Below, piece by piece: positions 1 through 45,831 of a stretch of DNA of 45,831 nucleotides. Below the pieces are notes generated by a model. That model did no database searches. It saw only the letters and a list, made by a program, of their open reading frames with translations, and was not told the origin of the DNA. Numbering within the stretch: position 1 is the first letter of the stretch; the number at the start of each line of letters is the position of its first letter. The translations under genes and the position numbers were made by a program. Where the stretch lies: the NCBI GenBank assembly GCA_043816785.1, contig JBDRHP010000068.1:1-45831 (forward strand). The letters are read 5' to 3'. This stretch comes from Candidatus Margulisiibacteriota bacterium (GTDB lineage: Bacteria > Margulisbacteria > WOR-1 > O2-12-FULL-45-9).

Positions 1-2096
1 CCAGACCCTGTGCCAGTGGTAAAAGCAAAGTCATTATCACCGGTCATGGACAGACTTTCGTCCACGTCATCTGCATTGGTTACAGTGATAGTATATGGTG
101 TGCTCGCAGCAAAATCATCATGAGCAATCGTAGCTACGGTATGGGTCGGATTCCAGCTAACTGAAGTGCCGGTCACAGCCGGAGCCACAGTATAAGTAAA
201 AGTACCGGACTGGATCGATTCATTAAAGGTAATAGTGACCGCAGCGTCAATATTCACATCAGTTGCGGCGTTAAGCGGCGTGGTTGACGTAATGAACGGA
301 GCGCCAGGGTTAATAATACTGGCAATATAATTGAATGACCAGCGGGCAGTCTCATTGCCATTAGCCCAAACAGTGTTGGTGCCGTCGGTAACAGAAACAT
401 TCCACTCGTAAGTATTGCCAACGACCAGGCCTGAAGTCACGGAATGACTGGTGCCGGTAATACCGGTCTGGGTATAAGCCGGGGTTACGTAATCTCCCGG
501 GTTATAAACAAAGACACTATAGGTAAGCGTATCCAGCACATCCGGATCTGAGCTGGCTGTCCATTGTAAATTAGCGTCGCAGCATTCGTCGTTGCCGTCA
601 GCCGGCAAAGTTTTGCCAAAAGCCACTGGCGGATCATTAGTAGTGTCAACAATAAAGTCAGTATCGCCGTTATCACTGCCAAAGACATACCACACGGTCA
701 TGGGAGGAAGGTCTCCGTCTGAGACACTGACGCGCCATTCATAGTTGCCGTTGGTAAATGTGCCGCTAACCGGGATAGTTAAAGAAACAGTTGCGCCCGG
801 GGTTTGGGAAGCCATGATCTCCTCGGTCCAGCTGCCGCCAACCGGACGGTGGGCCACCGTGGGGATCAAGGTGCCGGTTGGGGTCGCGTCATTGACCTGG
901 AATTTAACAATGATCTGATTTTCATTGGTTGTGCCTTCGTCTGCGATTTCCGTTACCCCGTCTAACCTGTACTGCTTGAGAGACTCCTGGACTATGGTTG
1001 GCCAGGTATTGATGACCGGCGAAATATGTTCAGTATAAGTGTAAGCCCCGGTTGGGCTGTAAGTCAAAGCTGCTCCGGTGCCAGCCGAAGAAATTGCCAG
1101 GCCGTCAGCCATATAGCTGGAGGCCCCTGCATCAACTTCTTCTGCCTGCACTGTGCCGGAAATATCATTTGTTAGGATGGAATATATTTTATTGCTTGTT
1201 TCAGAGCTGTTTTGCGCTCGCTTGTAGACCAGTTGGCCGCCACCGGGCGTAATATCAAAGGCTGTCCAGCCATAGGAAGCGTTGACATCAGGATTTTCCA
1301 CTGATCCATGAAGAGTCAAGTAAGGGGAGCTGTTGGAAATATCATAGACTTTAACATCAATGCCGTCAGAGCCATTGACCGCCACATAAAGTTTATTAGC
1401 AGACACCTTGAGATAGGTTGGATAGGTCAAGCCAGTGGAAATAGTGGTTAGGTAAGTAACCGTGTCCCCGGCTGGTGCGTAGTCATAGACATAGATCTTG
1501 CCTGTATTCACTTTCTGGGAAATAAAGATCTTGTAAGCGCCGAAACCATCAGCTGGCGTAACCGCAACGGAAAAAAGACCGGTTTGGCCGGAAATGCCGC
1601 TGGTTACCAGCTTTACCATGGCGTTGGTCGAAGTATTGTAAACCCACAATCTGCCCGCGCCATTGTCCACCACAAACAAGCGGTTATTGCTGGCAAAAGC
1701 CATGCCAGCAGGCAAAGAACCCGAACCCCAGATATCTCCGCTCATGTCGGTGGAGCCTCCACTAGGTATGCCGCTGCCGTTTAAGGGGTAGGTTCTGACT
1801 TCAGAAGCCGCGCCTAATCCCACGCTGACAAAAAGTTTTGTCCCGTCATTTGAAACAGCTAAACCATGACATTTTGAAGTGGCTGGTAAACTTATTGAAG
1901 TTAGATCCGCCCAGGTACTGCCGCTTCTGATGAGGACCCTGGGAGTAGCGTCATTTTCTACGTAATAAAGCGTGCCGGTAACCGGGTTCACAACGCTGTT
2001 AGCCGGAGTAACAGGCGAAATAGCCTGTCCGGCCAATCCCAACCCGATTAATATGGTTAATATTAATAGGGGTAATATCAAGTATTTTTTTATCAT
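1..2096 (-). CDS. Large secreted/surface protein (probable N-terminal beta-propeller-like region, then Ig-like/Big_5 domain); runs off the window start
   Basis: Absent from the ORF track because there is no stop in the window. ATG at 2096 with GGAGG upstream; Sec signal MIKKYLILPLLILTILIGLGLAGQA. The same frame near position 1 reads APFITSTTPLNAATDVNIDAAVTITFNESI...YTITVT...FAFTTG, typical of Big_5 Ig-like domains. Thr/Ser/Gly-rich. Confidence 0.75.
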   Translation of the reverse strand, partial: MIKKYLILPLLILTILIGLGLAGQAISPVTPANSVVNPVTGTLYYVENDATPRVLIRSGSTWADLTSISLPATSKCHGLAVSNDGTKLFVSVGLGAASEVRTYPLNGSGIPSGGSTDMSGDIWGSGSLPAGMAFASNNRLFVVDNGAGRLWVYNTSTNAMVKLVTSGISGQTGLFSVAVTPADGFGAYKIFISQKVNTGKIYVYDYAPAGDTVTYLTTISTGLTYPTYLKVSANKLYVAVNGSDGIDVKVYDISNSSPYLTLHGSVENPDVNASYGWTAFDITPGGGQLVYKRAQNSSETSNKIYSILTNDISGTVQAEEVDAGASSYMADGLAISSAGTGAALTYSPTGAYTYTEHISPVINTWPTIVQESLKQYRLDGVTEIADEGTTNENQIIVKFQVNDATPTGTLIPTVAHRPVGGSWTEEIMASQTPGATVSLTIPVSGTFTNGNYEWRVSVSDGDLPPMTVWYVFGSDNGDTDFIVDTTNDPPVAFGKTLPADGNDECCDANLQWTASSDPDVLDTLTYSVFVYNPGDYVTPAYTQTGITGTSHSVTSGLVVGNTYEWNVSVTDGTNTVWANGNETARWSFNYIASIINPGAPFITSTTPLNAATDVNIDAAVTITFNESIQSGTFTYTVAPAVTGTSVSWNPTHTVATIAHDDFAASTPYTITVTNADDVDESLSMTGDNDFAFTTGTGS

Positions 2097-2116
2097 AGTT
2101 TTATTCCTCCTGGGCT

Positions 2117-3157
2117 TTACAAGGAAATTATTCTGGCTCTAAAGCCAGTGCGATAATCAATGTCATAACCATGCGCTTCTCTGGCGTCGGCAACCAGCAC
2201 CACAGAAACTCTGATGGCCAGCTTGCCGTTGCTGTAAAAGTTTTCTGGAATGTTGATGCGCACTGCTTGCGGCTCGCCACCACAGGTTACGCCTAATGGC
2301 GTGATCAAGGCGTCCTCAGCCTCCGGGTTATAAAGATCATCAATATTGGTGAAAGTTTCCGAGTAAATGCTGTTTTCTTCCAGCGGGAAATACTCACCAT
2401 CAATGACCTCGAAGGCTTCAATTCTAATGGCGCTCAGATAAAGCGGCACGCGATTGGCCGGGTCATCAGGGCAGGCGACAAAAGTGCTGTAATCATCCTC
2501 ATCACAACCAAGATAAACAGGTTCTTCTCCCTCGCCTAAATTTGCGTTATATTCGTTTTGGAAATCTATTTCTTCTTGACTTAGCTGGCGGTTGTCAATT
2601 AAGCCGTCTAAACAGCTTTCAATAAGCTCGGGTGTTTCCAGGTTATCCGGGGGCATATTTGCCAGAATGGTGGAATCAGTGCCTAGCTCAATCGCCAGGG
2701 CCAGATCTTGCAGTCCGCTGCCTTCAATATAGCCGGAAGTCAAAACGATCTCAGAAGTTTCCTGGAAAAAATCAAAGCCAGATTCGCCGACAGTGAGCAC
2801 TTCATTAAAGATGTCACCGGGCATTTCCACTTCGCCAGTTTCTGGGTTTACTTCCAGGCCGCTATCCGGGCCTGGGATAAGATCAATTCCACCGTCAGCA
2901 TCAGGATCAAGTTGCGGCTCGATCTCTGACCCATCTTCATAACCACAACCGGTAACGCCGCCTGTTCCGTAGGAGTCAGTCATAATGTTTGTGGCTGAAT
3001 TTGTCAGCCAGTCCCAGGCGTCTTCCGCTAAGCCTTTGCTTGAAGCTTCAGAACCCTTATTAGCTGTGGATTCGCTTTTGCCAGACTTAGCTGAAGAATT
3101 GGTTATGCCAAGGTAATTTGTCAATATTCCCACCGGTGAAAAACTAAAAATATCCAT
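2117..3157 (-). CDS. Hypothetical very acidic protein with low-complexity Ser/Lys N-terminus
   Basis: 346-aa ORF, AGGAGG RBS, sigma28-like promoter upstream; no family motif recognised. Confidence 0.75.
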   Translation of the reverse strand: MDIFSFSPVGILTNYLGITNSSAKSGKSESTANKGSEASSKGLAEDAWDWLTNSATNIMTDSYGTGGVTGCGYEDGSEIEPQLDPDADGGIDLIPGPDSGLEVNPETGEVEMPGDIFNEVLTVGESGFDFFQETSEIVLTSGYIEGSGLQDLALAIELGTDSTILANMPPDNLETPELIESCLDGLIDNRQLSQEEIDFQNEYNANLGEGEEPVYLGCDEDDYSTFVACPDDPANRVPLYLSAIRIEAFEVIDGEYFPLEENSIYSETFTNIDDLYNPEAEDALITPLGVTCGGEPQAVRINIPENFYSNGKLAIRVSVVLVADAREAHGYDIDYRTGFRARIISL

Positions 3158-3215
3158 TATCTAATCCTCCTATAACTGGCCCAAATATTTGAGGGCCTAG
3201 TTTTCCTCTATATAA

Positions 3216-3243
3216 TTATCGCCAGGTTCAGCGGAAAATTTCA
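3216..3243 (-). promoter_or_regulatory. sigma28/FliA-like promoter P1
   Basis: Minus strand T-GAAATTTT-ccgctgaacct(11)-GGCGATAA, 58 nt upstream of the ATG at 3157. Confidence 0.7.
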
Positions 3244-3261
3244 CTTTTGACGCTAAATAAT

Positions 3262-5538
3262 TTAGGCTTTGCCTGTTCCAAACACCTTGTTAAAGAAACC
3301 GGGCTTAATAGCGTCGTGAACTGCCCGGGCTTTTGCCCTGACATTCGCCTGTTCTTGAGAATTATTTGCGATGGCTGCCAGTATTGGGCCGGCATTATAC
3401 CGCTTTGCCAGGCTGGCAAGTCCGGAAGAATTTTTTGGTTGGTTCAGGGTTTGAACGATCATCCTGCGGAAATACTCGGTCATAACAACGTCTGCGCCGG
3501 CTCGGATAAAGCCATCACCAGTTTCCCTGAGCGGGTTTATTTGCTTGATAAATTCTGGAGTTGCCAGGGATTCAACAACTTTCCAGGCAATTTCTGGACG
3601 GATGTCCTGATGCAAAAGCCCCAGCTGTTCAGAAAGCGACATTTTCTTGATCGCCTCAAAAGTTAAGCTGGCAAAGAATAATGTTCGACGCAAAGTTTGC
3701 GCGTTGCCGCCTGCGATCCCATCCATTAATTCATAGGCCAGCCTCCTTTGGCCAGGATCAAGCCGGCTAAGCCTGGGATCAAAAGAATTGGACTGCTCTT
3801 GTTTGAGGGCGGGGTCTTGGGCTGGCTGGTTGCGGCGATCGTATTCCACGACATTGACCTGCGAGAGGTCGAGCGTATAAGGGAGATTGGCCACAACAAC
3901 GCTGATGTTATCACTAGAGCGGCCAAAGGAGTTATCCCGTATGCCTTCAGCTACCTCTAAGAGTGAGGCGCGGTTAGGGTCCCTGGCGATATTTGTCATC
4001 TCATGCTCTAAAACATTGCCGTCATTTGCCCCGTCAGAAGTAAGCACCAGTTTTGAGTTAACACTTGAGTCAATGAGTGAGATTTCCACGATCCTGATGT
4101 GCGGCGGCACCTGAATACTCCCGTCACGATTCTTATTATGGGCGCCGAGCGCAGAAGCGACGATGTTACTATTATTTTTAATTGCAGGCGGGAGATCAAT
4201 AGCTTCCAGCCGCTCTAAAGCAGCTTCAGTTAAAGGCAAGTCAGTAGCTTCCTGAGTATTCTGTGGTATCCACATGTATCTTAAATTATGATCTAAGGTC
4301 AGGTGATAAGTCTCGTTTTCCTGGACCAGTTTGGCGCGGGAATCGCCCACCTGCGCGATCTGCAGGAGCTTGTTTTTTCTGTCAACTATAACAACAACAA
4401 GAGTGGAGCCGGCTTCCTGGCCAGGCAGCTGCCGCGCTGCTCTTTCATTGGCAATGACAACCGCGTTGTAGAGCGTTTCCCCGGCTTGCAAAGCGTTAAG
4501 CAGATGCTGAATAATTAACCGGCTGGCTAATTCGCCGGCCGCATGGCCGCCCATGCCGTCCGCAACCACAAAGGCTTCGACATCTTCAGACAATCTGGCG
4601 TAGCCCGCGCTGTCCTCATTACCCTCGCGGATTCTGCCCTTGTCAGTGACCAGAGCAAAACCTGGGCCGGCAAAAGAGCCTTTGTCGCAGGTAACGCCAA
4701 ATAATTCAACCCGGCTGGCATAGCGCAACTCTTGATGGAGCCTTTGCACTGTCGCTTGCCAGATCGCGGCTGATCTGCCAGAAGCTGTTACAGCTCTTAG
4801 CGCAGCTGTCAAGGCATCGCTGGTTGATTGTCCCTCGAAACCAGCGTTTCTTAAAATCTCCTGCAGTCTCACATCATAATCCGACCATTGTTGGTTGATT
4901 TGCTGGAGATTATCGGCCCGCTTGGATTCTGCAGCGGCCTTTTGTTGTGCCTGATCTATTCGTGTCTTAGATTCTGTTGCTAAATCAATATTAAAGGCTT
5001 CAGCAATTTGGAGGGCTTCGGCGGCTTTTTCAGCCTGTTGTGTTGCGTCAATATTGGCGGTCTGGGATTGCTTTAGTTCGGTTCTTAGGTCTGTTAATTG
5101 TTTTTCAAGCTTGCCCAGCGTAGCAATCTTGCGCTGAAGCTCCTTTCTAAGATCAGTAACCTGTGTTTGCAGCTCGGTGGCGGCTGCTATGGTGGGACGC
5201 TGCGCAAGCTCCTCGGTGGCGGCTTTGAGATTGGTTTCAAGCTCAGACAGGCGCTGGCCCAATTCGGAGATCTTTATTTCAGCCGCGTCCAGTCGCTCCA
5301 GGGCCAAGTCCGCGACTAATATTGGGTCTAGCTCTTTATCCCGGACCAGATCCAGCACCCTCTTGGCCAGGGTTTCTGCTGTATTGGCAAAGCCAGCCGG
5401 CAAACCATCTCTGAAAGGGGCGCTGGCTAAAGTCCTTAAGCTGTGCCTTCCTGGTTGGGGGGCGCGCGGTGCTTGTCGGGCGGCATTGATAAACCTGGTT
5501 AGTCTGTTTAGATATTCAACTGATATTCTTGGAGGCAT
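3262..5538 (-). CDS. Coiled-coil + PP2C (PPM) family Ser/Thr protein phosphatase
   Basis: PPM motifs NEDS, VVADGMGGHAAGE, AGST, QVGDSRA, LTLDH, ASALG, LTSDG, SDNISVV, preceded by a long heptad-rich helical region. Confidence 0.9.
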   Translation of the reverse strand: MPPRISVEYLNRLTRFINAARQAPRAPQPGRHSLRTLASAPFRDGLPAGFANTAETLAKRVLDLVRDKELDPILVADLALERLDAAEIKISELGQRLSELETNLKAATEELAQRPTIAAATELQTQVTDLRKELQRKIATLGKLEKQLTDLRTELKQSQTANIDATQQAEKAAEALQIAEAFNIDLATESKTRIDQAQQKAAAESKRADNLQQINQQWSDYDVRLQEILRNAGFEGQSTSDALTAALRAVTASGRSAAIWQATVQRLHQELRYASRVELFGVTCDKGSFAGPGFALVTDKGRIREGNEDSAGYARLSEDVEAFVVADGMGGHAAGELASRLIIQHLLNALQAGETLYNAVVIANERAARQLPGQEAGSTLVVVIVDRKNKLLQIAQVGDSRAKLVQENETYHLTLDHNLRYMWIPQNTQEATDLPLTEAALERLEAIDLPPAIKNNSNIVASALGAHNKNRDGSIQVPPHIRIVEISLIDSSVNSKLVLTSDGANDGNVLEHEMTNIARDPNRASLLEVAEGIRDNSFGRSSDNISVVVANLPYTLDLSQVNVVEYDRRNQPAQDPALKQEQSNSFDPRLSRLDPGQRRLAYELMDGIAGGNAQTLRRTLFFASLTFEAIKKMSLSEQLGLLHQDIRPEIAWKVVESLATPEFIKQINPLRETGDGFIRAGADVVMTEYFRRMIVQTLNQPKNSSGLASLAKRYNAGPILAAIANNSQEQANVRAKARAVHDAIKPGFFNKVFGTGKA

Positions 5539-5549
5539 GTTTTCTCCTT

Positions 5550-7868
5550 TTAGCTTTTAGTGCGGCGAAGGCTGTCGAGCGCTTCCCTGGCTCCGGGCTT
5601 GCCTTCTTGAGCCAGGCTGGCAAGCTCTGCGGCTTTTTCCGCAGTCACCATGTCAGACGCAAGTATCCTATTAACTTCTGGATCAACGACGATGGTTGCT
5701 TCAGGCGCGGCTGCGGCTGCTTTTGCCCTAACACTAGCGCGGGGAACTGTTGCCTCTTCCGGTGCAGGGGCAATTGGTTCGGGCGCAGGCGCTTCTGGCG
5801 CTGCCTTGCTCTCCGCGGGAATTCTTTGATTGACTTCGCCTTGCAGAACCTGTATTCTTTGCTGTTGCTCAGCCAGCCATGCGTCTCTTAGCTGCTGCTG
5901 CTCAACCTGCCGCGCTTCTATTTTTGCCCGATGATCTGCATTGCCTTGCTCATAAGAAATTATTTGCTCGCCAACCTGCTCCAGGCTGCCTATGGCAGTT
6001 CTTAAGTTTCTTGTCAGGTTGTCTTTTCTTATGCTTGCTTGTTCTCGGTCCTTCGAGACCCGATCAAGTTCAGCATCAAAACCAACAATAGCTGTATGAT
6101 AAGCGGCTTGGGTTGCTGACTGCTGCGCTTTATTGAGCAGTTTTCTCTGTTGACCGATGTTTGCGGTTAACTCGTTTATTGCTGCTTCGTGATTGTGCAA
6201 CTCGTTTATTGTGGCATCAAATTGAGTTGTCAGGTCGCTGATCTGAGCTTCCAGGCGGGAGACATCAGCTGCAAAACCATGGCGGCGTAACTCAGCGCCA
6301 ACTTCTGGCACAAGCTCTAACACATTATTCATTGCGCCGGCCAGGGTGAGAACCACTGGATTGGACAGGTCAGCCAGGGCATTTCTGATCTCTGTTTCTC
6401 TGGTTGGATCAAGGTTTGGCTGCAGCGCGCTAACCACTCTATCAGCCAGATCATCTATGCGCATAACCGTGGTTGGTCCGCTCATCGAGGGAGGGGCCAT
6501 GGGCGCCGGAGCTTGGCTTGTTGAAGGATCTAAATCTAATTCAGCGCTTATTTCAGGGATATTCTCTTCAGCTTGCTCTGGGCCTACTTTAACAACCAGG
6601 GCTGTAATGTTATCTTTGCCATGACCGGTGGCTTGCATTTCGCCTAGAGCGTCATCCTTTACCACCTGAGCAATTTCTAAACCAGTCCTGTGCTGATTAG
6701 CAATAAGCATTTCTCTTAAACGGGCGAAAGGTATGCTGCCGTACGCGCCGTCAGATACTACAAGAAAGACGTCTCCTGATAGGGCATCAGTTTCAATTAG
6801 AGGCTGGGCGAGTTTTTTATTTAAAGCATCTATTCCTTCTATCCCAAGGGCCTGGGAAAGTCGGACTAAGATGTCCCCCCCTTCCATGTTATTGGCTGTC
6901 TCATGGAAAAATTCTGATAGTGCTTCATCCATGATCTTACCCTGTTGTTTTAGAGTAACTAATTCGCCGTGCCTAGTTGGCCCGTAAGCAACTTTTTCAC
7001 TGCCTAGCGGGGTATCCATAGCAACTGTATCATCAATGGTTAATAATCTAAGGTTGTTATCCCGTAATCGATAAACTCTTGAGTCACCCACGTGTCGGAC
7101 AAAGGCCTGATTACCCTCGATCAATAGGGTCGCGACAGTTGTGCCTCCAGCGTCTTGGCCGCTTCTGCCGCTGTTTAATGCAACTATATTTTTGTGGGCT
7201 GACCGAATCAATGGGGCAACATCAACAGATGTGCCCTGTGCCAGAGAAGTATAGTTAACAAAAAAAGCATTAATCGCTTGATCCCTGGCTTCCCCGCCAT
7301 AAGCGTGACCCCCCATACCGTCGGCTACAACGGCTAGAATACTAATGATGTTGCCCTCAGTGTCGCGTTGAACAGCCAGGAACATCCCGTCTTCTTGCAC
7401 CTTGCGGCCATGGCCGATATTAGAAACCCCGCCAAGATTACTTGTGCTAAAAACAGCTTGGCCATCGAGGTCAGCTTCCCTGCCTTCTGAAACAGGAAAC
7501 ATTTCTACTGTTGTTTGAGCAGGGGCTTTAGCCGCTGGCGGAGGCGGCGGTGTGACAGGCTGCTGCGGTAATGGTGGCGGGACAGCTGGTCTGGCTGCCT
7601 GCTCTGCTGGAAGATGCGAGAGAATGCTTTCGATTATAGTTCCCAGTTCTGCGTGACTGCGGTTAGCAATTAATAGATTTCTGGCGCTTACCAGCTCAGC
7701 ACCCTGAAGCGGGGACTGGCCACCTTGCAACTGTTTCAGCAAAATATTAAGATGGGTCCTCATATCTCCGACATTGCCTCGTGAAAAGGCTTGCTGCATT
7801 GATGTGATGCGACGCTGCGCCCTCACCGCATCATAAGATCTATTAACTACTGGTCCTACTGGTGTCAT
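5550..7868 (-). CDS. PP2C (PPM) family Ser/Thr protein phosphatase + C-terminal coiled coil
   Basis: QEDG, VVADGMGGHAYG, GGTT, HVGDSRVY, LSQALG, VVSDG, KDNIT motifs; Pro-rich linker; C-terminal heptad repeats. Confidence 0.9.
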   Translation of the reverse strand: MTPVGPVVNRSYDAVRAQRRITSMQQAFSRGNVGDMRTHLNILLKQLQGGQSPLQGAELVSARNLLIANRSHAELGTIIESILSHLPAEQAARPAVPPPLPQQPVTPPPPPAAKAPAQTTVEMFPVSEGREADLDGQAVFSTSNLGGVSNIGHGRKVQEDGMFLAVQRDTEGNIISILAVVADGMGGHAYGGEARDQAINAFFVNYTSLAQGTSVDVAPLIRSAHKNIVALNSGRSGQDAGGTTVATLLIEGNQAFVRHVGDSRVYRLRDNNLRLLTIDDTVAMDTPLGSEKVAYGPTRHGELVTLKQQGKIMDEALSEFFHETANNMEGGDILVRLSQALGIEGIDALNKKLAQPLIETDALSGDVFLVVSDGAYGSIPFARLREMLIANQHRTGLEIAQVVKDDALGEMQATGHGKDNITALVVKVGPEQAEENIPEISAELDLDPSTSQAPAPMAPPSMSGPTTVMRIDDLADRVVSALQPNLDPTRETEIRNALADLSNPVVLTLAGAMNNVLELVPEVGAELRRHGFAADVSRLEAQISDLTTQFDATINELHNHEAAINELTANIGQQRKLLNKAQQSATQAAYHTAIVGFDAELDRVSKDREQASIRKDNLTRNLRTAIGSLEQVGEQIISYEQGNADHRAKIEARQVEQQQLRDAWLAEQQQRIQVLQGEVNQRIPAESKAAPEAPAPEPIAPAPEEATVPRASVRAKAAAAAPEATIVVDPEVNRILASDMVTAEKAAELASLAQEGKPGAREALDSLRRTKS

Positions 7869-7888
7869 TTTTGTAATTCCCCCTTTAT

Positions 7889-10231
7889 TTAACTTGAAAC
7901 ATTGTCCATGAGATAGCTCATGGTAGTTTGAATATATTCAGCTAATTCTGTTTCCTTGGCGCCTCTGGCTGTGATTAGCTGCATCATTAGTTCTGTATTT
8001 AATCGCGCAATGTCTGCTGGAGAAAGAGAGAAGACATCAAGTTCTCCGGTGATGATACTTTCCATGGTTGCCAATTTATTGTTGGTTGCGCCTTCTTTTA
8101 TCAGCTGAAGAATACCAGCCAGGCTGGGCCCTTCGCTGCTTGGCAAAAGCGCGTCCAAGCTGGGGCTGTCTGCAACAACCTCAATCTCGCCAGAACCAAC
8201 CTCCATGGTTGGCTCGCTTGGGCGAACTGGCTCAGATCGCGCTGTCTTTCTAGTTGCTTCTTCCTCAGGCCTCAAGGGCAGGCCTTGATTAAAGCGGTCC
8301 AAAACAGTCATTAGCGCATGAGCATCGCTATAGCCCTCTTTCAAATTCCATGTTACGCCGTTTAATATAATAGTAAAGAGATCGTCTTCAATCTGTGTCC
8401 TGGCCTTGACCCCGCGCAGGCTTTTAAAATCATGAACTAAAGCCCATTGTGACCGGATCTCATTTGCGCGGGTCATGTTTCCATCATTGAGTGCTTGCCT
8501 GAATAAAACAAAAGCATCGATCATCCGCCTCATGGGCATGGCGTTAATCACGGGCTTCCCTGTAGCTTTGTCATTAATAGGGCTTTCTCCTATATAATGG
8601 AGTCCGTCGCCAAGATCCCAGACCTGAGTATAACCTGTCAGCATTTTATAAATTATGACAGCATTGGCATAAAGATCATTTCTTTTCAGGACTTCCAGGT
8701 CTTTGTTGCCCCGCTTTTGGGCGCTATAATCAGTTAAGTAGAAGGGTCCGCCGTAAGCAGGCGTACCTGCCCAAATACCAGTGGCAGTTGCTTCAGCCTG
8801 GCCGTCAACATCCTTGGCCAGGCCAAAATCAGCCACCTTGATCTCACCGGTACTTCTATCGTAGAAAATATTCGCTGGTTTGAGGTCGCGGTGGGTAATG
8901 CCTAACTGGTGGAGATGGTGCAGGACACTGGCAATGGCATAACCGACCCGGGCTGCTTCTTCTGCCTGAAACACGCCGTCTTTTATTACTGCGTCTAAGT
9001 CTGGCCAGGCCATATGTTCCATGGTCAGCAGGGGATACTCTACTCCGTCAGGAGCAGTACAAACCCCTCGGGCAAAAACCTTGACTACTGACCCATGGTT
9101 AACTTTGGCTTGGGTTTCAAATTCACTCTTAAAACGGTCGGTGAAACTTAGATCCCTAAGAACTTTGAGCGCAACCCTTTGGCCGGTTGCAGCATCAATA
9201 GCTTCGTAAACTTCACCCATGGCGCCGCTGCCCAGCCAATGGGCATTGGGCAACAATGGCCGATTCATGCCTGTGCCTACTTTGGTGGTTATCCGGTCAG
9301 AAACCTCCTCAGTTACAGGTAAAAGGAAATAGGTCTTGGATTTACTATTAACAGTAAAGGCATCAGCAACATAAAGGCCAGCCTGCTCTGACATTTCTCT
9401 GATCTGATCAGAGCGTTCGCTTAGCAGGTTTCTGACTTCCTGTTGCACATCGCCTGGCATACGATCAAGCTGTTTGGCATAACCCAATAAGGTTCTTAGT
9501 TGTTCATGCGCAGTAGCCAAATTTTCCAACTCGTTAGCATTTTCATCAACTGTCCGGGTTCTGATCCTTTCCAGGCTGGCTCGAATGTTTAAAATTTCAG
9601 TGGAGTCAAGGACTGGGGGCTGTGCGTTGCCGCCATTAGCTGGTTTGACAGGGGCTTCCTGGCTAGTGGCGGAAGGCTTGTTAAATATGCGGCGCGCGAT
9701 TAGATGAAGTGGAACCGCAACAATAAGTGCTGCTGCTATGTGGAAGCCAGCGGTAAGAACAAATTTTGCCACTAAACCCATTTCAACTGTCCAGGCTGTT
9801 GGCAGTACATTCAGAGTAATATTGGTAGCCAGGCTTCTAAAACCCAGAATAAGAGAAGTAGCTGATAAAGTCCCGTACCAGCCAAGATAAGGCGCGGCTT
9901 TAGCAATCTTTTGCAGCGTGTTACCTTGTTTTGCGGGTGGGTTAGGAGCTGGCGGCGGTGTGCTGGGAGGTTTGGAAGGACCTGTCACAGGTGGTCGAGA
10001 TAACACACGAACTGGAGACGGGGTTTGTGTTCCGCCGTTTGCTGCCATCATCATAATGTGTGTAGCAAGAGGATTGGCCGCGCCGGCTGTCGCAGCCTGC
10101 GTAAATCGCAAAGAAGGCAAATGGCGGCTTAGAAATCCTCTAATATCCCGGCGAAGCTCCCTGCCAAGTAAAATATTGCTAAAATTTGTTACCTGCCGTC
10201 TAATGTTAACTCTATCAGCGATCAGTGGCAT
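7889..10231 (-). CDS. Hanks-type Ser/Thr protein kinase with two N-terminal hydrophobic helices
   Basis: LGSGAMGEVY, VALKVL, RFKSE, HRDLKPANI, VADFGLAK, GTPAY; hydrophobic segments at about aa 115-180. Confidence 0.92.
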   Translation of the reverse strand: MPLIADRVNIRRQVTNFSNILLGRELRRDIRGFLSRHLPSLRFTQAATAGAANPLATHIMMMAANGGTQTPSPVRVLSRPPVTGPSKPPSTPPPAPNPPAKQGNTLQKIAKAAPYLGWYGTLSATSLILGFRSLATNITLNVLPTAWTVEMGLVAKFVLTAGFHIAAALIVAVPLHLIARRIFNKPSATSQEAPVKPANGGNAQPPVLDSTEILNIRASLERIRTRTVDENANELENLATAHEQLRTLLGYAKQLDRMPGDVQQEVRNLLSERSDQIREMSEQAGLYVADAFTVNSKSKTYFLLPVTEEVSDRITTKVGTGMNRPLLPNAHWLGSGAMGEVYEAIDAATGQRVALKVLRDLSFTDRFKSEFETQAKVNHGSVVKVFARGVCTAPDGVEYPLLTMEHMAWPDLDAVIKDGVFQAEEAARVGYAIASVLHHLHQLGITHRDLKPANIFYDRSTGEIKVADFGLAKDVDGQAEATATGIWAGTPAYGGPFYLTDYSAQKRGNKDLEVLKRNDLYANAVIIYKMLTGYTQVWDLGDGLHYIGESPINDKATGKPVINAMPMRRMIDAFVLFRQALNDGNMTRANEIRSQWALVHDFKSLRGVKARTQIEDDLFTIILNGVTWNLKEGYSDAHALMTVLDRFNQGLPLRPEEEATRKTARSEPVRPSEPTMEVGSGEIEVVADSPSLDALLPSSEGPSLAGILQLIKEGATNNKLATMESIITGELDVFSLSPADIARLNTELMMQLITARGAKETELAEYIQTTMSYLMDNVSS

Positions 10232-10297
10232 TATTTTTCCCCCTTAATTTGCTTGTCCATAGCCGCAGGGCATAAGGACACTATTATTCCTATGTAA

Positions 10298-10325
10298 TTA
10301 TCGCCAGCTTTCAGGGAAAATTTCA
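10298..10325 (-). promoter_or_regulatory. sigma28/FliA-like promoter P2
   Basis: Minus strand T-GAAATTTT-ccctgaaagct(11)-GGCGATAA upstream of the kinase-PP2C-PP2C unit. Confidence 0.7.
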
Positions 10326-10382
10326 CTTTTTAGCAAAACTTTTGGAATTGTTTTTCTTCTATTTTTGTCGTCGAGAAACAGG

Positions 10383-11513
10383 CTAAGACATCTGGAAAAT
10401 CGTCAGCAGGACGTCGTGCATGGCCTGGTAGGAAGAGAATCTATCTTCTGGTTTGGGAGCCAGCGCCCGAAAGGTTGCCTGCCAGATCAGGGGCGAAACG
10501 TGGGCTGGGCGGTTTGGGATTAACTTATCGATAAAATGTTTAGGGTCAGCGCTGAAGCTGATCATCTGGCTGGGGTCGTTCGAGACAAATGGCTCTACGC
10601 CCGTCAGGAGCCAGTAGAGGACCGCGCCCAGGGAAAAAATATCTGCGCGATGATCAGCCTGCTTGGTCCCCCCATAATGAATAACCTCCGGCGCTGCGTA
10701 GCCCGGTGTTCCCATGAACTGTTCCACGGCTGTCAGCTCGCTTTGCGGCAACTTGGCTATGCCAAAATCGCCCAGCACAGCCCGTTTGACTTTGTTGTCA
10801 GCTATTTCCAGAAAAATGTTTTCAGGTTTGATGTCACGGTGGGCAAAATTGCCGGTGGGAGAGATTTGCCGCGCCGCGCGTTCAAAAGCGACCAAACCTT
10901 TCAGGATCTGGATCATGAGCCCTAATGAGACCCGCGGGTCAAAGGTTTGTCCAGGTTTTAGGGCTGAAATCAAATCCTTACCCTGGATCCTTTCCATAAT
11001 ATAAAAAGAGGGAAAGGGTTGGGGGTCACGGTCGATCAGCGCCACCACGTTGCGGCTGTTGATGTTTTCCATGATCTGGATCTCTTTGGCAAAGCGCAGC
11101 CGGAGTTGATCTCGGTCTGCTTTTGAAAAGTTATCAAGATTCATCAGTTTTTTAAGCAGATACTCTCTGCCTTGCTGATCGTGGACCACGAAGATCCGGG
11201 CCATACCGCCTTCAGCAAACATTTGTCTGACCTGGTATAAGCCTTTTGTTCCCTGGACGCTCCTGCCGACCTCGACCTTAACGTCAAACCCCATTTCCGC
11301 GTCAAAGACAGCTTCGATGCGGCGCCTGTTATCATCGCCGGTCATGAAAAAATTGGGGCTTTCCAGCGGGCCGTCCGCAGGGATTAATTGTCTTAGAGAG
11401 GGGAGCTGGCCAAAGGTTTTGGCCATAAAGCGGTCAACTCTTCTTAAGGCCGGATGCTGTGATCTAAGTAAACGGCCAACGTAATTATCTACGGTTCTTA
11501 ATATTCCTGGCAT
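10383..11513 (-). CDS. Soluble Hanks-type Ser/Thr protein kinase
   Basis: EGGMARIF, LLKKL, RFAKE, HRDIKPENI, LGDFGIAK, GTPGYAAPE, DIFSLG motifs. Confidence 0.93.
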   Translation of the reverse strand: MPGILRTVDNYVGRLLRSQHPALRRVDRFMAKTFGQLPSLRQLIPADGPLESPNFFMTGDDNRRRIEAVFDAEMGFDVKVEVGRSVQGTKGLYQVRQMFAEGGMARIFVVHDQQGREYLLKKLMNLDNFSKADRDQLRLRFAKEIQIMENINSRNVVALIDRDPQPFPSFYIMERIQGKDLISALKPGQTFDPRVSLGLMIQILKGLVAFERAARQISPTGNFAHRDIKPENIFLEIADNKVKRAVLGDFGIAKLPQSELTAVEQFMGTPGYAAPEVIHYGGTKQADHRADIFSLGAVLYWLLTGVEPFVSNDPSQMISFSADPKHFIDKLIPNRPAHVSPLIWQATFRALAPKPEDRFSSYQAMHDVLLTIFQMS

Positions 11514-11531
11514 TTGGATTTCCTCAGTGGT

Positions 11532-11559
11532 TTATCGGGGGAAAAGAAGAGCGATTTCA
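11532..11559 (-). promoter_or_regulatory. sigma28/FliA-like promoter P3
   Basis: Minus strand T-GAAATCGC-tcttcttttcc(11)-CCCGATAA, 18 nt upstream of the ATG at 11513. Confidence 0.65.
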
Positions 11560-11580
11560 GTATTTTTTGAAAAATTATTA

Positions 11581-11620
11581 TTGCCCCCGCTTACATAATA
11601 TATATATAAGTGGAGGCCAA
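11581..11620 (-). terminator. Imperfect stem-loop downstream of the PKD gene, possible terminator
   Basis: TTGCCCCCGCTTACATA...TATATAAGTGGAGGCCAA inverted repeat followed on the minus strand by an A/T-rich run. Confidence 0.35.
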
Positions 11621-11654
11621 CTCGACAAGCTCGGGAGTAACAGGCTTGACTGGT

Positions 11655-13295
11655 TTATGAGCCCCAGGTGTTGACAGTAGTTGTGATAGTGGAGGTTTGG
11701 CTGTTTTGATCTTCAACCGTTAGTGTAACAGTAAATGCTCCAATGTCATTGTATTGATGGCTGAAAATGCCGGTCCCGTTGGTAACAGGGGGATTGTCAT
11801 CGCCGTAGTTAATTGTGTAATTGACAATGTCCTCTGGATTTAGATTGCCGGCAGTGGCATAGCTGCCAGTGGCGTCAAAGTTAACTGTTAATGGTACAGG
11901 ACCCATGCTGGCAGGGGAGAGTACCAAATTGGGCACAGGATTGCCGTGGCCAACTATCTTTAAGGTCTGAGAAATTGTGAAGACAACGCTCGGGTCAGCC
12001 AGGCTGGTAGCATAAAGAATTACTGTGTAAGTCCCTGGTTCAGCGTAGGTGGCAGAAACATTTGTGCCGTACGCAATGGGGTCGCCATTAGCAAACTTCC
12101 AGCTGTAATCCCAGTTGGCAAGATCAGGAGCAACCACGCTCATTGCCACAGAAGTGTCTTCTTCTGCTGCGTCAGGCAGCGCCATTGATAAGGCTGGTAT
12201 TTCCACGCCCACCGGAACAATGGTTATGCTCTGGGTGACCAAATTATAAATGCTTGGGTCGGATAGAGATGCCACAGTAAGCCTAATATCGTAGGTGCCG
12301 GGATTGCTAAAGGCATGAAGCACAGCCGAGCCTGATTCAGCCGGCGAACCATCAACAAAATTCCAACCATAACTATAAGTCGCTTCATCAGCGCTGGGGG
12401 AAATAAAGCTGATGTTGTCCCCGACATAGCCGGCAAAGGGCGCAACTATCGCGGCCGGAGGTTTATCTATTACCCCGCTGGGATCTTGCACATAGAAAGT
12501 GCCGGTATCTATCCGCGCTGGATCTCCTTGGGGCCGCGACGTATCCCACACTTCAAATCTTACGATCTGGTTGCCTGGGTTTGCAAAAGACTGATCAGTA
12601 TAGAAAACGCCTGAATCCAGGTCAATGGTGGCATTGAGATACGCATTATCAGTAATGAAGAAAGCTTCTAAATTATTGCCGTCACTATCAGCCGTTATCT
12701 CTGGATCACATTCTGAAACAAGGGCCAGCGGCACAGAGAATTGGATGTTTTCCCCGGCGTAAACATCAGAGACATGCGGGGAAGAGGTGATGCCGGTGGC
12801 AAAGATAACTGGTGATGGATATTCGTCGCAAACATCGTATGGCTCAGTATCTGAAGATGGAACAACTGTCGGTAAGCCATAAATATGTTTAGTGATAAAG
12901 CTTTCGTGCTCAATGTCGGTTATAACAATTTCCGCATCACCGCCCCAATTAAAGGCATCAATTGTTATGGAGTAGCTGCCATCAGGGTTTAAGGTCATGG
13001 GGGCGTTTATAACCGGACCCAGCGTAAATGTCACCTCTATGCCAGAGGTGTCGCCGTTGCACCTTTCTGCAAACGGCAGCACAAAGGTAACTGGGTCGCC
13101 AAAAGTTACAGTGCCGTCATTATTCTGGCTGGCTGGATCAACATAGGGGTCGCCTGCTGCTGGCGAATAATTTGAGGCTACGCAGCTGTCGTCTAAGCCT
13201 TCAGCTGTACAGCCGGAAAACCCAACAGTATGGCTCGAGCCGGTAGGACCTCGATCATAGAAAAAATTCATTATTGTTGTGCCAATGTCGGACAT
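11655..13295 (-). CDS. Acidic PKD-domain-containing protein (three C-terminal PKD repeats)
   Basis: PKD-like segments YSYGWNFVDG...HAFSNPGTYDIRLTV, YSWKFANG...ATYAEPGTYTVILYA and YTINYGD...HQYNDIGAFTVTLTVED; no hydrophobic signal peptide. Confidence 0.85.
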   Translation of the reverse strand: MSDIGTTIMNFFYDRGPTGSSHTVGFSGCTAEGLDDSCVASNYSPAAGDPYVDPASQNNDGTVTFGDPVTFVLPFAERCNGDTSGIEVTFTLGPVINAPMTLNPDGSYSITIDAFNWGGDAEIVITDIEHESFITKHIYGLPTVVPSSDTEPYDVCDEYPSPVIFATGITSSPHVSDVYAGENIQFSVPLALVSECDPEITADSDGNNLEAFFITDNAYLNATIDLDSGVFYTDQSFANPGNQIVRFEVWDTSRPQGDPARIDTGTFYVQDPSGVIDKPPAAIVAPFAGYVGDNISFISPSADEATYSYGWNFVDGSPAESGSAVLHAFSNPGTYDIRLTVASLSDPSIYNLVTQSITIVPVGVEIPALSMALPDAAEEDTSVAMSVVAPDLANWDYSWKFANGDPIAYGTNVSATYAEPGTYTVILYATSLADPSVVFTISQTLKIVGHGNPVPNLVLSPASMGPVPLTVNFDATGSYATAGNLNPEDIVNYTINYGDDNPPVTNGTGIFSHQYNDIGAFTVTLTVEDQNSQTSTITTTVNTWGS

Positions 13296-13302
13296 GTTAT
13301 TC

Positions 13303-14034
13303 TTAACTCCTTTCCGGTCTCACTAAATTAATCTCAGCTTGCCTGGCAGCTTGTGCCAACTTGCTAAGTTGAACATCAGGCAATTCTCGGATCAGGACTT
13401 CAACAGCTTCTCGGCTTTCGCTATCATTGACTGATCTAAGCATTTGCTTTGCCAGACGGGTTTGTTCGCTAGCTGGGACGTTGGCATCTCTAATTTCTCC
13501 GGCCAGGGTTTGGGCATCTGCTGGGGTTCTGGTAGCGTTAATAATTTGCCGCTGGACAGATCTGCGCTTAACGCCGCGCACAATCTTTTCAACTCCCAGG
13601 GTAATTAAACTGGTGGTAATCCCACCTAGCCAGAGCAGAGCAATAACTGGGGACACGGGGGTTCCGGCAGCTGCGGCAGCAGAAATCGCGTAACCGCCAT
13701 ACAGAATGGTTGCGCCTAAGGTAGTCCAGGCTGCGGCCCGGGTGATTAAACCACCCTTGGGCACTAGTTCTCTATTCTTAGTGTCCATTTTAGCTATTTC
13801 TTTGCCTTGCTTGGCTAAACCAACTACTTCAAAGCCAGTGACCAAGGCAGCCATAGTGGCCTTGCCAACCAGACTTAAGCCAGCCATCATAATAAATGCT
13901 ATGCCAAAATTTCTTCCGCTTTGCAGGGTATATGATTGGCGAGCGCCATAATACCTTAAACCCAGCGCCTGACGCCTAAAAGCTGGCGCGCTCCTTCTTG
14001 GTTGGATCGGGGCGATGCTCATGTTTGCTACCAT
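13303..14034 (-). CDS. Hypothetical membrane protein (3-4 hydrophobic helices) with Arg-rich N-terminus
   Basis: 243-aa ORF, AGGAGG RBS, hydrophobic stretches at about aa 43-75 and 100-150. Confidence 0.75.
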   Translation of the reverse strand: MVANMSIAPIQPRRSAPAFRRQALGLRYYGARQSYTLQSGRNFGIAFIMMAGLSLVGKATMAALVTGFEVVGLAKQGKEIAKMDTKNRELVPKGGLITRAAAWTTLGATILYGGYAISAAAAAGTPVSPVIALLWLGGITTSLITLGVEKIVRGVKRRSVQRQIINATRTPADAQTLAGEIRDANVPASEQTRLAKQMLRSVNDSESREAVEVLIRELPDVQLSKLAQAARQAEINLVRPERS

Positions 14035-14054
14035 TTTTGTTCCCTCCTAATTAT

Positions 14055-14086
14055 TCTGATACTCTGATCTTCTGATACTCTGATAA
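14055..14086. repeat. Degenerate 8-mer tandem repeat (TCTGATnn x4) in a 5' UTR
   Basis: TCTGATAC TCTGATCT TCTGATAC TCTGATAA. Confidence 0.7.
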
Positions 14087-14100
14087 TCTTTCCTATATAT

Positions 14101-14128
14101 ATATCGGCACTTTTTTCAAATAATTTCA
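14101..14128 (-). promoter_or_regulatory. sigma28/FliA-like promoter P4
   Basis: Minus strand T-GAAATTAT-ttgaaaaaagt(11)-GCCGATAT. Confidence 0.72.
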
Positions 14129-14158
14129 GGCAATCATAAAGTAAAGCACTCGATTACT

Positions 14159-17100
14159 CTAAAAGCTTACTGTTGCATTGCCCTGAAAACTGTTAAGCGG
14201 GAAATTTGTTTCTTGATGCCAGTAGTTGGCGCCAAAATGCAAATATCGCAGGACATTAAATTGAATTCCAGCACCTGCTTGCCAGCCCATGGTCCAGTTG
14301 TCTTCTGTTGCCGGGTCATTATCCGGGGTTTGATAAGCCAGGCCCATAAAATTGCCTTGAATCGTTAACCAATCGATTCCTGGTTGGAATTCAATGGTCG
14401 GCCCAAAAGCGCAGGAATTCATGCGCCGCGCTTCGCCGCTATAATAAAAGGGATAACTGCCGCATTGCGCGCCCAGCTGCAAGCCCTCAAGCACGGGAAC
14501 GTCTGTCCAGTCAAAGTTGAAAAAAGCCTGGCCGCGATAAGCATTTAGATCCGCATCTGAAAAATTAAGGTCAATGCCCCCGCCCAGAGTGACGTATTCG
14601 TTATACCAGAAGAATTCAGACAGGAAATCAGGGTGCCTGAAGAAAAGCATGCTGGCTCCTGCATCGCCTGTAGTGGCCAGCCTAAACTGAAGATCCAGAC
14701 TAAAAGCAGAATGCGGCAGGAGTCTTGCGCCGGCGTAAGTTGAATAGATGTTGCCGGTAGGGCCCAGGTCAATCTGTTCCCTGCCGGTCAAATGCAGCCA
14801 GCTTAAACTGGGATGGAAAACGCTAAACGGCAGATGTCCGCCAAAATTAAGCTGGGTTTCTATCCTGCCATCAGAGCCGCTTAATGTTTGAAAACTAAAA
14901 GTTATTTCCGGCCTTAGTCTTTCCCGGACATGGGGGTCATTATAAAATTCTTCGATCTGTTGGCGGAGATCAGCCGGCGGATTTGTCATCTGATTAAGAT
15001 GGTCTAAGGCCGAGCGGATGTGTTGGGCCGCCTGATTGAGATTGGCTTGTCCCAGGCCAGATCCTTCGCGGGCCAACTGGGCCAACCCAAAATAAGCTCG
15101 GGCCAATAATTCATTCTGTTTATTTGGGTTATCGCTGATCAAATTTGCCAGCTGGACAACTGCTTCATATTGCTGCTGGGCTGCTTCGGTGTCTTGATGG
15201 CCAGAAGCGTAGCGATATATCTCTGCCAGTCCCAGATGAGCGCGGGCAAGCATTGTCAGCGTGTCTGCTGGCAGACCAGTTGTGTTAGGATATAAGGCGA
15301 TCAATTCTTGATAGGTCTGGATAGCTTGCTGGTAATTGTTTTGATAGCGGTAGATATCAGCCAGATTAATGCTGATCTCTGCCCTTAATGTTTGCGCCTT
15401 GACTGGATTGACTGCCTCAAGCTGGGCAATATTGGCTAACAGTTGAGTGGATTCGGTTTGCGCGCCGCTATAATCGTTGCTCCAGGTCAGCAGTTCGATC
15501 AATTTATTCCAAAGTTCGAATTTGTATTCAATAAAATTCCTTTGCCTGTTTGGCCCGAACAACTGTTCCATTTGCTGCAGCCGAGTTTGGTCAAGCTCGC
15601 TTCTGATCAGATCAATCGCTGCTGTGTAATTTTGGTCATAGGTTAGTCCTTCAACTTGATCAGAGATCAAGCGGCCGATCAGATCGGCCTGATTGCTTTG
15701 CCTGACAGCCTGGGCCAGGTCATTATTCATGATCGGGCTGGAATTGTGTTCCTGACGCATCTCGATTTCTGCCCGTAGCAGCCGATAGAGAGTTCTGATC
15801 TCCGGATCGCCGCTGGTGGGGTCGATCAGGGCCGGGTAAGCGCTTTGCAGTTGATTGAGAACAACATTAGCATTATCAAGCTGATCGCGGCTGCCCCAGG
15901 AAATTGCATCAGCCAGTTTTAGGTAAAGCCAGGCCTGTAAGTTTTCGGATAAGGCCAGCTGTCCGCTGGTGGTTAAGCGACTTCGCAAAGCTCTCATGGC
16001 TGTGATCAATTGACTGGTAGCTTCGTCAGGATTTGCTGGCGAGGTGAATTGTCTGTCCAGTAAAATATTGCAGATCAAAATTATCTTGGGGTGGTTTGCT
16101 GCGTTGCCGCTATAAGCTTCGATCAGGGCTTTGATTGTCCTGGGGATCAAGGCAGAATCCACGGCCTCACTACTAAAGATCTCGAAGGCACTCGTTTCCA
16201 GGGCAGCGATAGTTTCGCTGGAATATTGCTGCAGCCGCATATTGGCTTCTGCCCGCGCCAGACTAATCTCTCGTCCAGTTTGCTGCGCTTGATCCAGGAG
16301 CGGCCCGGTGAGTAAATTGCCCTGGAGCGCGGCCTCAAGGTAGGTGTTGGCTTCGTCAAGCATCAGCAGCACCTGCTCCAGGTTTTGCTCGGCAATGGTG
16401 TCATTTAGACGAATCTTGGCCATCCAGAGGTTAGCTTGGGCCCGGATCAAAGGGGAGGCGGCGCTGGTAGTTGCCAGCACTTGGTTAAACTCTGTTCTGG
16501 CGTTTGCCATAAATTGAGAATAGTCAGTTTGATTATTCAGGTCTCTTGAGATAAATGCCTGGCGGGCGTAGTTTTCGCCCAGCGACAACCTGATGGCTAG
16601 CTTTTCTGCAGGGCTCAAAATATCAATAGGGGTATTTGAGCCATATTGGTAAGTTTGGCCAAGGGCCTGGGTAAATTGCTGGGCCTGCTGGTTTAACAGC
16701 CTTAATTGTATTTCCAGCACTCTGGTTTGGCTGGGCCCGTTTTGCAAATCTTGTTGTTCTTGCGGCTCCAGGTCATTAATGATCAGGCAGTAAATGCTTG
16801 GTAAAGTTGTCTGGTTGATCTGGCCGATTAAGGCCATCATGAGATTGGCTCTGGCGACCCTGGCGTGAGTTGTAATATTAACCAGCCATCTCTGGGTGGT
16901 GCCAACCCTTGCGTGGCTGTCAAAAGCTGTTGACCATTCGATAATGTAATCAAGATGGCAAAGCGCCCGGCCAAACAGCGAGCTGGGATCCCCGTTATTG
17001 GCTGCCTGCAAATGGCCGCGCATGATTAAATTATCAGCCAGCGCCCGTCTGACTTCCAGAATGTCCAGCATCCGGTTTTGCGCCAGTGGGGCGGTATTGA

Positions 17101-18136
17101 CCAAATAATGCTCAGCCTCTTCCAAGAGAGCTGATCTTTGCTGGTCTGAAGCGGCGGCCAGGGCTTGCTGCATCAGGATGTTGCCCATCAGCATATTGGC
17201 AGAAGCAAATTCTTCTCGCGTTGATTGTAGATCTGTGCGCATAGCTTGCGGAATATAGCTTTCGCGGCCGCTGCGCAGAGTAGATAATGAAGCGGTATTT
17301 ATGTCTAGCTCATTGTCGCGCAAAGCCAATTGGTCGGCATAGGTGCGTGCCTCTGTTAATAATGTTTGGGCAGTAGTCGTGTCTCCCTGCCTTTGGGCGA
17401 TCATGGCCCGGCGATAGTAGTTCTCCGCTACCAGCCTGGAGAATTCGCTGATCGGCTGCCGCTGGTTATTTGATCCTCTGGTCAGGAGCTGATTGTAGAT
17501 TTGTTCCAGGGCCTGGCGTTCCATTTCCACGGCATTAGGCGCGTTTTGCCAATCATCATTGCTGGTAATACCAGCCAGGGCTGTTTGGTAGGCGGGGTTT
17601 TCTAATTCACTGCTTAAGATCATGGCAATAAGCGCCCGCCAGAAAGCGGAGTTATTGCTTACACTGTTGAGATTATCAGTGACGCTGCTGATGGAGTCGT
17701 TGCCCAGATTGCGGTCAAGCAGCCAGAGGACCAGTTCCAGTTCAGCTATCTGGCTGTTGTAGCTGGCGATATTTGCTTCGGCTGCGGCAATAACATGCGG
17801 ATCATGATGGCGCAGATCATTATTGGCCATGGCCCGTTGGTTTTCTATCAGAGTTTTTTCCTGAACAACTTGGGCGCGGCGGTTACTAACCACTTGGACA
17901 TAAGCGTCAGCTGTTTGGCCGGGGAAAGATTGGCATGATTGGAGCAGGGTACAGGTGGAGACAGTGGCGGGGGTGTTGCCGCCAGTAATTGTGACTGGGG
18001 CTGAATCCGACTCGGATTCTGTATCTGCTTGTGCCAGCAGTATTGGTTCAGGTTCACTTGCCGGGGTATTCGGGGAAGAAGCCCCGAATCTAGGCGCTAA
18101 ACTGACATTTGATATAATATTATAAATAGCCATCAT
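14159..18136 (-). CDS. TPR/alpha-solenoid protein with C-terminal outer-membrane beta-barrel (BcsC/PgaA-like architecture)
   Basis: About 1060 aa of TPR-like helices (e.g. LADIYRYQNNYQQAIQTYQELI, AHLGLAEIYRY, AYFGLAQLA), then about 250 aa of alternating Gly/aromatic strands ending in ...FQGNATVSF (terminal Phe beta-signal). Confidence 0.72.
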   Translation of the reverse strand: MMAIYNIISNVSLAPRFGASSPNTPASEPEPILLAQADTESESDSAPVTITGGNTPATVSTCTLLQSCQSFPGQTADAYVQVVSNRRAQVVQEKTLIENQRAMANNDLRHHDPHVIAAAEANIASYNSQIAELELVLWLLDRNLGNDSISSVTDNLNSVSNNSAFWRALIAMILSSELENPAYQTALAGITSNDDWQNAPNAVEMERQALEQIYNQLLTRGSNNQRQPISEFSRLVAENYYRRAMIAQRQGDTTTAQTLLTEARTYADQLALRDNELDINTASLSTLRSGRESYIPQAMRTDLQSTREEFASANMLMGNILMQQALAAASDQQRSALLEEAEHYLVNTAPLAQNRMLDILEVRRALADNLIMRGHLQAANNGDPSSLFGRALCHLDYIIEWSTAFDSHARVGTTQRWLVNITTHARVARANLMMALIGQINQTTLPSIYCLIINDLEPQEQQDLQNGPSQTRVLEIQLRLLNQQAQQFTQALGQTYQYGSNTPIDILSPAEKLAIRLSLGENYARQAFISRDLNNQTDYSQFMANARTEFNQVLATTSAASPLIRAQANLWMAKIRLNDTIAEQNLEQVLLMLDEANTYLEAALQGNLLTGPLLDQAQQTGREISLARAEANMRLQQYSSETIAALETSAFEIFSSEAVDSALIPRTIKALIEAYSGNAANHPKIILICNILLDRQFTSPANPDEATSQLITAMRALRSRLTTSGQLALSENLQAWLYLKLADAISWGSRDQLDNANVVLNQLQSAYPALIDPTSGDPEIRTLYRLLRAEIEMRQEHNSSPIMNNDLAQAVRQSNQADLIGRLISDQVEGLTYDQNYTAAIDLIRSELDQTRLQQMEQLFGPNRQRNFIEYKFELWNKLIELLTWSNDYSGAQTESTQLLANIAQLEAVNPVKAQTLRAEISINLADIYRYQNNYQQAIQTYQELIALYPNTTGLPADTLTMLARAHLGLAEIYRYASGHQDTEAAQQQYEAVVQLANLISDNPNKQNELLARAYFGLAQLAREGSGLGQANLNQAAQHIRSALDHLNQMTNPPADLRQQIEEFYNDPHVRERLRPEITFSFQTLSGSDGRIETQLNFGGHLPFSVFHPSLSWLHLTGREQIDLGPTGNIYSTYAGARLLPHSAFSLDLQFRLATTGDAGASMLFFRHPDFLSEFFWYNEYVTLGGGIDLNFSDADLNAYRGQAFFNFDWTDVPVLEGLQLGAQCGSYPFYYSGEARRMNSCAFGPTIEFQPGIDWLTIQGNFMGLAYQTPDNDPATEDNWTMGWQAGAGIQFNVLRYLHFGANYWHQETNFPLNSFQGNATVSF

Positions 18137-18195
18137 AATATCCCTTTTACCTGATATTCTGGTCCTCTAATATTCTGATAATCTTTCCTATATAT

Positions 18196-18223
18196 ATATC
18201 GTCAAATTTTGGGCGGAATTTCA
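18196..18223 (-). promoter_or_regulatory. sigma28/FliA-like promoter P5
   Basis: Minus strand T-GAAATTCC-gcccaaaattt(11)-GACGATAT. Confidence 0.68.
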
Positions 18224-18260
18224 GGCGATTTAAGCTAGCTGGGGCAAACCAGGGGAATAA

Positions 18261-21200
18261 TTAATGCCCGTTATCCGGGTGCCGGTTATATCTTTGTTGC
18301 AGCTGGTTGTCATAATTTACCAGGGCCTGGTTATAATTGAATCGAAGCAGGATAAAATTTCTTCTGGTCCTGAAGTCATAGCTGGAATCTGACAGAAAAC
18401 ACATTTCCAGGGCTTGTCTGGCGCGATCATGTGAATTGCTGGCGCTGGCCCATTCCTGATAAAGCTCAGCCAGGAAGGAATACGGCCGCCAGGCCATAAC
18501 ACGCAAATTTTCTTCGCTTAAAGCGTTGATCTGTTCCTCGATCTGAGCAAATAGACTTCGCGCTTGTTCGACGTTCCTTATGTCAGGGTTTTGGGATTTA
18601 GCATAGATCTCGGCGATCTTTAACCGGGCATGGACTTGAAAATAGGCCTGGTAATTGCTGTCGAGTGATTCGGCTTTTCTAATTACCTCGTCCAGCAGGT
18701 CAAGGGCTTCTCTTTCTTGGTCAGCCGAAGCCAGGAGCAGAGCCCTAAGATAGGTTTGCTCAACATCCAGAAAACTGCTGTCAGGTATGGCGGATAATCG
18801 CAGGGCAGGATCAGTATTAAAAGGCACAAGATACCTGAATTCGCTGTCAATAAAATCAGCGGTGCGTACGCCGATCTCAGTCATTTTTATTCGTGAGACT
18901 GTATAGAGATATGAAAACTCCGGCGGCGTTTGCTGGTATAGATCATTGGCTTGGTTATAAAGACCGGCTGTTAGATCAAATAGGGCATTAGCTCCGGAGT
19001 TGATGTGTTCGGGAACAGTCTGGTTGGTCTCGAAATAGTAATAGATCAATTCTAACTGGTCAAAGAGCAACAACACGTCATTCTGATCAACTGCATCGCA
19101 AATGAGTTGAGAGTCGCGGGCAGTTTCTATTTCTAGAAAATGCCTTAAGCTTGTTGCCCGATCCTCAGTATACGGCCAGAAGGCATATTTTGCGCTGTCA
19201 GCCAGGAAGAGCAGCAGATCAGCCTTGACAATCCTGGCATGAGCAAGAAAATAATCATTATCTGTTTCAGCGGTTAATTCGAGCTCGTTAATAGCGTTAT
19301 TAACGGTAACGATCGTTGACAAGATATTACCAATGTTTATTTCACCGCCTTGTTGAGTCAGGAGTGAAGCCTGTTTAACTGTGGCAATAGCTTGTAAATA
19401 GGAGGTATTGTTTTGGGCTTGCTGGTATTGCTCGGGTGTAAGATAGCCCTGGGCCTGGTTAAAGAGCAGAGCCTGGTCAATATCGTTTGTGTTAAACGAT
19501 AATATCAAGCCATAATTCTGGTCATCAATCTCAATGCCATTATTGGCCAGGTTAGCGACCTGGCTGTAATACATGGAGGCCTGATCAAAATAATCTGTTT
19601 CCAGCCCAAGAGCTTGAGTGCTTTCATACAGGCGCAGGTTAAGGTCTGCGATGGTGATCAGGGCCTTGAGGATGAAATTATAGTCCGGCCGGGCGTAGTG
19701 GCGATCAATGTTCAACATCGTGTTGATCGAGCTGACTGCCAGGGCAATGCCCTCTTCATAAAAGCTGATATCCTGATTGTCGAGTTGGGCGCGCAGTTCC
19801 GCCTCAGTTAAAGCAAGCTGCGCAAGGTTATAATCCGCAGGCGGGAATCCGGCCAGCTCGGCATTAAATCTGACGTTGGTGTTACTGGTGTCAGTCAGGG
19901 AATTGATCTGGGCCCTGAGGTCTATGCAACAATCAATGGCTTGGTTCATGGTTTCTTGGCGGTTCTCGCTCTGGTTTGCCAGCTGGCTGTAGGCAGAGGC
20001 CAGCGTGATAGCATTATTCCAGTATTCATTCAGGTCGGAAAAATATGGGTAGAGAGTATATTCGCTGTTATTGTCAAACGCTGCAATATTTTGCAGATGG
20101 CCCAAATAAAGCCAGGTTTGGTTGCGAGCCACGCCTGATGTGGGAGGGTAAGGCGAGGTTAATATTGTTAACAAAGCTTCCAGGTCTGTTTGGTTTAATC
20201 GGTTGACAAGAGCATCCTGATTTAGCCGCGGCCTGCAAGATTGGTCGCGTTGCCCCAGCCGGGAATCAACTTCTAATAAACCAGTTGGCGCCACACCCAG
20301 GTCAATTGGGGCTGGTGCTGCAATGGTTGGCGCAGGCAAGGCCTGGAGCGTTGCAAACAGGGAATCGGCTTCCGGGTGGCTGTTAACCAGCATCAGGCCA
20401 AACCAGACCCAGTTTTGGTTATAATAATCCCTGGGGTTATTGCCCCAATAGCCGTCTGAATTCCAATTGCTTTCCAAGCGGGTGATAATGCTTTGGGCTG
20501 CCTCCGGCCTGTCCGCGTAGTATAAGAAGGGCAAATAAGCGCCGTACATGGCCAATTGTTCCTGATCAAGGCCGCGGGTCTGCTCAATGCGGTTGTTGAC
20601 CCGTACCTGGCTGCCGTCGTGATTAAAACCAGAGGGCAGGAGGCCATTGGGACCCAGACTGCCTTCGAGAAAACACAATGGGCCAACTTCGCAGTTGGTC
20701 AGGTACTGGTGGGCGCTTTCGTTTCTGAACCAGGCATAATCCTGGGTTGTGGCATAAAGCGCGCGAAATGCGTCCCAGCCAAAGATCTCGCCCGCGGATC
20801 CCGGAAAAACAGCGCTGTCAGTCAGGTTGCCTTCAAAATCCATTCTGATCCAGTTAGGCGGCAGGTTAACTCCGGTGTGGCTGTTCAGGGTCATCTGGCT
20901 GCTTTGGTTTAAGATGTTATAAGATGAGTCAGCCACCAGGTTCCAGGGGTGGCTTGGATCCATTTGAGTAAAGACATGACGGAAATAGGCTGGCCGAAAG
21001 TAACTGGGGTTAAACTCGCCAGCGCCGGAAAACTGGTCTCCAGCAAAGAAATAGTACTGGCCGGCAACCTCAACTACGTAGTTATCCCAGGCATCGCTTA
21101 AGATCGCTTGAGATTGTCTATAATATTCATTTTGTTCGCCTTCGCCGCTGCCCCAATTGCGCAGTGAAGCAAAATACAGGGCAACTGCGATCTCAATGTC

Positions 21201-21686
21201 ATCAGAGGCCGCGTTATAGCCGTTGCGGTCAATGTCACGGCTGCTGACCATGGGATAGGAAAGAATACCGCCTGAGCTTGTGCCGCTGTTTAAGCTAGGT
21301 ACGTATCGCCAGGCAAACAAATGATCTTGTATGTCAGGGGCAAGGGCATAAGAACCGCCAGGGGTTTGCAATTGCCAGGGATCGCGGGAGTGGTATGGCC
21401 GAGACCAGGTTTGGATATTTTGGCGCTGCATGTTTTGCTGTGCCCAACTCCAAACGCGGTTAAAAGTATCCTGGTCGTTCATCCACACGGCGCGCATCAG
21501 CACATAGGCAACTGTTTCAGAATATGTGACCTGTTCATCTGTATTGTTGTCCGCGTCCAAATCATGGCGGTCAGGTTCCGCCAGTGGCCGGCCGTCTTCA
21601 GTGATCATATTTTCCTTGTAGTAATTCCAGGAATCACTGAGATAGCCATTAATGGTTGTATTTCTTAATGGTTGTGGCCCTGACAT
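18261..21686 (-). CDS. Glycoside hydrolase family 8 (BcsZ-like endoglucanase) fused to a long alpha-helical TPR-like region
   Basis: GH8 motifs TYSETVAY (catalytic Glu), DQDTFNRVWSW, FAWRY, NAASDDIEIAVAL, FNPSY, LPPNW, GWDAFR, YYNQNW; Pro/Ala linker; about 650-aa helical C-terminus. Confidence 0.85.
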   Translation of the reverse strand: MSGPQPLRNTTINGYLSDSWNYYKENMITEDGRPLAEPDRHDLDADNNTDEQVTYSETVAYVLMRAVWMNDQDTFNRVWSWAQQNMQRQNIQTWSRPYHSRDPWQLQTPGGSYALAPDIQDHLFAWRYVPSLNSGTSSGGILSYPMVSSRDIDRNGYNAASDDIEIAVALYFASLRNWGSGEGEQNEYYRQSQAILSDAWDNYVVEVAGQYYFFAGDQFSGAGEFNPSYFRPAYFRHVFTQMDPSHPWNLVADSSYNILNQSSQMTLNSHTGVNLPPNWIRMDFEGNLTDSAVFPGSAGEIFGWDAFRALYATTQDYAWFRNESAHQYLTNCEVGPLCFLEGSLGPNGLLPSGFNHDGSQVRVNNRIEQTRGLDQEQLAMYGAYLPFLYYADRPEAAQSIITRLESNWNSDGYWGNNPRDYYNQNWVWFGLMLVNSHPEADSLFATLQALPAPTIAAPAPIDLGVAPTGLLEVDSRLGQRDQSCRPRLNQDALVNRLNQTDLEALLTILTSPYPPTSGVARNQTWLYLGHLQNIAAFDNNSEYTLYPYFSDLNEYWNNAITLASAYSQLANQSENRQETMNQAIDCCIDLRAQINSLTDTSNTNVRFNAELAGFPPADYNLAQLALTEAELRAQLDNQDISFYEEGIALAVSSINTMLNIDRHYARPDYNFILKALITIADLNLRLYESTQALGLETDYFDQASMYYSQVANLANNGIEIDDQNYGLILSFNTNDIDQALLFNQAQGYLTPEQYQQAQNNTSYLQAIATVKQASLLTQQGGEINIGNILSTIVTVNNAINELELTAETDNDYFLAHARIVKADLLLFLADSAKYAFWPYTEDRATSLRHFLEIETARDSQLICDAVDQNDVLLLFDQLELIYYYFETNQTVPEHINSGANALFDLTAGLYNQANDLYQQTPPEFSYLYTVSRIKMTEIGVRTADFIDSEFRYLVPFNTDPALRLSAIPDSSFLDVEQTYLRALLLASADQEREALDLLDEVIRKAESLDSNYQAYFQVHARLKIAEIYAKSQNPDIRNVEQARSLFAQIEEQINALSEENLRVMAWRPYSFLAELYQEWASASNSHDRARQALEMCFLSDSSYDFRTRRNFILLRFNYNQALVNYDNQLQQRYNRHPDNGH

Positions 21687-21689
21687 AAC

Positions 21690-22838
21690 TTATTCTCCTC
21701 CTGGCGTGTTTCGCAAAGTAAGGTCAAAAGTTTCAGTTGTGATGGTTATTTGCCTGAGAAGCGATTCCTGTTCCTCGTTAAGCTCGACATTCCTTAAGCC
21801 TTGCAGAACAATGTTCCAGAGCTCTGGGCTATCAATGGGCAGGCCATTTGGCTGGCCGAGCGATGCAATAAGGTCAGGACAACTGTTGATGCGTTCCCAG
21901 GGCAGTTCAGCGCGGAAGCGAGCTCTAGCCTGCTCCAAGTTTGGCGAGCTATCCAGGCTGGCCCACATGCTGTCGATTAAGGCTTCAAAACCAATGTCCA
22001 TAAAACCATCCGCCTCACCAGTTTCTTCCATGCGCAGGGTTTCATTTAAATAAGAGAAAGCAATGTTATATTCCCGTTGTCGTATGGAGATGCTGGCCAG
22101 ACTGATTGTTGCCTTGGCATCGAGATAGCGCAAGTCTTTACGATTCTCGTCCATATAATAGAGTGAGAGGCTGGATCTGTTGGCTTCATCCCTGGCCCAG
22201 CCGCGCACGCCCTCAAATAAAGGCCTGGCTTGGGCCAAATTGCCCTGATTAAGATAAACCAGCGCCATTTCCAGATTTGCCCGGTTACGGTAACCAGGAA
22301 CAGAATATTCGTGAACTTGTTGGGCCAGCCGGATGTCTTCACGGTTTAAATCGCTTAAGATTTGCTGATAGGTGGCAATGGCCTGACCATGCTCTTGATT
22401 GGCAAAGTGATTGGCTGCAACTTGAAACCTGACTTCCAGGTAATCCCGGACATATTCGCCGCTCTGATGAAACTGGAAGCCCTCGTCTGCGCCCACACTG
22501 GCAATGGCGAGATTGGCGTCTTCCAGGTAATAGTAGCGGTTTGCCGGGTCAATACTGGCCAGCTCAAGATTGAGTTGGGCGATCCTGATCCGGCCAAGAT
22601 TTAGATCTCTGCCATGCCACACGTAATCTCTGATATTTTGGATCTCTCTTTCAATTTGGCTCTTGCGCGCTAGCTGTTCTGGCGAGAGGTTGTTATTTGT
22701 CTGTCTTAACTGGGCTGTTGGGCTGGGTCGTTGTTGATTTTGTGCTTGATGGGTGGCAATCCGGTAGCCGCCGAGCGCTCCGAACATCATTGCGTAAAAA
22801 ACACTGTATCTAGCTATTTTTCCCAGTCTCATTTCCAT
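21690..22838 (-). CDS. Membrane-anchored TPR protein
   Basis: N-terminal hydrophobic helix YSVFYAMMFGALGGY; TPR-like repeats (VAANHFANQEHGQAIATYQQIL, MALVYLNQGNLAQARPLFE). The ORF track starts at 22847 (TTG); ATG at 22838, or at 22832 (ATGA overlap with the upstream stop), is more likely. Confidence 0.78.
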   Translation of the reverse strand: MEMRLGKIARYSVFYAMMFGALGGYRIATHQAQNQQRPSPTAQLRQTNNNLSPEQLARKSQIEREIQNIRDYVWHGRDLNLGRIRIAQLNLELASIDPANRYYYLEDANLAIASVGADEGFQFHQSGEYVRDYLEVRFQVAANHFANQEHGQAIATYQQILSDLNREDIRLAQQVHEYSVPGYRNRANLEMALVYLNQGNLAQARPLFEGVRGWARDEANRSSLSLYYMDENRKDLRYLDAKATISLASISIRQREYNIAFSYLNETLRMEETGEADGFMDIGFEALIDSMWASLDSSPNLEQARARFRAELPWERINSCPDLIASLGQPNGLPIDSPELWNIVLQGLRNVELNEEQESLLRQITITTETFDLTLRNTPGGE

Positions 22839-25800
22839 GCCCCCCAAAAGTTTAATTTTCTGCCTTGGCTGGTCATCTTGCCTCGCGGCACGGTTTTCAG
22901 ATCAATGCCTAATTCTTCAAGCAGGCGTTCTGAAAGCAGTACATAGTTCATGATCTTGTGCGGCGCGTCTTCAGCCACGATCTGCTGCAACATATCGATT
23001 GCCCGAGCTTGATCGCCGGCGCGAAAAGCATCATAGGCTTCAAAGAACCGGTTGCCGGTCTCGTCGGAAGCCACATTGATGTTCTCAACTGCCTGCAGGC
23101 GCTCTGCTCTAAAGGCTTCTGCTTTTGAGTCTTTTGATTCGGGATGGCTGATCTCATTACGTTCGATGTAGTTTAAGGCCCGGAGGTTGATGTACATGGC
23201 GTAGAGGGCCCAGATCTCGTTAAAGAGATAGTCCTTGGTAAAAGCGTGGCCTATATCTCCCAGGGCAATAGCGCCAGGCACGGTCATGGCCAGACCAAAA
23301 GCCACACTGGCGCCTTGGGCCACGATCATGTGCTCAAGATAGTTCTTGTTCTCTTCTGGTACGCTGGACTCGGTTTTCTGCTCAGCTGTGATAACAAAGT
23401 TGCCGTACTGCCAGCCTTTCCTGAACAGTTCAAGGATGCCGCGGTGCGACTGGAAAAAGAAAGCCTGGTTCATGCTCGGGCCTTCAATAAATGACCACCA
23501 GTATCTGTTGTGGCCAGTAGTTTCCTTGGTCCTGCCCAGTCCAGCGCGCATGTTGGAGTACATGCCTAAGCCAACCAGAAAATCAAGCGACCAGGAAAAC
23601 AGGAAATAAGGATCAACAATGTAAGGCTTAACCCGGCCGTTAGTGGCTAAAAAGACAATTGGCGAAGCCTGTCTGGCTAATTCCGCCTTGGGCCATTCAT
23701 ACCAGGCACGGAAAGCAAAATGTTCCAGCTTTTGTTTCCAGGTGCCGGCAAAGCGCTTGCCGCCTAATCTTTTTAGCATTTCGCGCCTTTCATATGGCAT
23801 GAGCACATCTTCACCAAGAGCTAAGGCTGTGTTGTATCTCTGGGCGTCCTGGCCATGGACTTGGCCGTAGGTGTTAGGCTGAGCTTCAAAAGCCGTGATC
23901 CTGAGATGATATTTTAACTGATAGCCAAGAGCCAGGGCCAGCGACAAAACCCCTTGTTCGTCTTCAGACACGCCCGACATCCAGCCTTTTTCACGGCAAT
24001 AAAGGGTTAGCTTGGCAAAATTTGGTTTATGGATTATTTTTTCAAAACCGCCGCTGCGGCCAAGTGCCATGGCATAAGCGATCAAGCCGCCCTTGGGCAC
24101 GCCCATCAGGACCTCGGCTAGTTCAAAAAGATGCTGGTGGTTGCCCACGAATTGGGTGCCGTTCTCAATTGGTTTACCGCTATTTTTATCGTTCTCGTCG
24201 AAATCGCGATCCTTGCCGGTTTGTAGTCCGCCGCTTCTGGCATCCCGATTTGGCGGAAAAGCTTCTGAAAAGAGCTCGTTAGTAATAGCGTAAAAATACT
24301 CATCACGAAACTGGGCTTGTTCTGAGGCTGGGAAGGTTTCGTCCTTATAAAAGACGCCTTGCTGGCGCTGGCCATGGACCACGCTGTGGTAGACGCCGTC
24401 AATTACTTCCGGCGGCCGGGTATGGAAAACATCAATTCTAATATCATCAACACTATTGAGGTCACTGACGCCATTTTGGGCCAGAGAGTTGCGGATTTGT
24501 TGTTCAACCTCATTTGAAACAGGGGCGGTTGCTAGATGAACAAAACTTATCGCGCCAGTCTCTTCATTGCGTTCTGCCTCTAGTGTGTAAGCCACGAATC
24601 TGTCCGTAGCCCTGTCATATTTGATGTAATAAGTGACTGGCGGCAGGTCTTTGGAAAGCGGCGCCTGGAAGTAACGGATTTTACCATTGACTTTTACTCC
24701 GACGGTAGCATTGTTCGCGGTTTCCTTATAAGTGATCGGCTTGGTCAAAGACATTGGCACCCATTTTTCATTCCCGTCCACTCTAACTTTGACTGCTGAG
24801 GTCGGTTTGGCAATCATTATTTTCGCAGGCGTGGTTGAGCTGAGATAATCAAAGAGCTGGGCAGTGCTGGCAGATCTTTCAACAGAAACTTTTTCAGCCC
24901 TGGTCAAGATCAGTTTTATTTTGCCATCAATTCTGACCAGGCGCGGCCGGTATTCTGCGGTGCCTTGATAATTGTTGTTGTTTCTTTGATAAAAAGAGTC
25001 TGCTGAACCCATCTGGCGGCTCTGGAGAAAACCCTGGCCATAATGGTCCACCAGGTCAGCTGCTTCCAGAGGGATATCTACGCGATTGCCTTCTTGATCA
25101 AAGAGTTCAAGTTGATAAGTTCCGTCAGCCTGGCTGACCCGGACTGTCAGGTCCTGTTTTTCCAGCAGCCACTTAAGCTGTTTGTAGCTTTCACTTTCTT
25201 CCACCAGGCCATTGCGCAGGGAATAGATGTATTCTGTCGTGTCTTTGGTCGGGGAGTTGCGCCGCAGTTTTGTGACTACTAGCTGGTCGCCCACTAGCTC
25301 AGCGTCAATGATCTTGCGCAGATCTTTTAATGATCGCAGACCTCTTGGTAAACGTTCCAGCGGCAGGACTGCTTCATTGCCAGAGGCGTCCCTAACCAAA
25401 ACCAGGCCGCCTCTTTTAACCTGTTGGGTGTGGCGAGCGTCCCTGACTGGTGACCAGGTGTGAGTATTTGGATCAATATAGATATTGCCTGATGTATTGA
25501 CCTCCAGCGCCTCAGCTTCATGTGCCATTTGGATGTTGGCCCAGCGCTTATCAAATGGGAAGGATTCACAATTGGTAGAGATTGTTTTAAAAATCAATCG
25601 CTTGCCATTGCTAGATGTTTTGATTGACCGGATAAAGTTTGGCCAGAACTGCAGTTTAGCCTCAGTATCAAAATCTAAACGGCTAAAGCGATAGCGATTA
25701 TACGACTCGCTGCCATAATTTTCGCCATAGTCTGCTATCAGCCAGGTGGCCATGCCAACGCGGTCAGTGAACATATCGAATTCAATGCGCGGAACTCCGT

Positions 25801-28800
25801 CAACGCCCTCGATCTCAGCTGGCGGGTGCATGTGATGCGGCCATTCGGTCTTTACTTCACCTAGCTTGCGGTTATCCTTTGAGTAAACCTCAATATAAGG
25901 CACGCCATCCCGATCCTTGATCAGGCCATAAGAAATATCCATCCAGGACCCTTTATTAGATTCTATATTAACGAACAGCATCCTGTTCTCAGGGTAGGGG
26001 ATATTGTATTCTTGTCCATCAGTGGTCCGGTATCTGATGCCGATAAATGAATCCTGTCGCCACCAACCAGCGGCTTGTTCGATTGGCCTTGCTGGATCCG
26101 GATTAGGGAAGGAGGCAGTCCATTCATCGTAGTTAACAACCCTGACGATCTTGTCTTTTTTGGCTGTAAGATTTATTTCCGCCTGAAGCACGCGTTCCGT
26201 GTTAATAACGATGTAGGCTTCATCACAAACATTGTAATTTTCGTTCGGTGCCAGGACTAGAACTTCGGGCCGGTCAATGAACCAGAGTGCCTCAGCACCA
26301 TGTTGAGCAACAAAAGCCTCATAATCATTGCCATAGTGAGCCTTAGCCCAAGCTTGGAACCTGGTCCTAAAGTTGGTTGGTGCTTCATGGCCTGGCAGCC
26401 AGACCAAATCGCTGGGCGCTACTGGATTGCCTTGCCAGTCGATCAAATGATTAGAAGGCAGCACTTCCTGATCACTAAAAAATCCCCTGACGATAAGATT
26501 ATGATGTCCGGTCCTAATGTTTATGTTTTCTTCCACCTGGCGGATATTGGCTGGTGTGTTGTCAACATATTGGAACTCATTGCTCATGGGCTGGGAGATG
26601 CCCAGGACCTCAAGAAATGTTTCTCGTCTGATCCAGAGGAAGCGCTTGTTTTCCGTCCGATCACCTGCGCGGTGGTTGTAGTTTGGGTTTTTTATCCTGA
26701 TATAAGTTGAGGGAACGTAATTTGGCTGGAAAACGTGACGGCCACCGCCTTGCGAAACCAGCCGCCAGACCTGATACAAGCTATCGCCCATGTGGGTTTC
26801 TGGCCAGGACAGGTTAGCTGTCTTGGTAAAGTAATTGTCATCTAATACGTCGAATTTCCTTTGAACATGATTGAACTCAACTGAAAATATGCCTAACATT
26901 TCTCTGACAAAAAATTCCAGGTCAGCGGGGGCTGCCGCGCCCTGCTTAGCCATTTCTTCAAAATCACGGGCCATTTCATAAAACCTAAAACCCCGTATCC
27001 GGACAGCTTCAAAAGTTGTGCGGACAAAAGATTCGTCATTGTCTAGCTTGAACCATTTTTCCGGACCAGGACGCTGGGCATCCTCTGCGAGCAGCCTTCT
27101 GAGCCGCGGCACAAAAGCTTGAGGATTGTCGAGCTTGGTATAGAGATCGCCCAATTGGTTAAGCAGCTGAGCTAGTTCCTGGGCAGCTTGATTTACTTGT
27201 TGGGGGTTGTTCTGGTCAACCTGCTGCAGTCTCTGATCGATCTGCTTAAACTGTTGATAGAGGCCATCGCGCCACTGCCGCATGTAGTCGTGGACCTCTC
27301 TGGCTGCTCTTAGTTGTTTGATCATCCCCAGGTTAGCAAAAGGCAAGCCCTCGCCGCAAAGCTCAACTTCCACGTGCGGGTATTCCATGATCAGCATGTT
27401 GACGATTTTAGAAAAATTTCGTTCAGCTTCCACTATATAGGCGATCATCCTGGCACAGAAATTATTAGTGCTGCGTAATTCCGCATCACTGAGCAAAGCA
27501 TCTCCAGGATTGAACATGGAGCGTTTCCAGTTGATAGCCGAGGTAATGGAGGCTTGTCCAGAGTGGACATCAGCAAAGATTGTCCAGTAACCAGTGAAGA
27601 CTGTGGCCAGATCAAAGAACAAAGCCATAGGATCAACGGCAAAAGGCAGGGTCAGGGCCAGCAGAGCGCCGTACTTGATTGCCAGGCCGGCTGCGAACTC
27701 GATTATCATCTTATCCATGGGATGGTAGTGCATACGGTCTGCTCTTTTATAAACAGCGCGCAGGGCATCTTTAACTTGATCAGGGCAGTTGTTCTGGCCA
27801 AGCTTATTTTCAGCAGCTTCGATGATCTTATTGATGTCATCTTTCGTTTTGCCTTTGAGGGAGATGACTTTTTCACCGTTGTTTATTTTTAGGGCAATGC
27901 TTTCATCCGAGCCTTTAGCGCCTGATATCTTTATGGTCATCTCCTGGTCAGTCCCCGGGCGCAGGGTTATGCTGCGCGAATTGAATCGATTAACCTGACG
28001 CTCGTACCAGTTGGCCACGCGTTCGGTTAATCTTTCTCTTCTCAAGCTGGGATATTCTTTTGCCAGCATAGGCAGGCCAAGCCGAACGCCTAAGCCGACT
28101 CCTGCGCCAACCAGGCCGAGAGTCGATAGGCCGGAACCGTGAAAAGCTGCCGCGCCTAAAGCAAAAGCAGCAAACAGCACGACCCTATAGGACATATAGT
28201 TGATGCCGGAAAATATTTTTAGATTTGACCAGGCCATGGTCTTGATGATCTGGCTCTTGGACAGAGGTCTTAAATAGCCCAAATTAGAAGAGAGTGCTCG
28301 AGAGGCATCTTTGACAGTCCAGGCAATGGTCCCAAGGAAGCCGGCGGTTAGACCAATCAGAGGCAGTGAGCCAAAATGTTTTTGCATGGCATCAATGAAC
28401 ATGAAACCACTGTTGTAGGTTACAAAACTGCCGTAGAGCATGCTGCCAGTCAGGGTAAAGGGCAGGAGCATGCTGCCAAACTTGAATATTTTACCAGCGC
28501 TAGAATGCGGATCCACCCGATTGAGAAGTACGGCGGACACCACGCTGTAAACAGTGCCGGCGCCTAAAAGATAAGAGGCTGGCACGCCTAAAATTGTTGC
28601 GCCAATAACCGCGGCAGAGCCCGCGCCAAGCATAAAAACAAGATCCAGACTGGCGCTGCCCTGTTCACTGCCGAGCAGGCGGGTGAAGGCGGTTTCTTGA
28701 GCCTGGAAAATACCAACTGAGAGATTTTCCAGTATTTCGCCTGTGCCTGGAAAAACTTCCTGCAATCCGTTAGACAAGGCGCTCATTCTAGCTGAGTTAA

Positions 28801-29056
28801 CGGTCCCGCGAAGCATAAACGACTCAAGCTCTTGAATTGAGGACAGCTGGTTTCTAAAACGGCCCTTGAGAACACCTTGGGCCATTAGTTGGTCAAGCAC
28901 TGCGTCCTGGTTCTGGACGTCTAGACTGCGCAGGTTTTGGGCTAATAATGCACGGTTGGCAAAACCAAAGCGGGCATAGAAGTTGGTTAACCGTGGGGAA
29001 ATGCGGTTTTGAATAAACCGGCCAATCGGGTTGATCCTTGTTTGTGATGGGCTCAT
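22829..29056 (-). CDS. Giant, highly diverged cellulose-synthase (BcsA/CesA)-like GT2 membrane protein
   Basis: BcsA-like motifs in the correct order: YPHVEV (~PtVDV), TKTANL (~HAKAGNL), IDVFH (~FDADH), GQRQQ (~VQTPQ), DEYFY..QTGKD, NGTQFVG (~FCGS), SGGF, VSED (TED), GYQLKY, QDAQRY (QxxRW), FVITAEQK (FxVTxK gating loop); multiple N- and C-terminal TM helices. Confidence 0.72.
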   Translation of the reverse strand: MSPSQTRINPIGRFIQNRISPRLTNFYARFGFANRALLAQNLRSLDVQNQDAVLDQLMAQGVLKGRFRNQLSSIQELESFMLRGTVNSARMSALSNGLQEVFPGTGEILENLSVGIFQAQETAFTRLLGSEQGSASLDLVFMLGAGSAAVIGATILGVPASYLLGAGTVYSVVSAVLLNRVDPHSSAGKIFKFGSMLLPFTLTGSMLYGSFVTYNSGFMFIDAMQKHFGSLPLIGLTAGFLGTIAWTVKDASRALSSNLGYLRPLSKSQIIKTMAWSNLKIFSGINYMSYRVVLFAAFALGAAAFHGSGLSTLGLVGAGVGLGVRLGLPMLAKEYPSLRRERLTERVANWYERQVNRFNSRSITLRPGTDQEMTIKISGAKGSDESIALKINNGEKVISLKGKTKDDINKIIEAAENKLGQNNCPDQVKDALRAVYKRADRMHYHPMDKMIIEFAAGLAIKYGALLALTLPFAVDPMALFFDLATVFTGYWTIFADVHSGQASITSAINWKRSMFNPGDALLSDAELRSTNNFCARMIAYIVEAERNFSKIVNMLIMEYPHVEVELCGEGLPFANLGMIKQLRAAREVHDYMRQWRDGLYQQFKQIDQRLQQVDQNNPQQVNQAAQELAQLLNQLGDLYTKLDNPQAFVPRLRRLLAEDAQRPGPEKWFKLDNDESFVRTTFEAVRIRGFRFYEMARDFEEMAKQGAAAPADLEFFVREMLGIFSVEFNHVQRKFDVLDDNYFTKTANLSWPETHMGDSLYQVWRLVSQGGGRHVFQPNYVPSTYIRIKNPNYNHRAGDRTENKRFLWIRRETFLEVLGISQPMSNEFQYVDNTPANIRQVEENINIRTGHHNLIVRGFFSDQEVLPSNHLIDWQGNPVAPSDLVWLPGHEAPTNFRTRFQAWAKAHYGNDYEAFVAQHGAEALWFIDRPEVLVLAPNENYNVCDEAYIVINTERVLQAEINLTAKKDKIVRVVNYDEWTASFPNPDPARPIEQAAGWWRQDSFIGIRYRTTDGQEYNIPYPENRMLFVNIESNKGSWMDISYGLIKDRDGVPYIEVYSKDNRKLGEVKTEWPHHMHPPAEIEGVDGVPRIEFDMFTDRVGMATWLIADYGENYGSESYNRYRFSRLDFDTEAKLQFWPNFIRSIKTSSNGKRLIFKTISTNCESFPFDKRWANIQMAHEAEALEVNTSGNIYIDPNTHTWSPVRDARHTQQVKRGGLVLVRDASGNEAVLPLERLPRGLRSLKDLRKIIDAELVGDQLVVTKLRRNSPTKDTTEYIYSLRNGLVEESESYKQLKWLLEKQDLTVRVSQADGTYQLELFDQEGNRVDIPLEAADLVDHYGQGFLQSRQMGSADSFYQRNNNNYQGTAEYRPRLVRIDGKIKLILTRAEKVSVERSASTAQLFDYLSSTTPAKIMIAKPTSAVKVRVDGNEKWVPMSLTKPITYKETANNATVGVKVNGKIRYFQAPLSKDLPPVTYYIKYDRATDRFVAYTLEAERNEETGAISFVHLATAPVSNEVEQQIRNSLAQNGVSDLNSVDDIRIDVFHTRPPEVIDGVYHSVVHGQRQQGVFYKDETFPASEQAQFRDEYFYAITNELFSEAFPPNRDARSGGLQTGKDRDFDENDKNSGKPIENGTQFVGNHQHLFELAEVLMGVPKGGLIAYAMALGRSGGFEKIIHKPNFAKLTLYCREKGWMSGVSEDEQGVLSLALALGYQLKYHLRITAFEAQPNTYGQVHGQDAQRYNTALALGEDVLMPYERREMLKRLGGKRFAGTWKQKLEHFAFRAWYEWPKAELARQASPIVFLATNGRVKPYIVDPYFLFSWSLDFLVGLGMYSNMRAGLGRTKETTGHNRYWWSFIEGPSMNQAFFFQSHRGILELFRKGWQYGNFVITAEQKTESSVPEENKNYLEHMIVAQGASVAFGLAMTVPGAIALGDIGHAFTKDYLFNEIWALYAMYINLRALNYIERNEISHPESKDSKAEAFRAERLQAVENINVASDETGNRFFEAYDAFRAGDQARAIDMLQQIVAEDAPHKIMNYVLLSERLLEELGIDLKTVPRGKMTSQGRKLNFWGAWK

Positions 29057-29079
29057 GGTATATTGTCCTTTCTGTATAT

Positions 29080-29107
29080 ATATCGGCAGTTTTTGGGTAA
29101 AATTTCA
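29080..29107 (-). promoter_or_regulatory. sigma28/FliA-like promoter P6
   Basis: Minus strand T-GAAATTTT-acccaaaaact(11)-GCCGATAT, 23 nt upstream of the synthase ATG. Confidence 0.75.
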
Positions 29108-29129
29108 GGAAATTTTGAGGAAATGAGCT

Positions 29130-31715
29130 CTATAAGTTGGAGGATTCATCTATAGGAATGGAGATTTCGAGCAGATCCTGATCAAGATCATACTCAAAAT
29201 CCAATAGTTGGTTAATCTTTGCCAGGTCAAATTTCTCTAAAAGAGCTAATAATTGCGCTCTATCTTGGGTGCTTCTGAATTCGAAACTAACTCTTTTTAT
29301 AGAGGTTTTTTGCACATATTCGCTCAGCCAAATGAGTAACCTGGCCCGCAATCTGGCGTCATCCATCCCTCTGGTCAGACTGTCAATCTTGCGGATATCG
29401 CTGATCGCGCCCAGCCTTGTTTTTAGATCATTTACTTTGTTGGATATTTTCCTGCTCAAATAAGCCTCGAGCTTTCTTTTCTTTTTGGGGGACCTTGTTC
29501 TGGCTAGCTGGTTACGCAATTCTGGATTTTCGGCCAGGACCTGCTGTCTGCAATAATTATCCAGTTCCTGGGCAGCCAGGCTCGCGTCCTTTTGGCGTAT
29601 GGCTTCATCTTCGGCAGAAGGTTTTGAAGGAGTTTCCCTGACGACCCAGCGATTCCAACGATTGATCCCTTCACTTTCCTGGCCAAAACCAATTTTCTCC
29701 AGCTTGCTGGAGAGCTCTTCGTGGGATCTGGCATAGAGCACTGACTGGTAGGCTTGACGGATGCTGTTGAGATCACGCACTGATAGTTTTCCTCTGTGGC
29801 CAACCGAGTTCATGTCAGCGATCCCCAGTAAATAGAGACATCTGATGGCAAAATCCCGCAATTTTCTGTCAGGATACAATTCAAAAATCTGATGAAGGAT
29901 TTCAGGATCTTCTTCCCGGATAATGAAGGCGTCGCCGAACAGAGAATGAAATCTGATTATATTTTTGACAAAATCCAATTCATCCCCGGCAACCGAGCCA
30001 CGAAGAGACCTAATTTGTCCGAAAATTTGCGCTCCAAGGCTGGCGTGGGTATTGTGTTTGACGAGTTTACCGATATCATGCAAGAGCACGCCAATCAGGA
30101 ATGCCCTGAACAAACTCCGGTTTTCTTCCCTAATAATACCATGATAAACCTCGGAAAAATGTCGGAAGTCAGAAGTGGAATGGGCCAGATTATCTTCATC
30201 TCTAAATTCTCCTCTTTCAGCCAATTCCCGGGCAAGCATAACATCCGGGCTATGCGCTGCTTCGGCAATAAAGCGCAGCGTGTGGAATAGCCCGAGAACG
30301 TGATCCAGCAGAACGCGCTCTTCCACCGCCGGGAATAAACTCATTGCTTGGTAGATCGTGACCTTGCTTTCTGTTGTTGGGTCAAGATCAGGAACAGCCC
30401 CAAGCAATTCTTTACATCTGGCCAGGTTTAATGTTATAGAAAGAAGGCGATTGATGTCGCCTGGAAAGAAATAGTCCAAAAAAGACGCCAAACCTTCGTT
30501 CCGCATCTGTTGTTCAAAATCATGTGCCGGTTCCACTCTAATAAAAGCGAGCAGATCTCTGAGTTCGTCAGCTGTTTCTATTCTGGCAAAACGGCTTTCT
30601 TCTCCAGCGGCAATTGCCTGATCGATCAAGGCTTTATCTTTGTGGTTAAGCTCGCCATATAGTTCTTGCGTGACCCTGCTGACCTGCTCAAGTTTTTCTG
30701 GAGTGGTTAGGACCAGGTAGTTGGTATGTGGGGAAGTCTGTTCGGCCAACTCCATTCCGGGGAAGTGGCGCTCAGCTACTGACCGGTAGACACTGAGGGC
30801 CTGTCTGGCCCACACCTGAGCAAGGTCATCCGTAAGTTCTCGATCAGGTCCCCAAAGCTCGTCATTTTTGAAAAGCCCGACCAGTTGGCCTGATTCAAGC
30901 CTTTCTTTAGCCACGCCAGCAAATCTCGGGTCGCCATATTTACCGTTGGTAACTGCTTCAATATGGCTCAAACTTCTGGCGTAAGCTCGGTCAGCCCGGT
31001 AGAGGCCGGCTTTGAGCAAACTAAGTTCATCGTAAAATTCCGCAAAACCAGGAAGGCTCCTTTCCCAGCCCAAGCCAACGTAATGAAAAGCGGGAGGGGC
31101 GGCTAAGCCAATATAGGCAAAATCATGCACAGCCAAAACACTTCTGGTGTTGTCAAAAAATCTGTCAGAGGCTTGGAAATTGGGTTTTTCATCGGCCCGA
31201 AGCTGAGCTAAATACACCGGGATAAGAGCTGTATGCCAGTCGTGACACACAAAAATGTCCGGGGCAGTGTCCAGGTGTCTTTGTAATTCCATAGCGGCAT
31301 GACAGAAGAAGGCAAATCTTTCGATGTCATTTGCCCAGCCGTACATTTTTTCCTGATCAAAAAAATCCGGGCTATCAATAAAGTATGTTGGCTCTGCCAG
31401 CTCTTCAGGCGGGGACATGGTTTTGATCGGGACATCTCTTCTTTTGCTGCCGAAGGAAAAGTGCAAAGTAGCGAACTCCCAAAGTTGCCGACCTTCTGAT
31501 TCAATAATTTCCCGGGTTGTTCGAAACAAAGGCAGAACCGATGAAGCATCTACTCCTAATGATCTTAGGGCTGGCGGGACTTTGCCGGCTACCTGGGAGA
31601 GCCCTTTTCGCATTTGTTCCGGGACATAAGGATAGGCTTGCGTGGCTACGTGAACCACGCGCAAATTTCTTTGCCCGACCAAAGGTTGGTATAAGTTTAG
31701 CCTTGAGAGAGCCAT
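29130..31715 (-). CDS. Glycogen/starch synthase N-terminal (GT5) domain fused to a GlnD-like HD domain
   Basis: GT5 N-domain: RVVHVATQAYPY, ERFAFFCHAA, PDIFVCHDWHTALIPVYL, SVLAVHDFAYIG, LLKAGLYRAD. HD part: DHVL, VLLHDIGK, HASLGA, IIRFH, LYLLGIADM. No GT1-type C-terminal half. Confidence 0.75.
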   Translation of the reverse strand: MALSRLNLYQPLVGQRNLRVVHVATQAYPYVPEQMRKGLSQVAGKVPPALRSLGVDASSVLPLFRTTREIIESEGRQLWEFATLHFSFGSKRRDVPIKTMSPPEELAEPTYFIDSPDFFDQEKMYGWANDIERFAFFCHAAMELQRHLDTAPDIFVCHDWHTALIPVYLAQLRADEKPNFQASDRFFDNTRSVLAVHDFAYIGLAAPPAFHYVGLGWERSLPGFAEFYDELSLLKAGLYRADRAYARSLSHIEAVTNGKYGDPRFAGVAKERLESGQLVGLFKNDELWGPDRELTDDLAQVWARQALSVYRSVAERHFPGMELAEQTSPHTNYLVLTTPEKLEQVSRVTQELYGELNHKDKALIDQAIAAGEESRFARIETADELRDLLAFIRVEPAHDFEQQMRNEGLASFLDYFFPGDINRLLSITLNLARCKELLGAVPDLDPTTESKVTIYQAMSLFPAVEERVLLDHVLGLFHTLRFIAEAAHSPDVMLARELAERGEFRDEDNLAHSTSDFRHFSEVYHGIIREENRSLFRAFLIGVLLHDIGKLVKHNTHASLGAQIFGQIRSLRGSVAGDELDFVKNIIRFHSLFGDAFIIREEDPEILHQIFELYPDRKLRDFAIRCLYLLGIADMNSVGHRGKLSVRDLNSIRQAYQSVLYARSHEELSSKLEKIGFGQESEGINRWNRWVVRETPSKPSAEDEAIRQKDASLAAQELDNYCRQQVLAENPELRNQLARTRSPKKKRKLEAYLSRKISNKVNDLKTRLGAISDIRKIDSLTRGMDDARLRARLLIWLSEYVQKTSIKRVSFEFRSTQDRAQLLALLEKFDLAKINQLLDFEYDLDQDLLEISIPIDESSNL

Positions 31716-31739
31716 AAATTCCTTTCTTAAGAAAAAATA

Positions 31740-33077
31740 TTAGATCGGGTCAAAGGCCAGGCCGCCGTGAATGGTTTCATAAATGATGCGGTCACTTATC
31801 GTCTTGGGAGCGAATTCCGGCCCGAGCGTTCCGCCGACAAAAATACAGTTGACCAGTCTGACTCCTCGGCTGATCACATTCCTTCTCATCATGGACTTGC
31901 CGGCAAGACTTTGGTGGCTTCCCGGAAAAACAATACTGTTTTTGATGTGGCCGGCAATGTCGGTATTGCCAAGGATAACGGAATTCCTGATCCTGGCAGT
32001 ACTTCTAATGACAGCGCTTTCGTCGATAAAGGAAGGGTTTCGAAATTTCCTGGCCAACTCTCCCAGACTCTGCCAGCTGCTGGGAAATCGGCCGACTGAT
32101 TCTGCTTCTTCATTGGGTTTCTGGCCGGCATTCATTTGCAGGGCTGCCAGGTTGGCCTGAAGTAAAGCCAGCGGATTGCCAATGTCACGCCAGTAAGTGT
32201 TTCCTGGGAGGAGGTAGGCGTAAAAAGGATAATCTCCCCGTTTGACTTTGCGAATAAAATTGTCATTAATATTGTGCGAAGCAAATTCTTCGTGCCGGCC
32301 GCCAAGCAAAGGGAGAATATGAAGGCCGATATCGGAAAAGCGGGGATCGGCTTCTCTTGGAGTGATGAAAGGGGCAAGGTCCATTAATAGTCCAGCCTGG
32401 AAGAAATATATTGCCGTGCTGATCAAGTTGCTTTGAGCGCGATCCCTTTCTTCCTGTTCGCAGAAGGTCTCGACCCGAAATGATTGTCCGTGGAGGACCT
32501 CTGACCGCTGTCTTAGTGCAGTTTCAAAATGATTTCTGTCTCTAAACTCAGCAATGGTTGGCAGAATGCCCAATTTGATCGTGCCAAAAGTTCGTTCTTT
32601 CCATTCTGTTGAGGACCATCTGATAGGCAGGGCGGCTACGGTGAGTGCGGCATTATTGTGCAAGTGATTTAACAAGATCGGTTTCAAATCAATGTTATTA
32701 GGCGTGTCGCAGGGCAGCACACAAATAGTGTCTCCCCGGTCAACGTCGAGGAAATTTTCCATGATATATTTTAAGGTGCCGGCCGTGTCCAAAAGGCTTT
32801 TCTCGCTAAAAGCGTTGATTCTAAAGGATGGGGTTTCCAGCTCGGCAAGGTGCCTTTCCAGTATCTCAGACATGGGACGCGGACCGGTGCCAACATGGAT
32901 CATTTGAACGCCCAGTCTTTGCAGAGCATTGATCGAATAATCGATCAAAACCCTGTTGAGCAATGGGAGCATTGGCTTAGGGCGGGCAAACGAGCAAATA
33001 CCTGGATTTGTGATCGCGCGGTGTCTCATGCCGTAACCAGCTGCCAGAATAACTCCGTGAACGATTGACGTCTTCAT
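31740..33077 (-). CDS. Sugar-1-phosphate nucleotidyltransferase (GlgC / mannose-1-P guanylyltransferase-like)
   Basis: ILAAGYGMR...RPKPMLP, LDTAG, VLPCD, LTVA, ISTAIYFF, SDIGLHILP, YWRDIG, C-terminal left-handed beta-helix-like repeats (IRNSVI, IKNSIV). Confidence 0.8.
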   Translation of the reverse strand: MKTSIVHGVILAAGYGMRHRAITNPGICSFARPKPMLPLLNRVLIDYSINALQRLGVQMIHVGTGPRPMSEILERHLAELETPSFRINAFSEKSLLDTAGTLKYIMENFLDVDRGDTICVLPCDTPNNIDLKPILLNHLHNNAALTVAALPIRWSSTEWKERTFGTIKLGILPTIAEFRDRNHFETALRQRSEVLHGQSFRVETFCEQEERDRAQSNLISTAIYFFQAGLLMDLAPFITPREADPRFSDIGLHILPLLGGRHEEFASHNINDNFIRKVKRGDYPFYAYLLPGNTYWRDIGNPLALLQANLAALQMNAGQKPNEEAESVGRFPSSWQSLGELARKFRNPSFIDESAVIRSTARIRNSVILGNTDIAGHIKNSIVFPGSHQSLAGKSMMRRNVISRGVRLVNCIFVGGTLGPEFAPKTISDRIIYETIHGGLAFDPI

Positions 33078-33132
33078 TATTAGACCCCGATTTAATTAAA
33101 GTATTTGGCTCCAAACGCTTCTAGCCATTTAT

Positions 33133-33160
33133 TTATCCGTGGCTTTTGATAAAAATTTCA
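33133..33160 (-). promoter_or_regulatory. sigma28/FliA-like promoter P7
   Basis: Minus strand T-GAAATTTT-tatcaaaagcc(11)-ACGGATAA; the most divergent -10 of the set. Confidence 0.55.
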
Positions 33161-33179
33161 GTTTTGAAGAGGAAAATAG

Positions 33180-33221
33180 GTGCGCCTTTAGTCAAAAAGG
33201 CAGCCCCTTTTGTTAAAGCAC
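33180..33221 (-). terminator. Imperfect hairpin just after the UDPGP-like gene stop
   Basis: Minus strand GTGCTTTAACAAAAGG-GGCTG-CCTTTTTGACTAAAGGCGCAC. Confidence 0.35.
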
Positions 33222-33225
33222 TTTT

Positions 33226-34629
33226 TTAGATTATGCCATGTTCTCTGGCTAAATCGAGGAACCCCGGTTGCTGGTCTTGAGCCTGCATTGCCTCCAAAGT
33301 TGGTGCTCCGTGGGCCAAAATCTTAAGATTTCTGATCTGCTGCACTGGCTGCCACATGATCACTGCAGTGGGTAATTCAAAGTTTTGGTCTCCTTGCACA
33401 CTTTGCGGATAAAGATGATGCCCCTTGATGGTTAAATGCTGCGGCAATGTTTGTCTGGCCAGGACACGCAAGGCCTCAACCGGGTTCGGGAACATGTTAA
33501 AGTTTTTATTTAAATAAGCGATCTGCGCCAGTGAGGCTGGATCGTCATTGCGGACAATGTCCCCGCCACAATCGCTTTCAATGCAAACGACCTTATCCAA
33601 GGCCGGGTCAAAGGTGAAAAAACCGCCTTTTTGCGGTGGGATCCCTTGCGCCACAGCTTCCATGGTCATCCGAAAACCCTGGTTGCCCAAACGCAAGGCC
33701 ATGGCCAGGTTGGTCAGATTAATTGCGCTGGTCAAGTAATCCAGATCTTCGATCGGGTAGGAGGTAAGATTGCTCATGCCGCTAAAAATTTCTTCAACAG
33801 CTTCAGGAGCTAAGAAATTTCTTTCCAGCTCACCGTTAGCAGGATTGATCCTGGCCCAAAAGACTTTGCCGTTGAGGGTTTCTTGTGTTTTCATGTCTCC
33901 ATGGTTCCAAAGCCTAAATTCTGAGCGTTGGTCAAAATAAACTTGGCTGTCTCTGATGCTCATGCCCAGACCTTTTTCCTGAACAACAAACAGGGTTCGC
34001 TCTGGTGACAGGCCAAAGTGACTGTGTTGGGCAAATTCTCGCACGATCTGCAATTGAGTTTCTTCATTAAGCACAGTTAAGCTAAATTGGCTTTTAATTA
34101 CTTCAGCTGGGTTTAAAGCCGGGCTGGAGCTGGGAGAGGCAGCCAACTTTATTAAGTCATAAACAAATTGCAGTTTATGCCTGACTCCTAAAGAGATCGG
34201 GGCCAGGTCATTGGGAGCCACAGGGATGGGGATGATGTTATCGGGTTGCCTTAATCCGTGTAGAATTAGCGCTTCAGCAATCTTTTGCGGGGTGAGCAAA
34301 TATTTTGTGCCTAAGCCGAGCCTGGTTGCTTCGCCGGCTGCGGCATCTTCAACGATTTCTTGCCCCCCCAGTTTTACTGCTTCGGCTGCTCGCAGTTCCT
34401 CAGCGGAAACGGAATCCGGGGTTACGACAACGAGATGGTCTGCGACCCTTTGCATATCACAGTTTCCCAGGTCGCGATAAGCCCGTAACCTGACTTGGTC
34501 TAGGGCGATTTGTTTTGTTGTTAGGGAAGGCATTCTGGAGCCGTAGAAACTATTAAGTTCAGCTTGTGTTCGTGACAAAACTCTTCCGCGATAACCGGTC
34601 ATTGTCCTCATGTTTGTTCTGGCAACCAT
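33226..34629 (-). CDS. UDPGP-family (eukaryote-type UTP:sugar-1-phosphate uridylyltransferase) protein
   Basis: AAAGEATRLGLGTK (~LAGGxGTRLG..K), VVQ, WNHGD (~GHGD), PIEDL (~NVDN), QKGG, VVCIE, LNKNFN (~NTNN). Confidence 0.65.
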   Translation of the reverse strand: MVARTNMRTMTGYRGRVLSRTQAELNSFYGSRMPSLTTKQIALDQVRLRAYRDLGNCDMQRVADHLVVVTPDSVSAEELRAAEAVKLGGQEIVEDAAAGEATRLGLGTKYLLTPQKIAEALILHGLRQPDNIIPIPVAPNDLAPISLGVRHKLQFVYDLIKLAASPSSSPALNPAEVIKSQFSLTVLNEETQLQIVREFAQHSHFGLSPERTLFVVQEKGLGMSIRDSQVYFDQRSEFRLWNHGDMKTQETLNGKVFWARINPANGELERNFLAPEAVEEIFSGMSNLTSYPIEDLDYLTSAINLTNLAMALRLGNQGFRMTMEAVAQGIPPQKGGFFTFDPALDKVVCIESDCGGDIVRNDDPASLAQIAYLNKNFNMFPNPVEALRVLARQTLPQHLTIKGHHLYPQSVQGDQNFELPTAVIMWQPVQQIRNLKILAHGAPTLEAMQAQDQQPGFLDLAREHGII

Positions 34630-34663
34630 AATATTTTACTCCTTTACAATTAGTTCTATTTTT

Positions 34664-34691
34664 TTATCGGACTAAAACTTTAGAAATTTCA
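34664..34691 (-). promoter_or_regulatory. sigma28/FliA-like promoter P8
   Basis: Minus strand T-GAAATTTC-taaagttttag(11)-TCCGATAA, 34 nt upstream of the ATG at 34629. Confidence 0.7.
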
Positions 34692-34707
34692 CTAGATATG
34701 TTAGAAT
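34679..34707 (+). promoter_or_regulatory. sigma70-type extended -10 promoter, probably giving a leaderless transcript
   Basis: TTTAGA-17 nt-TAGAAT with TG at the extended position (TGtTAGAAT, 34699-34707); ATG 7 nt downstream; no SD. Confidence 0.5.
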
Positions 34708-34714
34708 GTAGAAC

Positions 34715-35122
34715 ATGATCAAGGTAAAACCGCTTTTTGGCGGGTTTGGCAAACAAGGCGAAAAGGTCTCAGAAGAAAACGGTATCTATACCTTGGAAGG
34801 CAAGGGAACGGATATTGGCTGTAATCTTGTCCTGCAGGAAGAGATCCTCAAGCCCTCGTTGCTTGAGCTGGAGATCAGAGGCAAGATCAAAAAGGCGTCT
34901 GAGTGGGCCAGACTGAGGATTGAGATCTTTGACTGGGATAAGCCTGATGAGCCAGCCACTTCTTTTGAAAATGAATACCTGCCGCTAGATCTAAGTGACG
35001 AGCACTTTAAACTGCTCTCTTTGCCTATCTTGGGTATTGTCCACTCCCCGCAAAGGGTCCAGTTTATGGTCGTGGGGCCGGCTGAGACAAAACTGGAGAT
35101 CAAAAACGTCTGCATCAGATGA
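34715..35122 (+). CDS. Hypothetical small beta-sandwich protein, possibly carbohydrate-binding-module-like
   Basis: 135-aa ORF of alternating beta-strand character (LELEIRG, RLRIEIFD, RVQFMV, KLEIKNVCI), 3 nt before the GH26 gene. Confidence 0.6.
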   Translation: MIKVKPLFGGFGKQGEKVSEENGIYTLEGKGTDIGCNLVLQEEILKPSLLELEIRGKIKKASEWARLRIEIFDWDKPDEPATSFENEYLPLDLSDEHFKLLSLPILGIVHSPQRVQFMVVGPAETKLEIKNVCIR

Positions 35123-35125
35123 AGC

Positions 35126-36088
35126 ATGAAAAAAGGCTTTGCTTTCCTCCTTTTACTTTTTGTTTTATTCAATTTAAGCTGCGGGAGATCTAGCGTGACG
35201 AATAATGCCCCGACGGTAGACAGGATCAATGAAAATATCACTGGTTGCGGGATCGGCGCCTTTGTTAATGGTCTAAGTAATCTGTCTGATTTCCAATCTA
35301 TGACTGGCAAGCAATTAGCTGTTGTTCTCTGGTACGTCCACTGGACAGATGCTTTTCCAACCTCAGACGCGGATACTGTTTTCAATAACGGCAGTGTTCC
35401 CCTGATCACTTGGGAACCTTGGATCACCCATGAATTAGGAACGTTAGAGGCCATTGCGTCCGGCAGCTATGAGACCTATGTTAACGAATTTATTCAGGCG
35501 GCTAAGGATTGGGGCAAGCCATTATTTCTGCGCTTTGCCCATGAGATGAATGGCAACTGGTATCCCTGGGATGGTTCTCACAATGGGGCAACAGCTGAGG
35601 CAGCAGAAAGGTATAAGCGGGCTTGGGTGTATATATATAATGTAAGAGCAACTCTGGAAGCGGATAATATTTATCTGGTCTGGTCCCCAAACAATACTAA
35701 TTTGCCAGACGCCTCCTGGAACACTATTGCGGCTTATTATCCTGGTGATCAATATGTGGATTGGGTGGGGATGGATGGCTACAACTGGGGTTATGGCAAC
35801 TGGCAGGATTTTAACGCGATCTTTAGCAGCGTTTATTCAAACTTGACTGCTTTAACGCAAAAGCCGCTGATGATCGGGGAGTTTGCCTCGGCAGAGCCTG
35901 GCGGCAGCAAGGCAGATTGGATCACGGATGCTTTAAGCCAGATAAAAAATAATTATCCGCGAGTCAAGATTTTTTGCTGGTTTAATATTGATAAAGAGCG
36001 GGATTGGCGAATAAATTCCTCCAGCTCAGCGGAAGCCGCCTTTCGCCAGGCAATCGGCGATAGCTATTTTGTGGAAAGTTTGTTATAA
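35126..36088 (+). CDS. Glycoside hydrolase family 26 (beta-mannanase/lichenase-type) lipoprotein
   Basis: Lipoprotein signal MKKGFAFLLLLFVLFNLSC; TWEPW, LRFAHEMNGNWYPW, WSPN, YYPGDQYVDWVGMDGYNW, IGEFAS. Confidence 0.9.
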   Translation: MKKGFAFLLLLFVLFNLSCGRSSVTNNAPTVDRINENITGCGIGAFVNGLSNLSDFQSMTGKQLAVVLWYVHWTDAFPTSDADTVFNNGSVPLITWEPWITHELGTLEAIASGSYETYVNEFIQAAKDWGKPLFLRFAHEMNGNWYPWDGSHNGATAEAAERYKRAWVYIYNVRATLEADNIYLVWSPNNTNLPDASWNTIAAYYPGDQYVDWVGMDGYNWGYGNWQDFNAIFSSVYSNLTALTQKPLMIGEFASAEPGGSKADWITDALSQIKNNYPRVKIFCWFNIDKERDWRINSSSSAEAAFRQAIGDSYFVESLL

Positions 36089-36089
36089 T
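36081..36089 (+). promoter_or_regulatory. Consensus extended -10 (TGnTATAAT) upstream of the small membrane protein and ABC genes
   Basis: TGTTATAAT overlapping the GH26 stop, followed by an AGGAGG RBS and ATG at 36113. Confidence 0.5.
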
Positions 36090-36112
36090 TTCATGGTGTA
36101 GGAGGCAAAATT

Positions 36113-36394
36113 ATGGGTATTAAAGCTATTATTATGCTCTATAAGGTACTTGGCTTGATCAGCGGCTTGATCACTGCCTGGTTTGGCATCATGCTCCTGT
36201 TATTTTACAATAAATTTTCTGCTTTCAATCATCGGATCAATGCTCGATACTTGATCGGCGGAGATAAATATGGCGATGGCAGCAGCTACAAAATTGACGC
36301 CTTGGTCTTACGCTGGCATACGATTATTGCCATATTTTGTCTTTTGGTTGCCGCCTGGCTGTTCTGGACATTTTATATAAATATGAAGTTGTAG
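36113..36394 (+). CDS. Small hypothetical membrane protein (2 TM)
   Basis: 93 aa, AGGAGG RBS, two hydrophobic helices. Confidence 0.7.
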   Translation: MGIKAIIMLYKVLGLISGLITAWFGIMLLLFYNKFSAFNHRINARYLIGGDKYGDGSSYKIDALVLRWHTIIAIFCLLVAAWLFWTFYINMKL

Positions 36395-36413
36395 ACACCA
36401 AGGTTCCAGAGAG

Positions 36414-36433
36414 CCTGCCTGCCGGCAGGCAGG
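36414..36433. repeat. 20-bp perfect palindrome CCTGCCTGCCGGCAGGCAGG (REP-like), copy 1
   Basis: Perfect self-complementary sequence; an identical copy is at 41387-41406. Confidence 0.85.
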
Positions 36434-36497
36434 AACCAGAGCCATCTGCGAAAACCCCTGTTAAATCTAATTTTACGGGAGGATACGAGAAAAGGCT

Positions 36498-37442
36498 ATG
36501 AGCGTGAACAAAAGAAGTCTCTGGGCTAGAATAAAGCAATATCGTTTTGCTTATTATTTTATTGCGCCAACCGCGTTGGCCATGCTTTTCCTTCATCTAT
36601 CTCCTATTGTTCAAGGCATTTATATGTCTTTTCTCAGGCTCAACCAGTTCACTTTGCAGCAGTATTTGCTGGCTCCGTTTGTTGGTTTTGAAAACTTCTA
36701 CAAGGTATTGATCGATCCCGGCAGTCCCATCCGCATTGGTTTGTTTGAAGCAGTGCGCAACACGGTTATTTATACTGTGATCGTTACCCTGGGAACCCTG
36801 GCCGTGGGCATGGTGGTGGCTTTAATGCTCAATCGCCGCTTTTTCGGCCGGTCGCTTGTGCGTACGCTGTTTCTTTTTCCTTGGATCGTGCCAACCTACG
36901 TCACAGGCTTACTCTGGGGAATTATCTGGCTGAAGCAGGGCGGCTTGGTCAATGTGATGCTGCACGATTGGTTTAGGATCCTGCCTTTTAAACCCTCCTG
37001 GCTTTCCGGGCCTAATACCATTTGGGCAATTATTATCCCAACCATCTGGCGCTTCTGGCCGCTGTCCATGTTAATGCTCTTAGCCGGGCTTCAGACCATA
37101 CCGGATGAGCTGTATGAGGCAGCGGATATTGACGGGGCCAGCCCCTGGCGCAAATTCTGGATGATCACCTGGCCAATGCTGCGGCCGGTCTGGTTTATCT
37201 TGATTTTGTTTGGCCTGATCTATAACACTTATTCCTTTAATATTGTTATCATGATGTTTGGCTTTGGCGCGGGGTTTCCAGGCGAGTGGGGTGACTTGAT
37301 GATGACCAATATCTTCCGCAACTCCTTCCAGCTCTGGAATTTTGGCACTGGCGCGGCGACTTCAGTCCTGCTGTTGATCGTCATGATAATTATTGTTAAC
37401 GTCTGGTTCAGATACTTTAAGAAGACGGAAGATATGAATTAA
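36498..37442 (+). CDS. Carbohydrate ABC transporter permease (MalF/UgpA-like)
   Basis: FVGFENF, NTVIYT, PWIVP, EAA loop IPDELYEAADIDGASPWRKFWMITWPMLRP. Confidence 0.93.
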   Translation: MSVNKRSLWARIKQYRFAYYFIAPTALAMLFLHLSPIVQGIYMSFLRLNQFTLQQYLLAPFVGFENFYKVLIDPGSPIRIGLFEAVRNTVIYTVIVTLGTLAVGMVVALMLNRRFFGRSLVRTLFLFPWIVPTYVTGLLWGIIWLKQGGLVNVMLHDWFRILPFKPSWLSGPNTIWAIIIPTIWRFWPLSMLMLLAGLQTIPDELYEAADIDGASPWRKFWMITWPMLRPVWFILILFGLIYNTYSFNIVIMMFGFGAGFPGEWGDLMMTNIFRNSFQLWNFGTGAATSVLLLIVMIIIVNVWFRYFKKTEDMN

Positions 37443-37443
37443 A

Positions 37444-38880
37444 ATGTACATCCCGTATTATGTAAAAAAGAGAATCCAGGACATTATCATCAACATCTTT
37501 ATGCTGGCCTTTTTGGCCTTGACCCTCTTGCCCATTGGCTGGATGGTTTATTCCTCTTTAAAAGATTCAACTGACATTGCTATTGGGAAAGTTGGCTTGC
37601 GCCGCGCTGGTACCGACATTCTGATGATAAAGCCGGAAAAAGACAACCTGCTGGTTCTCTCGGCTGACGGCAGTTTAAATCGTTATCGGGCCAAAGACCT
37701 TAAAAAACTTGATCACATTTCCTATAAGACTTCAGCGACCGCATATCTGCTGGATGACAAATATATTTGGATCGCTTCGGCCAATAAGGGACTGATCAGG
37801 GTTGATCGGAATAATTTTAAAAAGAGCCAGACCTTTAAGTATCCGCTTTGGGGCATAGAATTTCATAAGGTTTCGACCAGCTATATTAAAAAAGAGGGCC
37901 AGGACATTTTTGTTACTGTAGACTACAAGCGTTTCTCGGACGTGCTGAAGTTTGATGCCCGACATTTGAAATTTATGAAACTGCTTAAGAACTCCAAAAA
38001 ACGCTATTTCCCCAAGGCTGCTATGGTTACCCCAAGCGAGTTCCCTGGGATCGACGCTGAAATCTACAGTCAAGTTAAGCAGAATGATGATCTCTACCTG
38101 GGGGCGAGCGGCGGCAAACTTTATAAGTATGATTTGGGGACAAAGGCAATTGTTGCCAAGGCGGTCTTGCCCAAAGGGCACCTTCTGGTCAGGTGGTACA
38201 ACTACATTGACATGTGGAAGAACGTTAATTTTGGCCTGTATTTAAAAAATTCCATAATTATCTGTGGTTTTACCATGGTCTTTGCCATGATCTTTGCCAC
38301 CTTCGCAGCCTACGCGCTGTCGCGCTTTCGTTTCCCTGGTTCCGATCTGTTCAGTAATGCGATCCTGGCTACCCAGATGATCCCGATGATCATGTATTTG
38401 ATCCCGATCTATATTATGTTTGTCAGGTTCACGATGATGTCGGGAATTCCAGTTAAGGGAACTTATCCTGGACTGATCCTGATCTATTCCGCCTGGTTTT
38501 TGCCCTTTTCCATCTGGATCCTGCGCGGTTTCTTTGCTTCAATCCCCAGGGAGCTGGAGGAAGCGGCCAGGATCGACGGCTGTTCCAGGTTCCAGGTTTT
38601 CTGGCATGTGGCTTTGCCGCTGGCCCGGCCGGGGATTATCGCGACCGGTATATATATATTCCTGCAGGCCTGGGACGAGCTGATGTTCGCCTGGGTACTG
38701 ACTAATGGTGATACCATGACCATTCCGGTCGGCATCCGTCTTTTTGTCGGTAATTATCAGAACCGTTTTGACCTGATGATGGCGGCGGCGGTAGTTGCAA
38801 CCCTGCCGGTGGTTGTGTTATTCTTTATGCTGCAAAGGCATATTGTTCGCGGCTTGACTGCCGGAGCAGTCAAGGGATAG
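37444..38880 (+). CDS. Carbohydrate ABC transporter permease (MalG/UgpE-like) with an ~200-aa extracytoplasmic insertion
   Basis: LKNS, AAYALSRFRFPG, IPRELEEAARIDG, WDELMFA, LTAGAVKG; extra soluble domain after TM1. Confidence 0.92.
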   Translation: MYIPYYVKKRIQDIIINIFMLAFLALTLLPIGWMVYSSLKDSTDIAIGKVGLRRAGTDILMIKPEKDNLLVLSADGSLNRYRAKDLKKLDHISYKTSATAYLLDDKYIWIASANKGLIRVDRNNFKKSQTFKYPLWGIEFHKVSTSYIKKEGQDIFVTVDYKRFSDVLKFDARHLKFMKLLKNSKKRYFPKAAMVTPSEFPGIDAEIYSQVKQNDDLYLGASGGKLYKYDLGTKAIVAKAVLPKGHLLVRWYNYIDMWKNVNFGLYLKNSIIICGFTMVFAMIFATFAAYALSRFRFPGSDLFSNAILATQMIPMIMYLIPIYIMFVRFTMMSGIPVKGTYPGLILIYSAWFLPFSIWILRGFFASIPRELEEAARIDGCSRFQVFWHVALPLARPGIIATGIYIFLQAWDELMFAWVLTNGDTMTIPVGIRLFVGNYQNRFDLMMAAAVVATLPVVVLFFMLQRHIVRGLTAGAVKG

Positions 38881-38886
38881 AGGGGA

Positions 38887-40554
38887 GTGTTTGGAATTTT
38901 AATGAAAAGAAAAATTTTGATCACCTTGATTATTTCTGGATTGCTTATTGGATTTGCGGCGGTTTGGGCCCTGCGGCAGAACGCGGAGCTCAAGCAAAAA
39001 TCAGGCGTGTATGTTGGTGTTTTTCGCGAGGGTGCGCCCCTTAATATAAACCACATCAAGAAATTTGAAGAGCAGGCCGGTGCTAAGCCAGCCATGATCA
39101 TGTGGTATCAGGATTGGCAGCAGAATTTTCCCCGTCAGGCGGCCCAGAATGTGATCGATTATAATGCCGTGCCCCAGATTGTCTGGGAACCCTGGTACTG
39201 GAGCGACCATAGCAAGGTCCAGCTGGAAGACATAATTGCCGGCAAGTGGGATGATTATATCCGCACCTGGGCGCAGGAGATCAGGACGTTTAAGCATCCG
39301 GTTTTCCTTCGCGTAGCTCATGAGTTTAATATTGAAGGCTATCCCTGGGGCATTGTTAATAATGAAAAAGACCCCAAGATCTACATCAAGGCTTACCAGC
39401 ACATTGTTGATATCTTCACGAAAGAAAAAGCTGATAATGTGAAATGGGTCTGGTGCTTCATGAATTATTCCTTTCCCAAGCAGGCCTGGAATGACTGGGC
39501 TGCGGCTTATCCCGGTAATGATTATGTTGATTGGGTCGGCATTGACGGCTACAACTGGGGCACGACCCAGGACTGGAGCGACTGGCAGTCTTTTTCAATA
39601 TTATTTCGTGATCAGGTGCGCCGCTCCAAGCAGCTCTGGCCGGATAAACCGATCATGGTTGCTGAATTTGCCTCTGCGGAAAAGGGCGGCAACAAAGCTG
39701 CCTGGCTCAAGGAGATCCCGGGGTACTTAAAGAGCAGTATGCGTGACATTGATCTAATAATCTGGTTTGACGTAAAAAAAGAGGCAGACTGGCGGATCAA
39801 ATCAAGCCCAAAGTCGCTGGCAGCTTTTCAGGAGATCATGAAGGATCCTATCTTCCTTAGCTCGAGTGAGGGGCTAGCTTCTCATCTTCCTGTGCCTAAG
39901 CAGTTGATCAAGAAAAAGGCTGTAGCGCTGCGGGCGCCAGGGGCAGTAGTGATCGATGGCCGGCTGGCTGATTGGGATAAGGGTGAGCCGATCACCATGA
40001 AAGATGCTTCGTTTTTTAAAGAGGGCCTGGAATGGGACGGACTCAAAGACCTATCCGGCTCAGCTTACTTGATGTGGGACAAAAACAATCTATATTTAGC
40101 AGCCGAAATAACTGACATGATCCCGCTGGTTAATATGAAGGAAAAACAGGATGTCTGGAATGGTGACGCGATCGAGGTTGTGCTTGGGTTGGATCCCAAA
40201 GCCAGTGACAAGCGAACAAGTTTTAGAGCTGGAGATTATCAGATCGGTTTTAGCACTGGAGACGGCAAAGGAAATCCGCCTATAATTTGGAACTGGCAGC
40301 GGCGCCGTAGCCCCGCGGGCAGCGAGATCAAAGTTAAAAAGACCAGTAATCCTGATGGCTATGTGCTTGAAGCTAAAATACCATGGGAGTTCTTTAAAGG
40401 CCAGTTTATTCCAGCCAGCGGCAAAGCAGTCAGCTTTGATATTGCTTTTGATGATGCTGACCAGTCTGGCGAGCGCGAGCGGCAGTTCATCTGGAACGGT
40501 GATTACTACTTTTATAAAGATCCCAGCGTTTGGGGTGTGCTGGAGTTTAAATGA
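38887..40554 (+). CDS. GH26 glycoside hydrolase with C-terminal CBM9-like sugar-binding domain
   Basis: VWEPW, LRVAHEFN, YPGNDYVDWVGIDGYNW, VAEFAS; then IDGRLADW, WDKNNLYLAAEITD, DAIEV, YVLEAKIPW, FDIAFDDAD. ATG at 38902 is an alternative start. Confidence 0.9.
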   Translation: MFGILMKRKILITLIISGLLIGFAAVWALRQNAELKQKSGVYVGVFREGAPLNINHIKKFEEQAGAKPAMIMWYQDWQQNFPRQAAQNVIDYNAVPQIVWEPWYWSDHSKVQLEDIIAGKWDDYIRTWAQEIRTFKHPVFLRVAHEFNIEGYPWGIVNNEKDPKIYIKAYQHIVDIFTKEKADNVKWVWCFMNYSFPKQAWNDWAAAYPGNDYVDWVGIDGYNWGTTQDWSDWQSFSILFRDQVRRSKQLWPDKPIMVAEFASAEKGGNKAAWLKEIPGYLKSSMRDIDLIIWFDVKKEADWRIKSSPKSLAAFQEIMKDPIFLSSSEGLASHLPVPKQLIKKKAVALRAPGAVVIDGRLADWDKGEPITMKDASFFKEGLEWDGLKDLSGSAYLMWDKNNLYLAAEITDMIPLVNMKEKQDVWNGDAIEVVLGLDPKASDKRTSFRAGDYQIGFSTGDGKGNPPIIWNWQRRRSPAGSEIKVKKTSNPDGYVLEAKIPWEFFKGQFIPASGKAVSFDIAFDDADQSGERERQFIWNGDYYFYKDPSVWGVLEFK

Positions 40555-40574
40555 TTAAAAGGAGGCTGAATAAT

Positions 40575-41309
40575 ATGGTGATAAATTGGAAATTGTTATT
40601 TGGAACTTGTTTAGTGCTTGTATCTTGTATCTTGGTCATTGCTCCGTCAGGGGCCATGGGTGGTCCTGCGCCTGAAAAAACCCCCGTTGAACAGGTTGTC
40701 ATGGGTGATGTTTATGTTATTACTGACTTTGAATCTGGCAACCTTAAATCACCGGTTGAATGGTGGACCTTTGATCTTAAGGGACTAAAGGTGGTTGCTA
40801 ATGATAGCCTGACCGAAGGAGATCAAGCAGTTGTTAGCGGCGTTGGTAAATATTCCCTCCAGATGAAGGGTGAGGCTACCAACTGGTACGCTGGCGGGGC
40901 AGGCGCTTATATTGCTAAGGAAGGTCAAGACCTGTCTAAGTTCAATTCCCTGAAGCTGGACATTTACGGCAACGGGGAAGGCTCCGGGACCTTGAAGATC
41001 GAGCTGTTTGATGATGATAATAATAATTGGCAAGTGGAGCAGGATCCGGCCAAGAATTACGCCGCGACCTCCGATGATAAACTGGTTTATGATATCAATG
41101 TTGACTGGAGCGGCTGGCAGAGGGTGGTTGTTCCCCTGGCTGACTTTGTTGACGATAATCCCGGGGTGGGCGATGATGTTTGGAACCCGGTGGTGAAGGA
41201 TGATTCCGGCGGTTTGTTGCAGATCCAGCTGATCGGTTTAGCTGCCGCAGAAAAAGGCACGGTTAATTATAACGTTGATAATATTTCTCTTTCAGTCAGT
41301 GAAGAGTAG
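40575..41309 (+). CDS. Secreted carbohydrate-binding protein (CBM11/CIA30-like beta-sandwich)
   Basis: GGAGG RBS before ATG 40575 (ORF track starts at 40551); signal peptide; ITDFESG, LKLDIYGNG, VDWSGWQRVVVPLADF, YNVDNISL. Confidence 0.7.
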   Translation: MVINWKLLFGTCLVLVSCILVIAPSGAMGGPAPEKTPVEQVVMGDVYVITDFESGNLKSPVEWWTFDLKGLKVVANDSLTEGDQAVVSGVGKYSLQMKGEATNWYAGGAGAYIAKEGQDLSKFNSLKLDIYGNGEGSGTLKIELFDDDNNNWQVEQDPAKNYAATSDDKLVYDINVDWSGWQRVVVPLADFVDDNPGVGDDVWNPVVKDDSGGLLQIQLIGLAAAEKGTVNYNVDNISLSVSEE

Positions 41310-41314
41310 TTGGA

Positions 41315-41440
41315 GAGTATCAGAAAACCAGAGGATCAGAACTGGATTATCAGATAACCAGAGTATCAGAGAATCCGATTATCTAACCTGCCTGCCGGCA
41401 GGCAGGTATTCTGATATTCCAGCTCTGGTTTTCTGGTCGT
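41315..41440. repeat. Composite inverted-repeat element: ATCAGA/ACCAGA 8-mer arms around a 22-bp palindrome (copy 2)
   Basis: CAGAAAACCAGAG (41321-41333) is complementary to 41423-41435; CTGGATTATCAGA (41342-41354) pairs 12/13 with 41410-41422; ACCTGCCTGCCGGCAGGCAGGT lies at 41386-41407. Confidence 0.8.
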
Positions 41441-41456
41441 CTAATAATCTTACACA

Positions 41457-42356
41457 ATGAACAAAATATATTTGTTAATTATTGTCATTCTTCTCTCCTG
41501 CCAAACCATAGCATTGTCCCAAAATAGCACCGCTGCTCCAGTTTCTGAGCCCACTGAACCAGCTGAAGTTTCACCCATCTTCATCGACCTCTGGAATAAT
41601 GCGGCTTATTATGGCACCAATTTGGAGCGACAAAGGTTTTCTTCATTATTAGGCCGCTATGAGGGCAAGATCGGCTTTAATTTTTTTCATTATCCCCTGC
41701 AGCTTTACGGCGTGTATTACGGCGCCTCATCCCAAACAAGCAATTACTGGAATAATTATATTTTCTCCGGCAGCGGGGTTCGGCTGAGCCCTTTCCGGGA
41801 CTATCAAGGCACCAGCTGGGCCAATGAATGGTTAAAAGGCGTTAAATTATACGCAGAAAATCTCTCAGCCAACTATCTTAAGGATGCTGCTTCGGCTGAG
41901 TCTTTAGCCAAAGAAGATCGGCGATACGGCCTGGAGATCTGGTACGCCTGGAACCAGGATCAGGTTGATACCCGTGTGCCCTGGGGTGAATTGTGGTTAA
42001 AGTGGGAATATCGTGAAACGAACTTTGGCTGGGAAACTTTTAAGGATTACGTGCTTTATGTTCAGCCAAAATTCGGCGTCCATATGGCAGAGGGCATAGA
42101 AGCCTATCTGCGGGCGGATATGACCTCCTCCGGCAAAGAAGGGCCTGACTATTCTTTCCTAAACATTGCTGATTATGGCGTGGGCTTGCGCTTTGTCCCG
42201 TTGCGCAGTGTGGGAAAATCCACTGACTTTTTTCGCAACTTCAAGATGTTTGCTGAGATCCTGGGGGTTTCCTATCTTAAGGATGAGCCCACCAATCCAG
42301 CCAATAAAGTTTCATCAGATGTGCGCTTTGGCGTTGAGTTTTCTTATGGGAGATAG
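41457..42356 (+). CDS. Secreted aromatic-rich protein, probable outer-membrane beta-barrel
   Basis: Sec signal MNKIYLLIIVILLSCQTIALS; alternating strands rich in Tyr/Trp/Gly; C-terminus VRFGVEFSYGR. Confidence 0.6.
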   Translation: MNKIYLLIIVILLSCQTIALSQNSTAAPVSEPTEPAEVSPIFIDLWNNAAYYGTNLERQRFSSLLGRYEGKIGFNFFHYPLQLYGVYYGASSQTSNYWNNYIFSGSGVRLSPFRDYQGTSWANEWLKGVKLYAENLSANYLKDAASAESLAKEDRRYGLEIWYAWNQDQVDTRVPWGELWLKWEYRETNFGWETFKDYVLYVQPKFGVHMAEGIEAYLRADMTSSGKEGPDYSFLNIADYGVGLRFVPLRSVGKSTDFFRNFKMFAEILGVSYLKDEPTNPANKVSSDVRFGVEFSYGR

Positions 42357-42379
42357 GGGATAGGGCGTAGGGATTAGTT

Positions 42380-42940
42380 ATGTATTTAATTGTTGGTTTA
42401 GGTAATCCAGGGCCTGAATATGAAAATACGCGCCACAATCTTGGCTTTAAGGTTATCGCTGAGCTAGCCAGGCGCCAGAGCATTGCCTCGCTTAAGTCAA
42501 AATGTCATTCATTTATTGCTGAAACCAAGATCCATGATAACAAAGTTATTATTGCGGAACCCCAGACCTTTATGAACAATTCTGGCTCGGCTGTGCGCGG
42601 TCTGCTGGAGTGGTTTAAGATCGAGCCAGACCATCTTATCTTGATCTATGATGATGTTGATTTGGAGGTTGGGCAACTGCGCCTGCGCGAAAAGGGCAAT
42701 GCCGGCGGACATCATGGGGTGGAATCAGTTATCAATGCTGTTGGCACTACTAATTTTGCCAGGATAAGAATTGGCATTGGCCGGGAAAGCCTGACCAGCG
42801 ATGTGACTGATTACGTTCTGCAAAAGATCCCTGCTTCTCAAAGTGAGCTTTTAGCCAAAGCCGTGGTTTCAGCGGCTGAGGCGGTTGAGGCGATCATTGC
42901 TGATGGCTTACCCAAGGCAATGAACAGGTTTAACCAGTAA
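42380..42940 (+). CDS. pth: Peptidyl-tRNA hydrolase
   Basis: LIVGLGNPG..Y..TRHNLGF, PQTFMNNSG, YDDVDL, GGHHG, RIRIGIGR, DYVL. Confidence 0.97.
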   Translation: MYLIVGLGNPGPEYENTRHNLGFKVIAELARRQSIASLKSKCHSFIAETKIHDNKVIIAEPQTFMNNSGSAVRGLLEWFKIEPDHLILIYDDVDLEVGQLRLREKGNAGGHHGVESVINAVGTTNFARIRIGIGRESLTSDVTDYVLQKIPASQSELLAKAVVSAAEAVEAIIADGLPKAMNRFNQ

Positions 42941-43042
42941 CCTCACCCCCAATTTTTTCTTTTACGTTAGCTTTTTCCTTAATGCCCCCTCTCCATCTTC
43001 GATGGAGAGGGGGAGGAGTCTTTAGCGTCAGCGGGGGTGAGG
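42941..43042. repeat. Nested palindromic element (BoxC/REP-like) between pth and mfd
   Basis: CCTCACCCCC (42941-42950) pairs with GGGGGTGAGG (43033-43042); inner perfect hairpin CCCCCTCTCCATC-TTC-GATGGAGAGGGGG (42985-43013). Confidence 0.8.
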
Positions 43043-43066
43043 ATTATATGATAAAATAACCCTACC

Positions 43067-45831
43067 ATGACCCTAACTAACATCTTAGACCAGATCAAAC
43101 AATCTTCCTATTTGACCAAACGGCTGTTAAGCCTTAAGCAGGACGGTAAAGTTGCTTTTTCCGGCCTGGTTGGCTCATCAGCTTCCTTACTGTTGGCTGC
43201 TTTAACCGAAAGATATTCCAACATGCTGATCATTACTTCTTCTAGCGCCCGGGCAGAGGCCTTAAGATCAGAAATTAGCTTGTTTTGCCAAAAACAGGCG
43301 ATGGTTTTCCCTGCCCCAGATATTGTTCCTGGCGAAAATCTTAAGCCCAGCAGTGGATTGATCGGTGAAAGACTGGCTGTCCTGGAACAGTGGGCCAGTA
43401 AAGCAAGCGCCATTGTGATTGCTCCTGTCAAAGCCATAATGTGGCGGACCAGCCTTCGGCTGGAGAAGGTCAGAATATCAGATGATCAGAAGATCAGATT
43501 AGATAGCCTGATCGAGCAATTGATCGAATTTGGTTATCGGAGGTTTGACATTGTTGGAGAGCGAGGGGAGTTTTCAGTTCGCGGGGGAATCGTCGATATT
43601 TTTCCGCTTAATCACGATCAGCCGCTGCGGCTGGAATTCTTTGGTGATAAGATCGAAAGCCTGCGTAGTTTTGACGCTTATTCGCAGCGTTCAGTTGACA
43701 AGCTCGCTGAGATTAAAATATTGCCGGCAAGCGAAAGATATGAAGCGCCGGTCTTTGAGCATCTCTCAAAGAACACCCTGATAATATTTGATGAACTAAT
43801 GGAAATCAGCCGCTCTGCTGATCAGCAGCTTGATGAGCAAAGGCTAATGAAGAGCCTCACGGCCTTGAAGTATGTTACCTTAGAAGAGATCCAAAGGGAA
43901 AGTGAAAATTATCAAAGAATAGGCCTGTCGCAATTTCTGCAGCCTGGTGATGAACCGATTTTCACGGGGAACCCGGGTTATCTAAACAAGTTGAGCGAGC
44001 TGCCGGCAAAGGCGATAGTTGTCAGCAAACATGCTGCGCGTTTACGCGAAGAAATTACCCAGGAGGTTGTTGAGGGCAGCCTGCACGGTGGTTTTGTCTT
44101 TGGCGATTTGCCGGTGATCAGTGATCGTGAGCTGTTTGGCGAGGAAGTGATTTTTCGCAAGGCTAAAGCCATACCGCAAGAAGGCGTGGCCGATGATTTA
44201 TTAGCGGATCTTAAACCGGGCAATTATGTGATCCATGAGAATTACGGCATGGCGGTTTACCGTGGCCTGGAAACCGTGGAGATCGAACCTGGAGTTAGAC
44301 AAGAGTACTTATTGCTGGAGTTTGCTGGCGCTGACAGGGTTTATGTGCCGCCGTCCCTGGCTGGTCTTGTAGAAAAATATTCCAGCAGCAGTGGCTATGA
44401 ACCAAAACTTTCAAAGCTGGGTACCAAAAAGTGGCTGCGCACCAAAAGCCGGGTTAAGCAAGAGCTCAAGGATATGACCAAGGACCTTTTAGAGCTTTAC
44501 GCTGTGCGGGAAAAAGTTAGCGGCTTTGCCTTTCCCGCGGATGACATTTGGCAGTCTGAGCTTGAGGGGACTTTTCCGTTTGAAGCAACAAAGGATCAGC
44601 AAAAGGCTATCCAGGATACCAAGCAAGATATGGAGTCAGGCCGGCCCATGGACCGCCTGGTCTGTGGTGATGTTGGTTATGGCAAGACCGAAGTAGCGAT
44701 CAGGGCCGCGGCCAAAGCAGTCTCCGCTGGTAAACAAGTAGCGATCCTGGTGCCCACCACCATTCTGGCGGAGCAGCATTTTAATAATTTTAAGGACCGT
44801 TTTAAAACTTCGCCTTTTGTGGTGGAAATGCTGTCGCGTTTTAAATCAAAGAAGGAACAATCAGATATAGTTAAAGCCTTAACGCTCGGTGGAGTTGACA
44901 TTGTTATCGGGACCCACCGCCTGTTTTCCAAGGATATTAAGTTTAAAGACCTGGGTCTGGTGATCATTGACGAGGAACAAAGGTTTGGCGTAGCTCATAA
45001 GGAAAAATTGAAGCAGCTAAGAAAGACAGTTGATGTGCTAACCCTGTCTGCCACCCCCATACCCCGCACCTTGTACTTGTCTCTGGCCGGAGCCAGAGAT
45101 TTAAGCGTGATCAACACTCCGCCAGTCGACCGTTCGCCGATCAGGACCTATGTTCTACCCTGGAGTGAGGCGGTAATCAACGAAGCCATCAGGCGCGAGC
45201 TGGATCGGGGTGGCCAGATCTATTTTCTCCATAACTTTGTGGAAACGATCGAGAGCGTGGCAGCCAGGATCAAGAAATTGGTCCCAGAAGCCAGGGTCGC
45301 AGTGGGCCACGGCCAGCTGCCGGAAAAGGAATTAGAAAAAACCATGCTGGATTTTCTTGACCGCAAGTTTGATGTGCTGGTTTGCACCTCGATCATTGAA
45401 TCCGGCTTGGACATTACCAATGTTAACACTATCCTGATCGATAAAGCTGACCATTTTGGTCTTTCCCAGCTGTATCAGATCAGGGGCAGGGTAGGCCGCT
45501 CAGCGGTCAGGGCTTACGCCTATTTGTTTTATCACCCGGCCGGGGTCATGACAGATCAAGCGCTGGATAGATTGAAGGCTATCCAGGAATTCACGGCTTT
45601 GGGGTCGGGTTACAAGCTGGCCATGCGCGACCTGGAGATCAGGGGAGCAGGGAATCTATTAGGGGCAGAGCAATCCGGTCATATAATGGAAGTGGGCTTC
45701 GATCTCTATTGTGAGCTCTTGGAAGAAGCAGTGCGTGAAGTTAAAGGCATTAAAGAGGTTTCGCCGCGCGAGGTGACAATTGACCTTAAAGTTGAAGCCT
45801 TTATTCCACAAGATTACGTGACTGATGAACG
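43067..45831 (+). CDS. mfd: Transcription-repair coupling factor; runs off the window end
   Basis: Absent from the ORF track because there is no stop in the window. ATG 43067 MTLTNIL..FSGLVGSS; GEFSVRGGIVDIFP; in-frame MDRLVCGDVGYGKTEVA, DEEQRFG, LSATPIP, GLSQLYQIRGRVGRS, DLEIRGAGNLLG; pth-mfd synteny. Confidence 0.97.
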   Translation, partial: MTLTNILDQIKQSSYLTKRLLSLKQDGKVAFSGLVGSSASLLLAALTERYSNMLIITSSSARAEALRSEISLFCQKQAMVFPAPDIVPGENLKPSSGLIGERLAVLEQWASKASAIVIAPVKAIMWRTSLRLEKVRISDDQKIRLDSLIEQLIEFGYRRFDIVGERGEFSVRGGIVDIFPLNHDQPLRLEFFGDKIESLRSFDAYSQRSVDKLAEIKILPASERYEAPVFEHLSKNTLIIFDELMEISRSADQQLDEQRLMKSLTALKYVTLEEIQRESENYQRIGLSQFLQPGDEPIFTGNPGYLNKLSELPAKAIVVSKHAARLREEITQEVVEGSLHGGFVFGDLPVISDRELFGEEVIFRKAKAIPQEGVADDLLADLKPGNYVIHENYGMAVYRGLETVEIEPGVRQEYLLLEFAGADRVYVPPSLAGLVEKYSSSSGYEPKLSKLGTKKWLRTKSRVKQELKDMTKDLLELYAVREKVSGFAFPADDIWQSELEGTFPFEATKDQQKAIQDTKQDMESGRPMDRLVCGDVGYGKTEVAIRAAAKAVSAGKQVAILVPTTILAEQHFNNFKDRFKTSPFVVEMLSRFKSKKEQSDIVKALTLGGVDIVIGTHRLFSKDIKFKDLGLVIIDEEQRFGVAHKEKLKQLRKTVDVLTLSATPIPRTLYLSLAGARDLSVINTPPVDRSPIRTYVLPWSEAVINEAIRRELDRGGQIYFLHNFVETIESVAARIKKLVPEARVAVGHGQLPEKELEKTMLDFLDRKFDVLVCTSIIESGLDITNVNTILIDKADHFGLSQLYQIRGRVGRSAVRAYAYLFYHPAGVMTDQALDRLKAIQEFTALGSGYKLAMRDLEIRGAGNLLGAEQSGHIMEVGFDLYCELLEEAVREVKGIKEVSPREVTIDLKVEAFIPQDYVTDE

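Follow-up and report, generated by a model that had tools for sequence, protein, structure and literature searches.

A bipartite motif, TGAAA-N17-CGATA, is found at about 70 motif-led genes or sites of the genome under study (G000), which belongs to the Saganbacteria (WOR-1). From the sequences we consider this motif to be probably the late promoter for substrates of a filament-less, flagellum-derived type III machine, read by a sigma-28 paralogue from which domain 3 is missing. Two divergent sigma-28 paralogues, sigma-A and sigma-B, are present in WOR-1, both inside the operons of this second flagellum-derived export system. The window, i.e. the whole stretch of 45,831 nt that was analysed, is a dense patch of the genome-wide motif set. 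We could not find a description of the motif or of a second flagellum-derived export system in the literature.

The motif in the window and in the phylum

The pattern TGAAAT-N16-[C/G]GATA has eight matches in the window, every one on the minus strand. The mean in shuffled windows was 0.03 matches and none of 100 shuffles reached eight, a test that is post hoc because the pattern had been derived from those same eight sites. The geometry is that of TAAA-N17-CGATA with GAAA replacing TAAA. An earlier sequence-only reading had claimed eight sites of fixed spacing on this strand, and these were recovered by the pattern match. It had placed them 18-66 nt before a start codon; counted from the final A of GATA, the distances are 59, 67, 19, 67, 60, 24, 56 and 35 nt in order of rising coordinate, and the range of 19-67 differs by a one-base offset only. 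That minus-strand genes without the motif follow within 24 nt of the preceding gene was confirmed (gaps of 20, 11, 20, 7, 3, -19 and 24 nt), as was the absence of the motif ahead of plus-strand genes throughout the window and of flagellar genes among the 24 ORFs scanned with Pfam. The glycan-synthesis, phospho-signalling and surface genes that it had named were likewise recognized, as glycan, kinase/phosphatase and PKD/Ig-like genes. The features are the following, all on the minus strand (-).

34665..34691, -: motif copy 1, 35 nt upstream of 33226-34629
33226..34629, -: 467-aa protein with a predicted UDP-sugar pyrophosphorylase-like fold (PF01704-like); no Pfam match, Atlas features 0.91 and TM 0.66 to UDPGP clusters
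33134..33160, -: motif copy 2, GGATA variant, 56 nt upstream of 31740-33077
31740..33077, -: sugar-nucleotidyltransferase (PF00483)
29130..31715, -: GT5 glycogen/starch-synthase-like protein, 861 aa, N-terminus 17 aa longer than in the genome's non-motif GT5 paralogues
29081..29107, -: motif copy 3, 24 nt upstream of 22829-29056
22829..29056, -: 2075-aa orphan ORF with three predicted hydrophobic segments
21690..22847, -: TPR-like protein (weak Pfam matches)
18261..21686, -: GH8 glycoside-hydrolase-domain protein, 1141 aa, without a hydrophobic signal segment
18197..18223, -: motif copy 4, 60 nt upstream of 14159-18136
14159..18136, -: TPR protein, 1325 aa (Pfam)
14102..14128, -: motif copy 5, 67 nt upstream of 13303-14034
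13303..14034, -: 243-aa orphan with two predicted hydrophobic segments
11655..13295, -: PKD-domain protein without a hydrophobic signal segment
11533..11559, -: motif copy 6, 19 nt upstream of 10383-11513
10383..11513, -: Ser/Thr kinase with an Arg-rich N-terminal extension of ~95 aa
10299..10325, -: motif copy 7, 67 nt upstream of 7889-10231
7889..10231, -: Ser/Thr kinase, 780 aa (Pfam)
5550..7868, -: PP2C-type phosphatase with an Arg-rich N-terminus
3262..5538, -: PP2C-type phosphatase with an Arg-rich N-terminus
3217..3243, -: motif copy 8, 59 nt upstream of 2117-3157
2117..3157, -: 346-aa orphan (ORF; Pfam scan)
1..2096, -: NHL/Ig-like surface protein with a Sec-type hydrophobic start, cut by the contig end

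A ninth look-alike, whose spacer is shorter by one base, is located within an ABC permease gene at 37840-37865. The Rfam search of the window gave no match. The 2075-aa orphan, for which no usable match was obtained in Pfam or Atlas, has homologues in 14 of 41 genomes, all of the same order, and the motif precedes the homologue in all five relatives examined.

Genome-wide, the motif is the top bipartite signal in 769 upstream regions; 46 exact copies of TGAAA-N17-CGATA are present versus 2-5 at each of eight other spacers (13 to 21). This genome-wide set of about 70 sites, together with the presence of the motif in 141 of 146 Margulisbacteria genomes, and in all 65 of the class WOR-1/Saganbacteria with 9-189 exact copies each, led us to reject a regulon confined to the window. 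The ~35-kb regulon that had been proposed could not be maintained for this reason. The sole RNA run (X1) consisted of contigs only, nine short ones, which yielded no transcription start, and its share was too small for naming a habitat.

The -35 is TGAAATT and not TAAA(G): TAAA-N17-CGATA was absent from the 769 upstream regions and at background level genome-wide. The -10 is of the sigma-28 CGATA type at the 4-N17-5 spacing (8-11-8 form). The sigma-28 consensus has a GC extended -10 ahead of CGA, whereas positions 21-22 of the motif hold 0.13 and 0.10 bits only. A second sigma-28-like motif, for instance for sigma-B, was not detected in the 769 regions. The sigma-28-type promoter with a shifted -35 that had been postulated fits the behaviour of the motif: its spacer is rigid, it lies 7-82 nt ahead of starts, none of 54 motif-led genes has a sigma-70 site alongside it, and among 32 sites in tandem intergenic regions of the genome 30 point with the genes and two against. 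The sigma-28-family factor that this promoter called for also has candidates in the genome, one of them with an altered region 4.2.

The export machine and the motif-led proteins

The regulon had also been called non-flagellar. Without qualification this term fails, because both candidate sigma genes are situated elsewhere in the genome inside flagellum-derived export operons. The first (fliMNOPQR-flhBA-ORF-sigmaA) and the second (flgFGAHI-ORF-sigmaB-flgBC-fliEF-fliG(short)-fliHIJ) are conserved across classes, and together they provide the export gate, ATPase, MS ring, rod and L/P rings. FliK-like proteins and the NP[TVI]H site of FlhB are kept, and FliG is short (154-205 aa). G110 carries two flhA genes; the sigma-linked FlhAs share 61-83% identity with each other and 38-45% with the flagellar one. 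Flagellin (flagellin_N, PF00669) was found in one of the 65 WOR-1 genomes and in none of the other 64, the MotB plug of the stator in four of 65, and FlgD (PF03963) in none of 65. No FlgK-like hook-junction protein was matched in four WOR-1 genomes; G110 gives a likely one. A hookless machine was nevertheless dropped from consideration after a 165-aa ORF, adjoining a FlgE-like gene of 269-292 aa, gave a FlgD Tudor-like match just below the cut-off (E 6e-6). It is likely from these matches that a divergent short hook is present. In two respects the machine is unlike an injectisome: its FlhA scores 755-781 bits with the FlhA model versus 649-658 with the SctV model, and flgB, flgC and fliE are present. 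A secretin, needle, translocon or tip protein was not recognized within the two operons. As judged from its gene content, this is a conserved second flagellum-derived export system without a filament and mostly without a stator.

Most motif-led genes encode either orphan proteins or additional copies of enzymes that are extended at the N-terminus; RelA/SpoT, GT5, Rpe and aminotransferase IV are among the latter. The first 30 residues in G000 contain on average more Arg (3.7 versus 1.5) and less Asp+Glu (1.3 versus 2.7) than those of other proteins (54 versus 1103 genes). This bias is strongest in the first 20-40 aa and survives GC matching, which rules out GC bias as the cause of the Arg-rich starts. 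Sec-like starts occur in one of 57 motif-led proteins versus 326 of 1306. Tat signals were also rejected as the meaning of these Arg-rich starts, since TatC was found in just 5/65 WOR-1 genomes and RR plus an h-region in 2/57 versus 44/1306 proteins. The Arg-rich rule, which had been designed on G000, replicates weakly in G016 (5/24 versus 6/121, p 0.019) and fails to do so in G031 (2/27 versus 4/113), G066, G109 and G110; net positive charge replicates in G016, G031, G109 and G110, not in G066. Part of the signal is not N-terminal, since the motif-led proteins favour Arg over Lys along their whole length (0.60 versus 0.39). In three genomes of other classes K[ILVT][ILV][SA] occurs within residues 1-13 of 23/47 motif-led versus 15/202 other proteins, a K-I-I-S pattern that was spotted in the same data used for testing and that is found in 1/57 in G000. 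Rules requiring an aliphatic residue at position 3/4 or an [RK][IV] start showed no enrichment in G000.

The motif-led set also comprises members of another type, i.e. rpoD (in four genomes), an RRM protein, an Rrf2 regulator, a sigma-54 activator and Sec/lipoprotein-type proteins. Plainly, rpoD and a few other motif-led genes are not cargo. The rpoD gene and the regulators would fit a sigma-28-type regulon for a life-cycle stage or a stress state that stems from the flagellar hierarchy and is uncoupled from export, with the basic N-termini serving another role, e.g. in turnover or localization; the developmental or host-contact programme of the earlier reading is of this kind. This explanation, which we consider unlikely, is also in line with the glycan-storage-like enzymes and RelA/SpoT copies, with the uneven replication of the N-terminal rule and with the lack of a recognized translocon in the two operons. 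Chlamydia sigma-28 is comparable, as it controls late developmental genes in what an excerpt of PMC10597470 presents as a two-gene regulon. However, the export machine is highly identical phylum-wide and has the sigma genes within its operons. In addition, a short N-terminal motif on unrelated proteins, and extracellular-type domains (PKD, GH8 and GH16) without Sec signals, would be difficult to account for if there were no export route.

The candidate sigma factors

TIGR02479 is the best family for both paralogues, which score 76 bits (sigma-A) and 133 bits (sigma-B), below its curated cut-off of 189.6 bits. Sigma-A is encoded after flhA (C86:1516-2148 in G000). The 146 genomes include 136 that have it (71 of the 72 of high quality), in single copy in all except one. 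Among the 120 homologues listed, out of 360, those with a taxon name all belong to Margulisbacteria/WOR-1. Its alignment with FliA has gaps of ~57 and ~25 columns, so that about 80 residues covering domain 3 are missing, and its structure model shows two helical domains predicted with confidence and, between them, a linker of low confidence (residues 102-136). Residues aligned to R74, D81 and R84 of FliA are kept. The -35 helix reads ESQVSR where FliA has ESRVSQ (218-223), and S-E-S-Q-x-[ST]-R-I is invariant in 12 of 12 sigma-A sequences across classes. A third paralogue, with a QMHVSR helix, was discarded as a candidate, being present in G110 and G099 and not in G000. Positions R584/E585 of sigma-70 make base contacts, and Q589 does not make a direct one, as far as the excerpted text of a preprint goes (PMC12262734). 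No link can thus be drawn between the Gln-to-Arg change and the replacement of T by G in the -35, which weakens that residue as the reader of the new G. A literature search for the contact residues of sigma-28 yielded nothing.

Alternatively, the motif might be read by sigma-B, encoded in the rod operon (C72:3466-4200 in G000), setting off a cascade to which the sigma-A cassette and rpoD belong. Sigma-B is widespread (38 of 41 WOR-1 genomes searched and all five other-class genomes of which the operon was fetched), it is nearer to FliA/WhiG, and it has a full-length middle region with the equivalents of R74 and D81. The motif was detected upstream of the sigma-A cassette in 14 of 50 locus rows, three of which are duplicates, and in G109 (the other 36 rows gave none at the threshold used); this suits a sigma-B cascade and autoregulation by sigma-A equally. 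On the other hand, the recognition helix of sigma-B varies across the phylum (SRPKVCR, SRSKVNR, SKSKVSR, SNSKVCR), at the positions matching R584/E585 of sigma-70, while the -35 is constant, and the R84 position is occupied by Lys in WOR-1. We regard sigma-B as an improbable reader.

Canonical FliA was ruled out. Of the 146 genomes, 22 have a FliA that exceeds the TIGR02479 cut-off, none of them among the 65 of WOR-1, and the flagellin genes of flagellated Margulisbacteria families are preceded by a different promoter, TAAAG...CCGA; in these relatives FliA and its own promoter coexist separately from the motif. It is very improbable that the motif is a transcription-factor operator or a mobile or repeat element: a few strong sites without a following ORF would allow this, but the motif is asymmetric and oriented with genes, has a degenerate spacer of fixed length and the sigma-28 geometry with its CGATA core, and is not accompanied by a sigma-70 promoter.

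Proposed role and comparison with known systems

In the reading that we prefer, a late promoter for exported substrates, RNA polymerase would start at the motif with the short sigma-A after flhA, rather than the rod-operon sigma-B, as its reader. The 67-aa ORF directly upstream of the sigma-A gene may be a secreted FlgM-like brake on sigma-A; it has no PF04316 match and no profile similarity to FlgM, and FlgM was not matched in four WOR-1 genomes. The cell would first assemble the basal body and a short hook, after which FliK/FlhB would switch specificity and the sigma factor would be released. Orphan proteins and extra enzymes (kinases, phosphatases, RelA/SpoT, GGDEF and glycan enzymes) would then be made and exported, with their N-terminal extensions as export signals, and the window would be one cargo island.

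Margulisbacteria are a sister phylum of Cyanobacteria. We suggest, tentatively, that a duplicated flagellum may have become independently in this phylum a machine for injecting proteins into other cells, most plausibly bacteria, with a private sigma factor and promoter, and that Saganbacteria may be epibionts or parasites. If so, they would not be free-living fermenters, ppGpp, c-di-GMP, kinase and glycan enzymes would make sense only in the cytoplasm of another cell, and the motif would serve as a tag by which the effectors of each species can be read from its genome (a few to ~190 sites). Candidate substrates could be listed directly from genomes, and the lifestyle of Saganbacteria becomes testable. 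A whole uncultured phylum now has a promoter consensus together with a candidate sigma factor, and a sigma factor without domain 3 whose promoter is rigid and distinct could be considered as an orthogonal expression part.

Among known systems, the basal bodies of Buchnera are hook-basal bodies without flagellin that have been proposed to serve secretion. They are the only flagellar system of an endosymbiont, in reduced form, whereas the system described here is paralogous, stands beside a complete flagellum in some relatives and has its own sigma factors.

The FliA/SigD class III promoter with its FlgM checkpoint (mechanism reviewed in PMC7911332, seen in excerpt) resembles the present system in spacing, in the CGATA core, in the sigma gene after flhA, in the residues aligned to R74/D81/R84 for the -10 and in the FliK/FlhB switch parts. 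It differs in its TAAAG -35, in the two bases ahead of CGA, which are degenerate here, in the domain 3 region that sigma-A lacks, in its FlgM and in its targets, which are non-flagellar in our case. Redeployment of a sigma-28-family factor to non-flagellar genes is shared with Chlamydia sigma-28 and with WhiG of Streptomyces/Rubrobacter, and WhiG chains were among the solved-structure matches. Unlike these, the present factors are linked to an export apparatus and the -35 is changed; the ~70 sites per genome, and up to 189 exact copies, also contrast with the two genes given for Chlamydia in the excerpt of PMC10597470.

Reuse of the export gate and ATPase without a filament, and mostly without a stator, is as in the NF-T3SS and the Myxococcales intermediate, and so is the N-terminal bias of the putative substrates. 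Abby and Rocha consider the rod genes flgB, flgC and fliE flagellum-specific, and in the excerpted part of their paper the Myxo systems are without FlgBCDEK, FliEG and FlgH (PMC3459982). The Margulisbacteria machine, in contrast, has retained the rod and the L/P rings as well as FliE, a short FliG and a short hook, while its export subunit resembles FlhA rather than SctV; for these reasons the machine looks like a separate exaptation. If the motif-led proteins are indeed its cargo, this would be an independent conversion of a flagellum to secretion in which rod and rings were kept, and it would bear on the evolution of type III secretion.

The motif in the window and genome

Eight sigma28-like promoters had been described from the sequence, all on the minus strand and shortly before start codons. 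All eight sites (TGAAAT-N16-[C/G]GATA) were found there, 19-67 nt separating the last A of GATA from the start codon, and each of the seven other minus-strand genes lay, as claimed, no more than 24 nt from the gene before it. The sole additional minus-strand ORF (34786-35454), which has no Pfam match, overlaps the plus-strand GH26 gene.

Window genes in transcription order
1, UDPGP-like
2, sugar-nucleotidyltransferase
3, GT5
4, 2075-aa orphan (22829-29056, minus strand)
5, TPR-like
6, GH8 protein
7, large TPR protein
8, orphan
9, PKD protein
10 and 11, Ser/Thr kinases
12 and 13, PP2C phosphatases
14, orphan
15, NHL/Ig-like protein

Divergent from this motif-led island is a motif-free GH26/ABC sugar permease/CBM9 cluster (35126-41309, plus strand), whose gene order is similar in the Margulisbacteria genome G011 (locus L316); pth and an mfd-like gene (43029 to the end; the mfd label is our own reading) lie downstream of it. 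Short imperfect ATCAGA[G/A]T repeats occupy intergenic stretches at ~14045-14095, ~18145-18190 and ~41320-41440, two of the three tracts sitting between motif and start codon. The palindrome CCTGCC-TGCCGGCA-GGCAGG (~36420 and ~41400), of which related pairs rank high genome-wide, is likely a dispersed REP-like repeat.

The genome carrying the window, G000 (1.53 Mb, 86.75% complete), contains 46 copies of TGAAA-N17-CGATA; with any other spacer length between 13 and 21 the count is 2-5. The motif is thus spread genome-wide, and the proposed ~35-kb regulon does not hold. Starting from the eight sites of the window, a matrix refined within G000 itself recovered 83 sites at 13 bits or more (5-15 with shifted spacers) and 68 at 17 bits or more (1-3 with shifted spacers), giving the consensus [G/C]TGAAATTt-N-tnnCGA[T/a]A. 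The motif ranked first among gapped pairs in 769 upstream regions of G000; no second sigma-28-like pair emerged from these once it was removed, and a sigma-70 consensus was present at 0/54 motif-led genes. At 57 of the 73 sites scoring at least 15 bits a co-oriented gene (100 aa or longer) followed within 130 nt, at a distance of 7-82 nt. By context, 30 of the 73 were tandem-same, 2 tandem-opposite, 30 divergent, 2 convergent, 6 intragenic and 3 at contig edges. Of the 1366 genes called in G000, at least 72 belong to motif-led operons. Three top-scoring sites, at C80:15344, C5:19348 and C91:516 (L013, L018, L058), are followed by no ORF above 30 aa and are candidate small RNA or micropeptide promoters.

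Distribution in the phylum and candidate sigma factors

The exact pattern TGAAATT-N15-CGATA occurred in 141/146 genomes of the phylum (reversed-pattern control 0-2). Copy numbers range from 9 to 189 (median 39) across the 65 genomes of class WOR-1/Saganbacteria and from 0 to 69 (median 5, zero in five) across the 81 of other classes, counts of 1-3 in some of the latter not being clearly separable from the control. The window gene cluster is partly conserved in five relatives, and despite the altered gene order the motif precedes the homologue of the 2075-aa gene in all five. Upstream of 30 flagellin-domain loci, TAAAG...CCGA or TAAAG...TCGATA was seen in eight (by eye and pattern), GAAAT...CGATA in one, from a fragmented genome, and TGAAATT in none. 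Flagellated genomes with TAAAG-type flagellin promoters also have the TGAAATT motif elsewhere, so that two promoter classes coexist. The sequence-only reading stands in part: the motif is very probably the promoter of a sigma-28-family factor, while its limitation to the window is contradicted by its genome- and phylum-wide occurrence. One class of flagellin genes (L146, L147, L150, L151, L153, L157, L159, L161, L163, L169) has a conserved G[G/A]CCGC[A/C/T]TGTCGG, possibly an RNA element, some 100-170 nt upstream.

Two proteins of the anticipated sigma-28 family are encoded in G000, both scoring under the FliA/WhiG cut-off: sigma-A, whose gene follows flhA in several relatives, and sigma-B, in a rod operon. 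The rest of its sigma set consists of RpoD, one ECF factor and a sigma-54 DNA-binding domain. Canonical FliA exceeded the cut-off in 22/146 genomes and in none of the 65 WOR-1 genomes; G089-G097 and G064 have such a FliA, yet no flagellin or FlgD match. Sigma-A (210 aa) was present in 136/146 genomes, in one copy each save in one genome. It forms a long-branch clade (support 100/100) and is without about 80 residues across domain 3; its relatives are assigned to Ca. Saganbacteria, WOR-1 or Margulisiibacteriota. Equivalents of E. coli FliA R74, D81 and R84, which have a role in -10 reading, are conserved in the alignment. Region 4.2 is altered: the helix S-E-S-Q-x-[ST]-R-I is invariant in 12/12 sequences from several classes, where FliA has ESR[IV]SQ. 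The sigma-B helix varies at the positions equivalent to sigma-70 R584 and E585, which are base contacts according to a part of PMC12262734. The motif lay 483-759 nt upstream of sigma-A in 14/50 locus rows (three of the 14 being duplicates and four of the 50 too short for testing) and within 1.5 kb of the mid-operon sigma-B in 0/30. We infer that sigma-A is a considerably likelier reader than sigma-B; overall, the motif is probably read by the sigma-A type. In flagellated Margulisbacteria (L182:4745-5491, L186:4353-5120) there is also a SigB/SigF-like third paralogue, its helix reading QMHVSR.

The export apparatus

Sigma-A is the last gene of a fliM-fliN-fliO-fliP-fliQ-fliR-flhB-flhA-(small ORFs) operon in G016 and G031 (single-contig genomes), G110, G069, G066 and G041; it comes after flhA in G109 and G099 and is separated from it in G000, G111, G116 and G120. 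The sigma-B operon reads flgF-flgG-flgA-flgH-flgI-ORF-sigmaB-flgB-flgC-fliE-fliF-fliG(short)-fliH-fliI-fliJ. G110 has two flhA genes, one sharing a contig with FliA, flgD and motB, the other adjoining sigma-A; sigma-linked FlhAs are 61-83% identical to each other versus 38-45% to flagellar FlhA. Within the class, flagellin_N was matched in 1/65 genomes, the MotB plug in 4/65 and FlgD_N in 0/65, and FlgM was found in 0/4 WOR-1 genomes. FliK-like proteins, a 269-292-aa FlgE-like protein and a FlgD Tudor-like ORF are kept, and the FlhB NP[TVI]H site is intact in 6/6. The apparatus is a conserved hook-basal-body export system, filament-less, mostly stator-less and paralogous to the true flagellum. 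The sole flagellin_N match (L156, G019 C4:62270-62632, 59 bits) apparently follows a Sec-type leader.

No published account of the promoter, the sigma factors or the export system was found; supplements or subscription papers may list the genes as flagellar. In the accessible main text, 'flagell', 'secretion' and 'sigma' are absent from PMC6349859 and 'flagell' from PMC6784892, and the phylum is unnamed in PMC13277936.

Motif-led products and a proposed mechanism

No Pfam match at 1e-6 was obtained for 47/73 ORFs following non-window sites, weak sites being partly included. Annotated targets beyond the window include Ser/Thr kinases, GGDEF, a histidine kinase, three RelA/SpoT, ADP-ribosylglycohydrolase, FHA, PGM, GH16 and YkuD. 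Several motif-led genes are extra copies, N-terminally extended relative to the non-motif paralogue.

N-terminal extension over the non-motif paralogue
RelA/SpoT, about 40-70 aa
GT5, 17 aa
Rpe, about 235 aa
Aminotransferase IV, about 140 aa

The first 30 residues of G000 motif-led proteins are rich in Arg and Pro and poor in acidic residues, a bias that persists in a GC-matched subset and weakens beyond residue 40-50. Sec-like starts are rarer among them (1/57 vs 326/1306), and TatC is absent in 60/65 class genomes. An Arg rule, defined post hoc on G000, applied there to 26/54 motif-led proteins vs 30/1103 others, to 5/24 vs 6/121 in G016 and to 2/27 vs 4/113 in G031, with no enrichment in G066, G109 and G110; net positive charge was raised in four of these five genomes. 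Replication outside G000 is thus mixed. K[ILVT][ILV][SA] occurred within residues 1-13 in 23/47 unrelated motif-led proteins of three other-class genomes vs 15/202 neighbouring genes, the pattern having been chosen on the same data, and at an internal window in 0/47. For the N-terminal tests, 30 of the listed sites were taken from each of G031 (44 listed), G066 (69) and G016 (37), and all 29 from G109 and G110.

Several observations count against a pure cargo reading. The motif lies 15-76 nt before rpoD (L008, L347, L243, L259) in G000, G016, G031 and G066, from two classes, and the alternative sigma would consequently feed the primary one; in G000 C55 the site (L008:4127-4153) overlaps the dnaG 3' end. 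Some motif-led proteins have lipoprotein or Sec starts, and in G000 their preference for Arg over Lys extends over the whole length (0.60 vs 0.39), despite a lower GC3 (0.455 vs 0.515). In L011:1261-2913, L047:66-944, L339 and L342 a long basic N-terminal stretch precedes a lipoprotein-like Ala/Leu run and Cys.

We nevertheless lean slightly towards the whole model, in which the regulon mostly encodes cargo for the second export system. Many targets require ATP, GTP or nucleotide sugars, so that, if exported, they would need to enter another cell's cytoplasm; in that case the ppGpp and c-di-GMP enzymes suggest that the partner is a bacterium. As no translocon was recognised, the proteins may instead be secreted to the surface or medium. 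Termititenax, of the same phylum, reportedly lives attached to spirochetes. In Trichoplax, Ruthmannia is found inside the cells, as described in part of PMC6784892.

The template for the proposed cargo programme is the flagellar hierarchy, as outlined in a portion of PMC7911332. By analogy, a finished basal body with a short hook would switch export specificity and take the brake off sigma. A 67-aa ORF lying shortly before sigma-A is the candidate brake; this ORF has no FlgM similarity and an M-x-I-R-R-I-S-like beginning in many extracted loci. As in the flagellum, the freed sigma would then turn on the late genes, which here would encode cargo instead of filament.
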